A program made the position numbers and the translations under genes. 64,000 bases of DNA. Source: Promethearchaeota archaeon. Lineage in GTDB: Archaea > Asgardarchaeota > Lokiarchaeia > Sigyniarchaeales > SOKP01. Under the pieces are notes generated by a model that was not told where the DNA came from, ran no database searches, and worked only from the letters and a program-made list of their open reading frames with translations. The stretch spans positions 224,001 through 288,000 of the forward strand of contig JAUVNS010000005.1 of assembly GCA_030599585.1 (NCBI GenBank), written 5' to 3'. Shown one piece after another: positions 1 to 64,000 of the stretch. Position 1 is the stretch's first letter. Each line of letters begins with the position of its first letter.

Positions 1-502
1 ATATCGTCAAGGATTCACCGAAAAATAAAAAGAAGGGAAATAACCCGTTCAAGCCGCAAAAAATGGAACCCACTAAAGCAATCAGAAATGAAAATATGAC
101 CACTCTATATATTCTCTTGTTCTCGTAGTTTATATATGTTTTTGGGGTTAGAAACATTAATCCTTTTAAAATGGGAGAATTAAATTCTTTTTTACTGAAC
201 TCTGGTGTGATGATGTCATCTTTATTATCAATAAGCGAATTATAAGCGTGGAGCCCTAATTCCGACAAATAATACTTTTTGTCGCCTTGTTGTTCAATTA
301 GACTAGACAAAGTATCTAAATGATGGTAAATAGTGCCTGTGCTCACTTTCAACTCATTTTTAAGGTAAGTAAATGAAGAAAATTTATTTTCCCCGATAAT
401 TTTAATTATTTTTCTTCTTAATTCGTGACTTAATGCATAGTAATAATTAGCCTCGGCGTCAGCAGAGTCACTTTTTTTTTCTATGTTTTCTTTTTTTGTA
501 AT
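1..502 (-). CDS. ArsR/HxlR-like winged-helix regulator with downstream hydrophobic segment (3' partial, absent from ORF track)
   Basis: Manual translation gives ITKKENIEKK...YYALSHELRRKIIKIIG...SFTYLKNELKVSTGTIYHHLDTL...YYLSELG (wHTH pattern). No ATG/GTG/TTG precedes the domain; ATT at 502 follows GGAAGGGA. Confidence 0.75.
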   Translation of the reverse strand, partial: MTKKENIEKKSDSADAEANYYYALSHELRRKIIKIIGENKFSSFTYLKNELKVSTGTIYHHLDTLSSLIEQQGDKKYYLSELGLHAYNSLIDNKDDIITPEFSKKEFNSPILKGLMFLTPKTYINYENKRIYRVVIFSFLIALVGSIFCGLNGLFPFFLFFGESLTI

Positions 503-522
503 TTTTAAATCCCTTCCAAATT

Positions 523-930
523 TTATTCTTGTTTGGTTAAGAGTATGTTTAAAATTTCGAAAAATATCAGAATCGAACCAATAACTGAAAAGTAAAACCC
601 GATTTCTGCATAGGGGATATAAAGGAGTTCTCGGGGAATGATCTCGATTATAAATATTAAAAAAAACCCAAGTCCGATGAAGTTAATGATTACAGAATTA
701 ATCTTATAATCCAAATTATATAGAATAACAATAGCCCCAACTAAACATATTATCCCACAAATTAGGGGAAAAAGATATAAAAAGGAATCTTCAATAGCTA
801 CACTCACTGAAATGATATAAATATATAATAAAGATTGGTTAGAGAACCAAGGTAAAAATTGAGACAATATCAACAATACCGAACCAGTTAATCCTAATAA
901 CCGAAAATCTAAATATCTTTTGATATTCAT
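523..930 (-). CDS. small membrane protein (~4 TM), unknown function
   Basis: 135-aa ORF with hydrophobic segments and an LPWF motif; co-oriented with the wHTH gene. Confidence 0.7.
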   Translation of the reverse strand: MNIKRYLDFRLLGLTGSVLLILSQFLPWFSNQSLLYIYIISVSVAIEDSFLYLFPLICGIICLVGAIVILYNLDYKINSVIINFIGLGFFLIFIIEIIPRELLYIPYAEIGFYFSVIGSILIFFEILNILLTKQE

Positions 931-1049
931 TATATCTCATCTTTTTGAATTATTTATTATTTAAATGTTCAAATACTATAAACTAAAATACTAATATTAA
1001 TTTAAGTCTTAAAATACATCTCATTAAAAATAATCATTTATTGATCAAG

Positions 1050-2453
1050 ATGTCATCAGAAAAAAATAAAGAAATTGATGTCGATTCGATTCACATTGTT
1101 GATTATTTGAAAAAAGATATACCCGTCGAGGACCTTAGAGACTTTTCTTCTTCGAGAAGAATTGGAAGCATAGATTTCGTCAAGGGAATAGCAATTATTC
1201 TTATAATTGGAGCGCATTCCGCTAAAGCGTGGCTTGTGCCTCATTGGCAGTTTTTTTATGGGATTGGTTTTGCCTTTCTGGACATTGTTGGACCGTCTTT
1301 ATTCGTTTTCTTGTCAGCTCTAAGCGTCGTTTTTAGTATACGCCGCAAAAAGGGAGAAGTAAAGGAGAAGATTATAAGAAATAGAATTTTTTCTCGGGGT
1401 ATTATGATTATCGTAATAGCGGTTATATTTAATTTAGTTTCTATCGAGTTTACCGTCCCAGGTTATTCTTTTCCCGCCACACTTTGGGGTTGGAACATTC
1501 TGATGTTCATAGGTTTTGCGCAGATATTTTCTTATTATGCATTGAAACTTAGTAAAATTGCTCGGGCTATCATTGGTTTCATTATTATCTTTGCATCTGA
1601 CTCAATTCGGCTGTATCTTTTTCAAGGAAAAGAAGCAGGAGATTTAATAAGTACTGTTCTGCATTACATTATAACTTCTCCCTCTCCTATGACACCGTTA
1701 TTACCATGGATTTCAATCTGCTTTATCTCATCGATTTTTGGAGAATACTTGTATGAAGCCATGGTTGGAGGAACGATAAAAGACTATAAAAAGTTATTTC
1801 GAACATTCTTATATTGGGGAATATTTTTCATCCTCGTAGGTATTTTTCTAGGTAGAAATTCATATTTACCATCTCTGACTGGAGACGAGTTTATTTTAGC
1901 TACGAATACTACAATAGGAAGGCTACCTGCAAATGAATACCCCCACATCCTTCTTTGGTATGACATGATAACCCAAAAATTTCTACCCGATATTACTTAT
2001 CCTGGTATGTGGGAATTTACGATAAGGGGAAGAGCCCCTAACATGATATATAATTTAGGTGCTGCCCTTATTCTCATTGCAGTATGTTTCTACTTCATAG
2101 ATATTAAAAAAAAGATGAATAATTTTATAACAATGATAAATTATTTTGGAAAAGTATCATTAAGCTTGTTTTTGCTACATTTTGTTTTTATAACTCTGTT
2201 TTTGAATACCCTAGATTTCGTCGCTTATGCCTTTTTATATTTTTCATACGTGGGATCTTGGGGGTTCATAATGTATATATGGAACGAGTTCTATGACGGT
2301 GTAGGGTCGCCGGAATGGCTTATGGTTCAAATTGGAAGAATCGGACAAAAAACGGGGAAAACAGTAAAGAAAGAAATTCTCGTCATCGAAGAAGAAATAA
2401 AAGAAACGGTTCATAAAATAAGAAAAGACCATGACGAAGGATCAAAGAAATAA
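1050..2453 (+). CDS. HGSNAT-like (DUF1624) multi-pass membrane acyltransferase
   Basis: RIGSIDFVKGIAIILIIGAH motif, PLLPW, GKVSLSLFLLH, many TM helices; ATG 1050 chosen over TTG 1041. Confidence 0.7.
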   Translation: MSSEKNKEIDVDSIHIVDYLKKDIPVEDLRDFSSSRRIGSIDFVKGIAIILIIGAHSAKAWLVPHWQFFYGIGFAFLDIVGPSLFVFLSALSVVFSIRRKKGEVKEKIIRNRIFSRGIMIIVIAVIFNLVSIEFTVPGYSFPATLWGWNILMFIGFAQIFSYYALKLSKIARAIIGFIIIFASDSIRLYLFQGKEAGDLISTVLHYIITSPSPMTPLLPWISICFISSIFGEYLYEAMVGGTIKDYKKLFRTFLYWGIFFILVGIFLGRNSYLPSLTGDEFILATNTTIGRLPANEYPHILLWYDMITQKFLPDITYPGMWEFTIRGRAPNMIYNLGAALILIAVCFYFIDIKKKMNNFITMINYFGKVSLSLFLLHFVFITLFLNTLDFVAYAFLYFSYVGSWGFIMYIWNEFYDGVGSPEWLMVQIGRIGQKTGKTVKKEILVIEEEIKETVHKIRKDHDEGSKK

Positions 2454-2628
2454 CATTCAATCTAAATTTCGATTTCTAATTAACTTTATTTAGAAATTAC
2501 ATCTTCTACCCATTTTTTTTAACTTATATAATAAAGTTTAAATTTTCATAAATTAAGAATACTTTATAATTTCGTAGTTATTGATTTACGAATAACATTC
2601 AATTTATCAACATAGCGATGAGTAAAAA

Positions 2629-3897
2629 ATGTCAATTGAAAACGAATTTGGAACAGCAACCGAATCCCCTCCGCTCTTTAACTATTTGCAAGAACTAATT
2701 CCTTTAGAAGATATCCGAGATTTTGCTTCTCCAAAGCGTATCGGAAGTATCGATTTTGTAAAAGGTTTTGCAATAGTTTTTATTATATTAGCACATTCAG
2801 CTGCCGTTTGGTTAAACAGTGAAAATTACTATCTTTATGGCGTGCTATTTGCACTGCTTGATTTTCTTGGGCCGTCCTTGTTTGTTTTTCTTTCAGCTTT
2901 AAGCGTGATTTTCAGTATTCGAAACAAACAGAACAAATTGCCCTCTAAAGTGATACGTATGAGGATATTTTCTAGAGGCATTATTATCATCCTTATTGCG
3001 ACAATTTATAATGTTACATCTCTTAGTATAGAAGCTCCTTCTGTTCCTTTTCCTCTAAACCTCTGGGGGTGGAACATCCTAATGTTCATCGGCTTTTCGC
3101 AAATCTTTTCTTATTATGCAGTAAGATTGACAAAGCTTTCTAGAGCTATTATAGGAATTGTAATTGTTTTCTCTTCAAATTTCATAAGAGATCTCCTCTT
3201 CATCCCAGGTATTGAAGATGGTAATTTGATAGTTATTTTCGTTCATTTTCTTGTAGTAGGTCCTCTTCCTATGGTTCCACTCCTACCTGGATTGGCGATC
3301 TGCTTTATTTCTACAATTTTTGGAGAATATCTTTACGAAGCGATGAATAAAGGAACTCACGACGCGTACGTTGGATTGTTTCGTATCTTTATGATATGGA
3401 GTATAATTTTAATTTTAATTGGCATAGGATTTGGATTTCAATTATATACCCGTGACACGATACTAGGGGGCGTTTCTGAATACCCAAATATAGCTCTCCT
3501 AGATGTGGCAAATAGACCAGCTTTTATTAATCTCCCTGGAATGCCCGAGTTTTTAATCAGAGGAAGAGGCCCAAATTTGATATATAATTTAGGTGCTGCT
3601 TTATTAGTTATTTCTATTAGCTTTTACTTCATTGACATTAAGAAAAATTATGGTAATTTTGTTAAAATGCTGGTATACTACGGTAAGGTATCTTTAAGTT
3701 TGTTTTTCGTTCATCAAATATTCCTCGGTTTGTTCAGTAGACAATTTGACCTTATTCTATTTCTTACCACAGATATAACCTATATAGGTATGATGGGCTT
3801 TCTAATGTATATTTGGATGGAGTATGCCAATGGTGTTGGATCCCCGGAATGGTTAATGGCTGCGATGGGTAGATTTGGAAAAAAAAAGCGAAAATAG
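2629..3897 (+). CDS. HGSNAT-like (DUF1624) membrane acyltransferase, tandem paralog
   Basis: RIGSIDFVKGFAIVFIILAH; shares LWGWNILMFIGF and GVGSPEWLM blocks with the upstream gene. Confidence 0.7.
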   Translation: MSIENEFGTATESPPLFNYLQELIPLEDIRDFASPKRIGSIDFVKGFAIVFIILAHSAAVWLNSENYYLYGVLFALLDFLGPSLFVFLSALSVIFSIRNKQNKLPSKVIRMRIFSRGIIIILIATIYNVTSLSIEAPSVPFPLNLWGWNILMFIGFSQIFSYYAVRLTKLSRAIIGIVIVFSSNFIRDLLFIPGIEDGNLIVIFVHFLVVGPLPMVPLLPGLAICFISTIFGEYLYEAMNKGTHDAYVGLFRIFMIWSIILILIGIGFGFQLYTRDTILGGVSEYPNIALLDVANRPAFINLPGMPEFLIRGRGPNLIYNLGAALLVISISFYFIDIKKNYGNFVKMLVYYGKVSLSLFFVHQIFLGLFSRQFDLILFLTTDITYIGMMGFLMYIWMEYANGVGSPEWLMAAMGRFGKKKRK

Positions 3898-4028
3898 AAA
3901 ATCGTTATTGGCGTAAAATTCAACCCAAATAGATTTTATTTTGCTCTTTAAATGTGGTTATAACTATTAAATTTACCTTTAAGATAATTATATATATAAA
4001 TAATTCTATATTGAATTGGTGACCCCTA

Positions 4029-4547
4029 TTGGATAAATCGTCTTATAAATTTAAAGTATGCTTGTTTGGTCCTGGAAATGTGGGTAAAACCTCATTACTT
4101 ATTAGATACATTAAAGATTTCTTTAACACTGATTTGAAAAAAACCATTGGCTCGAGTTTCTTGATAAAAGATGTAGTAATTGATGAAGTAGATGTCAGAC
4201 TCTTGCTATGGGATATAGGCGGTCAAGATATTTTTAAAAAATTGCGAACGATTTATTTTAAGGGAAGTAATGCCGCTTTTGGTGTATTTGATGTGACTGA
4301 TCCCCAATCTCTTTTAAAACTTCCTGGATGGGTAAGCAGTATTAAGAAAACAGTGAAAAAAAGTATCCCAATGATCATCGTTGGTAATAAGATTGATTTG
4401 GAACGCCAAGTTGGGAGACAAGAAGCAGAAGATCTAGCAAAAAGATTAAATTGTGATTATTTAGAAACATCTGCTAAAACAGGAGAAAAAGTTGAGATTG
4501 CCTTTGAAAAAATTGCTCGAGCTTGTCTGAACTCAATTAGAGTATAA
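4029..4547 (+). CDS. Rab-like small GTPase
   Basis: G1 GPGNVGKTS, G2 TIG, G3 WDIGGQ, G4 NKID, G5 ETSAK; TTG start with GGTGA SD; no C-terminal prenylation motif. Confidence 0.95.
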   Translation: MDKSSYKFKVCLFGPGNVGKTSLLIRYIKDFFNTDLKKTIGSSFLIKDVVIDEVDVRLLLWDIGGQDIFKKLRTIYFKGSNAAFGVFDVTDPQSLLKLPGWVSSIKKTVKKSIPMIIVGNKIDLERQVGRQEAEDLAKRLNCDYLETSAKTGEKVEIAFEKIARACLNSIRV

Positions 4548-4578
4548 TCTAATCTGAAATGTCTTATTGAATTAATAA

Positions 4579-5202
4579 TTAACTCATTTTTATGCCATAG
4601 TTTAGAAGTTCTTCAACCAATTTATCTAATCCCATATATCTAATCGAATTTATACCCATCTCTTTAGCTGATCGGACGTTGTTTAAGCCATCATCGATAA
4701 ATAAAATCTCTTTTGGTTTGCATCCAGCTATTTTTATGGCAAGTTTAAAAACTTTCGGATCTGGTTTTGTGAGATGAATTTCATGAGAAAGTATAAATTC
4801 ATCAAAGAGTTCCCAAATATCCCATTTTTGTTTCTTTAGAAAGTTCCAATGGCTTGAATTGATATTTGACATACAGATAAGTTTAAAACTGTTAAAAGTT
4901 TTAATCTTTTTTATCAAATCTACCATTTCTAAATTAAGCTTGTCAATGATGCTGTTAAAAGAATCGAAAAATTGATCCTGATTGAGAGAACAATCTCCTA
5001 GTATTTCACAAGATTGTTTATAAAATTCTTCATCCGTTATCTTACCTTGATGGTATATGTCTGATTGACGAAAAAATTCTAACATTATTGGAGTTTGAGG
5101 TTTATTCAACGGAGATGGTGTAATAACATCATTGAAAAATCTACTAAAATCCAAATCAATTAAAACATCTCCTAAATCAATAATTACACATTTAATCGTC
5201 AT
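4579..5202 (-). CDS. HAD-superfamily phosphatase (YihX-like)
   Basis: IIDLGDVL, MSN, KPDP, FIDD motifs; start moved to ATG 5202 (GGAG upstream), which removes the overlap with thrS. Confidence 0.85.
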   Translation of the reverse strand: MTIKCVIIDLGDVLIDLDFSRFFNDVITPSPLNKPQTPIMLEFFRQSDIYHQGKITDEEFYKQSCEILGDCSLNQDQFFDSFNSIIDKLNLEMVDLIKKIKTFNSFKLICMSNINSSHWNFLKKQKWDIWELFDEFILSHEIHLTKPDPKVFKLAIKIAGCKPKEILFIDDGLNNVRSAKEMGINSIRYMGLDKLVEELLNYGIKMS

Positions 5203-5236
5203 TCTCATCATCTCCAATCTTTTTTTATATAAAACT

Positions 5237-7297
5237 TTACTTTCTGAAAGAAATCTTAGTCGAAAATTTTCTAAATGGTTTAGGCAATTTATGTTTAGGA
5301 AATCCTTTCGTGTCTTCATTAAGCATTTCAATAAGTTCGCTCAGTTTAACATTGTTGACATTTTTTGACGTTTCCTTTTTTGGACCTATTGGATAACCTA
5401 TTAGCCTTTTTCTTACTGAAATAGTTTGATTTTCTTGCTCTTTTGCACCGAGTATTATGGTATAGGGAATCCAATCAATTTCGGATTGTCTAATTTTTTT
5501 ACCTAATTTTTCATTTCTATCGTCAAAATCTACTCTGTAGGATTCTTTACTAAGAATTTTGAGTATTTTCTCAGCATAGTCGTGCTGATCATTGCTTATA
5601 GTTAAAATCCTTACTTGGATAGGAGATAACCACGTTCTAAATCCCGGAACGATTTTATCTTTATCTCGAATTGCCGTCTCGATTAATCCCCACAAGATCC
5701 TCTCTAATCCTCCTGTTGGAGAATTATGAAGAATGACCGGATATTTCTTTGTACCATCAGTATCTGTAAAATTAATGTCGTATTTTTGTCTCTTTTTTCC
5801 TTCGTTATCTACCATATATTCAAGCGAGCTTTCTACGTCAATTTGGTTAGTTGAGAGCGTAGCGCTTCTATTCTGAGCTGAGAGGACGGGTCTTTCGAAC
5901 TTTAAAACAAAGTAAAAGTATCGTTCTTCCCATAATTCTAATAAAGCTGGTTGTCCTTCTTTCTTTATTAATTCTTTAATCCATTCCTTATTTTCTTTAT
6001 AAAAATCTTGAGTTGCTCTGAAAATTATGTAAGATTTTATTCCCAGGTCGTCTAAAAGGTTTTTTATTAAGAAATATTGACTTTTAAATTCTTCTACTGA
6101 AGACTTCACATCTTTGCATAATGTGTGCATATCAGGCATTACAAAACTTCTTAACCTTCTCAAACCTGTAAGTTCTCCTTTCATTTCTCGTCTAAAGGAA
6201 TATTGTTCCCATTCATATACTCGTAATGGAAAATAATGAGGTTTTAAATTCATAGAACTTAATAAATCAAAAAGTAAGAAATCAGAAGCATATCTTAATA
6301 TATACCTATCACTTCCCGATTCAACCCAATAACTCCTTGCTGGAAAACGTGCAGTTTGTGCAGTCAATTTTTTGTTTTTAGTAGTATACATAAGGGGAGT
6401 GTCGATAAGAATAGCACCGTAATCAATTATCCTATCTTCCACAAAACTCTTAATCAAGTTTTTCATGATCACTCCCTTACTATACCAACGGAGATTCCCC
6501 GCATCTGTGTTTGGATCGAAATCTACAAGCTCAAATTCTTTCATTACTTTGATATGAGCTGGTTCGATGCCTTCATCTGTTCTTTTTGTTCCTAATTCAG
6601 ATTCTAAGAAAAGCTGGAAATCTTCGTCTTTAATCTCTTTTAAGGGTAAAACATTCTTATCATCATCAAATTTTAAATCTAATTCAGTTCCTTGGGGTGT
6701 AATTACTTTAAATACTGCCGTTTCTATGTGTTCTTCAGGTTGAATGTATAACTTTACATCTCGGTACATCTCAGCCACTTCATGACCTATACAGTTAATT
6801 TTAAAAGACTTATACCATCCAAAGGGAGAATAACTTGCTTCGACACCCTTTTCTTCTAAAAATTTAGCGATTTTAGGACAGACATCCATAGCGTTTGCTT
6901 CATTACTAAGAAATTTGCTTAAATGCGCCCAGGGGTATACTAATACTTGATCAACCCTGTAATTATCCCTTTCCTTTATTAGCTCAAGGATTTTTCTTGG
7001 TTTTCCTTTGATTTGGCCACTTTCAATCTTTTTATTATATTCTCTTATCTCTTCGTTTTTCCGTCTAATTATTTCAGGAAAATTCGTTATTTGAATTATT
7101 GCATCTTCTATAACTTGAGCACCTTGTTTTGAAATTAAATCTGTATCGTAAGTATCTTGATCTTCTACAGATACATAAGCTACCAAAATCAGGCCCTCCA
7201 TTTTAATTATATCTTCGGGAAAGTCTTGTGGATTGCTTGTGGCTACTTTATTTTTTATAACTTCTACCCCATCAGAGTGAATTAGTAAAATTTTCAT
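5237..7297 (-). CDS. thrS: threonyl-tRNA synthetase, archaeal type with N-terminal editing domain
   Basis: MKILLIHSD, VYPWAHLS, PFGWYKSFKINCIGH editing domain; FRREMKGELTGLRRLRSFVMPDMH; GGLER; anticodon-binding domain. Confidence 0.95.
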   Translation of the reverse strand: MKILLIHSDGVEVIKNKVATSNPQDFPEDIIKMEGLILVAYVSVEDQDTYDTDLISKQGAQVIEDAIIQITNFPEIIRRKNEEIREYNKKIESGQIKGKPRKILELIKERDNYRVDQVLVYPWAHLSKFLSNEANAMDVCPKIAKFLEEKGVEASYSPFGWYKSFKINCIGHEVAEMYRDVKLYIQPEEHIETAVFKVITPQGTELDLKFDDDKNVLPLKEIKDEDFQLFLESELGTKRTDEGIEPAHIKVMKEFELVDFDPNTDAGNLRWYSKGVIMKNLIKSFVEDRIIDYGAILIDTPLMYTTKNKKLTAQTARFPARSYWVESGSDRYILRYASDFLLFDLLSSMNLKPHYFPLRVYEWEQYSFRREMKGELTGLRRLRSFVMPDMHTLCKDVKSSVEEFKSQYFLIKNLLDDLGIKSYIIFRATQDFYKENKEWIKELIKKEGQPALLELWEERYFYFVLKFERPVLSAQNRSATLSTNQIDVESSLEYMVDNEGKKRQKYDINFTDTDGTKKYPVILHNSPTGGLERILWGLIETAIRDKDKIVPGFRTWLSPIQVRILTISNDQHDYAEKILKILSKESYRVDFDDRNEKLGKKIRQSEIDWIPYTIILGAKEQENQTISVRKRLIGYPIGPKKETSKNVNNVKLSELIEMLNEDTKGFPKHKLPKPFRKFSTKISFRK

Positions 7298-7393
7298 GAT
7301 TATATCAAAAATCCTAAATATTTTTCTTCCTTTTGATAATTAATATATTTAAAATTGAAATTAATTATTACTAAAATATTTAATCATAAAATC

Positions 7394-8014
7394 ATGAAGC
7401 TTAATGAGATTTTTACGGAATTAAATGAAACTTTAGAGAAGCTAGACAAAGATAGAGAAAGCATACTAAAATTATCTCGTACTATGATTCGTAATTGTAG
7501 TATTGCAATAAAAAATATTCATAGAAAGGAATATAGTCAATATCACCAGAAAATCTTAAATATTCAAAAAATCCATAAAGATATGCTACTTTTAGTAAGC
7601 AATAATCCTGGTGTATTCTCAAAGTATTTAAAAACTCCGGAACAAGAGTATACGGAAGCTATAGCGTTTTATGCTGTCATAACAAAAGAACCTCTTCCAT
7701 TACCCAGTGATTTGAATATCGATCCAATAAACTATGCTTTAGGTCTTGCTGATGTAATTGGGGAATTAAGAAGATACGCATTGGATAATATAAGGAATTC
7801 AATCGTAGATGATCTGAACTACATATTAGAATGCATGGATGATATATACACTCAATTATTTTCCATCGACTTTCCTGCCGGTTTGACAAAAGATCTAAGA
7901 CACAAAATAGATCAAGGAAGAAATATCATTGAAAAAACTAGAGGAGATGTATCTATTTCGCTTCAAATGAATGATCTAAAAAGTTGTATAGAAAAAAGTG
8001 AAAAAAATCGCTAA
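7394..8014 (+). CDS. translin/TRAX (C3PO-like) family protein
   Basis: RESILKLSR, QEYTEA, YALGLADVIGELRR, LRHKID motifs. Confidence 0.85.
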   Translation: MKLNEIFTELNETLEKLDKDRESILKLSRTMIRNCSIAIKNIHRKEYSQYHQKILNIQKIHKDMLLLVSNNPGVFSKYLKTPEQEYTEAIAFYAVITKEPLPLPSDLNIDPINYALGLADVIGELRRYALDNIRNSIVDDLNYILECMDDIYTQLFSIDFPAGLTKDLRHKIDQGRNIIEKTRGDVSISLQMNDLKSCIEKSEKNR

Positions 8015-8105
8015 AATTCTGCACTTCCATAGTAAAAGTACAATTTTTCAGATATTTGGTAAATATTTTTTGGTATATTATAAAATGTAAATGAGCTGAA
8101 AAAAA

Positions 8106-8543
8106 ATCGCAAAGAAAGTCTTAGTTGCCGGTACATTCGATATAATTCACCCTGGACACTTATATCTAATCAATGAAGCTGCAAAAATGGGTGATGTGTA
8201 CGTAATTGTTGCTACTGATATGAATAGAAAAATTTATTCTGGAGAAACACCTATAATTCCAGAAGACCAAAGGTTAGAAGTTATAAAAAGCATAAAAAAC
8301 GTAAAAGAAGCAAGATTGGGACGATCTGACAACGATACTCTCAAAACTGTTGAAGAAATTAACCCAGATATTATCCTTTTAGGTCCAGACCAAAAATATA
8401 ATCTCGAAACGTTGAAAGGAGAATTAGGAAAAAAAGGTTTAAGTAAAATTATGGTAAAAAGGTTGGATACTTACTATGAGAAATACTCGCTTCACTCTTC
8501 TAGCTTAATTAAAAAAAAAATAATAAAACAGTATAAGAATTAA
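8106..8543 (+). CDS. ribL: archaeal FAD synthetase (cytidylyltransferase family); true start uncertain
   Basis: In-frame upstream of the track ATG: IAKKVLVAGTFDIIHPGHLYLINEA (HxGH motif); LGPDQ and SSS motifs; adjacent to ribK. Confidence 0.8.
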   Translation: MAKKVLVAGTFDIIHPGHLYLINEAAKMGDVYVIVATDMNRKIYSGETPIIPEDQRLEVIKSIKNVKEARLGRSDNDTLKTVEEINPDIILLGPDQKYNLETLKGELGKKGLSKIMVKRLDTYYEKYSLHSSSLIKKKIIKQYKN

Positions 8544-8559
8544 AATTTTAAGTAAGGCT

Positions 8560-9273
8560 ATGTCAAATAAAGGAGAGATATCACCTGAAAACTATGCTAA
8601 TTGGTTTGCTCTCTATCAACTTTGTAAGAATATAGAATATAGGCAAACAATTACTATTAGCAGTGTAGAGTTTGGGAAACTTATAAACTTGAGTCAACAA
8701 ACTGCTGCGAGAAGAATTAGCGAACTGGAGAACCTCGGGTGGATTAAAAGAAAAACTGAGAAAAAAATCCAAAAAATTGTTGTTACGAGAGAAGGAAACA
8801 ATGTAATGCTCTTGATGTATAAAAATTTAAAGGAAATTCTTGGTAGCATTGTTATCTTAGGTTCTGTTCAGAGCGGAATAAAAGAAGGTGCTTACTATGT
8901 TGCAATTAAAGGATATTTTGAACAATTTCAAGATAAACTAGGGTTTTTCCCATATAAAGGCACATTGAATTTAGGACTAAATGATACAAATATCGATTTA
9001 TTAATAGAAAAACTAAAATATATTAAACCAGTGATTATTTCGGGATTTAAAGACGATAACTCAGAGCGGACTTACGGTAGCGTCCATTGTTATGATTGTT
9101 TTATATCTCGCTTAGATAATCATGAGAATAAAATTAAAGCTGCAATACTTGATATACAAAGAACTCATCACGAAAAAAATACAATTGAAATCTTGGCTAA
9201 ACCTTATTTGAGGGATTATTTTAACCTTAAAGATGGAGATAAATTAATTATTGAACTAAATTTTAGCAACTAA
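8560..9273 (+). CDS. ribK: CTP-dependent riboflavin kinase with N-terminal HTH
   Basis: SQQTAARRISELE HTH; GSVQSGIKEGAYY, PYKGTLN, RTHH, LRDYFNLKDGD. Confidence 0.92.
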   Translation: MSNKGEISPENYANWFALYQLCKNIEYRQTITISSVEFGKLINLSQQTAARRISELENLGWIKRKTEKKIQKIVVTREGNNVMLLMYKNLKEILGSIVILGSVQSGIKEGAYYVAIKGYFEQFQDKLGFFPYKGTLNLGLNDTNIDLLIEKLKYIKPVIISGFKDDNSERTYGSVHCYDCFISRLDNHENKIKAAILDIQRTHHEKNTIEILAKPYLRDYFNLKDGDKLIIELNFSN

Positions 9274-9317
9274 AAACAGGTTTAGCTTGGCAAAAGAATG
9301 ATGAGGGCTAAATAACT

Positions 9318-9941
9318 TTACACATTATTCTCGTATTCTTTTATAAGGGATTTAATTTTAAAATATCTAAAAAAAGCTGTGGCTAATACTAAAAGCATGA
9401 AAACGAATAAGAATTCGTTTACATAACCGATAAAATTCGCAACCAACATCGTGATCACTAGATAAAATAATCTTTCGGATCTTGCCATCAAGCCAAAATC
9501 AAAATCACCTTTAAAAAATACCTCCGCTCTCGCTCTTATATAACTTATCATAATCGAGCTAAAAAATGATATAAGGATGATTATTTTCATGTCAAAAATA
9601 CCCCATAAAGCGCTATTCCAGTTATAAATCAAAAGTGCCAAAAATATTACGAATTCACTTACTCTATCCATTAAAGAATCAAAAAATCCTCCAAATTTCG
9701 TTACCCTTTCTTGTTCCCTTGCGATTGCTCCATCAACCCCATCAAAAAAGCCAGTTGCGAAGACAAATAGTGAAAATAAGAGCAAATTCGATAAGAAGAC
9801 GAGAAGAATGAAACTTATAATAGAAAAACTGAGCATAGTAATCGTAGCCAAATTTGGGCTTAAACCCACTCTACTTAGGAGATGTGCAACTTTTTTTACT
9901 GAGGGTTTGAAAATTCTACGGAGTCTAAATTTTGATGCCAT
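9318..9941 (-). CDS. CDP-alcohol phosphatidyltransferase (archaetidylinositol-phosphate synthase-like)
   Basis: DGVDGAIAR...FGGFFDSLMDR signature; SYIRARAE; RSERL. Confidence 0.9.
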   Translation of the reverse strand: MASKFRLRRIFKPSVKKVAHLLSRVGLSPNLATITMLSFSIISFILLVFLSNLLLFSLFVFATGFFDGVDGAIAREQERVTKFGGFFDSLMDRVSEFVIFLALLIYNWNSALWGIFDMKIIILISFFSSIMISYIRARAEVFFKGDFDFGLMARSERLFYLVITMLVANFIGYVNEFLFVFMLLVLATAFFRYFKIKSLIKEYENNV

Positions 9942-9973
9942 ATCTCATATATTTTAACAATTAATTATTTTAA

Positions 9974-10064
9974 CAATTAAAATTATTAAAAATAATAATT
10001 TTAAATAGCTTAATAAAACCAATTAAAATTATTAAAAATAATAATTTTAAATAGCTTAATAAAA
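9974..10064. repeat. perfect 45-bp tandem duplication (46-bp period) containing an 11-bp inverted repeat
   Basis: CAATTAAAATTATTAAAAATAATAATTTTAAATAGCTTAATAAAA at 9974-10018 and 10020-10064. Confidence 0.9.
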
Positions 10065-10094
10065 AGATTAAAGAAAAATTTTATGTGATTCTCA

Positions 10095-10391
10095 TTGAAA
10101 TTACGACTTATACTTAAAACTACAACAAAAAAAAACAAAGATGTATATCTTAAATTCAACATAGCTCCAAGCAAACATTTAGGTTTTATAAATTTCATTA
10201 ATTTAGCTTTAAATCAAGATAAACCGGTTTCGATAACTTTCGAAAAAATAAGTAAAAAAGGAGATAAAGAAGAAAGTAAAATTGTTGGAACCTTTAAATT
10301 TGAAGGAAAGAGCGATGCTGAATTGGAAACTGAAATTAAAGAACGAGAGAAAAAAAGGAAAAAACAGCACCAAAAAAGAGTTCAAGGCTAA
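10095..10391 (+). CDS. small basic hypothetical protein
   Basis: 98-aa ORF, TTG start, Lys-rich tail. Confidence 0.65.
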   Translation: MKLRLILKTTTKKNKDVYLKFNIAPSKHLGFINFINLALNQDKPVSITFEKISKKGDKEESKIVGTFKFEGKSDAELETEIKEREKKRKKQHQKRVQG

Positions 10392-10481
10392 TTTCTATTT
10401 GATAAAATTTTTTAAGATAGTATTCAATATTCTAATTTTATAAATCCATCGATACTTAGTAAACTTAAGTAAGTCTTAGAT

Positions 10482-11432
10482 ATGAATAAAGAAATTTCTC
10501 TAGAGATTCCTGGTCGCATTTGTATTGTGGGGGATAAGGTTGATCTACTAGGAAAACCAGTCATAGCCATGGCAATTAATTTAATGATGAGATTTAATTA
10601 TAAACCTCGTAAAGATGATACAATTGAATTTTATAGTCACAACACGAATGAAAGAATCCATTTCACATTGGATGAATCACCCCCTAAAAATATAGATTTA
10701 GCGTATTGGAGTGTTTTATTTGATAGGCTAAAAAGTAAAATTGACCACGGATTCTATTTAGATGTGTCATCAGATATCCCCATTGGGGGGGGACTCTCTA
10801 CATCAGCAGCACTTTCCGTTGGATTTTTGAAAATTATAAGTGAAGTATTCACTTTAAATTTAAATAACAATGAAATTGCAGAACTTGCTTATTTGGGAGA
10901 AAATCACGATTTAGGAATCCAATGTGGGAGAATGGATCAATATAGCATTGCGCATGGTGGTATCACTTTTATCCATACTGACGATAATCCTCGGGTTGAA
11001 CAATTAAAACTTAAGAATCTTCCCATTGTAGTTGGAGATTCAGTTGAAGATCGGAAAGCTGCTTCTGTATTAAATCGGATTAAGAAACAAATACTTTTAA
11101 AGGATGAAATAACTCTAAAAGCTTTTAAGGAAATTGAAAATTGCGTAACTCAATCCAAAACGGCGCTTTTAAATAACGACTACCAAAAACTTGGAATGTA
11201 TATGGAGATTCAACAACAGCAAGAGATATTATTAGAAGCTACCACTCCTAAGATTTTAAAATTATGTGAAGCTGCAAAAAACGCAGGAGCACTCGGAGCA
11301 AAACAAATGGGGGCCGGAGGTGGTGGTGCCATGCTTGCAATAGCACCAGGAAGACAAAATGAGGTTGTTAAAGCTATAGAGCGGGCTGGAGGGAGAGCTT
11401 GGATTTTTGACATCTATAATTATGCCTCCTAG
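10482..11432 (+). CDS. GHMP kinase (mevalonate/galactokinase-like)
   Basis: PGRICIVG, IPIGGGLSTSAA, CGRMDQY, GAKQMGAGGGG. Confidence 0.88.
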   Translation: MNKEISLEIPGRICIVGDKVDLLGKPVIAMAINLMMRFNYKPRKDDTIEFYSHNTNERIHFTLDESPPKNIDLAYWSVLFDRLKSKIDHGFYLDVSSDIPIGGGLSTSAALSVGFLKIISEVFTLNLNNNEIAELAYLGENHDLGIQCGRMDQYSIAHGGITFIHTDDNPRVEQLKLKNLPIVVGDSVEDRKAASVLNRIKKQILLKDEITLKAFKEIENCVTQSKTALLNNDYQKLGMYMEIQQQQEILLEATTPKILKLCEAAKNAGALGAKQMGAGGGGAMLAIAPGRQNEVVKAIERAGGRAWIFDIYNYAS

Positions 11433-11440
11433 ATTTGGAT

Positions 11441-12190
11441 TTAGCGTAACCCGATGAAACCCAATTTCACAAGATTCTTACATATGTTGTAGACTTGTAC
11501 ATGCTTTAAATCCAATTTTTCCGTTATCTGTCTTATAGATTTTTGCCCATCGATTTGATAATATACTTTTTGTGAAGTTTCACCGGTCAAGTAATATTTT
11601 GGATTAATTTTTTTTAGTGTTGTGAATCGAGGGATTTGATTGCAGTAAGGAGGTAAGTTAGGCGGAGGATCTAACTTACTCCTTAGAGCTTTTAAGTTGG
11701 ATTCTTCATTTAATCTCTCTTCTACGCTTTTAAATAAGTCAACAACCCTTTCTTTGAACTCTGTATCGCTCTCATTCAATTCCTCTTCTACAAAAGCCTC
11801 TAAAATATTCTCAAAGGATTTGAATGCATTAGTATTACCTTTCCAATTCAATATTGCGTCGATGCTGAATTTTAGTATAAATGTTCGAGAAAGCTTCCTT
11901 AAAATCCTTAAAACATTTACAGGTTTAGATTTTTCATCGTATGTGGCAATGTAAATTAAATTTGGAATACTTGAGTCCTTTAAAAACGATAATTTTAAAT
12001 CATTATTAGATAATTTCAATTCGCTAATAGTTCCTAAATCCTCAAAAGAGTCAGCAAAAGAGTTCAGTGCTGAAAAAAACCCAGATACCATAAGTAATGA
12101 GTCTGCTTCTGAGAAAATATTTTTAGCTATAGAAAAATTCTTAAACAATAGCGGTAATCCATCTTTAATAATTAAGAAATCATGTATCAT
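11441..12190 (-). CDS. longin domain + C-terminal winged helix (NPRL2-like architecture)
   Basis: MIHDFLIIKDGLPLL...VSGFFSALNSF longin pattern; IDGQKSIRQI...NLVKLGFI wHTH. Confidence 0.7.
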   Translation of the reverse strand: MIHDFLIIKDGLPLLFKNFSIAKNIFSEADSLLMVSGFFSALNSFADSFEDLGTISELKLSNNDLKLSFLKDSSIPNLIYIATYDEKSKPVNVLRILRKLSRTFILKFSIDAILNWKGNTNAFKSFENILEAFVEEELNESDTEFKERVVDLFKSVEERLNEESNLKALRSKLDPPPNLPPYCNQIPRFTTLKKINPKYYLTGETSQKVYYQIDGQKSIRQITEKLDLKHVQVYNICKNLVKLGFIGLR

Positions 12191-12454
12191 GAATTAGACT
12201 CGTCTTACTTTGTTCAGATATTTATAAAAACTCAAATAAAATCATCAATCTTAGTATCAATAAAATTTAATATCTAAAAAAGAAAAAAAAAAGTAATATC
12301 CTAGTAATATAAAAAAAATATTGAAATCTTTAAACTATAAGGAAATATAATTATTTAGAATTTGAAAATTATTTACGATTCCTCAACTCTCATTAATAAG
12401 ATAAGCGGGAGGAAAAGCATATAATATAAAAACAAGTTATGGAGTTGAGACATA

Positions 12455-13198
12455 CTGAAAGCAATAATACTCTGTGCGGGTCAAGGAACGAGGTTACAAC
12501 CTTATACTAACAAATATCAGAAAACGATGCTGAAACTTCACGGTAAGCCTTTTTTAGAATACCTTTTAGAAGGATTGATATCTGCAGGCTTTAGAGAATT
12601 CATTTTTGTGGTTGGATATAAAAAAGAACAAATAATTAGCTATTTTCAAAATGGAAAGAATTGGAATGTAAATATCAAATATTTAGAGCAAGAGAAGTTA
12701 AATGGAACTGGAGGAGCTTTATTGCTCTGCGAAAGTTCTATTATTAAAGATCACTTTTTTTTAACATGGGGAGATATATTAGTACCTTATAAGATATATA
12801 AAGATGTGGTTGATATCCATCAAAAAGAAAAGTATGACTATATTTTAGTTGCTAATTACACGGAAGATCCTTACTTAGGTGCTGCAATTTATAGCGATGG
12901 CAGTATTTGTACCGATATAATTGAAAAACCACCTCTCGGAACCTCGAAGACTAATTTTAACAATTGTGGCGTGTTCATTTTTTCTAAAAACATATTCAAT
13001 CTTTTGAGAAAACTCTCACCTTCCGAAAGGGGTGAAATAGAAGTTCCTAAAGCTCTTCTAAAAGGGATAAAAGAACATAATTGGAAAGTAAGAGTTGTAG
13101 AAATGGGGAAATATCAATTCAGAATTGACTTAGGAGTTAAGCAAATATATGAACAATTAAGGGACGATTCATCATGGGTTCATTTTTTAAAGATTTAA
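12455..13198 (+). CDS. sugar-phosphate nucleotidyltransferase, probable CTG start
   Basis: (L)KAIILCAGQGTRLQPYT lies upstream of the track ATG; GTGGA, WGD, IEKP, SERGEIE. Confidence 0.88.
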   Translation: MKAIILCAGQGTRLQPYTNKYQKTMLKLHGKPFLEYLLEGLISAGFREFIFVVGYKKEQIISYFQNGKNWNVNIKYLEQEKLNGTGGALLLCESSIIKDHFFLTWGDILVPYKIYKDVVDIHQKEKYDYILVANYTEDPYLGAAIYSDGSICTDIIEKPPLGTSKTNFNNCGVFIFSKNIFNLLRKLSPSERGEIEVPKALLKGIKEHNWKVRVVEMGKYQFRIDLGVKQIYEQLRDDSSWVHFLKI

Positions 13199-13274
13199 AT
13201 AATAAAAGAGTGAAGATAATTACATAATATAACACTTGATATTTTATATAAAATGTGAAGGAGTAGTAGTTTAA

Positions 13275-14894
13275 ATGCGAATAAGAACGAGAAAAAATCT
13301 TTTAAAGAAAAATATCGTTGTAACATTTTTGCTTTTGATTCCTGCAATAAGCTTTTTTGGCTTTGTTGGTTTTGGTCTTAGTATTCTCGACGATCTCGCT
13401 TCGCTCACTCTACGCCTTGAACCTCCAAATACTACTTTTTTTACACCCCTAAATCAAATTACCGCAAACCAAACTTATCTAGATCAAATGGCTGATAAAT
13501 ATGATTATCTGTTAGAAAAGTGGCACATTCCTACTAACATCAGTATAGATGTTACATTCACAAATGACTCATATAACGAAGTTCAGAGCTACCATGGCAC
13601 CGATAATGGAAATTTGCATTTAGGTTATACTCTCGTTTCTCAATGTTTGCGATATAAATATGCATTAGATAATAGCGATTTAGCTGAGTTAAATAATGCA
13701 ACGCGTATGGTTAAAAAATGTGTTACAGGATTCAGCAACATGCTTGCGGCTCCTAATGGGGGAATTGGCCCCAATTACCCTGGAATGCCTGCAAGATTTG
13801 TATCTGCTCCAGAAAACCGGAAATATCACGAGTGGCTATTCCAAGATCATCCACGACACTTTAACGGAACAGGAATTTATAAAAATTGGAGAGTAAGGTT
13901 ACACACATCTCGTGACGAGCTAGCAGGATATTATCTGGGATTCGCTAGCGTGCTAAAATTCATCGATCCTGAAGCCAATGAAGAAAGCAGATGGTGCGTT
14001 GAAAGAATCAAGTTATTAACTGCTCAAATGATAGAAGGCTTTCGCAAAACAAATTGGCTTGTATTGGGTGGAGATGGTGAACCTGTTGGATCAGATTTAA
14101 ATCCGATATTAGGGGAAAGCATGTGGCAATTAACTTTACTTCGCATAGGAGCTACAGCCTATCCAGATAGATATGATTCGCTTTATCATTATGCAGCGAC
14201 AAAAATCATGTCTATGCACAATGGTCACATGGGATCAGCTAGCAATACTGCGTACGATACCTATGCTCTATCTTTTAGCATGGATGTAGAGTTTGCGTTA
14301 ATAATTTTAGAAGATAACCCCCTAATTCAACACCATTACATAAAAAGATTCGAGGAAGGATTCTATAGTTTCCTGAGATACCACCGTAATGCTTTTTTTA
14401 ATATTATACACTTGACTTTTATGAAAATGATTCAAGATTCGACTTTATTTGAGGATTCGAGCTATAATGACGAAACTATAAAGTGGGATGTTTTGGATCA
14501 GTTGTGGAAATTTAATACTTCTGGATGGGGAGATGGGATAAGAAACTATAATTTAACAATGAGACCGAATTCGACAAGGGCAACTAGTGTAAATCCCTCA
14601 ATAGCCTCTATGGAGATAGATCCGAGTAGAGCAAAGTGGGTTGAATTCTTTGAAAATAACATATATGGGACCCTCTTTTCGTGGGTTGGAGAATTAATCG
14701 ATCTCGACGATCCAAGAGATACTCAATATACACTTCCATTAACGATCTCAGAAATGGGCGTTCACCATTTTCTTTGGGAACACAGCAAATTCTTTGGAAC
14801 CGGGGGTAATCCAACAGGAAACGGATTGACACAAGTAATACCTAATAGCTATTTAGTTGTTTATTGGATGGGAAAGGCTTTTGATATCTTCTAA
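13275..14894 (+). CDS. membrane-anchored/secreted protein of unknown function (possibly alpha/alpha barrel)
   Basis: N-terminal basic + TM segment, N-x-S/T sequons, aromatic-rich, SRDELAG motif. Confidence 0.6.
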   Translation: MRIRTRKNLLKKNIVVTFLLLIPAISFFGFVGFGLSILDDLASLTLRLEPPNTTFFTPLNQITANQTYLDQMADKYDYLLEKWHIPTNISIDVTFTNDSYNEVQSYHGTDNGNLHLGYTLVSQCLRYKYALDNSDLAELNNATRMVKKCVTGFSNMLAAPNGGIGPNYPGMPARFVSAPENRKYHEWLFQDHPRHFNGTGIYKNWRVRLHTSRDELAGYYLGFASVLKFIDPEANEESRWCVERIKLLTAQMIEGFRKTNWLVLGGDGEPVGSDLNPILGESMWQLTLLRIGATAYPDRYDSLYHYAATKIMSMHNGHMGSASNTAYDTYALSFSMDVEFALIILEDNPLIQHHYIKRFEEGFYSFLRYHRNAFFNIIHLTFMKMIQDSTLFEDSSYNDETIKWDVLDQLWKFNTSGWGDGIRNYNLTMRPNSTRATSVNPSIASMEIDPSRAKWVEFFENNIYGTLFSWVGELIDLDDPRDTQYTLPLTISEMGVHHFLWEHSKFFGTGGNPTGNGLTQVIPNSYLVVYWMGKAFDIF

Positions 14895-14992
14895 AATTTA
14901 ATTTTAAAACTATTTTCATCTACTTAATACAAATTATATCATTGCCTGTTCTCGTAGAAAAAAGAAAAAAAAAGGAATTTATTATAATTTTA

Positions 14993-16282
14993 TTACTCTT
15001 TGATTATTTTATGCTCATAATCTTCCTTCTTTAACAGTAAGAAACTACCAAGGCCAATGTTAGAAACTATGGCCAAAAATAGAAATACTATTAGATAGGA
15101 AGCGGTGCCGCTTAAAATTATTCCTGTTAAAGACATGCCGAGCGTGCTACCTAAATTTGCAAAAGCATTACATAACGAGTAATAAGTGCTACTCATCTCA
15201 GGGTGTTGTTTTGAAATTTCAGTTACTACAGCGGCGTAACTCGAATGTCTCCACCCAATTGCACATCCTATAAGCGTCGAAAATATCACTAATATTGGCC
15301 ATTCTAATGGAATTATCATTAATAATAGAGAAATGGTAGTTATTCCGTACGCTATATAAACGCTTACTTTTCTTGTGATTCGATCAGCGATTTGTCCTCC
15401 GACTATCGCCCCGATCACCACTCCAATAGCGATTACCATAGTTAAGTTCCCGTTTACTAGATAAATATTTAAATCATCGCTAGGTAGCGAGAGGGACGTC
15501 CCACTAGAAGATAATAAACCCATGTTTATTAGGATGAAAATTGAGACAAATAAAATACCAACGGAATCTATAATAGAAGCGAATAAAGAAAATCCGTAAG
15601 TTTTCCAGTCTCTTTTATTGTTGAACATTTCCTTGAGATGTTTACCAACTTTTGCTTCTGGGTATACCGTAGGCTCTTTGATTAAAAGGGTTAAAAACGA
15701 ACATAGTATAGTTAAAATTCCAATAATGATAAACAAAGTTGGTACTTCTAAACCGCCTGAAACTACTAATAACGCAAATAAAGGCCCCCCAGCTACAGCT
15801 CCTACGGATCTTAAACCCCAATTTAACCCTGATACGCGTCCTAATTTTTCTTTTGGAGTAATATCCAACAGTAAACCGTCAATAATTGTATCACCGAAAG
15901 AAACACCAAAAAAAATTAGTATACCCATAATCGTAAATACAGATATGGCATTTCCAGCTGTAATAATGCCTGGCATTCCTAAAATGATCCACAATACTCC
16001 CGCAAACGATACCATGCTTATTATCCAAGGTCGTCGTCTCCCTAATTTTTTTAACCCAAATTTATCTCCAAGAATTCCATAGAAAATTTTAAAAATCCAT
16101 GGTAAGGTAATTATTGATCCCAGAAACGCAAGTTGCGAAGCGTCGATCACTCCAATAAATTGGATCAAATAAATTGGTATAATTACCGCAAATAAAGATT
16201 GATCGATTCCTTGGAAAAGGTAATTCACATTAAAAATAGCAATATAGTATTTCTTAAATTCGACTTGTTCTCGTTCACTCAT
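14993..16282 (-). CDS. MFS transporter (AmpG/BT1-like)
   Basis: ~12 TM; LPWIFKIFYGILGD, GRRRPW, GGQIADRITRK. Confidence 0.9.
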   Translation of the reverse strand: MSEREQVEFKKYYIAIFNVNYLFQGIDQSLFAVIIPIYLIQFIGVIDASQLAFLGSIITLPWIFKIFYGILGDKFGLKKLGRRRPWIISMVSFAGVLWIILGMPGIITAGNAISVFTIMGILIFFGVSFGDTIIDGLLLDITPKEKLGRVSGLNWGLRSVGAVAGGPLFALLVVSGGLEVPTLFIIIGILTILCSFLTLLIKEPTVYPEAKVGKHLKEMFNNKRDWKTYGFSLFASIIDSVGILFVSIFILINMGLLSSSGTSLSLPSDDLNIYLVNGNLTMVIAIGVVIGAIVGGQIADRITRKVSVYIAYGITTISLLLMIIPLEWPILVIFSTLIGCAIGWRHSSYAAVVTEISKQHPEMSSTYYSLCNAFANLGSTLGMSLTGIILSGTASYLIVFLFLAIVSNIGLGSFLLLKKEDYEHKIIKE

Positions 16283-16513
16283 TTTTTTTTTTTAAATTTT
16301 AATTGGATTCAATTTTGTTTTAGTTTTATGTAAAACAATGAATATGATCTTATTTTTACATACTACTATAAAAGGATTTCTTCAAAAATTACTAATAAAT
16401 TTATAACTTCACCAATAATTATAACATCCATATAAATTGGACTCCAAATCTTTTTAAATTAATGATTCATCTCGTTATTTAGAATTTCTACTATTAAAAA
16501 AAGGTTAGAAACC

Positions 16514-17080
16514 ATGTCAAGTGACAATTATAGAAATCGTTACTATTCTAAAAAAAAATACGAGGCTGCAATTGAAACGCTAGGCTGTGGATTTGTTTTC
16601 CTATTTGTAGCAATATTATCCCTGTTTTTTCTAGCTTTCAACATTAACTTTATTGGTCTTAGTTCTTGGGGTTATTGGCTTTTCATTCCTGCCTTCTTTA
16701 TTATTCTTGGGGGAGTTCAACAGTATTATACTAATGAAAAATTTCAAAAATCTGTGAGAGTTGCAATTTTGGATCGCAGTAATCAAGGAACTCATAAATT
16801 AGAAGATATAGCTCTTGAGGTCGGGATTAAACCTAGGGATGTGCTTAAAGTTCTTATCGACCTGCGTCAAAAAGGAGCTATTTCCTACCGTTTTAACTCA
16901 GAAACGGGCGAAATAATTCTTGGTGAGAAAGTTGCTTATGTGAAATCAGAAGAATATGTTGTTCCTCCAAAACAGTTAGCAGAGCCATTAGAAACGAAAG
17001 GAAAAGGATACTGTATGTATTGCGGTCATCAATTATCTTCAGAAGGTAACTTTTGTGAAAATTGTGGTTCAAAAATTTAA
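16514..17080 (+). CDS. 2-TM protein with PCI-like winged helix and C-terminal double zinc ribbon
   Basis: TMs; LEDIALEVGIKPRDVLKVLIDLRQKGAI; CMYCG...FCENCG. Confidence 0.7.
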   Translation: MSSDNYRNRYYSKKKYEAAIETLGCGFVFLFVAILSLFFLAFNINFIGLSSWGYWLFIPAFFIILGGVQQYYTNEKFQKSVRVAILDRSNQGTHKLEDIALEVGIKPRDVLKVLIDLRQKGAISYRFNSETGEIILGEKVAYVKSEEYVVPPKQLAEPLETKGKGYCMYCGHQLSSEGNFCENCGSKI

Positions 17081-17216
17081 GTATCTTTAATTAAATCTTT
17101 ATTTTTATTTTTATAATACACTTCTTAATTTCATGATAAATCATCTGAGGCTTTTTTTTTAAATACTCATCTCGATTCCTTTTCTTTAAATCGAAAATTT
17201 TCCGGGATGAATTCTC

Positions 17217-17546
17217 ATTTCTAAGGGTTTCCTTAACAACAAAGATGTTGAAAATACATTCGAAACAATTAACCAAAATGAGACTAATCTAAATTTAAGT
17301 AAGGAAGATATTAATGCCGGAAAAACCTCCTATAGCATAAATAATCCTAATAATTTACTCATTCAAGAATGTGATGTTGCTAAAAAAGAATATTTAACCA
17401 TGGTAGAAGATATCCATGTTATCTTAAGCAATCATGAAAATTTAACTAACTATGAAAAGTTAAATTATTGTAATAGCGAAAGACATTACATGAAACAATA
17501 TCTAAAACATACTATGATAAAAATAAATCAAATTTTACCAGATTAA
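17217..17546 (+). CDS. candidate hidden hypothetical protein (~109 aa, ATT start)
   Basis: Stop-free frame 17211-17546; GGGATGA 6 nt before ATT 17217; first in-frame ATG is only at 17400. Confidence 0.45.
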   Translation: MSKGFLNNKDVENTFETINQNETNLNLSKEDINAGKTSYSINNPNNLLIQECDVAKKEYLTMVEDIHVILSNHENLTNYEKLNYCNSERHYMKQYLKHTMIKINQILPD

Positions 17547-17615
17547 ATTCGTAGGTAAATATCATATCTTCTTGGTTTAAAATAATATTTATGATAGCGT
17601 TAATTATGGATTCTA

Positions 17616-18482
17616 ATGACTTTTTCAAAACCAATAATTGATATCATAAAGCAGCGATCATCTTGGAGAACTTACGCTGATCTATTACTTGAAGATGATA
17701 TGAAAAAGAAGGTTATTCAAATTTTAACTTTTAAAGATTTTGAAAGTCCTTTTAGTAACCTCGCGGGGAAAACGCGATTTGAACTTATAGGAGTCCCAGA
17801 ATTTGCTCCCAATGAAAGAAAAAAATTAGGAACTTATGGGTTAATCAAGGGAGCTCAAGAGTTCATAGTGGGAGCGATTGAAAAGTCTGATTATTATAAG
17901 GAAAACTACGGATACATCTTGGAAGCTATAATTTTAGCAGTCACCGATTTGAATTTAGGTACTTGTTGGCTGGGAGGAACTTTTAATAAAAGTCTTTTTT
18001 CTACTAAAATTAATTGTCAAAAAAGCGAGATAGTTCCCGCAATAACTCCTATAGGTCACACCACAGAAACCAGACGCAAAAAAGAGAAAGTAATACGAGC
18101 ATTCGTAAAAGCTGATTCTCGATTTCCTTGGAGTAAAATATTTTTTGAAAATACGTTCTCTACAGCCCTTCCTCGAGAAACAACTGGTAAATATGAAACT
18201 TTAATGGAAATGGTTCGACTTGCTCCATCGGCGGGCAATAAACAACCATGGAGAATTTTAAAAGAAAAGGGGTACGATAGTTTTCATTTCTATGTGAAAT
18301 CTTCAAAGGATTCAAAGCAAAAAGTTTATAACACGTTCATTAACATCGATATAGGGATTGCGATTTGTCACTTTGATCTAACAGCAAAAGAGGTTGGAAT
18401 AGAAGGAAAGTGGGAAATTTTAAACCCAGATATTAATTCTCCCGAAGAATTAAAATATATTATATCGTGGATTGGTCAATAA
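17616..18482 (+). CDS. nitroreductase family protein (duplicated domain)
   Basis: IKQRSSWRTY, LGTCWLGGTF, RLAPSAGNKQPW, IDIGIAICHF. Confidence 0.9.
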   Translation: MTFSKPIIDIIKQRSSWRTYADLLLEDDMKKKVIQILTFKDFESPFSNLAGKTRFELIGVPEFAPNERKKLGTYGLIKGAQEFIVGAIEKSDYYKENYGYILEAIILAVTDLNLGTCWLGGTFNKSLFSTKINCQKSEIVPAITPIGHTTETRRKKEKVIRAFVKADSRFPWSKIFFENTFSTALPRETTGKYETLMEMVRLAPSAGNKQPWRILKEKGYDSFHFYVKSSKDSKQKVYNTFINIDIGIAICHFDLTAKEVGIEGKWEILNPDINSPEELKYIISWIGQ

Positions 18483-18627
18483 AATTTCATTTAAATTTGT
18501 TCATGTTTGTCAAACTTCCTAAACTTCTCTTATTTTAATAATATTAATTGTTTTAAAAGTTTTAAAAACGAGAATTAATGATTCTCTTTTATTTGAGACT
18601 TGAATATACAATTACTTATTTTTTATA

Positions 18628-19626
18628 ATGGCGAGTATACTTGTAACTGGAGGAACTGGATTTATTGGTATACCTTTGGTTAAAAAATTGCACGATTTAG
18701 GACATAACGTAAAACTACTGATAAGAGAGAGTAGCAATACAACTCCTTTTAAGGATCTTGGCAATATTGATTATGTTATTGGCGATGTCCAGGATATAAG
18801 CAGTTTGGAAAAAGCTGTGAATAAAGTAGAGGCTATATACCATCTTGCCGCTTATACAGGGATATGGGCGAAAGATAAATCAATTTATTACGATATTAAT
18901 GTTAAGGGAACGGAAAACATCGTTATTGTTGCTCTTAAAAATGATCTGAAATTATTTTATGTTAGTTCCTTTACTGCCATAGGACCGACTCCTCCAGAAC
19001 CTGTTGATGAATCATTTGAAAACGAGATTTTTTTTATGGAGTATGAGAAATCTAAATTTCAAGCGAAAAAACTCGTGAAAAGTTATATCCCAAAAGGTTT
19101 GAAAGCGATGATATTTTATCCTGGAATTGTATATGGTCCAGGAGATTTTAATATATTCGGCAGAATGCTATATGATGTTATGAGGGGAAAAATGTTTCCC
19201 TTGGGCATTTGTCCTGGAAAGGGAGACTCTATGACCTGTCTATCTTATGTATATGATACATCAAATGCTCTAGCAGATGTAATAAATAGAGAAGATCTTT
19301 TTGGGGAAGATTTTATTCTTGGGGGAGAAAATGTTAAATTTAAAGAATATCTTGATTTAATTGCCAAAATTGGAAGAGATAAAAAAGCAATTAAGCTTCC
19401 TTTTGCATTTGCGATGGTATATGCTTGGTTATTAGAAGTTAAAGCAAGGTTTACTAAGAAAGATCCTTTTTTAACTCGACCTACACTAAGAGCAATTAAA
19501 TATCATAGATCGTACTCATCAAAAAAAGCCATTGATAAATTTGGTTATAATATTACTCCATTAAGAGAAGGTTTAGAAGAAACAATTAAATGGTATAAGG
19601 AATATAGTGAAGAAGGAAAAAAATAA
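18628..19626 (+). CDS. NAD-dependent epimerase/dehydratase (extended SDR, HpnA/3beta-HSD-like)
   Basis: TGGTGFIG, HLAA, YEKSK, VYGPGD. Confidence 0.9.
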   Translation: MASILVTGGTGFIGIPLVKKLHDLGHNVKLLIRESSNTTPFKDLGNIDYVIGDVQDISSLEKAVNKVEAIYHLAAYTGIWAKDKSIYYDINVKGTENIVIVALKNDLKLFYVSSFTAIGPTPPEPVDESFENEIFFMEYEKSKFQAKKLVKSYIPKGLKAMIFYPGIVYGPGDFNIFGRMLYDVMRGKMFPLGICPGKGDSMTCLSYVYDTSNALADVINREDLFGEDFILGGENVKFKEYLDLIAKIGRDKKAIKLPFAFAMVYAWLLEVKARFTKKDPFLTRPTLRAIKYHRSYSSKKAIDKFGYNITPLREGLEETIKWYKEYSEEGKK

Positions 19627-19644
19627 GATGAGTTTTCGAACATC

Positions 19645-20124
19645 ATGTTGGATGAAGAATTAACCAGTCAAATTATTGATAAAGAAGCATATAAAACGGA
19701 AATAGCAAAAAAATACACCACATTTCTTGCACAATATCCGGAAATTTTTTCTGATCTAATTTTTGGATCAAATTTTGATTTCGCCCTCTACAATTCAATT
19801 GAAACATATGATAAAGAATCTCCCGTAGATATCTTTAATGTGTTAAGAAATGGAAATGGGATTGCAATAAAACCTGGAAGAGCAGTTAATTCAGATCTAG
19901 AACTAGCACTCTCGGTAAAAGCGGTTAAAAAATTGATCAAAACAAAAACGAAATTAGAATATGCAAACCTTTTGGGAACATTTTATAATGATCCAGATGA
20001 GGAAAAAGGATGGGTTGATTTTATATTGCGTAAAAGAACACAAAACTTACTCGATATGGGCTATGGAAAATTTGCCCAAACTGCTGGTATCCTCAAAGAT
20101 GATGACGATATTTATAGTATGTAA
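19645..20124 (+). CDS. hypothetical protein, possible SCP2-like fold
   Basis: IKPGRAVNSDLELALS...LLDMGY; paralogous pattern with 21687..22094. Confidence 0.5.
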   Translation: MLDEELTSQIIDKEAYKTEIAKKYTTFLAQYPEIFSDLIFGSNFDFALYNSIETYDKESPVDIFNVLRNGNGIAIKPGRAVNSDLELALSVKAVKKLIKTKTKLEYANLLGTFYNDPDEEKGWVDFILRKRTQNLLDMGYGKFAQTAGILKDDDDIYSM

Positions 20125-20171
20125 AACTCTTTTTAAATAAATTTAGACACATCATTAAAATTAGAAAGGTA

Positions 20172-21674
20172 ATGAAAAATATGACAAAAGTTCAAGAATT
20201 AGAAATAAAAAATAAATACACTGGTGAAATTATAGGAATTGTTCCTGCTGACACACCAGAGACGGTTCATGAAAAAATAAAAAAAGTTCACAAAAATCAA
20301 CATTTATTAAGAGAAATGGATTTCTTTGAACGAGCTCAACTTCTTGCGAAATTATCTACTAAATTACGCTTTAAAAAAGCCCAATTAAAGGATTTGGTCG
20401 TTGCAGAAGGAGGTTTACCGATCAAATATTCTGAATGGGAACTAGGTATAGTAATGACTGGTTTCAAATTTTGCGATTGGTATTATCAGTTTATAGAAGA
20501 CAAACCACTAACTAGTATTGAAGGCGAACAAAATGCAACAATAAAATATATTCCACATGGATTATCTGCTTGTATATCTCCTCGTAACACGCCTATAAGC
20601 CTTCCCCTTTACCAAATGGGTGCAAATTATTTAGTCGGAAATGGTGCGATTGTTAAACCATCTACCGCATGTCCCTTAACCATGTTAGAAGCCTATTCCA
20701 CCATGAAGGATATGGATTTTCCGGGGTTAGATGCATTAGATTTAGTTATAGCTCCTGGAGAATGGGCTGTAGACGAATTTCTTAAATCTCATTTAATCAA
20801 GATTATTATGACGGTTACCTCTTCACACACTGCAAAAGATATTCTTGTGAGATATGGGAGGTTGCTGAAAAAAACTGCAGATAGATCAATGGGTGTCGCA
20901 ATGTATACTCAACCTTTCAAACAATTTTTCTTTGAGTGCGCAGGAAATGATGCTGGAATAGTAATGGATGATGTAAATTTAGAACATGTAGCTAAATGGA
21001 ACGCTATGGCAAGTTACACCAATTCAGGTCAACAATGTTTCTCAATGAAGCGAATTATAGTCCACCAAGATATATATGACGAATACACCGAATGTCTAAT
21101 AAAAGAAATAGAAAAATTAAAATATGGAGATCCCACAGATCCCACCGTTGATATTGGACCGTTAGGAAGTCGACGTATACTAATGATGATGGAAGTGATG
21201 GTGGCTGATGCGAAAGAATATGGCGTAAAAATATATACTGGTGGTGAAAAAATTGATACAGGAGAAGACTACGGATTATTTTATACTCCGACTCTGGTTG
21301 AAATTAAACCAGAACTGTGCGAAGATTTATCTAAGGCTCCTTTTTTGTGGAGAGAAGAGGCTTTTGGACCGGTTCGTTCTATAACTAAAGCCAAAGATAT
21401 GAAAGATGCTATTAGGTTAGCAAATGCAAGTAATTATGGTATGCGAGCAGTGGTTTACACTTCTGATTTGAACAATATCGAGGTTTTTAAGAATCAATTA
21501 GAAGCTGCAAATATCTATATTAATGCAAGACCTATGCTTGTTGATATTACAGTTTCCCTAGGTGGAATTAAAGATTCTGCTTATCCTGCAGGTTGTAAAT
21601 ATTATCCTCAAGAGTTAGTTTATGGAAAATATATTTACGATGGTACTCAGCTGAATTTAGAAAAAATTAAATAG
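20172..21674 (+). CDS. aldehyde dehydrogenase, divergent
   Basis: VKPS, catalytic Glu (FECAGND), catalytic Cys (NSGQQCFS), EEAFGP, ANASNYG. Confidence 0.9.
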   Translation: MKNMTKVQELEIKNKYTGEIIGIVPADTPETVHEKIKKVHKNQHLLREMDFFERAQLLAKLSTKLRFKKAQLKDLVVAEGGLPIKYSEWELGIVMTGFKFCDWYYQFIEDKPLTSIEGEQNATIKYIPHGLSACISPRNTPISLPLYQMGANYLVGNGAIVKPSTACPLTMLEAYSTMKDMDFPGLDALDLVIAPGEWAVDEFLKSHLIKIIMTVTSSHTAKDILVRYGRLLKKTADRSMGVAMYTQPFKQFFFECAGNDAGIVMDDVNLEHVAKWNAMASYTNSGQQCFSMKRIIVHQDIYDEYTECLIKEIEKLKYGDPTDPTVDIGPLGSRRILMMMEVMVADAKEYGVKIYTGGEKIDTGEDYGLFYTPTLVEIKPELCEDLSKAPFLWREEAFGPVRSITKAKDMKDAIRLANASNYGMRAVVYTSDLNNIEVFKNQLEAANIYINARPMLVDITVSLGGIKDSAYPAGCKYYPQELVYGKYIYDGTQLNLEKIK

Positions 21675-21686
21675 ATAACATGCACA

Positions 21687-22094
21687 ATGGAACCCGATAA
21701 ATTATATACAAAATTAAAAGAATTCTTTCCAATTCAATTAGATTTAATGAGACATTTACATGTAAACGCATGTTGGGAATATAGTATCACTGAACAATCC
21801 ACTAATGATGCGAATATCAAACTAAACTTCTTTTTATTTAAAAAAAGCGAAAAATCGCTGGAGATGACAAAAACCCAGCCTAATATTAAACCAGATTTAA
21901 TCTTGTATTTTACAGAAAAAGCTATTTTAAATATGATTGAAGGAACATCTAATGCTGAAGAATATTATGAGCGTTATCATAACATTATGGACCATCCTCA
22001 ACCTGGAATTGAATTGGATAGTAAAGTAAATAAACCTAGATTAAAGCTTTGGCAAATTGGGTATAAGCACTGGCAAAAAGATTTTAAATTTTAA
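21687..22094 (+). CDS. hypothetical protein, possible SCP2-like fold
   Basis: KPDLILYFTEKAILNMI...KLWQIGY, resembling 19645..20124. Confidence 0.5.
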   Translation: MEPDKLYTKLKEFFPIQLDLMRHLHVNACWEYSITEQSTNDANIKLNFFLFKKSEKSLEMTKTQPNIKPDLILYFTEKAILNMIEGTSNAEEYYERYHNIMDHPQPGIELDSKVNKPRLKLWQIGYKHWQKDFKF

Positions 22095-22764
22095 TTCTGA
22101 GATTTTTCTTTTTTATAGAAATAACTATTGTGGCAATAATCGCCAATATTGTAAAACCGATAAAAGTTATGCCAAAAGGAATAATCCGAAATTTCCCTTC
22201 ACTTCTTACAATTATCTGATCATCCTCATCGTAATAAGTCTCTTCGATAATAATTCCTCTTGGATCAAATTCCTTTTGCCAAGTATAATCAAATCCCTGG
22301 TCGCTCTTACCCTGTTTGAATATTGACAAGCCAATTCTAGAATACTCAGAAGTCAGAGTTGCTATAACTTGTTCTAAATAATCTTCTACTGGTGTAAGAC
22401 TGAAAATGTAATCTTGCCAATTTTCGGGATAATTTCCGATTAAGGTTAGTTGTGTTTCGCCACTCAATCCCCAATCAGTCTTATAATCCCAAAATTCTAC
22501 TGTTATAATCCAAGTTGATGAAGATGGTTTGATTTCTCTTATAATCCTTCTAATTTGATCTCCTACTTCAAAATTAGGATCAATTCCGAAAATCCTTCTA
22601 AAACTTTCTAAGTCTAGTTCTGTAATCTCCCAAATTAATTCGGTTCCTTCGGTAAAACCAATATCATGCTCTGGAACTGCTTTACCAATTGAACTGAAAC
22701 TGGAACTGAATATAACGATATTTAAAATTCCTATTAAACAAATTATTTTTAATTTTTGATTCAC
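22084..22764 (-). CDS. exported protein with C-terminal sorting/anchor helix
   Basis: Signal peptide; C-terminal IPFG-TM-KKK resembling the Loki-CTERM sorting motif. Confidence 0.65.
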   Translation of the reverse strand: MNQKLKIICLIGILNIVIFSSSFSSIGKAVPEHDIGFTEGTELIWEITELDLESFRRIFGIDPNFEVGDQIRRIIREIKPSSSTWIITVEFWDYKTDWGLSGETQLTLIGNYPENWQDYIFSLTPVEDYLEQVIATLTSEYSRIGLSIFKQGKSDQGFDYTWQKEFDPRGIIIEETYYDEDDQIIVRSEGKFRIIPFGITFIGFTILAIIATIVISIKKKNLRIKI

Positions 22765-22974
22765 TTTCTCATCAATATTCGGTTTTAGGTTCTACCAAAG
22801 TTTCTTTAATAGAATATCTTCGTTAGTAAATTACAGAATAATAATTTTTTTAAACTTAAAAATTTGATTTTGGAAATCTACAATTATTTTAACTTAATTA
22901 AAGAAATTAATTTATATTAGATACTTCAAATAATCATTAATATATCAAAATTAATTCTACTGAGGTAAAATACT

Positions 22975-24405
22975 ATGAATAAAGAAGATATCTGCTTTAT
23001 GTCGGCTTATGAGATGCGAGAAAAAATCAAAACACAAGAACTATCTTCAATTGAAATTACTGAAACATTAATTGAACGAATAGAAAAAATCAACCCAATT
23101 ATAAATGCTTATTGTACTCCTACTTTTGATTCGGCAAGAGAATCTGCTGAAAAAGCAGATAACGCAGTTAAAAGAAACGAAGGAATTGGATTATTACATG
23201 GAATTCCAACTTCAATTAAAGATCTAATGCTAACTAAAGGAATCAAAACTACATTTGGCTCTAAGTTGTATGAAGATTTTATCCCTGAACAAGACGAAGT
23301 CGCTGTTCAAAGATTAATTTCGTCTGGTTGCGTCATGCTTGGTAAGACAAACACACCTGAATTTGGTTCTATCGCTCTTACAAATAACAAGCTTTTTGGA
23401 GAAACAAAAAATCCATGGGATATAGAACGAAATTCTGGAGGTTCTAGTGGAGGTGCTGCCTCGGCCGTTGCAAGTGGTATAGGCCCATTAGCTTTAGGAT
23501 CTGATGGTGGTGGATCAATAAGAGTCCCCAGTAGTTGTTGTGGTGTTTACGGTTTAAAACCAACTTTTGGACGTATTCCTAGTTATCCTCGCATTGGTAT
23601 CCATTTTATATCAATGGATCATTACGGTCCAATTGTACGCTATGTAAAGGACGCCGCTCTTATGCTAAATACTCTAAAAGGTCACCATCCAGGGGATTTT
23701 AATTCTTTTCCCGACGATGACATCGATTATGTTAAGGTGATTGATGATAAACCAAAAAAATTAAAAATCGGTTATTCAATGACTTTGGGTTTTTGGAAAG
23801 CACTAGACGAAGAAGTTAAAGAGAATGTACTTAATGGAGTTAAAAAGTTTGAACAATTTGATTGGGAGGTAGAAGAAGCAGAGTTAAAAATAAAAAATCC
23901 CGATTCTTCATTTAAAACATTGGTCAGTATTGGTTATGCCTACGATTTACAGAAAGATTATAACAATAGATTTGAAGACCTTAGCCCTGATTTAATTGGT
24001 TCAATAAGATTAGGTTTAGATAATACTGCAATGAATATCGGAAAGGCTAGAGAACGAAGAAAACTTGTTTACGAAATTATGTATCAATATTTTAAGAAAT
24101 ACGATGTGTTAATTACTCCGACATTGCCATGTCCTGCTATAAAACCTGGATGGTCAGAAACTGGAACAGTATTTCCCACAATTGGGAAAAAAGCGTTAAA
24201 TATTACAAGTTGGATGACATATACATACCCATTTAATATGACAGGCTTACCTGCTGCATCTATTCCATCTGGTTGGACTAAATCTGGTTTACCAATTGGA
24301 ATGCAAATTATTGGGAAGCGGTATGACGAAAAAACAGTGCTCCAAGTCTCTAAAGCCTTCGAAGAAGTCTCACCGTGGCAAGATAAACGCCCAATATTTA
24401 ACTAA
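22975..24405 (+). CDS. amidase signature family protein
   Basis: GKTNTPEFG, GGSSGGAASAV, GSDGGGSIRVP. Confidence 0.93.
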   Translation: MNKEDICFMSAYEMREKIKTQELSSIEITETLIERIEKINPIINAYCTPTFDSARESAEKADNAVKRNEGIGLLHGIPTSIKDLMLTKGIKTTFGSKLYEDFIPEQDEVAVQRLISSGCVMLGKTNTPEFGSIALTNNKLFGETKNPWDIERNSGGSSGGAASAVASGIGPLALGSDGGGSIRVPSSCCGVYGLKPTFGRIPSYPRIGIHFISMDHYGPIVRYVKDAALMLNTLKGHHPGDFNSFPDDDIDYVKVIDDKPKKLKIGYSMTLGFWKALDEEVKENVLNGVKKFEQFDWEVEEAELKIKNPDSSFKTLVSIGYAYDLQKDYNNRFEDLSPDLIGSIRLGLDNTAMNIGKARERRKLVYEIMYQYFKKYDVLITPTLPCPAIKPGWSETGTVFPTIGKKALNITSWMTYTYPFNMTGLPAASIPSGWTKSGLPIGMQIIGKRYDEKTVLQVSKAFEEVSPWQDKRPIFN

Positions 24406-24445
24406 TATCTTTTTTTTTTGTAAAATGAGATTTTTTATTTAAAAT

Positions 24446-25534
24446 TTAAAAAGATTTTATTTTCGAAGTTGTAATATAAGAAGAATCTCCAATTGTTATA
24501 TTTTTCTTTATGAGGTCCTCCAATATCGAGAAATCTCCAATGATGCTGTTAGACGAAATGATTCTTCTTAGGAATACTCCATCTCCGATTACAGATTCGG
24601 AGAGGATACATTTTTCGAGATGTAAATTATCTCCTATAGAAACATTAGGACCTATTACTGAATTTTTAATGCTCACATTTTTCCCTATGAAAACCGGAGG
24701 AACAATTTTAGAGTCTAATATATTTCCCATTTGGAATTTTGATTCAAATAAAGGATCATTTAATTTCGTTTCAGATAACAAGTATCGATTTCCTTCAAGT
24801 AATGTTTCTGGTCTTCCGAAATCCAATATTTCGCTCTGCATTATATTCCCCTTAAAAACAATCCCTTCCCTAATAAGTTGTTCTATTATTGGAGTAAAAA
24901 GATGCTCTTTCCCATTCTCGAGCTCAACCTTGCTTTGTTCATCTAAAAGCTCAAACAATCTATTCACTATTTTTTTTCCAAAAAGATAAGCTCCTGAAAC
25001 AGCATAATCAGAGATAAACTCTTGTGGTTTTTCCACTATCTTTTTTATTCTTTCATCGTCATCTACTACCGTAACTCCATAAAACTTAGGATTATCAACT
25101 TTTTTAATATTTATTACCCCGTCGCATTCTCCTTGGTGGTAGGTTAATAGAATTGAAGAATAGTCTTCCATTGGAAGCCTATCGCTAAGAAAAATGAAAA
25201 AATCGTCATTATTAACAAATTTTTTTGCTAATAAAATGGCATCTCCAAGACCGCTAAAAAATGGCGTATCTGCTAAATAGCCAAGTGGTTTCTGTTCGAT
25301 AAATTCAATGTTAAAGTAATCAGAAAAATGTTCGGTAATATATTCTGTTATTTGTCGTTTTTTATAGCCCACAATGAAGGCAATTTCCGTATTTTTTGGG
25401 AATGTTCTTTTTAGCTTAATTAATATATGGTCAATGAGCCTTTTTCCTGCAATTTTAAGGAATGCTTTAGGTTTTGAATATGTAAATGGTTGAAGTCTTT
25501 TTCCTACACCCGCGATTGGACAAACTAATTTCAA
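24446..25534 (-). CDS. sugar-1-phosphate nucleotidyltransferase with hexapeptide (LbH) tail
   Basis: IAGVGKRLQPFTYSKPK, VEKP, DFGRPETLLEGN, IGPNVSIG repeats. Confidence 0.88.
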   Translation of the reverse strand: MKLVCPIAGVGKRLQPFTYSKPKAFLKIAGKRLIDHILIKLKRTFPKNTEIAFIVGYKKRQITEYITEHFSDYFNIEFIEQKPLGYLADTPFFSGLGDAILLAKKFVNNDDFFIFLSDRLPMEDYSSILLTYHQGECDGVINIKKVDNPKFYGVTVVDDDERIKKIVEKPQEFISDYAVSGAYLFGKKIVNRLFELLDEQSKVELENGKEHLFTPIIEQLIREGIVFKGNIMQSEILDFGRPETLLEGNRYLLSETKLNDPLFESKFQMGNILDSKIVPPVFIGKNVSIKNSVIGPNVSIGDNLHLEKCILSESVIGDGVFLRRIISSNSIIGDFSILEDLIKKNITIGDSSYITTSKIKSF

Positions 25535-25540
25535 ATATAA

Positions 25541-26071
25541 TCAACTCTCTAATATGTCTCTTAAGATATTGTAATATTCTGCGTCTTTTAATTTTTCTTT
25601 AATGATATTTTTTAGCTTTCGTAAATAATAATTATCTGAGTTAGTTCGCTTTAAACCTTTCAACTTTTTATTCAATGCAATCCGCGTCTTTTCATCTAAA
25701 AATTTGACTGGTATGGATTTATAGCTATTAATCAAGTTCTCTTCTCCATTAGTAAACCTTGCTCTATTCTGGAAATTTATGCTTATATCAACCATGGAGT
25801 ATAGGTTCTCTATCCAAGCTTGAACTCTTTCAACGTCTCCTTTTATATATGATCGATTATCTAACCAATCTTTAAACTCTAAAACTTTAGTTAAAAAATC
25901 CTTTCTACTTTCGTCATAACTACTAGTAATTTTGTCTTTTTTTACTAATTCGCGGATTTTTTGCTTGCTTAGATCATTTTTTTCTTCATTTGATAAACTG
26001 CTATAAATTTCATTTCTTCTTTTTTTGTTTTCTTTGGTTTCCTCATCATCCAACCACTTATCCATTGACAT
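25541..26071 (-). CDS. hypothetical helical protein
   Basis: Charged ORF; ATG 26071 preferred. Confidence 0.65.
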   Translation of the reverse strand: MSMDKWLDDEETKENKKRRNEIYSSLSNEEKNDLSKQKIRELVKKDKITSSYDESRKDFLTKVLEFKDWLDNRSYIKGDVERVQAWIENLYSMVDISINFQNRARFTNGEENLINSYKSIPVKFLDEKTRIALNKKLKGLKRTNSDNYYLRKLKNIIKEKLKDAEYYNILRDILES

Positions 26072-26200
26072 AATCTTAATAAAAATAATAATTTCGTTCA
26101 ATCTTTTATATATCTATTAAATTATTAATATAAGGTAAATTTATCATTAAAATCTTAGAGAGATAGCTTAATATTCCTTCAAGTAATTTATTTATCTAGA

Positions 26201-26980
26201 ATGAATGTAAGAGGTATTATATTTGACTTTGGTTTTACACTATTTTCTTTTGAGAACCCCTCAGTTGAGAAATATTTTGATTGTTTCAATAGAGGAATGT
26301 CAAAATCTATTAAAGTCCTCAAACAAGAGAAAATAATAGAAGATAACGACCAAATTCTGGAAGATTTCATGACAATTTTCAACAAAAAGAGAGCTACATA
26401 TTTTAAATTAGCAATGAAAACAAAAGAAGAATTCCCAACTACTCTATTGTTTAAGACGGCATTAGCTATGTTAAAAGAAAAAGGATATGAAATTCAAGAA
26501 GAGAAAATAAAAGAAAAATTCTTAGAAAAACTTGCTGAGCTGTATCATTCCTGTGAAGAAGAAGAATGGAAACCCGATGATATGACGAGATTTACTTTAG
26601 AAACTTTATCAAAAATATCAAACTTAAAAATTGGGCTAATATCCAATCATCCTAATCATAAAACTATAAAAAATATGCTTAAAAATAACAAAATGAAGGA
26701 ATTTTTTGATGCTATTGTGACTTCTGCTAAATTTGGCAAAAGAAAGCCTATTTCAGACATATTTTTTCATACATTAAAAAGAATGGGATTAACGAAAAAC
26801 GACGCAGAATATTGTATAATGGTGGGTGATGAAGCTGCTGATATCATCGGCGCTAATAGGATAGGCATGCAAATTATCTTAAAAGAACGAGAGTATGAAT
26901 TTCCCTACGAAAAAGAAATTAATATACCTAATTTAATAAGAATCAAGTCAATAGACGAAGTTTTACAGTATTTAAATTAG
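26201..26980 (+). CDS. HAD-superfamily hydrolase
   Basis: IFDFGFTL, ISN, KRKP, MVGDE..DIIGA. Confidence 0.85.
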   Translation: MNVRGIIFDFGFTLFSFENPSVEKYFDCFNRGMSKSIKVLKQEKIIEDNDQILEDFMTIFNKKRATYFKLAMKTKEEFPTTLLFKTALAMLKEKGYEIQEEKIKEKFLEKLAELYHSCEEEEWKPDDMTRFTLETLSKISNLKIGLISNHPNHKTIKNMLKNNKMKEFFDAIVTSAKFGKRKPISDIFFHTLKRMGLTKNDAEYCIMVGDEAADIIGANRIGMQIILKEREYEFPYEKEINIPNLIRIKSIDEVLQYLN

Positions 26981-26988
26981 AGTTGAAG

Positions 26989-27091
26989 TAGCCCAGAGGG
27001 GAAATGTTCCTTCTAAAAGAAGTTTTAAGAAGATTGAACCCCTGATCACTTGCTTCGCAGGCAAGCGTCTTATCCACTCGACTACTGGGCT
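26989..27091 (-). tRNA. tRNA-Arg(GCG) with 30-nt intron at 58/59 (T-loop), intron 27004-27033
   Basis: Acceptor AGCCCAG/CTGGGCT; anticodon arm CTTGC-CTGCGAA-GCAAG; A20; T-stem AGGGG/CCCCT; BHB with central helix GTTC/GAAC and 3-nt bulges AAT and ATT. Confidence 0.92.
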
Positions 27092-27210
27092 AAATTTTCG
27101 TTAATAATTGTTACAATACTTTAAAGTTAAAATACTTTATTTCTCTATTAAATACTAGAGAGACGTATAATCGATTATTTCAAACGAAGAATGAATCTAA
27201 CTAATATTAG

Positions 27211-27507
27211 TTACCTAGGATAGTCAGGTCTACTAGAAACTAATGTTGTAGTTTCCTCGATCCAGCTAGATAAATCATCATCAACTCGAATATAAGCGAC
27301 GATTTTATCCAGTTCTTGAAGTTTAGTAAAATTACATTCTGCTACTAAATCCCATCCGCCATAAACAGGAGTTGTGTAAGTCACCGCCCAATCTTCATCT
27401 GGATTATTCGATCTTAAATTTGTTAACCTTTTTACAACTTCCCATTCAGTTCCAATTACTTTTAGTCTAATGAGTATGTATCCGCGATAGTAGATCTTAA
27501 ACACCAC
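27211..27507 (-). CDS. stand-alone Lrp/AsnC ligand-binding (RAM)-like domain protein
   Basis: VYGGWDLVAE...IEETTTLV; GTG start. Confidence 0.7.
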   Translation of the reverse strand: MVFKIYYRGYILIRLKVIGTEWEVVKRLTNLRSNNPDEDWAVTYTTPVYGGWDLVAECNFTKLQELDKIVAYIRVDDDLSSWIEETTTLVSSRPDYPR

Positions 27508-27657
27508 AATTTTATTTTTAATTACAAACGCTACAATGATTTTATGCTAATATTCACCTTAATAATGATATATTTTTTTTGATAAGGTTTATTATTAATA
27601 CTCAAATAGCTTATAATTTTATACATTCATATAATGATCTTCAAAGGGGTTTAAACA

Positions 27658-29436
27658 GTGGAAAATTCAGAAATAAAGCGATTGTTATGGATTTTTAGCC
27701 TTGAAAATTCAGTGAAATTTGGAGGCATACCAAATATAAAAGCCATACTTGGAAAACTTATAAGTCAAAACCATGAGCTCAGATCTAAAATACAAGAAAT
27801 AAAACATATTCTAGATGAGATCGTTTTAGAAATCTCTAAATTTACTCTTCAAGAACAAAAAGCGAAATTACTAGAGTTAAAACCCGATGCTTTAGAGAAA
27901 AAAGAATCGAAGAAAGAAAAGAAAACACTACCAGAACTACCTAACGCTCAAAATTATGATAAAATAGTGATGCGTTTAGCACCATACCCAAGTGGGGCTT
28001 TACATATTGGAAATGCACGAATGGTAGTCTTAAACAGCGAATATATCAAAAAATACAAAGGAGATCTAATACTTTTCTTTGATGACACGATTGGAAGCCC
28101 AAAATCATTAAGAAATACCCCTAAGGCTAAATATGTGCTCCCAGAAGCCTATGGGTTAATAGAGGATGGGTTAAAGTGGTTAGATATTCCTTATTCAAAA
28201 GTTTATTATAAAAGTAATCGGCTTGAAATTTATTACGAATACTGCGAAAAACTTATTCAGGATGATATGGCATATGTATGTTTTTGCACCGCCGCTGATT
28301 TTAAAAATAAGTATAAAGATCGTAAACTAGATTGTCCACATAGAAATCAAATCTTATCCTTTAACTTAAAAGAATGGGAGAATATGTTAAATGGGAAATA
28401 TCACGAAATGGAAGTTGTTGTAAGGTTGAAAACTGGGATGAAGTATAAGGATCCCGCAATAAGAGATCAAATTATAATGAGAATCTCCGAAGCTGAACAC
28501 CCACGAGTAGGTACTAAATATCTGGTTTGGCCGATGTTGGAGTTTTCTTGGGCAATTGATGATTATCTTATTGGTGTTTCTCACATACTTAGAGGATCTG
28601 ATTTAATTAAAGAGGATATAATAGAAGCTTTTATATGGAATCATTTCGGATGGAAAAAAGCAGAGTTTATTCATTATGGACGTTTGAATTTTTCGGGTTT
28701 GAGTAAAAACGAAGAAAATCTATTAAGCAAAACTAAAGCTCGAAACAATATAACAAATGGCACTTATAGAGGGTGGGATGATCCTCGTACCTGGAGCCTC
28801 CAATCGTTAAAACTGAGAGGGATTGAACCAAAAGCTTTAAAAGACTCTCTGTTAGATCTAGGATTATCTATTAATGCTATTAATTTTTCGGTAAACTGGT
28901 TATATTCAAAGAATAAAGATATCATTGACGAACATTCAAATAGATATTTCTTTGTAGAACAACCAGCGATTATTGAAATCAGCGATGTTCCATTTTCAAA
29001 CTTTGTAGCTGAGCCTATGGTTCAACCAACCGATCCACAAAAAGGAAGGAGAAAAATTAATGTTGATGTGGTAGATAATAAATTGTTGATTCTAATATCT
29101 CAAGCAGATCTGGTTAAACTCAATACCGATCAAATAATTCGCTTAAAAGATCTTATAAACATAAAAATAACTTCTATAAGGGTAAATGATAGTAAAATTC
29201 AAGCTCGTTTCCATAGCTCTGATTTAAATAGGGATTACAGTATAATACATTGGGTACCCAAAAAAGAAAATATAAAAGTTTCGGTCATAAAACCCGATGG
29301 AACAGTGTCTATGGGAAACGGAGAGAAAAGTCTTCAAAATGTACCTTTAAATAAGCCTATACAGTTCGAAAGATATGGATTTGTAAATCCTATTAAGTGG
29401 GAAAATCATACATTAGTTTGCTACTTTACACATTAA
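27658..29436 (+). CDS. gltX: glutamyl-tRNA synthetase (archaeal type)
   Basis: RLAPYPSGALHIGNAR, YVCFC, SHILRG, GWDDPR, QFERYGF. Confidence 0.95.
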   Translation: MENSEIKRLLWIFSLENSVKFGGIPNIKAILGKLISQNHELRSKIQEIKHILDEIVLEISKFTLQEQKAKLLELKPDALEKKESKKEKKTLPELPNAQNYDKIVMRLAPYPSGALHIGNARMVVLNSEYIKKYKGDLILFFDDTIGSPKSLRNTPKAKYVLPEAYGLIEDGLKWLDIPYSKVYYKSNRLEIYYEYCEKLIQDDMAYVCFCTAADFKNKYKDRKLDCPHRNQILSFNLKEWENMLNGKYHEMEVVVRLKTGMKYKDPAIRDQIIMRISEAEHPRVGTKYLVWPMLEFSWAIDDYLIGVSHILRGSDLIKEDIIEAFIWNHFGWKKAEFIHYGRLNFSGLSKNEENLLSKTKARNNITNGTYRGWDDPRTWSLQSLKLRGIEPKALKDSLLDLGLSINAINFSVNWLYSKNKDIIDEHSNRYFFVEQPAIIEISDVPFSNFVAEPMVQPTDPQKGRRKINVDVVDNKLLILISQADLVKLNTDQIIRLKDLINIKITSIRVNDSKIQARFHSSDLNRDYSIIHWVPKKENIKVSVIKPDGTVSMGNGEKSLQNVPLNKPIQFERYGFVNPIKWENHTLVCYFTH

Positions 29437-29532
29437 AAAGACAATAACATTTTATAACGCGTTATCCTTTTAAGCCAGAAATAATAATAAAACTAAAACA
29501 AGTATTTGATGAAATCTTAATTTGTTGTAAGA

Positions 29533-30636
29533 ATGAATGAGAATAATAAAATAGACAATTCGAACGAAATCAAGCTAAGATGGTCGTTTTGTCCAATATG
29601 TGGGACTAAAATCCCTGAAGTGAATAATATTAAATTTTGCACCAAATGCGGTGTGGATTTAATCTACATCAACACCCATATGAGGATGCCCTCTCGTAAA
29701 AACATAATACCAATAACTTCTCAGAGTTCGACTACTTATAAACCTTACAATTTCAGACCTTCTAGGCCTCTAAGAAAGAAACTTTCACAAGAAGATCTCT
29801 TGAATCTAAAAGAAGAGAAGTTATGGAGTAGTTTCGCTTCTATTGGTATGACAGCAGCGGCTTTTCTCTTAATGAACTTCCTAATAATATTAGCAGTTAT
29901 CGTATTTGTATTTTTTTCATTTAACTTAGCTGCTATATATGATATCTTAACCAATCCATATTTCATTATCTTTAGTTCCCTTATCGAATTAATCTTGTTT
30001 ATTGTTCCAATGTTATATATTGGTAAGTTCCTAAAAAAACCAAATTTAAATAATAGATTATTCCTCTTAGGATTTACTCGTAGGGATTTTAGCAATAAAA
30101 GAATTATGAAAGAAATTTTTATAGGTATAGGTTTTGCGATTCTTGGAGTAATTTTAGTTTTAGGAGTGTCATTTTTAATGGAGGTTATATTAACTGTCAT
30201 TTTTGGATACGAACTAGTATATGATATTCTTGGGACTTCTGGTGAAGTAGATGTTCTCATTACATCTTCTGATATCTTCAGTATCATTTGGTTAGTCATT
30301 ATAATGATATTAATAATAGGAACATCAGAGGAAGTGCTTTTCAGAGGATTTTTACAAAAAGGACTCGTACGCAGTCTAGGTAAAAATTGGGGAATTTTAA
30401 TTACAGCATTAATATTTTCTTCAATTCACTTAATAGGAATATTCTTATTTCCAGAATCATTGACTATCTTCTTAGTATCATTGCTCCTTAACTTTTTTCC
30501 ATTTTTCGCGATTTCAATTTTGCTTGGATTACTATATCACTGGAGGAAAGAAAATTTAATTGCTGTTATGATAACCCACGGCGTTTATAATGCGTTAACG
30601 GTCATTATTGCATTTTTAGTATTCAGTTCACTTTAA
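29533..30636 (+). CDS. CPBP/Abi (type II CAAX) intramembrane protease with N-terminal zinc ribbon
   Basis: FCPICG...FCTKCG; EEVLFRG, FSSIH, HGVYN. Confidence 0.9.
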   Translation: MNENNKIDNSNEIKLRWSFCPICGTKIPEVNNIKFCTKCGVDLIYINTHMRMPSRKNIIPITSQSSTTYKPYNFRPSRPLRKKLSQEDLLNLKEEKLWSSFASIGMTAAAFLLMNFLIILAVIVFVFFSFNLAAIYDILTNPYFIIFSSLIELILFIVPMLYIGKFLKKPNLNNRLFLLGFTRRDFSNKRIMKEIFIGIGFAILGVILVLGVSFLMEVILTVIFGYELVYDILGTSGEVDVLITSSDIFSIIWLVIIMILIIGTSEEVLFRGFLQKGLVRSLGKNWGILITALIFSSIHLIGIFLFPESLTIFLVSLLLNFFPFFAISILLGLLYHWRKENLIAVMITHGVYNALTVIIAFLVFSSL

Positions 30637-30654
30637 CAAAAACCAAAAATTTTG

Positions 30655-31518
30655 ATGAGTATATTAGAAAAATTTGATCAAAGAACCAAAGGTATTGAAG
30701 CTAAAATAGGTATTGGATTAGGAGAATCAGAGCTTCATAATATTAAAATCTTAAAAGCTGCAATATCAACTTTAATACCAAAGCATAATTCATTTTTTTT
30801 CTTCGGAAACAGAAAATCAATAGACCAAATCGCTGATAATAAATTCTTTAGTAAAAATAAAGAAATTATTACTTTAGTTGATTCAGATGAACCTATTTCT
30901 GAAATTCTCAATTATCTTAAAAATAATCAAATTTCAAGCGTCGTGAGAGGAAACTTAGACTCAACCAAATTCTTACTAGGACTTCAGTCCATTCTAAATA
31001 TAATAGAAATTAATAGGTTAGCGCTGCTAGAAACTTTCAAGGGGTATCAGTTTTTTTTCGGACCCGTAGGTATAGACGAATGCATTGATTTCGATAGCAA
31101 AATTTTATTCGTTAATAAAGCAATCAATGAAATAAAAGCATTAAATTTAGAACCTAAAGTAAATATATTAAGTGGTGGAAGAATCGGAGATATAGGGAGA
31201 AATCCTAAAGTAGATAGTAGTATCGAAGAAGCTCAAAAAGTTGTAGACCATTTTAGAGAACAAAATTCGTCTTTAAAAATTGAACATTCAGAGATTTTAA
31301 TTGAAAATGCGATCGCTAAAAAAACTAATTTAATCATCGCTCCTGATGGGATTACAGGAAACTTAATGTATAGAACTTTGGTTCATTTAGGAGGAGGTAA
31401 AGCCTATGGTGCGATTTATATGGATATTGATCGCGCAATTGTCGATACTTCCCGAGTAGGCGATATCTCTGAAATCAGAGGGGCCATTATTTTAGCTCAA
31501 AGTCTAAGTTCTCGTTAA
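30655..31518 (+). CDS. MtxX (methanogenesis marker 4) / phosphotransacetylase-like protein
   Basis: VRGNL, RLALLE, PVGIDE, LSGGRIGDIGR, ILIENA, APDGITGNLMYRTL, VDTSR. Confidence 0.8.
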   Translation: MSILEKFDQRTKGIEAKIGIGLGESELHNIKILKAAISTLIPKHNSFFFFGNRKSIDQIADNKFFSKNKEIITLVDSDEPISEILNYLKNNQISSVVRGNLDSTKFLLGLQSILNIIEINRLALLETFKGYQFFFGPVGIDECIDFDSKILFVNKAINEIKALNLEPKVNILSGGRIGDIGRNPKVDSSIEEAQKVVDHFREQNSSLKIEHSEILIENAIAKKTNLIIAPDGITGNLMYRTLVHLGGGKAYGAIYMDIDRAIVDTSRVGDISEIRGAIILAQSLSSR

Positions 31519-31625
31519 AAATCTAATTCCACAAAGAAATTAGTGATTTAAATGTTGATTAAAATACAATTAGTTTGAGACGTGGTGAACCAGAACAGCT
31601 TCTTTTATAAAAAATAAAAAAAAAT

Positions 31626-31925
31626 TTAAGTTATTGCTCCAAGTAAGGTAGCTACAAGAATTATGATACCGCCAATTAATACTCCAAAGATGATGACACC
31701 TACTCCGAGAATTCCCAAAAAAACAGGAGCGTAATGGATTGGTCTGATACCTAGCAATATCACAAGAATGGCAAAGAGAAGAGCAACTGCACCTCCAATT
31801 GCGCCCCATCCCCATTCTACTAATGAAACCCCTGCTATTTTTAAAACTGCTTCTATTAAAACTATAATACCGCTCGCGATTGCCGTTATACGCATAACTA
31901 CATCGCTTTCTTGAATTTCACTCAT
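31626..31925 (-). CDS. small Gly-rich membrane protein
   Basis: 99 aa, 3-4 TM helices. Confidence 0.7.
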   Translation of the reverse strand: MSEIQESDVVMRITAIASGIIVLIEAVLKIAGVSLVEWGWGAIGGAVALLFAILVILLGIRPIHYAPVFLGILGVGVIIFGVLIGGIIILVATLLGAIT

Positions 31926-32100
31926 ATTAAGACACCATAATTTAAATGCTAATTAAATAAAGAATAGACAACTTCTCCTTAAATATTTATAGCCTATTCC
32001 TCTTAAACATTTAATATTTTTAATTTATAGCTGAATTTTAAGGTGGGAAATGTAAATAGTAAAAGTCTTAAAATTAGTTCAATTTCGCTTATAAATAAAA

Positions 32101-32204
32101 TGGGAGAGGGGGGATTCGAACCCCCGGCCACTCGGCCCCCAGCCGATTAGAAATAGTTTGAGAAATCCAAACTAAGGTATCATACCAAGCTAGACCACCC
32201 TCCC
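32101..32204 (-). tRNA. tRNA-Pro(GGG) with 30-nt intron at about 27/28, intron 32147-32176
   Basis: Acceptor GGGAGGG/CTCTCCC; spliced anticodon arm CTCGG-CTGGGGG-CCGAG; GGGGG-TTCGAAT-CCCCC; intron hairpin TAGTTTG/CAAACTA. Confidence 0.88.
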
Positions 32205-32384
32205 TTCTAAAAAATGATGTAATCCTTAGACTATACACCTAAAAAATAGTCCAACTTCGATTTTTATAAATTAAAATCATAAATTCTATTTATTTTTAAT
32301 GATATCCGAAGTTCATAAAGGCAACATTAATATTGGAAATGTATTAAATTTAAAAATTAAAGAAAAAATAATTTTTTAATCTCC

Positions 32385-33911
32385 TTAAGCTTTTTCTTCA
32401 TCGCGAAGTGCTTGCTTCATGATTTTACCAGTAGGTGTCTTAGGTAAATCATCTCGAAATTCGACATATTTTGGGATCTTAAAATCTGCTAGATTTTTTT
32501 TACAAAACTTTAATATTTCTTCGGTAGTCACGGATTTTCCTTCTTTTAAAACAATGAAAGCTTTGGGAAGTTCTCCATATATTTTGTCTCGTACCCCTAT
32601 AACTGTCGCCAACGAGACTGCTGGGTGCGAATAAAGTACTTCTTCGATTTCTCTAGGATAGATGTTTTCTCCACCTCGAATAATCATATCTTTTTTACGA
32701 TCTGTTATGTAGAAAAAACCATCTTCGTCTATATGGCCGATATCACCGGTATACAACCAACCATCTTTAAGAGTTTGTGCGTTCGCTTCTGGGTTTTTGA
32801 AGTACTCTTTCATCACATTATCGCCCTTAACAAGAATTTCACCTTTTGAGTTTGGGGGAAGATCATTACCATCACTGTCTACAATTTTCATTTCATTACC
32901 TGGTAATGGTATACCTATACTTCCAATTTTCCGTCGATCTTCAGTATCTGTAGGTATCGGATTAACTGAAGATGCACAAGTACCTTCTGTAAGACCATAA
33001 CCCTCAACAATCCTACATTTAAATGTTTCTTCAAATTCTCTGAATACATTCACGGGTAATGGCGCTGCTCCACAAATTACGAATTCTAAGGAAGAAAGAT
33101 CCAAATTCTCGTGGGGCATTTTAATAAGGATTGATAGTATAGTCGGAACCGCACTGAATGTAGAAGCTTTGTATTTCGCTACTGTTTCCCAATGCGTTTG
33201 GGCAGAAAATCCTGGAGTTAAAATGCAACTAGCTCCAATAGTAAAAGGTGCCATTACGGTAACTATTTGTGCGTTAACATGGAATAATGGCAAAATCAAC
33301 ATAAATCTGTAGTGTTCTTCAGCATTCAGGAAATCTTTTATCATTTCAGCATTTCTTCTTATGTTGTAATGAGTTTGTAAAACGCCTTTAGGAAAACCGG
33401 TTGTCCCTGAAGTATAAAGAATAGCGGCAGGATCATTTTTTTCATCAATTACCACTTCTGGGGGAGCATTCTTAGATGATTTTTCCATTAATTCCCAAAA
33501 ATTTAAAGTTCCCTCAACAGAATCTCCTATAACAATTACGTGTTCTACTTTTTGGAGGTCGTCCTTAATCTCATTAATTACTGCCATTAATTTCGGGATT
33601 GTAACTATAATCCTTGCTTCTGAATGATCCACTACAAATTTAACTTCTCGAGCCTTAAACAATGCATTTACAGGACCAGTAACTGCTCCAATTTTAGGAA
33701 TTCCTAAGTAGAGATAAACAAACTCGGGCATGTTTGGTAGATAAACGCTAACTTTATCTCCTTTCCTTATTCCAAGATCGTAAAGAAAGTTTGCTACTTT
33801 ATTAGTTAATTCATCTATTTGGGAGTAAGAAATGGTTATATCTTCCCAATACATAAATGTTTTATCTTCATATTTTTTTGCTTGATTATTGATTAATTCT
33901 CTTAAATTCAT
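32385..33911 (-). CDS. long-chain fatty acid-CoA ligase (AMP-binding)
   Basis: YTSGTTGFPKG, GYGLTE, YTGDIG, DRKKDMI, PTGKI; ATG 33911 with GAGG SD. Confidence 0.92.
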   Translation of the reverse strand: MNLRELINNQAKKYEDKTFMYWEDITISYSQIDELTNKVANFLYDLGIRKGDKVSVYLPNMPEFVYLYLGIPKIGAVTGPVNALFKAREVKFVVDHSEARIIVTIPKLMAVINEIKDDLQKVEHVIVIGDSVEGTLNFWELMEKSSKNAPPEVVIDEKNDPAAILYTSGTTGFPKGVLQTHYNIRRNAEMIKDFLNAEEHYRFMLILPLFHVNAQIVTVMAPFTIGASCILTPGFSAQTHWETVAKYKASTFSAVPTILSILIKMPHENLDLSSLEFVICGAAPLPVNVFREFEETFKCRIVEGYGLTEGTCASSVNPIPTDTEDRRKIGSIGIPLPGNEMKIVDSDGNDLPPNSKGEILVKGDNVMKEYFKNPEANAQTLKDGWLYTGDIGHIDEDGFFYITDRKKDMIIRGGENIYPREIEEVLYSHPAVSLATVIGVRDKIYGELPKAFIVLKEGKSVTTEEILKFCKKNLADFKIPKYVEFRDDLPKTPTGKIMKQALRDEEKA

Positions 33912-34105
33912 TTTGGTATCCTCTTTCGTTATAAAATTCATACATCTATTCTGATGAATAGGTCTGTAATAACTTAGTATTATTTAAAATCACAAATTAT
34001 ATTTATGTTTATTTATCCCTTTTTTTAAAAGCAATAATTTTTAAATTCTTTAGAGGTTTTTTATTCTTATAATTTTATTAAATTAAATCATTCTTTTGTT
34101 AAATT

Positions 34106-34402
34106 ATGCGCTCCAGAAAACCTTTTACCATTTTTTGGCCTCAATATTTCGATGCAAAAAGGAGTAGATCAAAGGGAAGGCGCATATCGAAGAAGTTTGC
34201 AATCGAAAAAATAACTACAAATGATATTTTAAAAGCTGCAAAACGCTTAGGCTATGAAGCCCATTTCGAAAAAGGTTATCTATATCCTAGAACTTGGTGG
34301 GACGATCCTGGTAGAGTATCAATAGATACGAAAGGTAAGAAGAAGTCAAAAGTCTTAATAGACCTTGCTAAAGAAATGAAAAGAAATCAACTAAAAAAAT
34401 AA
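34106..34402 (+). CDS. srp19: signal recognition particle protein SRP19
   Basis: IFWPQYFDAKRSRSKGRRI, YPRTWW..GRV. Confidence 0.93.
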   Translation: MRSRKPFTIFWPQYFDAKRSRSKGRRISKKFAIEKITTNDILKAAKRLGYEAHFEKGYLYPRTWWDDPGRVSIDTKGKKKSKVLIDLAKEMKRNQLKK

Positions 34403-34412
34403 ATTTGTTATT

Positions 34413-34784
34413 ATGCATGAATTCTCGTTTGCCTACAATATCTTTAAAATAGCAGAAGCTACAGCCATAAAACATAACGCTAAAAAGATAACAGAAGTTC
34501 ACCTTGAAATTGGTGAATTAACATTAATTGTGCCAGAACTTCTCAAACGCTCATTTGAAATGGCGACAACTGGTTCTATTGCAGAGGGCGCAGAACTAGT
34601 AATCGAAATACTTCCTGGTAAAATTAAGTGCAGAGAATGCGGAAAAAACTCATCTGTCACTTTAAGCGAAGAATCACACTTAACCGGTTTACAATTATTT
34701 CAATGTAAACACTGTCAAAGTAAGAATACTGAAATCGTTGATGGAAAAAAAGCAAACATAAAGAATGTCAAAATACAAGAATAA
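34413..34784 (+). CDS. hypA: hydrogenase maturation nickel metallochaperone
   Basis: MHE N-terminus, CRECG and CKHC zinc motifs. Confidence 0.93.
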   Translation: MHEFSFAYNIFKIAEATAIKHNAKKITEVHLEIGELTLIVPELLKRSFEMATTGSIAEGAELVIEILPGKIKCRECGKNSSVTLSEESHLTGLQLFQCKHCQSKNTEIVDGKKANIKNVKIQE

Positions 34785-34874
34785 GTTTCTTGATATAAAT
34801 TAAAAACATCTGAAGTCGTAATTAGTACTGATTCTTCAGATTGATCTTGTATATGTCTTACGACAAAAAAAAGA

Positions 34875-35258
34875 TTATTCACTAATTAAGATGCCATTTA
34901 AAATTCCGTGTTGACCTGGACGACTAGATATTTTTGCTAATCCTTTTTCCGTTTCCACTATTGCGCCTTTAGTAAGAATCTTGCGCCGATTTAGGTCTTT
35001 AGAAGCCGCATTACTTTCGAATTTCAAAATCTTAACCTTTGTGGTTTTATTAGTCGCAGGATCGGTAAGATTCATAAAATTAGACGAGAATAACTTAAGT
35101 TTATAATTGCCTCCAATAGTACGCTGTTTCTTTTTCTTTTCTACTCCAATTTGCGTGTTCATTGGTGGCCGTTCTAATTCTCTTTTTCTTTTTTTATGGA
35201 AATGTTTATATTTTTTTCCAGTATACTTTCGTTTGCTTCTTGCTTGACTTCTTGCCAT
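34875..35258 (-). CDS. rps8e: 30S ribosomal protein eS8
   Basis: SKRKYTG, KRKREL, ILTKGAIVET, SRPGQHG. Confidence 0.96.
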   Translation of the reverse strand: MARSQARSKRKYTGKKYKHFHKKRKRELERPPMNTQIGVEKKKKQRTIGGNYKLKLFSSNFMNLTDPATNKTTKVKILKFESNAASKDLNRRKILTKGAIVETEKGLAKISSRPGQHGILNGILISE

Positions 35259-35439
35259 GATTAAAGGACACTCTTCGAATCAATTAAGATATAATCGATA
35301 ATTATCGATATCTTTAAAATTTTTGCGTTTAGCAGTTTATAATTTTAAATAGAAAAATAAAAATAAGTAAAATTAATGTATTTATTATCATTATTAAAAA
35401 TCGTATACTAATTATAGAACATTTGTTGATTGAGAAAAA

Positions 35440-36081
35440 ATGATGGAGAACAAATCGAAATATCCAAACTTAGATGAAGATTCTGTAAAAAAAATAATTA
35501 AATCGGGTACAACCACAGTAGGGATAATGGTAAAGGATGGCGTTGTAATCGGAACTGAATCTCAGGCTACTGCAGGATATACTGTGGCCACCAAGAAAGC
35601 TCAAAAATTATTTAAAATAAATGACTACACGGCGGCCACTATTAGTGGTGGAGTAGCAGATTGCCAATATGTTGTTAATCAACTACAAGCGCTTTCAAGA
35701 TTAAAACAAGTAGAAGACGATAAAGTACCAGATCCACAATACATTGCAAGCATGACGAGGAATGTTTTGTTTAGCGGAAGATCGTACTTCTTGTGTATGA
35801 TGATCATAGGAGGTTTCTCACAAAAATCTAAAAAAGGACTTCTCTATGGTGTTGATCTTTTAGGAACTCTATATGAAGAAGAAAGATTTATTTCATTCGG
35901 TTCAGGATCTCCATTTTCACTGGGGGTACTGGAGGCAGATTGGACGAAAAATTTAACTAAATCAGCAGGAATAAAATTAATAGAAACAGCGATATCAAGC
36001 TCTCGAGAAAGAGACGCAGCTTCGGGGTTCAGCCTTCAAATAGCTAGCATAGACAAAAATGGTTATAAACAAGTTCAATAA
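35440..36081 (+). CDS. psmB: proteasome beta subunit
   Basis: Propeptide then G/TTTVG; GGVADCQ; GSGS; RDAASG. Confidence 0.95.
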   Translation: MMENKSKYPNLDEDSVKKIIKSGTTTVGIMVKDGVVIGTESQATAGYTVATKKAQKLFKINDYTAATISGGVADCQYVVNQLQALSRLKQVEDDKVPDPQYIASMTRNVLFSGRSYFLCMMIIGGFSQKSKKGLLYGVDLLGTLYEEERFISFGSGSPFSLGVLEADWTKNLTKSAGIKLIETAISSSRERDAASGFSLQIASIDKNGYKQVQ

Positions 36082-36554
36082 TCGCCTACTATAAGTTTTA
36101 TCTGTGTAAGCTTATTATTCAAATAAATAAACCCATTCATCTTATTGTTCCGGGAATCTACAATAATCCAAATTAAATGCGTGAATTTCTTTAAACCGCT
36201 ATTATGGTAATATTTCATGTTATGTTTATCTGTGCTACTAGGAGTTGTTCCAGCAGGATGAGAGTGGAGAATTGCTATTAATTTCAAGTTTTCATTTTTA
36301 ATTTGTGTATTAAGCTCTAACATTTTCTGTTCATTATCTAAAAAAAACGAAATTTCGCTTCCTTTGGTGGAATCTATACAGTGGAAAGAGAGGCTAGAGT
36401 AGTTATAATTAAAATCACCGTTATTATTAACTTCTTGAATATTTCCAAGGATATAACCATTAGCCTCGTTAGGGGATGCTAATTTTATGCAGTTATTGAT
36501 TTTTTCAACTATGGTATCATTAACGTAAAAAACAATATCCTTCTCAAATCTCAT
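36075..36554 (-). CDS. JAB/MPN+ (JAMM) metalloprotease
   Basis: EANGYILG; HSHP...PSSTD. Confidence 0.88.
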   Translation of the reverse strand: MRFEKDIVFYVNDTIVEKINNCIKLASPNEANGYILGNIQEVNNNGDFNYNYSSLSFHCIDSTKGSEISFFLDNEQKMLELNTQIKNENLKLIAILHSHPAGTTPSSTDKHNMKYYHNSGLKKFTHLIWIIVDSRNNKMNGFIYLNNKLTQIKLIVGDY

Positions 36555-36574
36555 ATTTAACTCCGTATATAAAA

Positions 36575-37273
36575 TCAGAATAAAGTTAAAGCAGCGCTCA
36601 GAGTAGCTAATCTTGCCTTTTGATAGTTATCTCCTGAACCTATTATAATTACATCATTTTTTTCAATTTTAACCTTAGCATCTTCAATTTCCGACTTAAA
36701 ATAATTCAATGTTTCAGGATTAATTTTAGTATTTTCTTCTTCATCTTTGATTTCTGTTTTTGTAGGAAAAAATAGATTGACGCCATCGTAAACTAAACAA
36801 GTAGCACCCGAGCCATTAACTTTTATAGCAGCGTCTCTTTGCTCTACTCCATATCTTAACTTCGTAGAGGATTTTTTGACTACACAGAAATACGAATTAA
36901 CGTCTTCTTGTTTAATAATAATATCTTTTAAATACTTTAAATCTGCTTTCCTTAACAATGGGATCTTCTTTTTTACTTTCGCTAAAAATGCAAAACCATT
37001 TTGAGTTAAAACATGTCCCCTCCTCTGTAATTCACCAGCTTTCAAATCTCCTTCGCTTGGAACAATTATATATTTGGTAACATTTTTTAATTTATTAAAC
37101 AATGACTTTACAGTTCCAGCCCCAATTTGTAATTCTTCTTTAATTCGATACCTACCAATTCCTTCTGTATTCTCACCAAATAGAAATAGTGACAATACTA
37201 CATGCACGTAATCGAATGTTGGTTTAATAGTAGGACTTTCAAATAATGGGTCTAATTCACTCAATTCATTCAT
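36575..37273 (-). CDS. archaeal wHTH protein (DUF4443/DUF2111-like)
   Basis: IGRYRIKEELQIGAGTVKS HTH; GVEQRDAAIK...GAT. Confidence 0.75.
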   Translation of the reverse strand: MNELSELDPLFESPTIKPTFDYVHVVLSLFLFGENTEGIGRYRIKEELQIGAGTVKSLFNKLKNVTKYIIVPSEGDLKAGELQRRGHVLTQNGFAFLAKVKKKIPLLRKADLKYLKDIIIKQEDVNSYFCVVKKSSTKLRYGVEQRDAAIKVNGSGATCLVYDGVNLFFPTKTEIKDEEENTKINPETLNYFKSEIEDAKVKIEKNDVIIIGSGDNYQKARLATLSAALTLF

Positions 37274-37401
37274 ACTGTTGATATATAATAAGAATCATCC
37301 GTAAAAAAAACAGTAGGTCAAAAAAAAATATAAATTATTATAGTTTAATATTTTTTATACAATCGAATGTAACTTTTTTATTGAGAAATTGGCGATGATT
37401 C

Positions 37402-38424
37402 ATGGAAAGGAAAACAAAAGATAAAAATCAAAAAGACACCCATGAATTAATCCTATTTAATGAAGTTACTGCATCAGACTCAAAAGTATTTGAACCTGAA
37501 CCACTAGAATATGTAGATCAAGAAGACAAAATAAGCATGGTCTATAAATTAGTTCCTTTTGGTGGAAACTACCTTTATTCTTTACTAATAACGAACCAGA
37601 GCGCCGATCCTATTACAAAGGTTAAAATAAGAATTAATTTTCCGGGATTTTTTAAATTATGTAGGAGCACTCCCCCAACTTTGATCTTAGAATCGTTAGA
37701 ATCGGGGGAAGATGAAAGTAACAAAGATGAGAAAGAAATTGAACAACAACAAGTCGTTATGGAATTTGAAAGCTTAGAAAAAAATTCCAATAAACAGATA
37801 AACCTATATCTATGCCCCCTTTTCTTAGAAAAAACAGGTAAAATTAGATCTTTTATTACTTTTGTTAACAACGCTGATTTTATAAGAGCAATTGACACTG
37901 ATGCCATCCCAATTCAGTTTGATCCCTTCAGTATTGAAAGAAAAATAATACCTTCTTCAGAAATTAAACAGTTTCTAGAAAAACCATGGATAAAAAAAGC
38001 AATTAAAAGCATCGGGATTGGAATTGACAGCCAGCTTGATGAAAAATATTATTTTGACCATATAAATGGAATTCTTGAAACCCATAACTTCCAACTAATT
38101 AGTAAAGATCAAGACACCAAAATAAGTTGGTTTTTTGGAACTGATTTAGTCTCTGGGAACGATGTTTTGATTATTTGTCAAGTATCGGGTCACAAAATAG
38201 AGTGGTTAGCCGCATCGTCAAATCCTCAATTACTCATATCTCTCTTAACGAAATTTATCACCGAATTTGAAAGAGAAATGATAACGCTTGGTCACATAGC
38301 ATCTAACGAACAAATTTTCACTCTGGAATGCAAGTATTGTGGGAATACATTGGCCTACTTTCCACCCAAAGGTGAATCAATTGAGTGTAATAAGTGTAAA
38401 TATGAACAGGTTGTTTGGAATTAA
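37402..38424 (+). CDS. Ig-like (GAE/appendage) + platform-like domain protein with C-terminal zinc ribbon
   Basis: LLITNQSADPITKVKIRI beta sandwich; alpha/beta platform-like segment; CKYCG...CNKC. Confidence 0.55.
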   Translation: MERKTKDKNQKDTHELILFNEVTASDSKVFEPEPLEYVDQEDKISMVYKLVPFGGNYLYSLLITNQSADPITKVKIRINFPGFFKLCRSTPPTLILESLESGEDESNKDEKEIEQQQVVMEFESLEKNSNKQINLYLCPLFLEKTGKIRSFITFVNNADFIRAIDTDAIPIQFDPFSIERKIIPSSEIKQFLEKPWIKKAIKSIGIGIDSQLDEKYYFDHINGILETHNFQLISKDQDTKISWFFGTDLVSGNDVLIICQVSGHKIEWLAASSNPQLLISLLTKFITEFEREMITLGHIASNEQIFTLECKYCGNTLAYFPPKGESIECNKCKYEQVVWN

Positions 38425-38864
38425 CTAATTCAACGAACTTCGTAAAAATATCTTCCTCTCAACAGAAAAAAATGAGTATAGATATATTTTTTTTAAGTTT
38501 CCTATAACGGAAAAATTAATAATACAGCGATACACATTTTAACTTATTTTTTGAAATCTTTTAATATTATTACCACTTTTATATATCAGCTAAAATTTTC
38601 CCATTTTATATATCTTTTTATAGTAATTTTTGATAGGTTCGACAAACTGGTAAAAGAAACTTATATTGCACGAGATGATTCAATTATTATGATTTGAATT
38701 TTGTCGTGAAATTTTTTTCTTTTTTTTCTTTAGAAAATGAAGCACTAACCAAAATCTTTAAATATATAAAAGAACATAATTTATTTGATTAATTAAATTT
38801 GATCAAAAAAGTAACATATAAGGAAAATAACTCAAATAATTAACAAGTGGAGGATTGAATAAAA

Positions 38865-39074
38865 ATGGCTGAATATATTAGTTGGAGTCCAATTCGAAGA
38901 TTAATGAAACACAACGGCGCTGTAATCGTTGCTCGAGATGCTGTCAATGAATTAGTTGATTGGATGAGTACTTCTGCAGTAACAATTACAAAATCTGCGT
39001 TAGTTCTCACGAAACATGGCAAAAGGAAGAAAATCACTCGAGATGACATTTTACTCGCTATTAAATACTTCTAA
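38865..39074 (+). CDS. archaeal histone (HMf-like, tailless)
   Basis: PIRRLMK.GA...DAV..L...A..L.KHGKRKKIT..DI.LA histone fold; GGAGG SD. Confidence 0.93.
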   Translation: MAEYISWSPIRRLMKHNGAVIVARDAVNELVDWMSTSAVTITKSALVLTKHGKRKKITRDDILLAIKYF

Positions 39075-39429
39075 TAGGATTTATAGATTAAGTTTTTAAT
39101 TAAAACACTTTTTTTCTTTTTTTTTTTACTACACCCAATTAAATTGAGAATATTTTGGGAGAATAGGTAAGAAACATTTCTATTTAGAAGGGCAAAATGA
39201 CAAATAGTAATGAGCTTAAAACAAAAATCAATTTTTTTTCAGAAAGTCATTCAAAGATACTATAAAAAAGAAAAACTGTGCTAAATCTCTAATGGTAAAA
39301 GATCTAACACAGTCAAAAAAAAAGATATATGGTGTTGGTGTTAAAAACAACCCGAGATTTATAAGAAAAACCAACCATTTAAATCTTTGGGTTAAAAATT
39401 GTTATGTTTCTGTTGGTTAGGTTTATAAA

Positions 39430-40812
39430 TTATTGGTAAAATTGTGGAAGCCACTGCTTCTCAGCTTCAAACATCTCCTCAACCATGTTTTCAATTTCCT
39501 TAGGAGAACAAACGCTAGCTGTATTAGGATCTAAGAGAACTGCATGGTATATTTTATCTCTATCGAGCAAGAGCTGTCCTTCTACTGCTGCTTTCTGGAC
39601 CATTATATTCGAAGAGCATAACGCCTGACATATGGTAGGTAGGGTAATTCCTCCTTGAGGGTGTAATCCGTGGTAATCAGCGAATACTGGGACTTCAACG
39701 CAACACTCTTTTGGCAGGTTTGTAATCAGAGATCCATTTTTATTTACTACATTTCCATGAAATTTAAACGGTACGTTAGTTTCAATCGCATTTATGATGT
39801 GAGAAACATATTCACCTGAAGGTTTCTTTTTTAGAATTAACTTATTTCGTGATAATTTTCGCTCAAACCTGCGTTCCATTTTTCCTTGGATCCATACTTG
39901 CATCCTAAAATCTTCCGCTTGTAATAAACTATCGAAACCCGTTTTTGCCCCACTATATTTTTCTAATAATTCATTTCTTTTACGATAATAAGGAAGATAT
40001 TCGCTAAGATGTCCAGAAGATTCCGTCATGAAGTATCCCGTTGCTTCCATCATGTTCCATCTAAGAAGTTCTCCTCCAATCATTTTTGGATTGGCTTTGT
40101 ATTTTTTATGTAATAGTGGATATGCGTTTTTCCATGGCGAGTCTGACGAATTCGATTCTCGATACCACAACTCGAGGAACCAAGCCATATGATTAATTCC
40201 GGCACATAAAAAGCTGAAATTTTCTCGTTTAAATCCAATCCAATTGTTTAGCATCCCGCTAGTTCCTTGCACTCCGTGACAGAGTCCAACGGTTGAATCT
40301 GGATTGATAACATTACAATACCAAGTATTCATTGCCATGGGATTCGTATAGTTAAAAAAAAGAGGTTTTCCTTCCTTTTTTTCCCCATTGAAACCTACTT
40401 CGCTAAGCAATTCGACTATCTGCTTTAATATCGGAGCATTTCGTAAGAAACGAAAGATTCCACCAGGACCTAATGTATCTCCAATACATTGAGAAACCCC
40501 GTATTTGAAAGGAATTTCTATATCCGTTTTAAACGCTTCAAGACCTCCAACGTGAATAGCGCTAATAACATACTTTGCGTCAGTTATTGCTCTTTTTAAA
40601 TCAGTTGTTTTTTCGAATGTGACACCTTCTAATAATTCGGGGTACATTTCTTTATGTTTCAGCATCAAATTGTACATTAGGTTTAATCGATGTTCATTAA
40701 TATCCTCAAGACAAATTATCGTATCCTTTTGAAGTGAAGGAAAAGTTAAGATATCGGTAAGGATTGATTCTCCAAATACAATCGAACCTGAACCAATAAA
40801 AGCTATTTTCAT
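39430..40812 (-). CDS. GH4 NAD+-dependent glycoside hydrolase (alpha-galactosidase-like)
   Basis: KIAFIGSGS, IGDTLGPGG, NYTNP, GLCHGV, GINHMAW, TESSGHLSEY. Confidence 0.92.
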   Translation of the reverse strand: MKIAFIGSGSIVFGESILTDILTFPSLQKDTIICLEDINEHRLNLMYNLMLKHKEMYPELLEGVTFEKTTDLKRAITDAKYVISAIHVGGLEAFKTDIEIPFKYGVSQCIGDTLGPGGIFRFLRNAPILKQIVELLSEVGFNGEKKEGKPLFFNYTNPMAMNTWYCNVINPDSTVGLCHGVQGTSGMLNNWIGFKRENFSFLCAGINHMAWFLELWYRESNSSDSPWKNAYPLLHKKYKANPKMIGGELLRWNMMEATGYFMTESSGHLSEYLPYYRKRNELLEKYSGAKTGFDSLLQAEDFRMQVWIQGKMERRFERKLSRNKLILKKKPSGEYVSHIINAIETNVPFKFHGNVVNKNGSLITNLPKECCVEVPVFADYHGLHPQGGITLPTICQALCSSNIMVQKAAVEGQLLLDRDKIYHAVLLDPNTASVCSPKEIENMVEEMFEAEKQWLPQFYQ

Positions 40813-40905
40813 TTTATCACATCTTCAGTTTAAAATTTGAATTTAAAAATTATTCGCAAAATAAAATTTTATGTGTTTCAAATCTTCCAACTTAAAAACG
40901 AGAAG

Positions 40906-40925
40906 TTAAGGTAAGACTACCTTAA
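40906..40925. terminator. perfect 8-bp hairpin/palindrome (terminator or operator)
   Basis: TTAAGGTA-AGAC-TACCTTAA, 35 nt after the radical SAM stop and ~95 nt before the GH4 start. Confidence 0.4.
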
Positions 40926-40960
40926 ATGAATCAACTTTGCATACAATTATAAAAAAGCAT

Positions 40961-42562
40961 TTACGAATCATGCTTCAATGGTACTTCGGTTTTTTTTGCT
41001 GAAGATATTTCCAGAGTTAACGAATCATGCTTCAATGGTTCTTTGATTTTTTTTACCGTAGATATTTCAATTGTCGGATTAATGTCTTTCATTAATTCAA
41101 CTTTATTTTTTAATTCGTCTGAAATTATTTTAGTTGTGATACCTTGAGAATAGAGCATTCCTAGCCCGCCCAATATTCCTTGCTTAACTAACCTTCCCAA
41201 GCTTCCCAGCATCCAATTAAATTTCCCAAAAGGGTTAAGATATTCTTTGGCTCTTCTAATTAGCCATCCTTTCAGATAAAAAGCGGCATAAGCTTCCGCT
41301 ACTAATTGAAGAAAATCTTTAGAGGTTAATTCTTCAGTTTTCATCATTGGATGAAACAAATCGTAAAATTTGTAATTGCTTGCGGTTACCATTCCTTTCT
41401 CTTTCATCTCATCATAAAATGGTGTCCCTGGAAAAGCAGTAATAGGTGTAAACTGGACACAGTCTAAATCTAGATCTATTGTAGTTTGAATATTTTGCCT
41501 AACCATTCGTTTGGTTTCGCCAGGAAACCCGATTATAACCCCACCGAAGATGGATATTCCTTTGTCTCGTAAACTTTTTACTACTGTTTTAACCATTGCA
41601 GGCGTAGTGTTCCTCTTATTCATCGCGTCTAAACTCTGTTGATGAACGGATTCAATTCCAAGAAAAACTTGTCTAAAATTGGCTTTATGCAATTTATTGA
41701 TTAAATCTGGGTTATTATATAAAGTATCCACTCTTGATTGGCAAGAAAAGCGCATTTTAGAGTTGACTCCTGATTTAATTAGAGTATCCAATATCTTGTG
41801 CGTTCTTTTTACGTTAATTGTGAAATTATCTTCACAGAAAAAAATAAAATCGTTTTTCCAGTCAACATCGTATACTTCTCTCATTATTCTTGAAATTGAT
41901 TTAGATCTGTATGTAGAACCACCACTTGAATTTCTCCACATTTTTATAATACAGCAGAACTTACAATTGTGCGGACAACCTCTTGAAGTTTCTACTTGGC
42001 GAGTTGTGGTCCCCAGGTATGTGTAAAGCTTTCCTTTCAATAAATCTCTTCTGGGCATTGGAAAATTATCTAAGTTTGGTTCTAACGCTCTTTCAGAAGT
42101 GTGGATAATCTTACCTTCCTTGTTTTTGAATGAAATTCCATCAATTTCTTTAAGAGAAATCTGTTTTTTATTCCCATCAAGATAATCGATAATTTCTTTA
42201 AAAGTATGTTCTCCTTCTCCTCTTACCGTAAAATCTACATAATCATGGTCGGCTACAAATTCTGGTACCAATGTAGGATGATATCCACCTATGATCGTAT
42301 TACAACCGTGCTCTTTCGCCATTTTAGCGACTTCTAAGGCTGAATATATTTGTGGCGTCATGCTTGTGATCGCTACTGTATCGTACCGATTTAGCTCGCT
42401 ACGAAATTTTTTCTCGCGATATTTATCAACCTTGAAATCAAATAATTTTGCGTCATGTTCTGGAACCATCCCAGCTATCGTAATTAAGCTTAATGGAGCT
42501 CCAGTAATAATAGCGTCCATCCCTGATTGCAGACGAGCTGGATTAATATATAAAATTTTCAT
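40961..42562 (-). CDS. cobalamin-binding radical SAM enzyme (class B methylase/BchE-like)
   Basis: B12-binding domain (GGYHPT, RGEGE); TSRGCPHNCKFC; GIES; PGTP. Confidence 0.92.
   Translation of the reverse strand: MKILYINPARLQSGMDAIITGAPLSLITIAGMVPEHDAKLFDFKVDKYREKKFRSELNRYDTVAITSMTPQIYSALEVAKMAKEHGCNTIIGGYHPTLVPEFVADHDYVDFTVRGEGEHTFKEIIDYLDGNKKQISLKEIDGISFKNKEGKIIHTSERALEPNLDNFPMPRRDLLKGKLYTYLGTTTRQVETSRGCPHNCKFCCIIKMWRNSSGGSTYRSKSISRIMREVYDVDWKNDFIFFCEDNFTINVKRTHKILDTLIKSGVNSKMRFSCQSRVDTLYNNPDLINKLHKANFRQVFLGIESVHQQSLDAMNKRNTTPAMVKTVVKSLRDKGISIFGGVIIGFPGETKRMVRQNIQTTIDLDLDCVQFTPITAFPGTPFYDEMKEKGMVTASNYKFYDLFHPMMKTEELTSKDFLQLVAEAYAAFYLKGWLIRRAKEYLNPFGKFNWMLGSLGRLVKQGILGGLGMLYSQGITTKIISDELKNKVELMKDINPTIEISTVKKIKEPLKHDSLTLEISSAKKTEVPLKHDS
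40963..41076 (-). repeat. 57-bp (19-aa) imperfect tandem duplication at the 3' end of the radical SAM gene
   Basis: ACGAATCATGCTTCAATGGT at 40963 and 41020; peptide EIS..KK...PLKHDS occurs twice. Confidence 0.85.
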
Positions 42563-42670
42563 TTTTATTCACATACTTTTCCCAATTATCAAGCTTAACC
42601 TTATCCAAAGTGAACCACGGTGTGGATAAACTAACTTGGGAGAAGAGGTTAAGTGGTAATTCAGTTAGTT
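42563..42670 (-). ncRNA. structured 5' leader, candidate cis-regulatory RNA/riboswitch
   Basis: Four 7-10 bp complementary pairs within ~100 nt, starting at the predicted TSS. Confidence 0.5.
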
Positions 42671-42692
42671 ATTATTAAATAACAATTTATCT

Positions 42693-42700
42693 TATTTAAA
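42693..42700 (-). promoter_or_regulatory. TATA box for the radical SAM gene
   Basis: TTTAAATA about 22 nt upstream of the start of the structured leader. Confidence 0.5.
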
Positions 42701-42875
42701 CTTGTTGAATCTACATAGTATTTGTTTAATCGATATAGCACAAAATCCTAATAGATACTATAATAAAAGAAGGTAATAATTAAAACTAAATTACTTTGAT
42801 TTATATTCCTTTTTTTGATATTATTAAACTATATCCCTCTCCTTATTAAAAAGAATCAACTTCAATTTTTCTTTA

Positions 42876-45035
42876 ATGCAAACAGAAGTTTCTCGATATT
42901 TTAATCATCCCTTTCTAAAAAAAAATCGAGTATTTTATCGACAGTATCAAAATAATATCACAAAAAGGTGTAAAGGAAGAAATTCTTTAATAGTTTTGCC
43001 AACTGGATTAGGAAAAACGATTGTTGGGATTTTACTCGTAAGTGAAGCTTTAGAAAAGTATCCTAAATCCAAAATTATTATTCTTGCTCCTACTAGGCCT
43101 TTAGTTTCGCAACATAAAGATTCATGTAATAATTTTCTTAATGTTGAACCTGATGAGATTATTTCGTTTACGGGCAAGATTTCGCCTGAAAAGAGAATCG
43201 TCCTTTTCAACAACTCTAAAATTATCGTCTCAACACCTCAAGTGATAAAAAACGATGTAGAAAGGGGTCGATACGATTTAAAGCAAGTTTCTCTAATTAT
43301 CTTCGATGAGGCTCACAGGACAAGAGGTAATTATGCGTATTGTTTCATATCAACTGAATATTTTAATACTTGCCAAGATCCTCTTATACTTGGATTAACT
43401 GCTTCGCCAGGAAAAAGCTACCTTCGGATACAGGAATTGTGTGATAGTTTATTCATTGAGAATGTTATATTCAAAACCTACGAAGATAAAGACGTAAAAA
43501 AGTATATTTACGATATTGATACATATTTAGAATTTGTAGATTTACCCATTAAAGTCATTGAATTAAGTGCGGTTTGGTATAATTTATTCGAGAAATTTCT
43601 GAAATTCTTTATTGACAAAAAATTATTGCCCCCTAACAAAAGATACTATTCAAAATTAGATTTCTTAGGGATATCTCGCGACTTAACACTTTCTCTTAAG
43701 TACGAGAATGGATACTTACCGGAACTATCAGAAGAGGATTACTTCGATGCGCTCTTTTTTAAAACTGATCGAATAATAGATAAAGTTAAAGAAAACTCGT
43801 TAAACATTCAATCCATTTTCTCTTATTGCTCAAGTTTTATATCAATACTTCACGCTAAAGATTTATTAGAATCTCAAAACATTACGCTCTTTTTAAAATT
43901 TTTAGAAAAAATTGAATGGAAATCCGATCAAGATATACTTTCGGCTAAAAGAATCGTAAGCTCCGAACACTTCAAATTTATTAAAAACAATCTTCTACAA
44001 AATAATATTAACGACTATTCACATCCTAAAATAGAAAAATTATTTTCTATAATTACTGAAGAAACTGAGGATTATCGAAACAATAAGATAATAGTATTCA
44101 CCCAGTACAGAGCCATGGCTGAATTGTTAAAAAATTTAATAGAAGAACGCTTTGGGTCTTTAAGAGTTGAAAAATTTATTGGCCAATCAACCAAACCAGA
44201 TGATTTTGGATTTTCTCAAGATAAACAAATTGAAATAATTAAAAATTTTAAAGAAGGGACGCTAGATATACTTGTAGCCACCAGTGTTGCAGAAGAAGGA
44301 CTTGACATACCTAATGTGGACGCAATTATTTTTTACGAACCCGTCCCTTCAGAGATTAGATTAATCCAAAGACGCGGTAGAACCGGGAGATATAGACCCG
44401 GTAGGTGTTACCTATTAATAGCCAGACAATCTATTGATGTTCCTTTTTATAAAGCTGCAGAAAAAAAGGAGTCGACTATGCATTCTGTACTTATAGATTC
44501 AAAGCAGCTGAATCTGTGTGATGTAGTCAACCGAAAACAGATAAACTTCAAAGTAGCTTCCAATAAAATTTCAGAATATGATTTAATTAAAAATTACAAG
44601 GAAAGGCGTAAACGGGAAAAAGAACTTCTTGCCAATCGTTCAATCGAAGAAATCATTACAGAACTTGATAATTTTGCCCACAGTGAAGAGTTCAAAAGAT
44701 TTAAAAATGCAGGTGTGACTTTTTATTCTGATGTAATAGACTTGGATAAATTGAAATTGAAAACTTCAATATTAAAATTAAAAGGAAATCATAAAGAAAA
44801 AAAAAAGAAAATGCCAGAAAGAAAAATTTATTTAAATCATAATGTAAAGACATTAATTCGTATTGCTAAAACATATTCTGTAGACGGAAAAATTTCATTT
44901 TCGGATTTTAAAGCATTTGCTGAAGAAGAAGATATAATTGAAAAGAAATTTTACGCCCATTTGAATCAAGCTTGTTATTTAGGTTATTTAAAAAGAACAA
45001 CCAAAGAAATACAATTTATTAAAGATTACGATTAA
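42876..45035 (+). CDS. Hef/FANCM/Mph1-like SF2 helicase without ERCC4 nuclease domain
   Basis: LPTGLGKT, DEAH, TASPG, ATSVAEEGLDIP, QRRGRTGR; no ERKxxxD nuclease motif visible. Confidence 0.9.
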   Translation: MQTEVSRYFNHPFLKKNRVFYRQYQNNITKRCKGRNSLIVLPTGLGKTIVGILLVSEALEKYPKSKIIILAPTRPLVSQHKDSCNNFLNVEPDEIISFTGKISPEKRIVLFNNSKIIVSTPQVIKNDVERGRYDLKQVSLIIFDEAHRTRGNYAYCFISTEYFNTCQDPLILGLTASPGKSYLRIQELCDSLFIENVIFKTYEDKDVKKYIYDIDTYLEFVDLPIKVIELSAVWYNLFEKFLKFFIDKKLLPPNKRYYSKLDFLGISRDLTLSLKYENGYLPELSEEDYFDALFFKTDRIIDKVKENSLNIQSIFSYCSSFISILHAKDLLESQNITLFLKFLEKIEWKSDQDILSAKRIVSSEHFKFIKNNLLQNNINDYSHPKIEKLFSIITEETEDYRNNKIIVFTQYRAMAELLKNLIEERFGSLRVEKFIGQSTKPDDFGFSQDKQIEIIKNFKEGTLDILVATSVAEEGLDIPNVDAIIFYEPVPSEIRLIQRRGRTGRYRPGRCYLLIARQSIDVPFYKAAEKKESTMHSVLIDSKQLNLCDVVNRKQINFKVASNKISEYDLIKNYKERRKREKELLANRSIEEIITELDNFAHSEEFKRFKNAGVTFYSDVIDLDKLKLKTSILKLKGNHKEKKKKMPERKIYLNHNVKTLIRIAKTYSVDGKISFSDFKAFAEEEDIIEKKFYAHLNQACYLGYLKRTTKEIQFIKDYD

Positions 45036-45069
45036 AATCCTTTTTATATTTTAAGTGTTAAGTTCAAAA

Positions 45070-48000
45070 TCAAATCTTTTCGTCTTTCTTTTTTTTAAAT
45101 AAGAGATACCCTAATACCACTAAAGTTAGAATAAGTGGGATCATTATCGTAATCGGGTTTCCTCCGCTAATTTGAAATATATAATACGAGATAGCCGTGA
45201 GCGAAGCAAAGAAAGCGATAACAGAACCATACTGATTTGTGAAATTCTTTAACCTTCGCATCATTATATATACTCTAAAATTCATTTTCTTTATTACCTC
45301 TAACTCTTTGTCATCAAGCATACTCAGAACATCCGGATTCTCGTAATATAAACCGATCAGAGGATCGTATTTCCCTTTCAATTTTCCAGAACTAATTAGA
45401 GAAATTAGGTGTTTCTGAATAAGAGGTTTCTTTATCTTCAATTCGTGCTGTAAAAAACTTAATGTAAGGAATTCATTTGCTACGGCCTTTATTGCCATTT
45501 CCACGTAAGATTTCACAATTAATTCTTCTAAAGTTTTAACCTTCTCTCTTAATGTCTCGTTAAATTCTTTAATGAAACGATCAAAATCGTTTATTATATG
45601 CCTATTTTTGGTTTCAAAATCATTAGAATTTCTCTTAAATATTCTAATTAAATCAGCTATTTCTCGACTGGTTTTTTTAATCTCCTGTTCGATATAAATC
45701 TTTTTTTTATCAACTTTTAAGTATGCTCTCTTATACTGTTCCGTTTCAATATATTCTTCAACCCTGGTTTGTAACGTTCCTAATAATTGACTTAAATGGA
45801 TATTGTTGTTGGAAATCGTTGATATTAACTTACCTCGATTCGTCTCAAACCTCAGAGAATTTATTTTATCATTTATTGCTTGAATTCTATCTTCAATCAT
45901 TGTTTTGATTTTGTTTTTGAGCAAAACTGAGAATTCTCTCAATTCTGTTTCAAATTTCCTCGTTTCATAAGATATGTTTATAATTGATTTCAATTTATTT
46001 TCGATTTTTTCGTCGACTTCCTTTAATCTAATCCTAACATTCTCTTTTCTACTTTCAAGAATAACCTTCATCTCTGTATGAGACCCAGCTCCCTCAACAT
46101 CAGCAGATGTTTTTGTTAATTGATTTTCAATTTCGATTTTTAGCGTATCTAACAAATCGATGATGAATGTTTGTATGTCTTTAAACAAAACCAAGTTTTC
46201 TTTAATATTCAAAATCGCTTTTTCATTATTACTTATAATAGCTTTTAGATTATTAATCAGTTCCATATTTTCTAATCTATTCTCGTCAATATTTAGCTCT
46301 TTTATCTTAGTGTTGTATTGATTGGTAATAGAATCCTTCAAATCAATTAAATCATTAATTCTATTTTGAATTTCTAACAAGTTTACTCCAAGAGTTTTGT
46401 TTTTAATACACGAGTCGTAAAGGGCTAATAATTTTCCTACCGCCTCCTGGGTTTGCTTAATAATTCTATTTTCTGTGAAATTTGTCAATTTTCTATTCTT
46501 ATGATAAGCTTCAGTGTGAACTGTTAGTTCTTTTTTATCTTCAAGTAAATCACCTTGCAATTTAGACACCTCTATCATGTCTCTAATTCTTGGAATTATC
46601 ACTTTACATTTGAGTTTAAGCTTATCTGCAAGTTTTTTTATACTAATTGTATCTGTGTGTTCCTCCTCGCTCATTAATACAATTTCTTGAGAAATTATGT
46701 CATTTACATATTCTTCCTTAAGTTTATCAATTTCTTCAGTAAAGAAAATGTTAAATTTCTCCCATTGAATAATTTTTATCGAACTTTCATCAATGCTTGG
46801 GATAATAGCTTTAAGATTTGATAATTTTTTAGAAAATTTCTTGCTATTTTCGTTTAAATCAATTAGAATTGTATCAAAACCTCTAATAACAATTGGGATT
46901 TTATTTGTTTTGCTTTGATCAATGTTGTTCCTGTAATTTTCTAACTTAATCTTAAAATTTTGGATAGTATCAGAAACAAAATTATCAAAATCTTCAACAC
47001 CTGCTCTATTTCTTTCTTCTATAACTTTTTCTTTTAATAATTGCTCTTGTCCCGCTATAAACTCAATAATATTTTCTTCCAGGCTGTCGAGCTTTTCATT
47101 TATATATTTATAAAGTGGAAATAGTTTCTGTTTAAAAGAAATATTCTTTTTAACCATTGATTTTAAACTTTGAATTTTCTTAGTTTTATCTTTTAGTAGT
47201 ACATCCGCTTCCATCTTAATAATCTTAAAAGCGTCTTGATATTGATTTTGAGAAGTTATATTTTTAACATTCTCTTTTATTTGTAGAATTCCTTCTTGTA
47301 TATTATCCCTAACATTTCCAATCTCTCTATTCAATTCGTGGAAAAACTGGAAACCATTCGTATAATCAGCAAAAATCAAATCAAAGTTTTCTTTAAAATT
47401 AACCCATTTATTTATTATTTTCTTATGGTTCTTCGCGATCTTCTTCTCCTTGGTTGTTATCTGATGCGACACTTTGTAAATAACTGAATCGTATTTGCTT
47501 ACAACCTGAGCTATTTTATTAAACGCATTTATGATAAGTGATAATTTTTCTTCATCGTAACCCTTTTCAAGAACCTCCATAATGTAATTCTTAAAAGAAT
47601 CTATCTCACGATTTACCTGATCTTGAATATCGTATATTTTATTATCTAACTCGCCTAAAATATCGCTAAATTTTTTTAAACTTTCCATCTCTTGAATCTT
47701 TTCAAGGAGGTAATTATTTGCTTCGCCTAAACGCTTTTGCAGTAAAGAATAAGATTTATTCCATTGAGATATTTCAGAACCTAAAGCAGCTTGTAGGTTA
47801 ATGTATATAAGCTCTTGATTAAACGATGTTTCAATGTTTTTATTAAGAAAATCTGCTTCCATTAATGAATCTCGCAATACAAACTTCAACCTTTCTTTAG
47901 CGAAATCAACTTCGTCAATCATAAGATAAGATTCTATTTCTTCCTTTATTTGTGGAATTGTGTTCTTGAGCTTCAAGGTCATATTGTAAATATCATTTTT

Positions 48001-49482
48001 AATTTCCTTCAGTTTAGCTTTTTCTTCGAAAAGTCTTTCACTATTAATTTCTTTATCAGAAATGATTATGTTTTTGTACAAAACATCTAAACAAAAGTAA
48101 AATTTTGTTTTAAATAAATAAGCCTTTTTTGATCTAATCTCTCCTTCAAAAAAATGGTTGCTTATTAAGTCATAGATGATCGGAAAGATTTCTTCTTTTA
48201 ATTTCACGGGTTCCTGTTGGTAGGAACTTTTATATTTTTTGTGTATATCCGAAAGTGAAATGACGCTACTATTACTTAGTTGGCTATAGACTTCTTCGAT
48301 AATTTGCTTTTTACCTTGACTTAAATTTTGTAAATAATCATTAAATTCAGATGAAATATCGATATTCTTTAAAGAAAACATGTAATTGAGGTTAATATAC
48401 AGTACAATCTCTTCTACTCCATGGCTTAACCCAAAAGTAGTCTTTATCTGGTTTAAGTCTATAAAATTGTATGTTTCTAATCGCTTAAATACAACTCTCT
48501 CGATTTCTTCGATAAAACGATTCCAGATAATAGATAGCAAAATTACGAGTTTAGTAACGTTTTTTAACGCGATTAAGTTCCAACTTTCTTTATCTTTCAA
48601 TAATAAGTCTAATTTTTCGGCGATAAAAGAATAGATTCTTGCTGGATTGTAATCTATAAGCCATGAGTATATGTCAAGAAGATTTACGCACCAAAATGTA
48701 GATTCAATATCCCCTCCAATTGAATCTATGACAAAACCTCCATTTGGCTGTTGAAATTGATAGAAATACTGAATTTCCTTATCTTTTACATCTACATCTA
48801 AATCAAAGAATTTCAGACTAAGGAGTTTAAAAATAAAAGATACATCCTTCTTTCTTTCTCTAAGATATTGACGAAATTGCTCTTTGAAAACTCTTACATC
48901 AACACCGATAAGCATAAGACTTTCGACTACATAGTAAAAAGTCTCCCCCAAAGGTCCTTGATTACCAAATTCGCATTGTTTGTCAAGGCAATGTAAGAAT
49001 CCGTTATTTCTTTTATGATCATAAATAAAGTTTTTAACTTTTTCTATAACTATATCTTGGCCTTTAGACGCTAGGTATTGTTGGAGCACACCCAATAACT
49101 CTAAACTTGCTAATGCATAGTATGTAGACCATATATCAGGTGTTTTTAATGAATAAGGCGATGCTTTAAATCCCAATTGATCTTTTTCAATTATCTCAAC
49201 TTCACAATTTTTTACAAATTCTAAGAAAACTTCGGTATTATCGTCCACTTTTTGTTTGATATACTTCCTCAGGAGGAGAAACCAAAAAAGATCCTCTAAA
49301 TTTAAAGACGATTCATTATTTAAGTGTATATTATAATATTGATATAAATCTAAAACTTTATTGTAATTACTTAAGTAGAAATTGCCGATATCCTTTCTAT
49401 TTGCTAAAACAAAAGATTTAAAAGGCTCTTTTTTGAATTCCGTAATGTACGGATATGCTGTCTTGTTCTCTACATTTGTCAA
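45070..49482 (-). CDS. large multidomain protein: prenyltransferase-like repeats, PCI/winged-helix domains, long coiled coil, C-terminal 2 TM
   Basis: STYYALASL, NNGF, QQPNGGF, STFWCV; ISIKKLADKL...SKLQG and LQHELKI...SGKLKGKYD; K/E/I/L heptads; TTG start with GGAG. Confidence 0.7.
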   Translation of the reverse strand: MTNVENKTAYPYITEFKKEPFKSFVLANRKDIGNFYLSNYNKVLDLYQYYNIHLNNESSLNLEDLFWFLLLRKYIKQKVDDNTEVFLEFVKNCEVEIIEKDQLGFKASPYSLKTPDIWSTYYALASLELLGVLQQYLASKGQDIVIEKVKNFIYDHKRNNGFLHCLDKQCEFGNQGPLGETFYYVVESLMLIGVDVRVFKEQFRQYLRERKKDVSFIFKLLSLKFFDLDVDVKDKEIQYFYQFQQPNGGFVIDSIGGDIESTFWCVNLLDIYSWLIDYNPARIYSFIAEKLDLLLKDKESWNLIALKNVTKLVILLSIIWNRFIEEIERVVFKRLETYNFIDLNQIKTTFGLSHGVEEIVLYINLNYMFSLKNIDISSEFNDYLQNLSQGKKQIIEEVYSQLSNSSVISLSDIHKKYKSSYQQEPVKLKEEIFPIIYDLISNHFFEGEIRSKKAYLFKTKFYFCLDVLYKNIIISDKEINSERLFEEKAKLKEIKNDIYNMTLKLKNTIPQIKEEIESYLMIDEVDFAKERLKFVLRDSLMEADFLNKNIETSFNQELIYINLQAALGSEISQWNKSYSLLQKRLGEANNYLLEKIQEMESLKKFSDILGELDNKIYDIQDQVNREIDSFKNYIMEVLEKGYDEEKLSLIINAFNKIAQVVSKYDSVIYKVSHQITTKEKKIAKNHKKIINKWVNFKENFDLIFADYTNGFQFFHELNREIGNVRDNIQEGILQIKENVKNITSQNQYQDAFKIIKMEADVLLKDKTKKIQSLKSMVKKNISFKQKLFPLYKYINEKLDSLEENIIEFIAGQEQLLKEKVIEERNRAGVEDFDNFVSDTIQNFKIKLENYRNNIDQSKTNKIPIVIRGFDTILIDLNENSKKFSKKLSNLKAIIPSIDESSIKIIQWEKFNIFFTEEIDKLKEEYVNDIISQEIVLMSEEEHTDTISIKKLADKLKLKCKVIIPRIRDMIEVSKLQGDLLEDKKELTVHTEAYHKNRKLTNFTENRIIKQTQEAVGKLLALYDSCIKNKTLGVNLLEIQNRINDLIDLKDSITNQYNTKIKELNIDENRLENMELINNLKAIISNNEKAILNIKENLVLFKDIQTFIIDLLDTLKIEIENQLTKTSADVEGAGSHTEMKVILESRKENVRIRLKEVDEKIENKLKSIINISYETRKFETELREFSVLLKNKIKTMIEDRIQAINDKINSLRFETNRGKLISTISNNNIHLSQLLGTLQTRVEEYIETEQYKRAYLKVDKKKIYIEQEIKKTSREIADLIRIFKRNSNDFETKNRHIINDFDRFIKEFNETLREKVKTLEELIVKSYVEMAIKAVANEFLTLSFLQHELKIKKPLIQKHLISLISSGKLKGKYDPLIGLYYENPDVLSMLDDKELEVIKKMNFRVYIMMRRLKNFTNQYGSVIAFFASLTAISYYIFQISGGNPITIMIPLILTLVVLGYLLFKKKKDEKI

Positions 49483-49693
49483 CTAAACAAACTCCAAACT
49501 TCTTTTAATAATATAACAATGATAAAAATTTTCGAATTTATTTTTTTAGTATTATTTTGTTTGATGCATTTGAAATTATCAATAAGATACAAAAAAGTTA
49601 ATTCTAGTATTGAAATCTTTAAAGTTTTAGCAATATTTAGTAAAATATTCAATTTATTTTCTTGAATAAGTATACAAGGAGATTGAGGATATA

Positions 49694-50749
49694 ATTACTA
49701 TTGATAAGAAATGTATTGGATGGTTATGCAGTTATACACCTATAGAACTCATCTACGCTGCAGGTCTTCTTCCATATCGTATAATTGGCCATTCAAATCC
49801 ACCACAAAACGCAGATTCTTATATACATCCCAATTTCTGTCAATTTATAAAATCTACAATTGATGTAGCAATAGAAGGTGGATATGATTTCCTCGAGGGG
49901 GTTATTTTCGTAAACTCTTGCGATGCGATGAGGAGACTGCACGATGTTTGGAAAAGGTACGTTCCAACGAAGTTTATTCATATATTAGATATTCCGATGG
50001 GCAACTTATCTTTGGGTTCAAAGTATCTCGAAAATGAGTTTCTGAAGCTTAAGAACGCGCTCGAAAAATATGCATCTACCCAAATTAAAGAGGAAGATAT
50101 TAAAAACGCTATTGACATTTATAATAATTCACGGTTATTGTATAACCAACTGAACTCGTTAAGAATGGAAGATCCTCCATTAATAACAGCAGGTCGCTTA
50201 ATGGAACTCACGACAGATTTCTTCAAAATCGAACCAGATGTTTGGAATGAGAAAACTAAAAAGCTCATAGAAGAAATAAAATCAGAAACTACGAAAGCAG
50301 AACAAAAAAAAAGCCCTCGAATCCTTTTATCTGGAAGTCCACTCCATGAAATAGAATTCCTTAAATTTATAGAAGGAATTGGATTGAATCTTGTTTACGA
50401 AGATCTTTGTACTGGGAGCAAATTTTTTGATTTGAATATTAAAGAATCTAATAACTTAATATCTTCATTAAGCGAAGCTTACTTAACAAGAACTCCATGC
50501 GCTCGAATGATGCAAATAGAAGAAAGAGCTAAACAGATCATAAATAATTCAAAAAAATTCAAGGCCGATGGAGTAATTCACCATTCCTTAAAATTTTGCG
50601 ATACATATTTGTACGATGTTCCTGCTTTGAAAAAAATCTTGCGAGAAAATGAAATTCCTGTTTTATTCATTGAAAGCGATGGCGGGTTAGGAGACGTAAA
50701 TCAACTTAGAACGAGAATTGAAGCCTTCTCAGAAATGATTAAAAATTAA
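49694..50749 (+). CDS. 2-hydroxyacyl-CoA dehydratase (HgdB/FldC-type) subunit, non-ATG start
   Basis: Upstream in-frame IGWLCSYTPIELIYAAG...PNFC...NSCDAMRR; DLCTG, TPCAR, LKFCD, QLRTRIEAF; exact start (49691/49694/49700) uncertain. Confidence 0.85.
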   Translation: MTIDKKCIGWLCSYTPIELIYAAGLLPYRIIGHSNPPQNADSYIHPNFCQFIKSTIDVAIEGGYDFLEGVIFVNSCDAMRRLHDVWKRYVPTKFIHILDIPMGNLSLGSKYLENEFLKLKNALEKYASTQIKEEDIKNAIDIYNNSRLLYNQLNSLRMEDPPLITAGRLMELTTDFFKIEPDVWNEKTKKLIEEIKSETTKAEQKKSPRILLSGSPLHEIEFLKFIEGIGLNLVYEDLCTGSKFFDLNIKESNNLISSLSEAYLTRTPCARMMQIEERAKQIINNSKKFKADGVIHHSLKFCDTYLYDVPALKKILRENEIPVLFIESDGGLGDVNQLRTRIEAFSEMIKN

Positions 50750-50762
50750 CAAGGTGGTTAAA

Positions 50763-51983
50763 ATGGTATCTCACAATATATTAAAAAAATATTTTGAACA
50801 ATTGGAGACCGGTCTTAAAAATAAACTTGAATCTAAAGTTACTGCTCGTAGAAAATTTGTGTACGAGATAGCACGGATTGGTTCTCGTATATTTGACAAC
50901 GATTGGTCAATTGCTTGGACAACTGTATTTGTTCCATACGAAATACTTAATTCCATGAGTGTTTCTGGAATGTTTGTAGAATTTTTTGGAGCGATGCTTG
51001 CTGGAACAGGTATGTCCAGTAAATACCTTGATCTCTCTGAAAGCAAAGGTTTTTCAACTGATAGCTGTTCCTACCATAGAACTATAATTGGGGCTGCAAT
51101 GGATGGCTTACTTCCGGAACCAGATGTGCTTATAGGTGCAAGTATTCCCTGTAATGGTGGTGTAAAAGCCTTGAAGCGAATTGGAGAAATATTCAATAAA
51201 GAGGTGTTTATACTGAACATACCTATTGAAGTAACTCCAGACGCTGTCGATTACTTAACTGATCAATATAGAGAAATGATAAAATATGTTGAAAATGAAA
51301 CTGGCCGCAAACTAGACTACGATAAACTTAAAAAAACAATCAAATATAACAATCAAGCAAGAGAATACCTTTTAGAAGTTAATAACTTCTGCAAGAATGT
51401 TCCTTGTCCTGCAAACTCAAACGACTTAAAAAATTTCATAATTTATATATTACTTCAAGGAACTGAAGAAGGTGTAGAAGTTGCAAAATTATTTAGAGAT
51501 GAGTTTAAATTTCGCATTGAGAACGGATTAACGGGTTTATCTGAAGAAAAATTTCGTTTAATGTGGATACAGAATAGAATACAGTTTAAAACGGATATTT
51601 TAGATATTTTGGAAGAGAAATTCGGAGCTAATATCGTTATCGATGAATTAAACCATATTTGGTGGGAACCTATGGATGAAAGCCAACCTCTAAGGAGTTT
51701 GGCTAATCGAATGATAACTCACCCTATTGTCGGGCCTGCAGAACGCCGTCTTGAAGTCATTACGCAATTAGCTCAAGAATACAAAATTGATGGTGCTGTT
51801 AATCCCGCTCACTGGGGATGCCGTCAAAGCGCTGGAGCTCGAGTCTTGTTTAAAGACGCACTTCAGAAGATAGGGATCCCACTTATTCATTTAGATGTAG
51901 ATTGCGTAGACCAACGAAACTACGCACCAGAACAAATAATGACTCGACTCGAAGCGTTTTTAGAAATGCTTTCTAATTACTGA
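50763..51983 (+). CDS. 2-hydroxyacyl-CoA dehydratase (HgdA/FldB-type) subunit
   Basis: DSCSYHR, PCNG, HWGCRQ, DCVD, TRLEAFLE. Confidence 0.88.
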   Translation: MVSHNILKKYFEQLETGLKNKLESKVTARRKFVYEIARIGSRIFDNDWSIAWTTVFVPYEILNSMSVSGMFVEFFGAMLAGTGMSSKYLDLSESKGFSTDSCSYHRTIIGAAMDGLLPEPDVLIGASIPCNGGVKALKRIGEIFNKEVFILNIPIEVTPDAVDYLTDQYREMIKYVENETGRKLDYDKLKKTIKYNNQAREYLLEVNNFCKNVPCPANSNDLKNFIIYILLQGTEEGVEVAKLFRDEFKFRIENGLTGLSEEKFRLMWIQNRIQFKTDILDILEEKFGANIVIDELNHIWWEPMDESQPLRSLANRMITHPIVGPAERRLEVITQLAQEYKIDGAVNPAHWGCRQSAGARVLFKDALQKIGIPLIHLDVDCVDQRNYAPEQIMTRLEAFLEMLSNY

Positions 51984-52054
51984 ATTTAGTAATTATAAAA
52001 TAACTTCAAAATATAAATCAAAAAAGATAAAAAAAAAGGAGTAGTTCTACTCAC

Positions 52055-53416
52055 TTATTTTAAATTTGTAGTATCTAATAAATTGTATTTGGATATCATT
52101 TCAAGAACACCCATTACTTGCATGCCATGGTTGTATTGCTCATTTGCATCGCTTAAATTTCTCCAACAAAAGGGGCACTCCGTGGTGAGTATATCAGCCT
52201 TTACTGCATTAGCTTCGTCGCATCGTAGACTTGCTGTACGTAATGAAAACTCAGGATAACCTGCTCTAACTCCACCGCCGGCACCACAACACATAGAATT
52301 ATTTTTTATTCGATACATTTCAGTAAACTTAATCCCGACATCTTCTTCAAGTTTTCGTAAGATAACTCGAGGAATTTCGAACCATGCCTCGATCATTTTG
52401 TCTATTTTACGCATATCGAACATTAAATTCGTTGATTTCTTGATCATTGATTGTTCTATATCGTGCGCAAAATGCCTACCAGTGTGGCAGGGATCGTGAT
52501 ATGTTACAACTTTTCCTTTGAGTTCTTTGTTCGGTTTAAACTTAATCTTGCCGTCCGTGATTAATTTAGAGACTAATTCAAATGCGTGCATCGTTTTAAA
52601 CGGTAGCTCTTCTCCTTCTGCCATCCATTTAGGGTAATCAATAGTAAAAGTCCGGTAGCAACCTGCACAAGAGAAGTATACTTCTTCCAAATTCTTGAAA
52701 GCTTCTAAATTTTTATTCATTAACATCTGGGCAGTATCAACAGCTCCGACTCTAAAGAAGGGACTTCCACAACACACTTCATCTTCGATTAATGTGAAGT
52801 CTATGCCTAATTGTTCGAAAATCTTTGCTGTAGCGATAGCAACTTCTACTTGCCGATAACTCGCAGTACAACCGACGTAATATCCAAATTTTGCGTTTTT
52901 GTTGTTTATGTATTTCCCTAAACCAGCATCCTTTGCCCATTTAAATCGTTCATCTGCTTTTCCTCCGTAAGGATTGTTTAATTCCTTAACTAAACGATCA
53001 ACTAATTGGTGCTTTTCTATCATAGGGACGCCTGATTCTACGAGTGCGGCTCTTAAAGATTCAATGATGTCTACTGTGGGTATTTTATTCTCGCATTGAG
53101 TTGCACATTGTCCACAAGTAATGCAAGGCATAATAACATCTCTTACTTCTTCTGAAAATTCTAAATCTCCGCTTAATATCGAACGGGCAATCCATATTTT
53201 TCCTGCATTCCAAAAAGCTTCCCAACCGTATTCAATTCCCGCTGGACACGCATCAATCATACCTTCATAAAGCACTGTTCCTTGTTTACCAGCGTGTTCT
53301 CCGATTCCCTCTTTATCAGGTTCCCCTGAATACGCAAATCGACAAGCTTTACAGTGGATGCATCTATAAATATCGCCTTTTAATTCTTGTAATCTATCCA
53401 TTCCAGTTTTTGCCAT
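52055..53416 (-). CDS. Fe-S/CCG-domain oxidoreductase subunit (GlcF/HdrD-like)
   Basis: CIHCKAC...CP, CITCGQCATQC, CCG, CAGC, YHDPCH, CCGAGGG, CPFC. Confidence 0.9.
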   Translation of the reverse strand: MAKTGMDRLQELKGDIYRCIHCKACRFAYSGEPDKEGIGEHAGKQGTVLYEGMIDACPAGIEYGWEAFWNAGKIWIARSILSGDLEFSEEVRDVIMPCITCGQCATQCENKIPTVDIIESLRAALVESGVPMIEKHQLVDRLVKELNNPYGGKADERFKWAKDAGLGKYINNKNAKFGYYVGCTASYRQVEVAIATAKIFEQLGIDFTLIEDEVCCGSPFFRVGAVDTAQMLMNKNLEAFKNLEEVYFSCAGCYRTFTIDYPKWMAEGEELPFKTMHAFELVSKLITDGKIKFKPNKELKGKVVTYHDPCHTGRHFAHDIEQSMIKKSTNLMFDMRKIDKMIEAWFEIPRVILRKLEEDVGIKFTEMYRIKNNSMCCGAGGGVRAGYPEFSLRTASLRCDEANAVKADILTTECPFCWRNLSDANEQYNHGMQVMGVLEMISKYNLLDTTNLK

Positions 53417-53436
53417 TTTTTTTTAACCTCCTTTGT

Positions 53437-54921
53437 TTACGGAAGAGCCAATCTCCCTGGGTGTAAAATTCCATTTGGGTCTAAGAGCTTCTTAAATGCT
53501 CTCAAGTACTTCCAATACATTCCAGATTGATAGTACGCTTGGATGTGTATATAAGGATCTGGTCTATAGTTAAACCACCCTTGTTTTAATCCATATTCGG
53601 TTGTTTCTTGATTCATCATTTGAACCTTTTCAACGGATTTCTCATCTGTTGAATCAAAACAAACTATGGGCATACAAATAGCTTGGCGACATCTTTCAAT
53701 TGAAGCAATCCACATAACAGGTGGAAAGCCATACTTTTCCATAGCTTTATTGTACATTTCAGCGAAATGCGCACATTCATTCCAAGGTACGTACCATGTG
53801 ATAAATAAGAAACCTGCTTCCCAGAACGAGTATGGAACCGCAATTTTATTAGGTTTTTTCATTCTGCTTGCAATTTGCTTAGGATGAAGTTCCCATGGTT
53901 TCATCCCCTCACCGTCTTTTGCTCTATTTTTCTTGAAATCTTCAGCCATACTATTTATTCGCTTAACAACATAATCTAATTCTTCTTGCGTTTGAGCCCA
54001 ACATTCCCAATTCATCCACCAAGGACTCACTCCGATTCCTTTATAAAATTCATAATCGTGCGGAACTTTATCTTTCGGCCAACGCGTCATCACCAATGGG
54101 TAATTGCCTCCTTGAACCATTACAGTGTTATGGGCAATACCAAATTCCTGCTTTCCTATTTCGAGCGTTAGATCTTGCATATCGTAGGGATTCGACATCC
54201 CCCAAGCCACCACAGTTTTAAATTTTGGGTGTGGGTAGATTTTGACAGCTACTTTGGTAAATACTCCTAAAGCACCTTGACTACCCATTAGAAAACTCCA
54301 CATATCAGGACCTATACCGTACTTATAGAAAGGTTTCGCTGTTGGAAGCGCCCAAGAACCAGTTCTAATGACGTCTCCGTTAGGAAAAACCACTTCAGCA
54401 CACATAAAGTTATCTCCTTGAGGGCCAACACTAGATGTGTAGAGAGAAAAACCACGATCAATAGCATCTCCCATTACTGTGGCTGCTGGAGGCGCTCCAT
54501 CTGCAATTGGTGGTGCCCAATCTGGATAATTTTTGTGCATATAAGCCCAAAGACCTCCATTTGTAACACCTGGCTCTACAATAGCATACCGGTTTTCCGT
54601 ATCAATTTCGATGATTCTATCCATTCTGCTTAAATCAAGCATAACTCCGCTTGGTTTGATAGTAGGACAAGCAAATCCGCCAGATAATCCAGCAGAAACT
54701 GGACTTACAGCGATTTTTTCTGCAGAACAATAAATTAAAATTTTCCTTATTTCTTCGGTATATTTTGGGCGTACAACGATATCAGGAATTTGCGCCTCTA
54801 ATCCCATTACAGATTTGGAAAGATATGACGCTGTAATTGCTTTGTTATTCGATGCGTATTTTTTACCGACAATACCAATCATAGCCTCAAGATCTTTCTC
54901 ATCTGGTAATTTATAGCTCAT
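53437..54921 (-). CDS. FAD-linked oxidoreductase (VAO/PCMH/GlcD family)
   Basis: PDIVVRP, LDLSRMDRIIEID, VEPGV, GSQGALG, KKLLDPNGILHPG. Confidence 0.9.
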   Translation of the reverse strand: MSYKLPDEKDLEAMIGIVGKKYASNNKAITASYLSKSVMGLEAQIPDIVVRPKYTEEIRKILIYCSAEKIAVSPVSAGLSGGFACPTIKPSGVMLDLSRMDRIIEIDTENRYAIVEPGVTNGGLWAYMHKNYPDWAPPIADGAPPAATVMGDAIDRGFSLYTSSVGPQGDNFMCAEVVFPNGDVIRTGSWALPTAKPFYKYGIGPDMWSFLMGSQGALGVFTKVAVKIYPHPKFKTVVAWGMSNPYDMQDLTLEIGKQEFGIAHNTVMVQGGNYPLVMTRWPKDKVPHDYEFYKGIGVSPWWMNWECWAQTQEELDYVVKRINSMAEDFKKNRAKDGEGMKPWELHPKQIASRMKKPNKIAVPYSFWEAGFLFITWYVPWNECAHFAEMYNKAMEKYGFPPVMWIASIERCRQAICMPIVCFDSTDEKSVEKVQMMNQETTEYGLKQGWFNYRPDPYIHIQAYYQSGMYWKYLRAFKKLLDPNGILHPGRLALP

Positions 54922-55186
54922 ATTTTAATACCTTTTTATCCTTTTTTTTTTAATTTTGATTAATTATTCTTTATACGTTCGAAAATTATTTGCTTAATTT
55001 TAAATTTGTCATAAAAGGCTTTCATAAAAAGAAGTAATTTTCTTATAATTGTATAGTTGAACTCTTTTAAATTAACTTTGCAGAAGAAAAAGATACTTTC
55101 TGGGATTGAGTGGGAGAAACAATTAACTTATCGCTAATATTTTTATAATCTCATCGTAATAAAAAAAAAATACATATGTAATCCTT

Positions 55187-55993
55187 TTATTTCTTTAACA
55201 ATCTCTTTGACGACGATCTCATTCCGATGACTAGGAAAAACAATGAGAAAATCAATGTTAAAGGCAAATGGCCTAAGATAATATAACCAAAAGCAGGTTC
55301 AGATGAGTAAGCAAATAATATAATTGTAACAACTAAGTGAACAATAGAATTCACTATAGCAACATTTCTACTAGGAGATAAAAAACCGAATACTAAATTT
55401 GGAATCAGAAATAGTAATATAATGTTCCCAGTAGATAATAGAATTAACGCTGGGAAAAACTTCGAAAACAGTTCTTCGGTTGTAATATATTGGGTGAGAT
55501 CGAAAGCCATATAGATAAAAAGTGTTAAATTAATGCTAGCAAAAACTAAAAGAATCGTAAAGGGAGTGTTGATTAGCCAAGAGATCATTATTCTTATTAT
55601 AGGTGAATGAATCGTTTTAGTTCTTAAAACATCTTGAACAACTTTCTCCATCTCTTCAATGATGATTTTTTCTTGATCATAATCTGGTGAATAAGCGTCA
55701 ATAAATTCTTGCATGATGTTTCTAATTATTTTTGTTACTAACTCGTTATTATCATTTGAACTGACAATTGCAGCTCCAAGTAGACCTTCATCCTCGATTG
55801 GAGCGAGAATTAGTTTATTATTTTCTCCGAGGTCAACATTTTTTACAGCAGTTCCTAAAGCTTCCCGGCTAAAGTTAGTAATTGAAGTGAAAAACCCTAT
55901 TAAAATATTGTCGTCGTATTGCTGTTCCTTAATGAACTCTTTGGAATATAATAAAATTCCGTTTTCATCCAAGATATATAAACTTTTTAACAT
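55187..55993 (-). CDS. longin-domain membrane protein (~4 C-terminal TM)
   Basis: MLKSLYILDENGILLYSKEF...LIGFFTSITNFSREAL longin pattern, followed by TM helices. Confidence 0.7.
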   Translation of the reverse strand: MLKSLYILDENGILLYSKEFIKEQQYDDNILIGFFTSITNFSREALGTAVKNVDLGENNKLILAPIEDEGLLGAAIVSSNDNNELVTKIIRNIMQEFIDAYSPDYDQEKIIIEEMEKVVQDVLRTKTIHSPIIRIMISWLINTPFTILLVFASINLTLFIYMAFDLTQYITTEELFSKFFPALILLSTGNIILLFLIPNLVFGFLSPSRNVAIVNSIVHLVVTIILFAYSSEPAFGYIILGHLPLTLIFSLFFLVIGMRSSSKRLLKK

Positions 55994-56029
55994 CTTCTTA
56001 TATCCTCTTTTATAATCTAATTAATAACT

Positions 56030-57736
56030 TCATCTATTTTCAACAAATTCCATATAATCACCGATGGAGGCGGTAGACCTTTTAAAGCTAAAAAGGCTTG
56101 AACCCAATAGTTCTGTGATTTGGATTATTACATCACTAATACTATTTTTTATGAAGATTTTAAATTTCTCGTTCTTTCTTTCTTCAATTATTACCTCTAT
56201 TTCCTTCATTTCTTTAAGTTTTTGAATTGAGGAATCGTCTGGATTGTTCAATTCTATGCTCAAAATTTCACCAAATTGAGGTAATTCTTCAATGTAGTCT
56301 TTAATAGAGCCTATTTTTGATGTATTTTTTGTAATCGTTAGAATTCGGTCACAATTTGATATAATATCTTCCGGACCATGAAAAATTAGGATGACATGAA
56401 AATTTTCTTTGATTTTATCCATGTATGAATTAAACTTTTCATACTCGAGCTTGCCTAAAATCCCAAATGGTATAGAAAACATTATAATTGTTGGTGATTG
56501 GATTAATGCCCTTGTAATAGAAAAAAGAAGAAATTCCAAAGGAGTCAACTTTGAGAATCTCTTATTTTTCTTATTCAGTAGTCCAGTTGATTCTAAAACT
56601 TTTTTTAGATACGCCTTCTTGCGATTGATTCTATATGACCTGGTTTTTAAGAAATCTTCCATTATTTCATCTAAACTTTGAGCCAAACCAGCTTTCTTTA
56701 GCATTAATTTAAATATTTCCTTCTTTTTCTTATAAATTGCATGTAGATTAATTTGATATTGAATAGCTTTCTTGATCTTCATACTTGTGATTGTTGAATC
56801 GTATGCTTGAGGTAGAATGAAAATTCTTTCTTTCTCAGATGGACTTAATAATATAGTAGGTTTTCCAAAAATTTCGATTGAACCAGAATAGTCATGTTGT
56901 GAACCTGCCATGGCGTCAAATAAAATCATCAAATCCCGCCTGAGATCAATTTTGGCTAAACTTTTTTCATCAAATATTATTCCTATCGATTTTCCTCGGT
57001 GAATTTTGAATGATAATTTATCAATCATATCACCTAATGTAACACGATTTACAACCAAATATTGAGAATTTTCTTTTAACACTTTTATTTTTACTCGTGC
57101 GGAGACAATACCACATATTCTATCTACAAGTTCATAAATGTGAGGGGGGTTTTCTGTGTTCCAATTTTTAATCATCTCGTCCTCTATAAATTCTCTCTCA
57201 GTGATAATTTTAGATAAAGATCTTGAAAAAGAAAAGGTTGGTAAAAACGGATATTTTTCTAAATTAATTTTGAGATTTAAAGTAAAATCAGGATAAGAGA
57301 TTCTTATCTCTCGGTCGTATGGGTTAGTTTTAATTTGATAATTCTCAAATTTTTCGTCAAGTAGTATAATTTCAGTATTTAAAATTCTTAGATGACTTTG
57401 GAATTCCGAACTGATAAGCCTTCTCATGTGGTGGATAATTTTTATGGGATTTATCAATCCGTCTTCATCAAAATCTGGTTCAAATAAAATCTCATTAAAA
57501 TCAATTTCATTTTCAAGAGGGGTGTATATCTTCAATAACGGAACTCCTTTTTCAATAACATCACTATTAGGAAAGAATAAAACTTCGATAAACGATTTTT
57601 TATAGATTAAATTAATAATAGAAGCAATCCCAAACGTATTTTCTCTGTAAGTCATCCAAAAACGCTTAGAGAAACGAACAGCATCTAAAATTTTTAATCT
57701 TATTCGTTCCAATTCTATATCTCTAGAGCTCTTCAA
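56030..57736 (-). CDS. UBC/RWD-like domain fused to a degenerate ABC ATPase
   Basis: INLEKYPFLP...IKNWNTENPPHIYELV; Walker A lost (GIIFDEKS), signature LTPLE, Walker B lacks DE; TTG 57736 with GAGGT SD. Confidence 0.65.
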   Translation of the reverse strand: MKSSRDIELERIRLKILDAVRFSKRFWMTYRENTFGIASIINLIYKKSFIEVLFFPNSDVIEKGVPLLKIYTPLENEIDFNEILFEPDFDEDGLINPIKIIHHMRRLISSEFQSHLRILNTEIILLDEKFENYQIKTNPYDREIRISYPDFTLNLKINLEKYPFLPTFSFSRSLSKIITEREFIEDEMIKNWNTENPPHIYELVDRICGIVSARVKIKVLKENSQYLVVNRVTLGDMIDKLSFKIHRGKSIGIIFDEKSLAKIDLRRDLMILFDAMAGSQHDYSGSIEIFGKPTILLSPSEKERIFILPQAYDSTITSMKIKKAIQYQINLHAIYKKKKEIFKLMLKKAGLAQSLDEIMEDFLKTRSYRINRKKAYLKKVLESTGLLNKKNKRFSKLTPLEFLLFSITRALIQSPTIIMFSIPFGILGKLEYEKFNSYMDKIKENFHVILIFHGPEDIISNCDRILTITKNTSKIGSIKDYIEELPQFGEILSIELNNPDDSSIQKLKEMKEIEVIIEERKNEKFKIFIKNSISDVIIQITELLGSSLFSFKRSTASIGDYMEFVENR

Positions 57737-60700
57737 TTTCGGGTACCTCAATTAATTTATATCTAAAAAATTGCTCCATTTTTGAATCAATTTGTTTTAA
57801 ATCTTGGATTGTATCCTTTCCTACTTCGTTTTCAATTTTAATAACAAGAGACTCGACATCAAGATTAGTGAATATTGAATAATCCGTCCCTGCCTTATTT
57901 TCTAAGACATTCTCTATCCCATCTATAGATTCTAACCTTTGGACCATATTTTTTTGAATGGTGTTAAAAGATAATTCAATTGAGCGCCCTTTACCTGGTA
58001 ACTGAGCAAGTAATTCTTTAGGCTTCCCGAAATCTATAATCCCTCTATTCCTACCAAAAATTGCAACCCTATTACAAAATCGAGATTCTTCTGGATAATG
58101 AGTTATTACAATTAATGTTGTGCCAAATTGTTCATTAATTTTAGTTAAGGCTAACCATAAATTTTCACGAATAATCGGATCTAATCCCGAAGTAGGCTCG
58201 TCTAAAATAAGAAAGATAGGTGAATGGATTAAACCGATTGCGATACTAACTCTACGTTTTTGGCCTCCTGAAAGATTTTTAACTAATTCATTCATCTTAT
58301 CTTCAATCTCTAAGCTTCGTAAGAGTCTTTTAGATCTGCTTATTATTTCTTGCTCAGTTAGACCGTACTGGCTCCCAAATGAGAGTAAATTGTCAATAAC
58401 AGTGAAATCGTGGTAAATTTTGCTTAGATCTTGAGGAACATACCCATACATCGGCCGTATCTTTTTAGAAGTTCTTTTATTTATATTTAACCCAAAAATT
58501 TGGCAGAAACCGGTTATTTTCCTCATCCCTAATAAACCCTTAATATATGTGGATTTACCTGCTCCACTTTCGCCTAAAATCCCTAGAATTTGACCGTGTT
58601 CTACCTTCATTGTAACAGAATCAACAATTAACTTACCACCCGCGTATACGCTGAAATTTTCACAATGAATTGCTGGAAACCTTTGAAGATAGGAGGGTGT
58701 GATTTTCCCTCCCAGACCTACTTTTTCCTTAATACGCTTTATTAAAGAAATTTTTTTGCGAATTATAAGAAATACATAAGCGCTTAAAATACCAGCTTCA
58801 GTTAATAAGATATATATTAATAGCACATTCCACGGTTTCGAATCGAAACTTTGATCATATTTTAATTCATCAATTATTATGATTCCATAAGGAGTATTTC
58901 TTAAATCAGCTCCAAAATTTGGATTATCTCCAACCCCTCCCGTACGAACGCTTATACAATCAGAAAACCAGAATAGGGCATCTTTAATGTTTTCTGGCTG
59001 AAAATCATAATCATATAACGATTTGGAAGCCATGTATGTCGTAAGAAACGAGGATGGTAAGTCTAATAAATCACCCATCATGGGTAGCAAAGAGAAACTA
59101 CCATCCGAACTTTGCGAAGTAATCAAGAAATTAATCGCTGACATTTTCGAAATTGGTCCTTGAACGAAACCTTCTTTAAAAATTTGGAGTCCATAATATG
59201 TCGAAATGATATCACTATGAAATCCCATAACAATGGAAAATCCTCCATCTGCATTTTGGCAGGACCTTACCCAATGTGAAAAATTATTGTATTGAATCGT
59301 ATGAAGTCCGTTAATCAATTCTAGAGAAACCAAAGCCCAATATGTACTCTCTACAGTAGATGCATTAACATCTATTAAATCCGTAAAAAGTACGGAATAA
59401 GCTCCAAAAAGAGAAAACAAATAATCAATATCATCACCTACCCTAAATCCACCATCAGGATTTTGCAAACTAGATAGATAATTCTTAGTAGCGTTTAATA
59501 CATTAATAGGAGTTGTTTGAAACCATGGACGATTTCGAGGAATGATCATCTCTAAAAGCTTAATACCGCAATAAGTAGAAAATAATGTAGCATTTTGTCC
59601 TGGTTGAGACCCAAACCCTCCATCATATGAATTATAACATGCTCCCACAAAATTTAATATATAATTTTTTATGGCTTGAAATTGAGATGTTTGTATTGTA
59701 TCTAAATATCCCATTTCATAATAAGTTAATACACCAAAATAGTTAGATTCTATTGTAATTTGCCCGAACAGAGCATTCTTAGCTTGAAAAAAGTGCAGCC
59801 AATTATAATATTTAACAGATACCTGATGAATTACATTAGAAAGCTCAATTGTGAGATTAAGCCTCGGTGTTAATATTCCAATTGATTTCATTGCTGCCCA
59901 CCCAGAGTTAAAATCCGATATGGTAGTGTTAGGGCGAACACCAAATCCACCATTATTATTTGATGAATTTAAAACAAAATTTAATGTTTCATCCTCATTA
60001 TTTAATATATTAAACCCTAACAGATTCTCTACTATCTCTAATGTTGAAATTGAGTAATAAGTTGTTTGGACATCAGACATTCCCGTTTCAGGATTTGTAT
60101 ACCCTCCATCGAATGAGTTATACAATGAACCAAAATACGCCCAAATTGATGTTAAATCAAAAATACTATAGGTCATATTCATCCTTAAATAAGCCCTTAC
60201 ACCGTAGAATGTTGCTTCAGGAGTGCTGATTAACGAGTTGTTAGTTAACCTATAACTACCTCCAAGCCATGTAGAATTTATAAATTCTCCAACTTTTTTG
60301 TTTGTAATACTAGACATTTCAGATATGCTATAAGATAATTTAATCGCGCTAAAAGTAGAAATTATGTCTGAATCGTTTAGAAATTGATTAAATTTAAAAC
60401 CCCATCCGCCCCCATTAAGAGAGCTTAACAGATATTTCGCTATATTATCTGTTTCTCCAAGTTGAACTTTTCTCTCAAGGTATGAAATATTAGCTATTTT
60501 TAATGTTTCGATAGCCATATAAGTAGAGAACAAATTCCCCAGACCTGCGATATCTGAATAAGAACCATCGTAATTTTGTTTTTCAAATATATAATTAAAG
60601 AAGATATCTTTTAGAAAAAATTGTACATTGGTATTATTGTTAGGATCAATTAAATCTGGAGCATATATGTTTGTAAATGTAAAATTTGTGGAATCTATTG

Positions 60701-60926
60701 CTCGATAATTTGAATCGATTTCAGGTTCCACAAACAAGCCTATTTGATTATGATGAGTGGTTGCAAATAATGTTGCAAGGTTTTTAGCTTTGCTTACATC
60801 TGTTTCACTTATAAAATAGGTCCATCTAATATTGATTAAAACCAATGATATTATTGGTGTTCCTGCTAAAATTATGAGTATTATAAGCCTTTTGAGTCTT
60901 TTTTTGTTTTTACGATTAAGATTTAT
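57723..60926 (-). CDS. TM - prenyltransferase/squalene-cyclase-repeat ectodomain - TM - ABC ATPase fusion, ATA start
   Basis: Repeats QNYDGSY, QNPDGGF, QNADGGF, QSSDGSF with STY; GESGAGKST, LSGGQ, LILDEP, ITH; in-frame extension INLNRKNKKRLKRLIILIILAG after GGAGGTGA. Confidence 0.85.
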   Translation of the reverse strand: MNLNRKNKKRLKRLIILIILAGTPIISLVLINIRWTYFISETDVSKAKNLATLFATTHHNQIGLFVEPEIDSNYRAIDSTNFTFTNIYAPDLIDPNNNTNVQFFLKDIFFNYIFEKQNYDGSYSDIAGLGNLFSTYMAIETLKIANISYLERKVQLGETDNIAKYLLSSLNGGGWGFKFNQFLNDSDIISTFSAIKLSYSISEMSSITNKKVGEFINSTWLGGSYRLTNNSLISTPEATFYGVRAYLRMNMTYSIFDLTSIWAYFGSLYNSFDGGYTNPETGMSDVQTTYYSISTLEIVENLLGFNILNNEDETLNFVLNSSNNNGGFGVRPNTTISDFNSGWAAMKSIGILTPRLNLTIELSNVIHQVSVKYYNWLHFFQAKNALFGQITIESNYFGVLTYYEMGYLDTIQTSQFQAIKNYILNFVGACYNSYDGGFGSQPGQNATLFSTYCGIKLLEMIIPRNRPWFQTTPINVLNATKNYLSSLQNPDGGFRVGDDIDYLFSLFGAYSVLFTDLIDVNASTVESTYWALVSLELINGLHTIQYNNFSHWVRSCQNADGGFSIVMGFHSDIISTYYGLQIFKEGFVQGPISKMSAINFLITSQSSDGSFSLLPMMGDLLDLPSSFLTTYMASKSLYDYDFQPENIKDALFWFSDCISVRTGGVGDNPNFGADLRNTPYGIIIIDELKYDQSFDSKPWNVLLIYILLTEAGILSAYVFLIIRKKISLIKRIKEKVGLGGKITPSYLQRFPAIHCENFSVYAGGKLIVDSVTMKVEHGQILGILGESGAGKSTYIKGLLGMRKITGFCQIFGLNINKRTSKKIRPMYGYVPQDLSKIYHDFTVIDNLLSFGSQYGLTEQEIISRSKRLLRSLEIEDKMNELVKNLSGGQKRRVSIAIGLIHSPIFLILDEPTSGLDPIIRENLWLALTKINEQFGTTLIVITHYPEESRFCNRVAIFGRNRGIIDFGKPKELLAQLPGKGRSIELSFNTIQKNMVQRLESIDGIENVLENKAGTDYSIFTNLDVESLVIKIENEVGKDTIQDLKQIDSKMEQFFRYKLIEVPEIEEL

Positions 60927-61960
60927 TATGGATTGTCACCTCCATTCAATATTTCAGAATTATTTAGACGGTTTTCAATTTCTTCCTCTTCTTGAATTCT
61001 GATTTGAAAGTATCTTCTAAAATTAGCGACGTCCCTGCTCATGGAATAAACTTTTAAATTATTTTCAAACAAGAATTTCATCAATTTAGGTAAGCTATCT
61101 TCAAAATCTTCCATTAAAACTTCGATAGTCTCGTTTCCAACCCTTAATACTTTTTCTGTGAATGGATACTTTTGTATGGTATTAATTATCTCTTGGTTTA
61201 AATTTTCAATTGAAATTCTTGCTACCAAACCATTACTAGGTAAAGAGTTTATAAGATTTTGTGGAGAATCGAATTCAAGCAATTTCCCTTCCCTTAAAAT
61301 AGCACATTTATCACATATTAACGCTGCTTCTAAATCGTGAGTAATTATAAACATGGTAGTATTTAGCTGCTGGTTTAACTTCTTAAGATAGCTAAGAATA
61401 TCATAACGCTTAGATGCATCGACTCCAGTAGTAGGTTCGTCAAGAAATAAGACTTTTGGGTTATGAATTAACCCAATAGCCATTGATAAGCGCTTTTTTT
61501 CCCCGCCGCTCATCTTCTTAACTCTTTTTTTCCAGGTGTCTTGGGGGATATCTAATATGTTAAATAATTTTTCAGCAGTTGATTTTGCTTCTTTTTTATC
61601 CATTCCATAAGTAGAGGTAAAAATCTCAACATTAACCATGGGATTTAGTTCAAAATATAGATTTAGCAGTTCTAATTGAGGTACATATCCGATATTGCTT
61701 AAAATTTTTGAGTGATTTCCTTTTTTACTCGGATTTAAACCTGTAACTAATACATTGCCACTCCAGTTTTTTTTATCAATCTGGCATGTTAAAACCCTTA
61801 TTATGGTTGTTTTTCCAGCTCCGGATATTCCGAACATCCCAATAATCTCCCCTTCTTCTACATTAAATGAAACATCTTGAACTATTTGCTTATCTCCGAA
61901 AATGACATTTAAATTTTCAACAAATACCATTGTGTTGTTCGAATTCTCAGTAGTCTCCAT
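60926..61960 (-). CDS. ABC transporter ATP-binding protein (ABC-2/DrrA-like)
   Basis: GISGAGKTT, MSGGE, LFLDEPT, ITHD. Confidence 0.95.
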   Translation of the reverse strand: METTENSNNTMVFVENLNVIFGDKQIVQDVSFNVEEGEIIGMFGISGAGKTTIIRVLTCQIDKKNWSGNVLVTGLNPSKKGNHSKILSNIGYVPQLELLNLYFELNPMVNVEIFTSTYGMDKKEAKSTAEKLFNILDIPQDTWKKRVKKMSGGEKKRLSMAIGLIHNPKVLFLDEPTTGVDASKRYDILSYLKKLNQQLNTTMFIITHDLEAALICDKCAILREGKLLEFDSPQNLINSLPSNGLVARISIENLNQEIINTIQKYPFTEKVLRVGNETIEVLMEDFEDSLPKLMKFLFENNLKVYSMSRDVANFRRYFQIRIQEEEEIENRLNNSEILNGGDNP

Positions 61961-61961
61961 G

Positions 61962-63173
61962 TCACACCTCGTATTTTCTTCTCTGAAACAAAATAAATGA
62001 CAACACTACGAGAACAAGACTTACTCCTAAAAGAGAAAAGAAATCAAAACCAAATACAGATTTCCCTTTAGTAATTATTCCTGTAATTAAAGGGGATCCA
62101 TGAGATAATGGGAGCACATAGGCTATAGCTTGTAGGTAAATGGGCATAGCTTCAATGGGAATAAAAATTCCGCTTAAAAGAATCAAAACGAGAAAGGTTG
62201 CAAAAAATAATTGATTTGCTTGGGTTTTAGTTTTACTTAAAGTACTAATAAATATACCAATTGTAAGACCGGCAAAACCTAAAATGAATAAAGCTAGAAA
62301 TAAATCAAATACAGTTCCTAGTAAATATAAACCAAAACCTAAAGCGGCCATCACAAGAGAAATATTTTGAACGATTAAAATGCTAAGGTAGGTTACATAT
62401 TTTGCTAATAGTATTTCAATTCTTTTAACCGGTGTGAGTAACAATCTCGCAACGGGCTTTTCTTGAACGATGATTAAGATTGTTGAGACCATACCAACGC
62501 CAATTATCATAAAAGACAACACTAATACCATGGTATTATTATACCCTGAGCTGTAGTTTTCTGGAATTGTAAATTCCTCAAAGCCATTGAGTTCAAATTG
62601 AGGAGTTAAATTATTCTGGGACACAAAAATTTTAATCGAATCGTAAACAGCATTTAAGTTAACCTGAATTTTTTGGATATCTGATGAATCTGTTATACAG
62701 TCGATTAAACCTGGATACCCCCAACTTATTAATTCCGAAAAATCGACAGGAATTGCTATAATAATCTGAATCCTTTTAGAAATCATGTAATTTCTAGCGG
62801 TCTCCATTGCATATATCTCCTCAGTTGCGTTGAAAAATTGGACGAGGTTCAATAAATTTGATGAATTAACAGCCTCGACATATTTAAGATTATAATCATC
62901 CAGTTCTGATTCTGTGAAATTATTTTCTTCAATAAAAGTGTTTGAATCATAGGAAACGACAACGCAATTAATAGGGTCTGCGGGTCCTCCCGAACTACTA
63001 GAGGTTACACCTATTAAAACTACAACGAGAGGAGGTACAATTAACGCTATGAAAATATTAAACTTATCTGTCCATAATAGACGAAATTCTTTTTTAATTT
63101 GGTTAAATAACCTTAGAACACTGTTTTTTTGAAATAATTTCTTACCATTTTTTTTGTTTAAACTTCTAATGAT
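61962..63173 (-). CDS. ABC-2 type permease, start extended upstream
   Basis: In-frame upstream IKKEFRLLWTDKFNIFIALIVPP (TM1); RLLLTPV, LSGIFIP, LPLSH; start at ATA/ATC/ATT 63176-63170 after GGAGGT. Confidence 0.85.
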   Translation of the reverse strand: MIRSLNKKNGKKLFQKNSVLRLFNQIKKEFRLLWTDKFNIFIALIVPPLVVVLIGVTSSSSGGPADPINCVVVSYDSNTFIEENNFTESELDDYNLKYVEAVNSSNLLNLVQFFNATEEIYAMETARNYMISKRIQIIIAIPVDFSELISWGYPGLIDCITDSSDIQKIQVNLNAVYDSIKIFVSQNNLTPQFELNGFEEFTIPENYSSGYNNTMVLVLSFMIIGVGMVSTILIIVQEKPVARLLLTPVKRIEILLAKYVTYLSILIVQNISLVMAALGFGLYLLGTVFDLFLALFILGFAGLTIGIFISTLSKTKTQANQLFFATFLVLILLSGIFIPIEAMPIYLQAIAYVLPLSHGSPLITGIITKGKSVFGFDFFSLLGVSLVLVVLSFILFQRRKYEV

Positions 63174-63176
63174 TAT

Positions 63177-64000
63177 CTATACCTCCAGTTTTTTAAATTT
63201 ATAACCAATGTAGGCAATAGTAAGAAAGACAAAAGAAATCATTAGCATAAAAAACACGTGTTCTAAATTTAATGGTAATCCTCTTAGAGTGATATCAGTA
63301 ATCAATACTGAAGCATGACTTAATGGTAAAACATCAGCTAGGAATTTTGCTCCACCTAAAGACTCTGCGGGTAATAGTGTTCCTGAGAAAATAATAATCA
63401 CGATAAACATCATTAGATACATCTGATTAGCTCCCTGTTCAGTTGGACTAATAGCTGAAATAAATAAACCAATAGCAACTCCACAAAACCCAATCAATAT
63501 TAAAACTAGATAGAAATCAAAGAGTGAGCCTAAACTATACAAACCAAAAAATGATGTAAGGATAAATATTTCTGTGGCCTGCATAATCATTATTACTGTG
63601 TTTGCTATTAGTTTACTCAAAATTATATCTCTCTTTGCTGTTGGAGTTATAAGCATTCTCGGTAGTGGACCCTCTGAAACAATAGATAAAGATGTAAGAT
63701 TCATAGTAGTTCCTACAATAATTATTGGCAAAATTAGAGCTAATGCATAATTTAATAATTGAGATTCCCACGAGGGTACGCCAAATTCCAGATGAGGGAT
63801 CATAATAGTAAAATTTTCTATCATGTTAATTTCCATCCTAAATAAAGCGAGCGGTTCCTGGATTGCAACTTCTATCGCACCAACAGCGCTAGAATCAGAA
63901 CCATCGATGTAATAGATTAACACGGGATTGGAATTATTTGCGATCGACTCTGAAAAATTTTGTGGAAGTATGATGAAAACATCTATGAGCTCATTTTTTA
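63177..64000 (-). CDS. ABC-2 type permease (5' partial)
   Basis: RMLITP, FSGTLLP, LPLSH; frame stays open to the window edge. Confidence 0.88.
   Translation of the reverse strand, partial: KNELIDVFIILPQNFSESIANNSNPVLIYYIDGSDSSAVGAIEVAIQEPLALFRMEINMIENFTIMIPHLEFGVPSWESQLLNYALALILPIIIVGTTMNLTSLSIVSEGPLPRMLITPTAKRDIILSKLIANTVIMIMQATEIFILTSFFGLYSLGSLFDFYLVLILIGFCGVAIGLFISAISPTEQGANQMYLMMFIVIIIFSGTLLPAESLGGAKFLADVLPLSHASVLITDITLRGLPLNLEHVFFMLMISFVFLTIAYIGYKFKKLEV

Follow-up and report, generated by a model that had tools for sequence, protein, structure and literature searches.

Probable initiation at near-cognate codons in six conserved genes of an uncultured Loki-type Asgard archaeon

Six conserved genes in a 64,000-nucleotide stretch of DNA from an uncultured Loki-type Asgard archaeon (the whole stretch analysed, hereafter ‘the window’) most likely start at the near-cognate codons ATA, ATT, ATC or CTG, as judged from their sequence context and from their orthologs. 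They encode a wHTH regulator, RibL, a nucleotidyltransferase, an HGD-D dehydratase, a TM/prenyltransferase-like/ABC-ATPase fusion and an ABC-2 permease, and account for 6 of about 55 non-shadow ORFs. That these six are real genes, translated from AUA, AUU or AUC and, for the nucleotidyltransferase, from CUG, is considered highly probable. Genome-wide, near-cognate-start genes are more numerous than expected by chance, and their share is most likely roughly 4–6% of genes, as estimated from sequence. No paper describing near-cognate start usage of this kind was found in the literature.

Window genes and their start regions

A preliminary description of the window had proposed non-canonical starts for these genes, and direct reading of the coordinates bears it out: in 6/6 genes the sequence runs from an in-frame stop to the conserved N-terminal sequence without an intervening ATG, GTG or TTG. 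The stop lies 1–8 codons before the conserved N-terminus, or 60 codons in the wHTH gene, the start region of which is bounded by the stop of the upstream gene at 523. The six genes and one further candidate are as follows.

2..502, minus strand: wHTH (ArsR-like) regulator running off the window's left edge; proposed start ATT 502-500
8106..8543, plus strand: RibL-type FAD synthetase (cytidylyltransferase-like); proposed start ATC 8106
12455..13198, plus strand: sugar-nucleotidyltransferase; proposed start CTG 12455
17211..17546, plus strand: candidate seventh case, a 111-codon ORF; possible start ATT 17211 or ATT 17217
49691..50749, plus strand: 2-hydroxyacyl-CoA dehydratase D-component-like protein; proposed start ATA 49691 or ATT 49694
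57723..60929, minus strand: fusion of an N-terminal TM segment, a prenyltransferase-like toroid and an ABC ATPase; proposed start ATA 60929-60927
61962..63173, minus strand: ABC-2 type permease; proposed start ATC 63173-63171

The ATT of the wHTH gene lies 9 nt after the AGG (514-512) of GGAAGGGA, and the first canonical codon, TTG 352, is within the helix-turn-helix; residues 20-87 give a weak match to Pfam DUF7347. RibL reads TGA 8097, AAA, AAA, ATC 8106 and then AKKVLVAGTFDIIHPGH, with the in-frame TGA (8097-8099) embedded in the SD-like GAGCTGA at 8093-8099 (spacing 9) and ATG 8187 downstream of the HxGH motif. A TATA-like element is also found about 25 nt upstream of the ATC, given which the RibL mRNA could be leaderless or carry a very short leader. 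The nucleotidyltransferase has a comparable layout (TGA 12446, GAC, ATA, CTG 12455, then KAIILCAGQGTRL), its in-frame TGA (12446-12448) being part of GGAGTTGA at 12441-12448 (spacing 9) and its first canonical ATG being at 12527. In the dehydratase, the in-frame stop is TAA 49667 and the first canonical start ATG 49928; relative to AGGAG at 49677-49681, ATA 49691 stands at spacing 8 and ATT 49694 at 11. Pfam profiles open within 1–12 residues of the proposed codon in three genes: position 1 of NTP_transferase falls on residue 2 after the CTG, CTP_transf_like (2-132 of 133) begins at residue 7 of RibL, and HGD-D (1-342) opens at residue 12 of the dehydratase, counted from ATT 49694.

The two remaining genes adjoin an upstream coding sequence. 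On the minus strand the fusion gene reads TGA 60938, CAA, TCC, ATA 60929, ATA 60926, preceded by the SD GGAGGTGA at 60943-60936 (spacing 9); ATA 60929-60927, most likely the start, overlaps the TAA of the upstream gene, and initiation at the first canonical codon, TTG 60845, would interrupt a TM helix. The permease (minus strand) reads GGAGGT 63186-63181, TAG 63179, ATA 63176, ATC 63173, ATT 63170, where the TAG (63179-63177) doubles as the stop of an upstream permease gene; ATC 63173, at spacing 8 from the SD, is most likely the start, the first canonical one lying 108 codons downstream and ABC2_membrane_3 beginning at residue 40. The exact codon is ambiguous where ATH codons adjoin, as in the dehydratase, the permease and the fusion protein. 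Readthrough of TAG 63179, or its Pyl recoding, as a way of joining the two permease ORFs was rejected, the orthologs varying among TAA, TGA and TAG; in some orthologs the two ORFs are in different frames.

In these two genes the near-cognate codon might serve mainly to re-initiate terminating ribosomes (translational coupling) rather than support de novo, SD-directed relaxed initiation, as the starts overlap or abut the upstream stop (ATAA 60929-60926; TAG then ATA ATC, 63179-63171). However, both carry a strong conserved SD at spacing 8–9, and the remaining four window genes are preceded by intergenic regions, where coupling is impossible. Coupling as the main role of these codons is unlikely, and in any case is a refinement of near-cognate initiation for two genes, not a competitor to it.

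The ORF at 17211..17546 is possibly a seventh near-cognate-start gene, on comparative grounds. It shows no canonical start for 63 codons, its extension is coding-like (LLR 3.5), and an ortholog in genome G011 (44% identity) aligns from the first post-stop codon with synonymous differences; a Pfam search with this ORF returned no family match. A long 5′ extension also occurs in ten further genes of the window (g02, g06, g09, g22, g24, g28, g39, g44, g51 and g54), which were rejected as cases since their canonical starts are conserved. The conserved blocks upstream of these genes, including the non-coding ones before g02, g06 and g28, look like promoters.

SD spacing and genome-wide counts

In 5/6 window genes the proposed codon lies 8–9 nt after the GG of the SD core (8 or 11 nt in the dehydratase), and the modal SD spacing of canonical starts is 9. 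Genome-wide counts were obtained with a crude gene caller of our own, and 5′ extensions were scored for coding character with a 3-periodic Markov model; codon-usage log-odds proved too weak, misclassifying two of the verified window genes as non-coding, and were abandoned. A simple tally of SD hexamers ahead of long ORFs was non-discriminating, most SD-like hexamers being intragenic, and was replaced by an SD-anchored, frame-aware test. As a negative control, genome G026 (another family of the same order) had to be dropped because it shared both the heavy tail (see below) and the ATH enrichment; an Acholeplasmataceae chromosome was used in its place.

Among 217 orphan SDs, an in-frame ATH codon occurs at spacing 8–10 in 74 (34%), against about 22/217 (about 10%) at other in-frame positions, i.e. 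a 3–4-fold enrichment throughout the genome; ACG and CTG are likewise raised at this spacing. The corresponding figure in the bacterial control is 1/11, without such enrichment. Distances from stop to first canonical start have a heavy tail genome-wide, and about a third of the 335 extensions of at least 20 codons are coding-like (the Acholeplasmataceae chromosome still yields about 1% coding-like extensions). In 40/90 coding-like extensions (about 44%) and in 14/176 non-coding-like ones, an SD matching exactly over 5 nt or more is followed by a near-cognate codon; among confident canonical starts, SDs of this quality are present in 19%.

The SD match is not always perfect. RibL (GAGCTGA) and the nucleotidyltransferase have one mismatch each, and the SD of the gene for the initiation factor aIF1 (see below) is weak and distant. 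In RibL orthologs the SD match amounts to 5.85 of 8 positions where the start column has ATH and to 4.23 of 8 where it has ATG or TTG. Together with the 8–9 nt spacing and the ATH enrichment found there, these stronger SDs support the SD-driven start selection proposed in the preliminary description. The SD-dependent route is nevertheless a minority pathway in this lineage, because a clear SD precedes only about 19% of canonical starts and reviews describe SDs as rare in Lokiarchaea. TTG and GTG, also said to be frequent, are indeed both used, but at ordinary levels: 672 confident starts in the genome comprise 82% ATG, 12% TTG and 6% GTG.

Start columns in orthologs and competing readings

Alignment of orthologs from about 30 species of the window's genus shows ATG, TTG or GTG alternating with ATC, ATA, ATT or CTG at the homologous codon, the outcome predicted for the check suggested in the preliminary description. 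Across 30 RibL loci, 19 species have ATC/ATA in this column, 9 have ATG and 1 has TTG; in the nucleotidyltransferase, 13 have CTG, 14 TTG, 2 ATG and 1 CTA; in gene trees, each of the two genes shows at least 5 start-codon switches. CTG makes up 0.39% of codons, so that its presence in the nucleotidyltransferase is unlikely to be a mere choice among Leu codons. In permease orthologs, about 22 species have ATC/ATT/ATA, and 4 have ATG, as the codon 8–9 nt after GGAGG, with the upstream stop varying among TAG, TAA and TGA. Fusion orthologs have ATA, ATC, ATT or GTG at spacing 9 and, in most species, a first canonical codon 18–70 codons in. The wHTH sequence ‘GGA AGG GAx xTA AAA ATT’ is kept in about 29 of 30 species, most of which have a stop 6 codons upstream and the first canonical codon 14–115 codons downstream. 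For the dehydratase, no canonical start precedes the GW motif in four other species (91–73% identity) either, and the column at 49694 reads ATT/ATT/ATT/ATA/ATA in the five species; two orthologs have ACA in place of the window's ATA, and more distant ones have ATG or GTG. Downstream of the proposed starts, orthologs show synonymous variation.

These alignments bear on three other readings. True starts at the downstream ATG, TTG or GTG codons, as used by public gene calls, would yield shorter proteins and leave the upstream conservation to non-coding regulatory sequence, of the kind seen before g02, g06 and g28. RibL would then be without its HxGH motif and the nucleotidyltransferase without its GxGTRL loop, while the dehydratase would lack 78 HGD-D residues, the wHTH protein half of its HTH, the fusion protein a TM helix and the permease its first 100 residues; moreover, the upstream parts align as protein with canonically started orthologs and paralogs, and the downstream canonical codons vary in position among orthologs, which makes this reading very improbable. 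Equally hard to credit is an out-of-frame canonical start just upstream, combined with programmed frameshifting or transcriptional slippage. Candidate codons are present (ATG 12439 and TTG 12445 in the nucleotidyltransferase, ATG 8091 in RibL, GTG within GTGA in aIF1), out-of-frame canonical codons overlap the in-frame stops, and some RibL orthologs have ATG followed by an A8 run, one A7 relative having ATG in frame. But the upstream canonical codons vary among orthologs: there is no ATG in the nucleotidyltransferase orthologs that have AAAGGAGTTGA, RibL orthologs reading TGA CAA AAA ATA or TGA ATT AAT ATA have neither ATG nor A-run, and aIF1 in families f5 and f7 lacks the GTG. No conserved slippery site with a stimulator is visible, the conserved elements being the near-cognate codon and the SD spacing. 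Least probable of all, loss of ordinary ATG starts through sequencing or assembly errors or pseudogene decay, for which the source (a 52-contig MAG with 8.9% estimated contamination) and the A8 run directly before the RibL ATC might speak, is ruled out by orthologs in about 30 species, given that the same state recurs in independent assemblies of up to about 29 other species at 60–95% identity, that the ORFs are intact, with conservative or synonymous change and full-length Pfam matches, and that the trait is shared by the apparently essential aIF1.

Near-cognate initiation, thus retained as the preferred reading, has consequences for annotation. NCBI table 11 permits rare AUU, AUA, AUC and CUG initiators. 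The systematic truncation of automated annotations predicted in the preliminary description holds in part: public gene calls give a 118-aa RibL in all 10 cluster members and a 223-aa nucleotidyltransferase, but NCBI records for some MAGs contain 247–248-aa forms of the latter, with the CTG or the preceding codon called as start and with proteins of relatives opening MKAIILCAG or MLKAIILCAG. At the estimated frequency, Prodigal-type calls would cut or miss several per cent of proteins in this large group of Asgard MAGs. The lost portions include catalytic N-terminal motifs, truncated forms are already in public protein collections, and comparative and structural studies of Asgard proteomes would be affected.

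Initiation machinery and comparison with known systems

The initiator tRNA and aIF1, both singled out earlier for inspection, gave distinct results. ARAGORN and an Rfam tRNA search returned an incomplete tRNA set without tRNA-Met, and the initiator was located by pattern search (contig C3, minus strand): a single one was found, whose anticodon is the canonical CAU and whose identity elements are canonical too, with an A1:U72 pair and an anticodon stem containing three G:C pairs. No initiator-type tRNA with an anticodon for AUH or CUG was found in this incomplete set. The aIF1 gene, for its part, is itself without a canonical start across much of the class. Its ORF (G000:C3:26096-26311) reads TGA AAA AAG AGT ATT, and the ATT is kept in 26/30 loci of the genus; most genera of the family lack an upstream canonical start, as do genomes from three further families, and ATA, ATT or ATC stands at the putative start in families f2 (genus g5), f5 and f7. 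RibL ATH codons are restricted to the window's family and near-cognate aIF1 starts extend to several families of the class, in line with the lineage trait envisaged at the outset.

The following mechanism may be proposed. The SD would pair with the 16S 3′ end (GGAUCACCUCCU) and hold the mRNA in place, so that the codon 8–9 nt after the GG of the SD core is brought into the P site, where the ordinary initiator Met-tRNA (CAU) could accept a near-cognate codon with one mismatch; the first residue would then probably be Met. The lineage would tolerate such initiation at a few per cent of genes, with aIF1, the factor that normally rejects near-cognate codons, presumably being made from one itself. 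In vitro, the aIF1 of Saccharolobus solfataricus distinguishes between AUU and AUG (PMC4705826). By analogy with bacterial infC, the near-cognate start of aIF1 suggests a lowered or self-regulated start-codon stringency. A bolder version, put forward tentatively and with some doubt, is that Lokiarchaeia initiate at a deliberately lowered, self-tuned stringency, in which an AUU- or AUA-started aIF1 would feed back on its own synthesis like bacterial IF3, and a few per cent of the proteome would be made from AUH, CUG or ACG with an output tracking aIF1 activity. If true, this might be a forerunner of eukaryotic eIF1 autoregulation and regulated non-AUG initiation.

The closest bacterial parallel is infC, which encodes IF3 and has an AUU start under translational autocontrol (PMC4705826). 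It likewise combines a near-cognate codon behind a ribosome-binding site with a normal initiator tRNA, and here too the gene for a start-codon fidelity factor would itself be near-cognate-started, as appears to be the case for aIF1. In well-studied bacteria, however, only a handful of genes are concerned, in contrast to the roughly 4–6% estimated here; the present host is archaeal, and its aIF1 is unrelated in fold to IF3 and only hypothetically autoregulated. The 30S system of S. solfataricus works with the same factors (aIF1, aIF1A, aIF2 and Met-tRNAi) and SD-led mRNAs, and accepts AUU in the absence of aIF1 but rejects it in its presence (PMC4705826), whereas AUU-type codons are apparently accepted in vivo at many genes of the Asgard lineage. 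Ordinary archaeal and bacterial GUG and UUG starts, to which the TTG and GTG starts of the window belong, are also one-mismatch starts, and the nucleotidyltransferase start has either TTG or CTG in most orthologs; unlike the codons considered here, they are recognised by all gene finders, and their frequency in this genome is not unusual.

Evolution towards eukaryotes is believed to have made start-codon selection more stringent. Wide use of AUH and CUG starts in an Asgard lineage would be directly relevant to how accurate start-site choice, and feedback control over it, evolved; a near-cognate start in the lineage's own eIF1 homologue would add to that relevance. Cultured members of the Lokiarchaeia are now available. 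Eukaryotes initiate at near-cognate CUG, ACG and GUG, and eIF1 is autoregulated through its poor start context. The likeness lies in the homologous factors (eIF1/aIF1 and eIF2/aIF2), the one-mismatch codons and the weak start of the fidelity factor's own gene. The differences are that eukaryotes rely on scanning and Kozak context, in contrast to an SD at 8–9 nt here, and that AUU, AUA and AUC appear to dominate here rather than CUG.

Proposed start sites of six genes in the window

The source genome of the window (4.85 Mb, 52 contigs, 32–33% G+C) carries GGAUCACCUCCU at the 3′ end of its 16S rRNA. Every site quoted in the preliminary description was read directly, and all stop-to-stop ORFs of the window were listed along with how far past the upstream stop the first ATG, GTG or TTG (canonical start codons) lies. 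As had been described, in six genes conserved N-terminal sequence precedes the first canonical codon and is itself preceded closely by an in-frame stop.

Proposed start codons and Shine-Dalgarno (SD)-like motifs. Positions are those of the window; spacing is counted from the final G of the AGGAGG core or, for imperfect SDs, from the position aligned with it.
wHTH, minus strand: in-frame stop 682 (start bounded by the upstream gene's stop, 523); proposed ATT 502, spacing 9 nt, AAGGGA; first canonical codon TTG 352
RibL (FAD synthetase-type): stop TGA 8097; proposed ATC 8106, spacing 9 nt, GAGCTGA; first canonical codon ATG 8187
Nucleotidyltransferase: stop TGA 12446; proposed CTG 12455, spacing 9 nt, GGAGTTGA; first canonical codon ATG 12527
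HGD-D dehydratase: stop TAA 49667; proposed ATA 49691 (spacing 8 nt) or ATT 49694 (11 nt), AGGAG; first canonical codon ATG 49928
TM/prenyltransferase-like/ABC-ATPase fusion, minus strand: stop TGA 60938; proposed ATA 60929, spacing 9 nt, GGAGGTGA; first canonical codon TTG 60845
ABC-2 permease, minus strand: stop TAG 63179; proposed ATC 63173, spacing 8 nt, GGAGGT; first canonical codon TTG 62852

In RibL, the nucleotidyltransferase and the dehydratase, the Pfam profile sets in 1–12 residues past the proposed codon, and the canonical starts would entail the loss of 22–78 profile positions, HxGH and GxGTRL among them. The modal SD spacing is also 9 at the 672 confidently placed canonical starts of the genome. 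An exact SD of 5 nt or longer accompanies only 19% of these starts (background at internal ATGs, 5%), in agreement with reviews that describe SD motifs as not prevalent among Lokiarchaea. The use of TTG and GTG, previously described as frequent, is ordinary (12% and 6% of confident starts, respectively), and the listed starts of this type that were checked look normal; GTG 22764 is GTG or TTG at the aligned position in two relatives, and TTG 57736 lies 9 nt past GAGGT. Among the other window genes, those with a long open frame upstream start at a conserved canonical ATG.

Several other loci deserve mention. A small conserved protein (27211–27507, minus strand) with orthologs in the relatives' genomes G011 and G014 starts at GTG 27507 in the window; in two relatives the TTG/GTG is one base out of frame and the in-frame candidate is an ATT directly after a stop, and one relative reaches its first canonical codon only at the position of residue 84 of 111. 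AT-rich conserved blocks at 987–1050 and 7297–7339 (e.g. AATACTAATATTAATTTAAGTCTTAAAATA, AAAGGAAGAAAAATATTTAGG), 5′ of the canonical ATG 1050 and ATG 7297, look like promoter/TATA elements ~25 nt from the ATG, a placement that suggests leaderless mRNAs; TTG 1041, a start called by an ORF finder, is not conserved. In the ABC ATPase gene at 60926–62005 (minus strand), ATG 61960 of the window lies six nt past GAGG, and several relatives have a stop at this position followed by ATT or ATA; since a second ATG, 10 codons further on, is conserved in all copies, the true start in this family is uncertain.

Start codons in orthologs and public annotations

Orthologous loci were fetched from many species-level MAGs of the genus and their start regions lined up. 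ATG was found to alternate with ATA, ATT or ATC (ATH) or with CTG at the homologous codon in RibL, the nucleotidyltransferase and the permease, as expected from the preliminary description. Among 30 RibL loci, the column of ATC 8106 holds ATC/ATA in 19 species, ATG in 9 and TTG in 1, the remaining locus having ATG one codon upstream; nearly all ATC/ATA species have a TGA two codons upstream. The codon before KAIILCAG in 30 nucleotidyltransferase loci is CTG (13), TTG (14), ATG (2) or CTA (1), a pattern not expected of a plain leucine codon given that CTG accounts for just 0.39% of the genome's codons. Permease orthologs share the motif (T/C/G)TGGAGGT, and the codon 8–9 nt past GGAGG is ATC/ATT/ATA in ~22 species and ATG in 4, with sister sequences showing ATT versus ATG at the same codon. 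Conserved TAG readthrough at the permease is ruled out because the stop between the two ORFs varies (TAG, TAA or TGA).

Fusion protein orthologs have ATA, ATC, ATT or GTG at spacing 9, and in the majority of species the protein runs for 18–70 codons before a canonical codon appears. The wHTH sequence 'GGA AGG GAx xTA AAA ATT' is kept in ~29/30 species. Four more species (91–73% identity) have no canonical dehydratase start, one of them showing TGA directly followed by ATC ATT ATA, and orthologs at 63% identity start with ATG or GTG. Gene trees of RibL and the nucleotidyltransferase each imply at least five changes between canonical and near-cognate codons. Together, these ortholog and gene-tree comparisons all but rule out sequencing error and pseudogenes, and likewise initiation at the downstream canonical codons. 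At the class level, ATH in RibL occurs only within the window's family; the RibL genes of 12 genomes from four other families have ATG.

RibL orthologs starting with ATH retain GAGxTGA; out of 8 SD positions they match 5.85, and those starting with ATG/TTG match 4.23, which is consistent with a strong SD offsetting a weak start codon, the species being related and not independent trials.

The predicted truncation of automated annotations is real but not universal. The exact 118-aa truncated RibL is present in public gene calls for the window contig and all 10 cluster members. The 223-aa truncated nucleotidyltransferase is found in public calls as well; NCBI records of related MAGs give 247-aa (MKAIIL...) and 248-aa (MLKAIIL...) forms of the latter, which start at CTG or one codon earlier. 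A nucleotidyltransferase 89% identical to that of the window, in the gene context of Lokiarchaeial MAGs, lies on a contig titled 'Candidatus Nanopelagicaceae bacterium' (DATKTW010000171.1), which is probably mis-binned or mislabelled.

Probable near-cognate starts across the genome

In 3913 ORFs with 100 or more codons, the stop-to-first-canonical distance shows a geometric decay, then a heavy tail. A 3-periodic Markov model, applied to the 20 codons that precede the first canonical codon in 335 non-overlapping cases, scores ~32–35% of these cases as coding-like (~110–118 genes). As in-frame ATG, GTG and TTG amount to 3.9% of codons, just 45% of the non-canonical genes are expected to extend to this 20-codon length; with the ~1% of genes obtained by the same method in a bacterial control, these values suggest a rough figure of ~4–6% of genes starting non-canonically.

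An SD-anchored test considered 217 exact SDs that lack a canonical start in their vicinity and precede the first canonical codon by 8 codons or more. Of these, 74/217 have an in-frame ATH at spacing 8–10 (ATT 39, ATA 23, ATC 12), with 38 at spacing 5–7 and 20–24 at spacings 2–4, 11–13, 14–16 and 17–19; ACG (7) and CTG (3) are likewise raised at spacing 8–10. An SD with a near-cognate codon accompanies 40/90 coding-like extensions versus 14/176 non-coding-like ones. As a control, 400 kb from an Acholeplasmataceae chromosome (33% G+C, SD at 55% of starts) gave 1/11 at spacing 8–10, and 400 kb from another Lokiarchaeial family 5/13.

Initiator tRNA, aIF1 and known near-cognate initiation

The sole initiator-type tRNA found in an incomplete survey (contig C3 of the genome, minus strand, ~50 kb from the contig end) combines the anticodon CAU with an A1:U72 pair and an anticodon stem containing three G:C pairs; a 48-nt intron interrupts its gene at the canonical site, following anticodon-loop position 37, and the CCA end is gene-encoded. 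With CAU as the sole initiator anticodon found, no special decoding tRNA is indicated, within the limits of that survey. Concerning other tRNAs, Rfam places two genes in the window (32101–32204 and 27020–27091, both minus strand), one of them 104 nt long and thus with an intron; at default settings, ARAGORN detected no tRNA gene in the window. With introns allowed, ARAGORN predicted tRNA-Pyl (CUA) and tRNA-Sec (UCA) in the whole genome, which may be false, the same run having given implausible anticodons.

The gene of aIF1 (SUI1), the start-codon proofreading factor, reads TGA AAA AAG AGT ATT AAA GAC..., with no canonical codon upstream of the SUI1 domain. This ATT is kept in 26/30 loci of the genus; ATT or ATC occurs across most genera of the family, ATA at SD spacing 7–8 in genomes of three other families, and GTG, TTG or ATG in other genomes of the class.

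A literature search found no paper on frequent near-cognate initiator use in Asgard archaea. Near-cognate initiators are of a known kind, exemplified by infC and the table 11 alternative starts. In vitro, the aIF1 of Saccharolobus rejects AUU, and bacterial infC uses AUU for autocontrol (PMC4705826); the aIF1 gene may parallel infC.

Follow-up and report, generated by a model that had tools for sequence, protein, structure and literature searches.

The gene for a B12-binding radical SAM (rSAM) protein in an Asgard archaeon is preceded by a structured 5' leader that is real, specific to this gene and not previously described, and that contains one conserved hairpin rather than a knot of four helices. 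The leader lies within a stretch of 64,000 nucleotides that was analysed as a whole and is referred to here as the window. It has the general attributes of a structured cis-regulatory 5' leader: it stands between a promoter and a start codon (the transcript start being predicted from the promoter), its sequence is under selection, and it contains a helix that covaries on the mRNA strand. A first-pass annotation, made from the window's letters, had described the same segment as a candidate riboswitch with four crossing helices, P1 to P4, possibly sensing SAM or cobalamin. Of these helices it is P2, the closing stem of the hairpin, that comparison with related genomes bears out.

The source organism belongs to the Loki-type Asgard archaea (Promethearchaeota), and its genome is 4.85 Mb in 52 contigs with 31% G+C; the window covers positions 224001-288000 of contig 9. 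Among known prokaryotes, Asgard archaea are most closely related to eukaryotes. The literature yielded almost nothing about their post-transcriptional control, and full-text searches found no description of such a cis-regulatory RNA in Asgard archaea. The promoter site, a candidate factor, the leader hairpin and the enzyme offer a testable regulatory unit in organisms whose genetics are still out of reach, and they flag the rSAM enzyme as tightly regulated. Were the leader a switch, it would be of a new class; were it a stability or translation element only, it would be an ordinary feature in an unusual lineage.

The radical SAM gene and its promoter

The protein of 533 aa encoded downstream of the leader (Table 1) is closest to BchE and HpnJ. 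It scores far under every NCBIfam cut-off. A GH4 glycosidase gene lies downstream of the rSAM gene and a Hef-like helicase gene, transcribed divergently, lies upstream; the 313 nt spacer upstream of the rSAM gene holds the TATA box and, in mRNA sense, the strands of P1 to P4. Of 42 genomes from the genus, 36 carry an ortholog of the rSAM gene, and many other Promethearchaeota MAGs carry one too. The ortholog sample used here consists of 86 distinct upstream regions, to which 12 more leaders of the window's own type were added from metagenomes.

Elsewhere in the window, at 45070-49482 on the minus strand, a protein of 1470 aa has weak Pfam matches to a prenyltransferase repeat and a PCI domain and is eukaryote-like. 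Rfam calls tRNAs at 32101-32204 and 27020-27091, both on the minus strand, with 36.8 and 34.6 bits; one of the two calls, with its span of 104 nt, hints at an intron. Run in bacterial mode, ARAGORN reports no tRNA anywhere in the whole window, and no tRNA-like element at the leader.

The TATA box that the first-pass annotation had placed at 42700-42693 is present, and its position is kept across clades. Two tandem 17-nt repeats (CTATnTnGAnnnAACAA; 42738-42722 and 42718-42702), 20 nt apart, abut it, and this block is kept in about 70 of the 86 ortholog promoters. As judged from the aligned upstream regions, the tandem-repeat promoter motif is the most conserved non-coding element of the locus, ahead of the leader itself. 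The letters T/AA follow the TATA box at a distance of about 22 nt, a spacing that would put the 5' end of the transcript near 42670. The leader is then about 108 nt long, as had been annotated.

In its own genome the promoter motif, CTATGTAGA(T/A)TCAACAA plus TTTAAATA, has only one other close copy, at G000:C8:203831-203846 on the minus strand (L041). It stands before an operon that encodes a membrane protein of 180 aa with a 2TM domain and a PadR-family regulator of 210 aa that bears a zinc ribbon at its C terminus. This PadR protein is a candidate for the factor acting at both promoters, in which case it would control a small regulon that includes the rSAM gene. In several related genomes the promoter portion of the query had matches at second, non-rSAM loci as well.

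Table 1. Features of the leader, its promoter and its gene, with positions in the window.
Feature	Position	Strand	Remarks
Upstream copy of 17-nt direct repeat (CTATATCGATTAAACAA)	42722..42738	-	Candidate transcription-factor site
TATA-proximal repeat copy (CTATGTAGATTCAACAA)	42702..42718	-	Possibly includes BRE; nearly invariant in the genus and in more distant orthologs
TATA box (TTTAAATA)	42693..42700	-	Position relative to the repeat motif constant in all clades
Predicted transcript 5' end and conserved block (AACTAACTGAATT)	42658..42670	-	Includes the P1 5' strand
P2 5' strand (CTTAACCT)	42646..42653	-	Closing stem of the conserved hairpin; pairing and covariation
Pyrimidine tract (CCTCTTCTCCC)	42638..42648	-	5' arm of the inner helix, or alternatively of P4; conserved in the clade
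Hairpin interior	42604..42641	-	Inner helix TCC.AAGT / ACTT.GGA (MFE), variable apex, conserved GGTTCAC at 42616-42610
P2 3' strand (AGGTTAAG)	42594..42601	-	Evidence as for the P2 5' strand
Purine tract, P4 3' strand (TTGGGAAAAG)	42576..42585	-	Kept in most clade members; absent in the sister clade
Probable Shine-Dalgarno element (GTGAAT)	42567..42572	-	At -10..-5; GTGAAT or GTGATT throughout the clade
B12-binding radical SAM gene, 533 aa	40961..42562	-	Downstream of the leader; Pfam B12-binding and Radical_SAM

One conserved hairpin among four complementarities

The leader has 35% G+C and, as the first-pass annotation had remarked, is richer in G+C than its surroundings, four neighbouring spacers having 18-25%. 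Wherever the coding regions could be compared in register, in 12 of 12 cases, the identity of an ortholog's leader to the window's leader exceeds the identity at four-fold codon sites (for example 0.96 v 0.82, 0.85 v 0.73 and 0.71 v 0.35), and it also exceeds that of the spacer from TATA box to start. By this measure the leader behind the conserved promoter is under purifying selection. Leader sequences are nonetheless of sharply different types, even inside the genus. The window's leader occurs once in its own genome, and no extra copies or regulon of the RNA motif were found in that genome or in five others; a 23-nt look-alike in three genomes falls inside a coding region and was set aside as a chance match.

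All four complementarities of the earlier description are present. P1 (AACTAACT, 42670-63, with AGTTAGTT, 42636-29) and P2 (CTTAACCT, 42653-46, with AGGTTAAG, 42601-594) have 8 perfect bp each, P3 (TTATCCA, 42629-23, with TGGATAA, 42607-01) has 7 bp, and P4 (CTTCTCCCAA, 42645-36, with TTGGGAAAAG, 42585-76) has 9 of 10 pairs and one C.A. Three perfect stems of at least 7 bp in 108 nt are found in about 1% of dinucleotide shuffles, but in 2.6% of the natural 108-nt stretches of the same 64-kb window. The MFE of the window's leader is -20.5 kcal/mol, with z = -0.78 (-0.86 in a second computation), and 45 of 200 shuffles fold as stably, so the fold is no more stable than that of shuffled controls. 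Among 72 ortholog leaders the mean fold z is -1.2, with 29% under -2. A nested thermodynamic model gives pairing probabilities of 0.85 for P2, 0.12 for P4, 0.02 for P3 and about 0 for P1. The complementarities are real; their significance comes from the comparative data, and for P2 alone, not from the single sequence.

In an alignment of the window's clade (A2, 24 sequences) P2 is paired in 92% of cells. The basal pair is G-C in 15 sequences, A-U in 2 and a mismatch in 7, the window having A.C, and three further pairs show single changes that G-U pairing accommodates. A covariance model of the clade, R2, detects the leaders of a sister clade with E-values of 4e-4 to 6e-3. The 5' block TAACTAAATGAATT is retained in these leaders, as is the hairpin in a shortened form, AGCCTA/TAGGCT; the GGG tract, the pyrimidine tract and the 3' strand of P1 are missing. 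In the joint alignment of the two clades (A3), which was fitted to the model and is to that extent biased towards structure, P2 is 90.5% paired, compared with 13-60% for slid partners. Double-sided changes occur at three of nine P2 pairs. For the structure tested as a whole, covariation scores 0.195 (shuffles 0.124), and none of 500 shuffles attains this value. One P2 pair runs through the series U-A, U.G and C-G, which fits an RNA helix on the mRNA strand. The support for P2 comes from few pairs, since most of its columns are invariant within the window's clade. A further model iteration brought in one extra leader, L065, at a marginal 20.3 bits, with a 9-bp equivalent of P2 that includes three G.U. 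P2 as first annotated is thus borne out, being conserved with compensatory and G-U changes in the clade and the sister clade.

Within the hairpin, the inner helix is 87.5% paired in the clade, where one of its pairs is CG in 9 sequences and UA in 12, and the apical CCAC/GTGG helix is 54% paired. In the MFE fold P2 is extended at its base (AATTA/TAATT and others); this extension is paired, without covariation. In the sister clade the leaders L007, L008, L010 and L056 have a conserved run of five T (GGCTCAGTTTTTG or GGCTCAATTTTTA) directly after the shortened hairpin. Hairpin and run together resemble a terminator or attenuator; the run is absent from the window's clade. When an intrinsic terminator was looked for in the window, GCTTGATAATTGGG was found after P2, with no oligo-T run.

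What of the other three helices? P1 is 96% paired in the clade, and its pairs are uninformative: five of eight never vary, and none changes on both sides. The block AACTAACTGAATT that contains its 5' strand is invariant in the 24 clade members and is kept in the sister clade without the P1 partner, so its conservation is not owed to P1. P3 is 70% paired and its pair 62-82 is broken in 17 of the 24 sequences; it is not a conserved helix as far as the aligned leaders tell. P4 is 69% paired with a constant C.A mismatch, and the sole column of P4 that varies (47) covaries equally with its P4 partner and with its partner in the inner helix of the MFE fold. Because the sister clade keeps P2 without the partner strands of P1 and P4, these two are dispensable where P2 is kept. 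In the alignments P1 and P4 appear at most as clade-specific additions. P1 and P2 could coexist only as a pseudoknot, and an H-type pseudoknot of the two was looked for; P2 is supported and P1 shows no compensatory change. P4 and P2 are mutually exclusive, and a fold forced to contain P4 has -19.3 kcal/mol, 1.2 kcal/mol above the MFE.

P4 had been proposed to occlude a purine-rich tract 14-23 nt before the ATG. The tract is at that place (-23..-14 from the ATG at 42562); it is probably not the ribosome-binding site, GTGAAT being the better fit to the 16S rRNA. The 16S rRNA 3' end is GGATCACCTCCT, and GTGAAT matches the GGTGAT core complementary to this tail. For this reason GTGAAT at 42572-42567, and not the GGGAAAAG tract, is probably the Shine-Dalgarno element. 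In the MFE and centroid folds neither GTGAAT nor the ATG is paired, and the same is true of most ortholog folds; nearly all of the folds predicted leave the ribosome-binding region without pairs. An RNA thermometer that sequesters the Shine-Dalgarno element does not fit this predicted ground state.

The pyrimidine tract, CCTCTTCTCCC, is similar to the anti-Shine-Dalgarno tail of 16S rRNA, and a similar tract, CTTCTCC, follows the outer stem in distant orthologs; the loose likeness to the 16S 3' tail is the only sign found that the leader mimics another RNA. According to the folding model the tract could, on energetic grounds, toggle between the inside of the hairpin and the purine tract (P4), and the clade alignment gives no covariation support for such a toggle. 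The apical GGTTCAC (42610-42616) resembles GGATCAC of the 16S tail. Pairing of GGTTCAC with the leader's own GTGAAT (42567-42572), for which 6 bp are possible, is kept as no more than an idea, as the variants in relatives do not compensate.

Leaders of distant orthologs

Orthologs with 65-70% protein identity have a longer leader of another type. Its plan is a first hairpin, H1, with GAGAA-loop-TTCTC, then an outer stem, a pyrimidine arm and a variable apex. The outer stem occurs as GTGCC/GGCAC, TAGCT/AGGCTA, GTACC/GGTAC and GGAAC/GGTCC, and the pyrimidine 5' arm TCTCCTCTAT is paired to ATAGAGGAGA. The ribosome-binding site is GGTGAAT, AGGGGAT or AGGTAAT at about -16..-9. Start codons in this group (L104-L146) are mostly TTG with a few GTG, compared with ATG and the weaker GTGAAT in the window's clade.

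In the distant group of 29 sequences the two-hairpin fold has 83% of its cells paired, against 40-56% when the strands are slid. Double-sided changes are seen at ten pairs, and covariation scores 0.235 against 0.158, a level that none of 500 shuffles attains. There are 65 G.U cells to 25 A.C cells, which places the pairing on the mRNA strand. H1 lies about 95-120 nt upstream of the start codon in L104-L146; GAGAA/TTCTC is present in 28 of the 29 sequences and the loop varies freely. In L109 GGAACC/GGTTCC replaces GAGAA/TTCTC and the hairpin is kept. The word TTCTC recurs in the next pyrimidine tract of the distant leaders, which makes an alternative pairing conceivable.

Searched with a model of the distant type, R1, five genomes have a single forward-strand match each, and in all five it lies before the rSAM gene. 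R1 fails to detect the window's leader (4.7 bits), and the covariance models of the clade find no leader of the distant group. By eye, CCTCTTCTCCCAAGTTAGT and GGTTAAGC of the window resemble CTTCTCCTCTATTAGT and GATTAGGC of the distant leaders, a lead rather than a statistical result. Because no covariance model bridges the two leader types, their homology rests on the orthology of the genes, the shared promoter and this likeness by eye. On the sequences compared, a stem in the same position, made of other sequences, appears before the orthologous rSAM gene across Promethearchaeota genomes.

Two further ideas about the leader were rejected. A leader peptide could be read in some distant leaders as ATG/GTG-CTT-(C/T)TT-CTC-CTC-...-TAA; others start with AAG, ATA or GTA, one has TAG, and in the window's clade indels break the sole open frame. 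A C/D-box or K-turn (CTGA...ATGTGA) was dropped because CTGA is not conserved.

Possible functions and relation to known systems

With moderate confidence, we regard the element as a fast-evolving, lineage-specific structured leader of one rSAM mRNA whose P2 hairpin acts in cis after transcription. It follows from the comparisons that the leader RNA folds into one long hairpin closed by P2 and ending in a variable apex, with transcription predicted to start about 22 nt downstream of the TATA box, behind the tandem-repeat factor site. The 5' arm of this hairpin presents the pyrimidine tract that resembles the 16S anti-Shine-Dalgarno tail, and after the hairpin comes an A-rich, unpaired ribosome-binding region (GTGAAT-N4-ATG). 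The hairpin probably sets the translation or the mRNA lifetime of the single rSAM gene in cis. It could do so through a bound protein, or through the pyrimidine tract, which might re-pair from the hairpin interior to the purine tract upstream of the ribosome-binding site, forming P4. The turnover in architecture, the stem-centred conservation and the single copy argue against a fixed ligand pocket and point towards a translation or stability element, or one operated by a protein.

Could the leader exist chiefly to be bound, by an RNA-binding regulator or by the enzyme itself in autoregulation, through its conserved stems or its pyrimidine tract? We think this unlikely, if worth weighing. The letters of the stems are conserved beyond what pairing needs, in GAGAA/TTCTC of the distant group as in the P1 and P2 strands of the window's clade, and single-copy, gene-specific elements are what autoregulatory leaders of the ribosomal-protein type look like. 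However, no conserved RNA-binding gene neighbours the locus, and the one distant leader that exchanges GAGAA/TTCTC for GGAACC/GGTTCC with its hairpin intact suggests that shape counts for more than sequence.

A metabolite riboswitch of a new class, for example for SAM, SAH or a corrinoid, with the P2 hairpin as aptamer and P4 or the pyrimidine tract as expression platform, seems to us unlikely. One might be expected in a conserved structured leader whose gene encodes an enzyme using SAM and cobalamin, and the pyrimidine tract has two mutually exclusive partners of near-equal energy. The class would have to be new, as there is no match to a known family: Rfam 15 gave no family at gathering score for the window and 10 relatives, and for the same sequences cobalamin (RF00174) and the SAM riboswitch classes gave no match even at E up to 10. 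The first-pass annotation, which had recognised no SAM or cobalamin class in the leader, was right on this point, and the negative result extends to all other Rfam families. Its suggestion of a switch sensing SAM or cobalamin is not favoured, in view of the single copy, the conservation in stems and an architecture that differs between species of one genus. A search for a conserved aptamer core found the conserved letters mainly in the stems and variation in loops and apex, unlike such a core. Within the genus the first hairpin is present or absent, the leader ranges from about 84 to 148 nt and the stem sequences change; covariance models do not bridge the clades, and wherever genomes were searched there is one copy per genome, always before the one gene. 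It would similarly be a long shot to see here the first conformational RNA switch in Asgard archaea, whether riboswitch or protein-operated, in which the pyrimidine tract toggles between the hairpin and the purines on the side of the ribosome-binding site. If true, such a toggle would tie synthesis of the rSAM enzyme to a cofactor or product signal.

The inverted repeats might also act in the DNA, as operator half-sites for a repressor binding downstream of the TATA box and the start, which we hold to be very improbable. It is common for archaeal repressors to bind at the start site or downstream of it, and the strands of P1 and P2 share a TAAC/GTTA core and are invariant in sequence within the clade. 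However, other clades keep the stem and change its sequence, the excess of G.U over A.C in the distant group (65 vs 25) and the series from U-A through U.G to C-G in P2 are strand-specific signatures of RNA, and a dimeric factor would not usually have half-sites spaced by 26 and 44 nt. Finally, a pseudoknot made up of all of P1 to P4, whether formed together or in a programmed order, retains hardly any credibility, despite the presence of all four complementarities, the rarity of three perfect stems among shuffles (about 1%) and loop lengths for P1 and P2 (9, 9 and 27 nt) that suit a feasible H-type pseudoknot: P3 is broken at one pair in most of the clade, P1 has no variation that tests it and keeps its 5' strand where the 3' partner is missing, P4 carries its constant C.A and is missing in the sister clade, and the strands P2a, P4a and P1b are one contiguous segment without linkers, so that forming all at once would probably be sterically strained.

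The favoured reading, a cis-acting leader hairpin, can be set beside several known systems. The context is that of cobalamin and SAM riboswitches, in that the gene product uses cobalamin and SAM, whereas the leader lacks a B12 box and is far shorter than a cobalamin aptamer. In crossing, P1 and P2 follow the H-type order of the pseudoknot aptamers preQ1-I and SAM-II; unlike in those, P1 is without comparative support, and no relative scores above 13.4 bits with preQ1, for which the threshold is 39. Leaders that mimic the anti-Shine-Dalgarno sequence, such as riboswitch platforms and the ROSE and fourU thermometers, likewise have a pyrimidine tract like the 16S tail that pairs with purines near the ribosome-binding site. 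Here, in contrast, GTGAAT is unpaired in the predicted ground state, and P4 would cover a tract upstream of it. Autoregulatory leaders of the ribosomal-protein type are also gene-specific and single-copy, with stems conserved in sequence, but the downstream gene in our case encodes an enzyme and not an RNA-binding protein.

There is also a likeness to the orphan structured 5' leaders and riboswitch candidates that have come from surveys of the CMfinder type (PMC5737381, PMC2864571). Common to both are a cis-acting element in the 5' UTR, covarying stems, association with one gene family and the lack of an assigned ligand or function. Differences are that the leader described here is from Asgard archaea, lies outside Rfam 15 and is single-copy, and that its architecture is far less constant than in accepted riboswitch candidates.

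Follow-up and report, generated by a model that had tools for sequence, protein, structure and literature searches.

The window analysed here, which is the whole stretch of 64,000 nucleotides (C9:224001-288000) taken from a 4.85 Mb genome whose named relatives are Promethearchaeota (Lokiarchaeia) MAGs, contains a six-gene operon that is a real conserved unit. As judged from its sequence, its core is a heteromeric ABC-2/type V exporter with two permeases and two intact ATPases from co-diverged clades, and the unusual parts are limited to a third, dead nucleotide-binding domain (NBD), the fused modules and a longin-TM protein. The reading that we prefer, at a probability of about 0.45, is a heteromeric type V (ABC-2) exporter of hydrophobic cargo, with a barrel acceptor, a docking dead ATPase and a longin adaptor.

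Organization and conservation of the operon

The ORF coordinates (Table 1) confirmed the six co-oriented genes of the preliminary description, all on the minus strand, which run from 64328 to 55187 in the order permease A, permease B, ATPase A, fusion protein, pseudo-ATPase and longin-TM. Permease A begins with an ATG 328 nt past the window end, its part inside the window being 63177-64000. The longin-TM gene begins 36 nt past the pseudo-ATPase stop, where it had been placed before. A Zn-ribbon gene just beyond the window (64443 to about 64997) accompanies the block in many genomes.

Table 1. Features of the six-gene operon (positions in the window; all genes on the minus strand)
Feature	Position	Strand	Evidence or remark
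Permease A, ABC-2/type V TMD, 6 TM, extracytoplasmic loop, 383 aa	63177-64328	-	Pfam ABC2_membrane_3 E 4e-17; full ORF from genome
SD-like GGAGGT, last codons of permease A	63181-63186	-	
Permease B, about 404 aa	61962-63176	-	Pfam ABC2_membrane_3 E 8e-25
SD-like GAGGTG, last codons of permease B	61965-61970	-	
ATPase type A, 344 aa, DrrA-like NBD and C-terminal regulatory (R) domain	60926-61960	-	conserved catalytic motifs; TIGR01188 drrA E 2e-57
SD-like GGAGGTGA, 6 nt upstream of the fusion ATA start	60936-60943	-	
Fusion protein, 1068 aa, ATA start: TM1, double alpha/alpha barrel, TM2, active ATPase type B and R domain	57723-60929	-	
Fusion TM1, basic stretch before it (N-terminus inside)	60828-60884	-	hydropathy; conserved in 39 homologues
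Fusion ectodomain, 12 prenyltransferase-type repeats forming two six-repeat barrels	58836-60809	-	
Near-invariant D-x-P-x-F-G-x-D-L-R-N, last repeat of the ectodomain	58896-58928	-	
Fusion TM2, basic stretch after it (C-terminus inside)	58761-58817	-	hydropathy
Fusion ATPase type B and R domain	57750-58682	-	Walker A, Q-loop, signature, Walker B, H-switch invariant
SD-like GAGGT, 8 nt upstream of the pseudo-ATPase TTG start	57745-57749	-	
Pseudo-ATPase, 568 aa, TTG start: E2-like 1, E2-like 2, dead NBD, R domain	56030-57736	-	
E2-like domain 1, helix - beta meander - helix	57398-57733	-	predicted structure; HHalign to RING/JAB paralogue domains
E2-like domain 2, UEV/RWD/BRE type	57080-57412	-	YPxxP and Trp kept; 2q0v and BRCC45 profile matches; HHalign 99%
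Degenerate NBD and R domain of the pseudo-ATPase	56033-57070	-	motif losses; dN/dS 0.14-0.27
Longin-TM: longin-like domain (about 128 aa), then about 4 TM helices	55187-55993	-	weak Pfam; profile; hydropathy

The four SD-like motifs described earlier in the last codons of the upstream genes were all found in place, and motifs of this kind recur at the same junctions in most relatives; the chance of GAGGT in a random 12-nt window of the host genome is p about 0.007. Permease B probably starts with an ATA directly after the permease A stop, a position at which relatives have ATG, TTG or ATA. The permease B start and the N-terminal TM of the fusion protein both require ATA-type starts, for which some relatives have ATG or TTG. 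A sigma-70 promoter scan, made with a model ill-suited to archaea, remained at chance level.

The synteny check suggested in the preliminary description found the six-gene order unchanged in 27 further Promethearchaeia loci; these represent at least seven genera, including one in another taxonomic order. Beyond these, other loci were broken by contig ends, and one (L043) was without adjacent permeases. In two Helarchaeales-type genomes, one of them Hel_GB_A, the parts are rearranged and the pseudo-ATPase is divergently transcribed. Among 68 genomes of the taxonomic family, the ectodomain was present in 34, E2-like domain 1 in 35 and longin-TM in 37, and the three occurred together in all 34 ectodomain-bearing genomes; the three extra genomes having the additional parts without the ectodomain are 81-86% complete. 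Because the genomes are kin, this three-part co-occurrence is taken as co-inheritance rather than as a statistical test. Every part is under purifying selection (dN/dS 0.07-0.33 versus the three closest relatives), and full-length homologues of the fusion protein that carry its two Pfam domains number at least 120.

Outside the class the fusion protein was found in one genome only (G121) among 301 genomes of the phylum, and it was absent from the four single-contig genomes searched. The block of G121, a genome 93% complete, has a dead NBD to which no E2-like domains are attached, and longin-TM was not found in this genome; since the block persists there, the E2-like domains and longin-TM are dispensable in G121. 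It is a single case of joint absence of the E2 tandem and a detectable longin-TM.

Some apparent peculiarities of individual loci were rejected. The inserts between genes in L036, L041, L079, L080 and L083 are ordinary gene insertions rather than homing introns, and the fusion protein and pseudo-ATPase of L111 only seem to be joined, through an N-gap artefact. The pseudo-ATPase fragment of G045 (L057) has a foreign N-terminus, probably from a chimeric junction, and was left out of the counts. NCBI labels such as Hodarchaeota or Odinarchaeota on some matches were set aside, the same contigs falling in the GTDB genus of the window.

The exporter core

Both permeases exceed the Pfam ABC-2 cut-offs and have the expected TMD layout of an N-terminal helix, TM1, an extracytoplasmic loop and five more TMs. 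In ATPase A the motifs GISGAGKT, GYVPQ, SGGE, LDEPTTG and THD are conserved in all operon homologues. The previous assignment of two ABC-2 permeases and a canonical ATPase is thus borne out by the Pfam cut-offs and the intact motifs. Two NBDs, those of ATPase A and of the fusion ATPase B, have intact Walker A, Q-loop, signature, Walker B and H-switch, and in both ATPases an R domain follows at the C-terminus, a layout also seen in TM_1403, NosF and ABCA. The permease family profile matched insect ABCH, the closest solved structure, over the full length of the TMD (E 2e-37). Orthology to DrrA, RbbA or NodI was not indicated, the NCBIfam cut-offs being missed (drrA, 195 and 165 bits versus 312; RbbA, 149 versus 1050).

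In the NBD tree the A-type and B-type ATPases form two clades with largely matching branching. Sister Loki systems are included in both clades; the pairing of A and B is therefore old, with a large surface protein and a cytosolic adaptor as recurrent companions. The earlier assertion that ABC-2 exporters normally need permeases plus one ATPase type was overstated. Two separate permeases with two different NBDs are known from E. coli YbhFSR (PMC13739795), so that the layout of the core is not new.

The ectodomain of the fusion protein

The domain of approximately 650 residues lies, according to hydropathy, between two TMs with basic cytosolic flanks and is therefore placed outside the cell. The description of an ATPase tethered by a TM helix to a prenyltransferase-like ectodomain was correct as to the fold and the intact motifs, the single TM having to be replaced by two. 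The sequon excess in the ectodomain is modest (14 versus 10.5 expected) and present in the cytosolic part also, and thus constitutes weak topology evidence.

The ectodomain has the alpha/alpha barrel fold of the protein prenyltransferase beta subunit. The zinc ligands of the prenyltransferases (D-x-C and His) are absent from all 12 repeats, DVC being aligned to TVE and DPFHT to DIIST, and no gene for an alpha subunit was found in the loci examined. The DxDD motif of class II terpene cyclases is likewise absent from the 12 repeats; only its first Asp is kept, as D-x-x-S-T. The last repeat contains invariant D665, F669, G670, D672 and N675 and near-invariant R674 (numbering of alignment A2). One barrel is formed from both ends of the domain and the other is inserted (aligned range 40-689 with 285 residues). 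Class II terpene cyclases have a comparable arrangement. SHC was not among the structural matches listed, in which ABC chains fill the lists. The ectodomain, at 43-56% across the family, belongs to the parts that evolve faster.

Surface-exposed barrels of the prenyltransferase type are common in prokaryotes, where they occur fused to ECF S-components or beside 7TM/ATP-grasp systems. Because such barrels serve unrelated surface roles in prokaryotes, the barrel fold alone is no pointer to isoprenoids.

The pseudo-ATPase and its E2-like domains

The predicted structure of the pseudo-ATPase (pLDDT 87.9) consists of two helix-meander-helix domains, an ABC fold and an R domain. The protein had been described as a pseudo-ATPase fused to a UBC/RWD-like domain; the dead NBD and the E2-like fold were both recovered, and the single domain turned out to be two in tandem. 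Walker A (GxxGxGK), the signature (LSGGQ) and the Walker B acids are lost in all 39 aligned sequences and in all full-length representatives, while the ABC fold is retained and the Q-loop PQ and H-switch His are often kept. The NBD and R domain score higher against the B-type than the A-type, the R domain being most like that of the fusion protein, and in the tree the pseudo-NBD groups with the B-type with modest support (83); placement with the A-type was not rejected (p-AU 0.077). The pseudo-ATPase is probably a duplicate of the B-type ATPase. It belongs to a narrow family that accounts for 61 of 1.84 billion clusters.

Domain 2 has retained YPxxP and the E2 tryptophan and has no catalytic Cys. 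Its profile gave weak matches to the Plasmodium E2-family chain 2q0v (E 0.002) and to BRCC45 (E 0.04-0.08), and HHalign aligned it at 99%, which indicates clear homology, with domains of three proteins from the same genome, one of the tandem-E2+RING and two of the E2+JAB type; one of these RING/JAB paralogues passes Pfam UQ_con on another of its repeats. Domain 1 matched the E2-like domains of the same paralogues with E 1e-4 and a probability of 58%, the E2 motif being present in its distant members only. The catalytic E2 features (HPN motif and catalytic Cys) are absent from the E2-like domains. On these sequence grounds both domains are assigned to the non-catalytic UBC/E2 superfamily (UEV/RWD/BRE), domain 1 less firmly, and to the same domain family as the Loki tandem-E2+RING and E2+JAB proteins. 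Domain 2 fits the non-catalytic E2-fold class as defined in PMC6601020.

Fold searches with the whole pseudo-ATPase returned ABC matches only, the ABC domain filling the lists. A direct comparison of domain 1 with domain 2 was not significant, and a value of 87% from one such comparison was discounted as inflated by shared rows. Domain 1 has diverged more in sequence type; within the family it is nevertheless conserved like the active ATPases (76-79% identity versus 72-78% for the NBDs), which points to a fixed binding partner.

The longin-TM protein

Of the longin+TM protein proposed earlier, the TM region was confirmed by hydropathy; the longin domain is longin-like by profile, direct Pfam matches staying below threshold (Sybindin in 8 of 38 members, Intu_longin in 3 of 38). 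The profile retrieves a Fuz_longin_1-positive protein (E 5e-11) and about 20 similar domains in the host genome. The Atlas score was 0.81, Atlas feature searches overall giving leads below 0.9 only. The N-terminal domain is probably a longin. An R-SNARE layout, i.e., a SNARE coiled coil followed by a single TM, is absent, the longin being followed directly by about four TMs.

In this family longin-TM is single-copy and operon-bound; in Helarchaeales-type genomes it is unlinked and multi-copy, and one such genome with longin-TM copies has no fusion protein. In a Helarchaeales-type genome one copy lies two genes away from a Rag-like GTPase. Complex prediction of the pseudo-ATPase with longin-TM gave a score of 0.00, to which no weight was attached either way.

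Proposed function and alternatives

In the preferred exporter, permease A and permease B would form the channel, and ATPase A and the ATPase B domain of the fusion protein would act as the working nucleotide-binding pair; the evidence strongly suggests that these four parts make up a working pump. The cargo is predicted to be most likely an isoprenoid lipid or a lipid-linked envelope component. The two TM helices would keep the non-catalytic double barrel on the outer side of the membrane, next to the mouth of the channel, and its aromatic cavity may accept or present the cargo there, by analogy with LptC and MlaD. The dead ATPase would have no ATP turnover and would dock two non-catalytic E2-like protein-binding domains on the pump, and the longin-4TM protein could conceivably serve as another adaptor at the membrane, with a small GTPase as its plausible partner. 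With only two permeases for three NBD folds, it is not obvious where the dead NBD would dock. In none of the loci examined was a biosynthetic or cargo gene linked to the operon, which counts against a lipid exporter. The unlinked, multi-copy longin-TM of Helarchaeales-type genomes, the block of G121 without the additional parts and the p-AU for an A-type pseudo-NBD also stand against an exporter with extras. A stronger version, a six- or seven-subunit lipid exporter controlled by the dead third ATPase, which would recruit ubiquitin-system partners, and by a longin reading a Rag-type GTPase, is unlikely.

In NosDFY, ATP turnover drives the permeases to act through NosD. A comparable mechanotransducer without export, in which ATP turnover would move the outer double barrel onto an extracellular client and the E2-like and longin parts would link it to cytosolic signals, is an unlikely reading close to the transmembrane signalling machine proposed earlier. 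In its favour, both NBDs that bear an R domain have NosF among their closest structures, cargo genes are not linked, and the sister A/B pairs adjoin large membrane-anchored subtilase and GIFT proteins, which suggests that the pair serves surface proteins. The permeases, however, are full ABCH/RbbA-type TMDs with a large extracytoplasmic loop, and their characterised relatives export cargo. It is rather improbable that the four-gene exporter is the whole machine and the pseudo-ATPase and longin-TM are co-regulated neighbours acting elsewhere or transiently. The behaviour of longin-TM outside this family, the unrelated genes between the fusion protein and the pseudo-ATPase in two genomes and the divergent transcription in the two Helarchaeales-type genomes agree with it, but the pseudo-ATPase stays adjacent despite rearrangement, across orders, has the R domain most like that of the fusion protein and accompanies the ectodomain in 34 of 34 genomes.

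The invariant residues of the last repeat, the inserted-barrel arrangement, which resembles that of class II terpene cyclases, and the enzyme-like ectoproteins of the sister systems would suit an active surface enzyme with a new catalytic motif, to which the pump would supply isoprenoid for protein transfer or cyclisation. This is improbable, given that neither the zinc site nor DxDD occurs in the 12 repeats, that no alpha-subunit gene is linked and that the ectodomain is among the faster-evolving parts. An importer, the barrel of which would capture a scarce ligand such as a corrinoid or quinone, is very improbable; related barrels, fused to ECF S-components, are encoded next to genes for DUF4430 and ABC ATPases in Thermoleophilia, but those are ECF systems, whereas the TMDs of the operon are of the ABC-2 exporter type and neither DUF4430 nor an S-component is linked to it.

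If the stronger version with control by the dead ATPase and the longin is true, the operon would show trafficking and ubiquitin domains of eukaryote type regulating membrane lipid export in an archaeon. The ABCH-like core together with the isoprenoid-type barrel is a candidate lipid export route to the Asgard cell surface, and a conserved dead third NBD would be a new mode of regulation for an ABC exporter.

Relation to known systems

YbhFSR, RbbA-YhhJ, DrrAB and TM_1403 (PDB 4yer) share the layout of NBD and R domain, drrA and RbbA being the best NCBIfam matches. Compared with YbhFSR, RbbA and DrrAB, the second NBD is here fused to its own TM-ectodomain-TM, and a third, dead NBD with E2-like domains and longin-TM are added. 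The TMD closest to the permeases is that of insect ABCH (Tribolium ABCH-9C; PDB 9JU6, 8YZP, 8Z01), which exports ceramide and xenobiotics (PMC12578276); unlike the operon, ABCH is a fused homodimeric half-transporter without accessory subunits, and the likeness implies no claim of ancestry. The NBD-R units of the ABCA lipid exporters match the operon ATPases structurally.

The beta subunits of RabGGTase, FTase and GGTase-I and the class II terpene cyclases have an alpha/alpha barrel like the ectodomain, which differs from them in being two-barrel and extracytoplasmic and in lacking the zinc ligands, DxDD and an alpha subunit. In NosDFY, LptB2FGC and MlaFEDB a pump core is combined with an outer acceptor or effector domain that is TM-anchored or docked on the permeases. 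NosF and MlaF are among the structural neighbours found; in contrast to these systems, the outer fold of the operon is unrelated and covalently tied to one NBD. UEV/Mms2, BRCC45/BRE, FANCL and RWD share with the E2-like domains the helix - beta meander - helix, YPxxP and the lack of Cys (PMC6601020), whereas those of the operon are fused to a dead ABC NBD.

No description of the six-part combination was found in the searchable literature, and databases name single domains only; within that literature the combination is thus unreported, as had been supposed. Although the operon would work in the manner of a YbhFSR/ABCH-type exporter, no described counterpart appears to exist for the ectodomain fusion, for the conserved third NBD, dead and joined to E2-like domains, or for longin-TM. 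Asgard archaea often have lineage-specific fusions of eukaryote-signature domains, and longins are abundant (10.1101/2020.10.19.343400). The operons treated by Liu et al. are ESCRT and DENN/GTPase ones, and their main text nowhere mentions ABC or prenyltransferase (10.1101/2020.10.19.343400). Most Asgard genes for 'eukaryotic signature' domains, to which the E2-like and longin ones belong, are without conserved neighbours (10.1101/2020.10.19.343400). In the present operon such domains are stably associated with a machine that can be assayed, which makes their role testable.

The sister Loki systems contain an A-type ATPase, one or two permeases and a B-type ATPase with a cytosolic extension, which in one sister group consists of PCI and winged-helix repeats matching the UFM1-ligase and DDRGK models. 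The present operon is one version of this plan of A/B pair, surface protein and cytosolic adaptor, and if the stronger version of the exporter reading is true it would be a member of a wider Loki family of A/B-paired pumps swapping surface and cytosolic modules. At seven loci (five of them scanned) the sister systems adjoin a membrane-anchored protein of 1280-1760 residues with a subtilase fold and GIFT, the layout of which is like that of site-1 protease.

Interruptions and start codons of operon genes

In at least seven related genomes the ATPase A gene was found to be interrupted by a frame-breaking insert of 31-34 nt, located between the DEPTT codons and the GVD codons, and taking it out gives back the reading P-T-T-G. 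A bulge-helix-bulge was seen by eye in each insert, one with a mismatch, and the minimum-energy folds contained a hairpin but did not reproduce the exact motif. The inserts are candidate mRNA introns; the ATPase A gene of the window contains no such insert.

The 2.15-kb insertion at locus L036 contains two ORFs, one apparently encoding a winged-helix protein, and creates a second copy of the 5' portion of the ATPase A gene. It resembles an integrated element whose insertion leaves the target restored.

Two operon genes appear to use ATA as start codon; in relatives, the codon following the same SD is ATG, TTG, ATA, ATC or ATT.

Positions of the features described (L, loci; G000, genome of the window; C, its contigs; ranges for ATPase A inserts mark the regions that hold them)
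Feature	Position	Strand	Remark
ATPase A insert	L036:7588-7642
ATPase A insert	L041:7667-7721
ATPase A insert	L043:7817-7871
ATPase A insert	L078:6272-6327
ATPase A insert	L084:10698-10755	(-)
ATPase A inserts	L105, L117		further examples
Equivalent of insert site	window about 61423-61428
2.15-kb insertion	L036:4917-7069
Apparent ATA start	window 63174-63176	(-)
Apparent ATA start	window 60927-60929	(-)
Zn-ribbon gene	L001:10444-11007 = window 64443-about 64997		just past window end; CPxC...CxHHF
1470-aa barrel protein	window 45070-49482	(-)
Four E2-like domains, C-terminal RING-like Cys cluster	G000 C34:329622-331412 = L092:6623-8413
E2-like + JAB-type protein	G000 C26:215171-215881
E2-like + JAB-type protein	G000 C20:28801-29484
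Rag-like GTPase, 403-aa protein, longin-TM, consecutive genes	L180:4810-8039		genome G057

Neighbouring genes and related systems

The Zn-ribbon gene is a possible seventh operon member. In two genera it sits immediately upstream of permease A, in a third immediately downstream of longin-TM, and it has one close paralogue elsewhere in the genome. The 1470-aa protein, composed of a prenyltransferase-like barrel, a long coiled coil, a PCI domain and C-terminal TMs, is outside the operon, its gene being close to it in some relatives. Distant barrel proteins in MAGs of Thermoplasmatota, Woesearchaeota and Heimdallarchaeota (L126-L128) adjoin, or are fused to, 7TM and ATP-grasp genes, next to a transglutaminase-like gene.

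Sister ABC-2 systems (L059, L061-L065, L067, L068) contain the same A/B ATPase pair, and their B-type ATPase has either a beta-rich domain of unknown type or repeats of PCI/winged-helix kind. They adjoin a gene for a large membrane subtilase-fold + GIFT protein, similar in layout to site-1-protease, and the canonical triad motifs could be seen in only some of these proteins.

The four-E2-like protein, whose layout resembles that of FANCL, is widespread in the family. One of the two E2-like + JAB-type proteins retains an intact HxH motif. At L180, the middle gene encodes an unknown protein and the longin-TM gene is apparently frameshifted.
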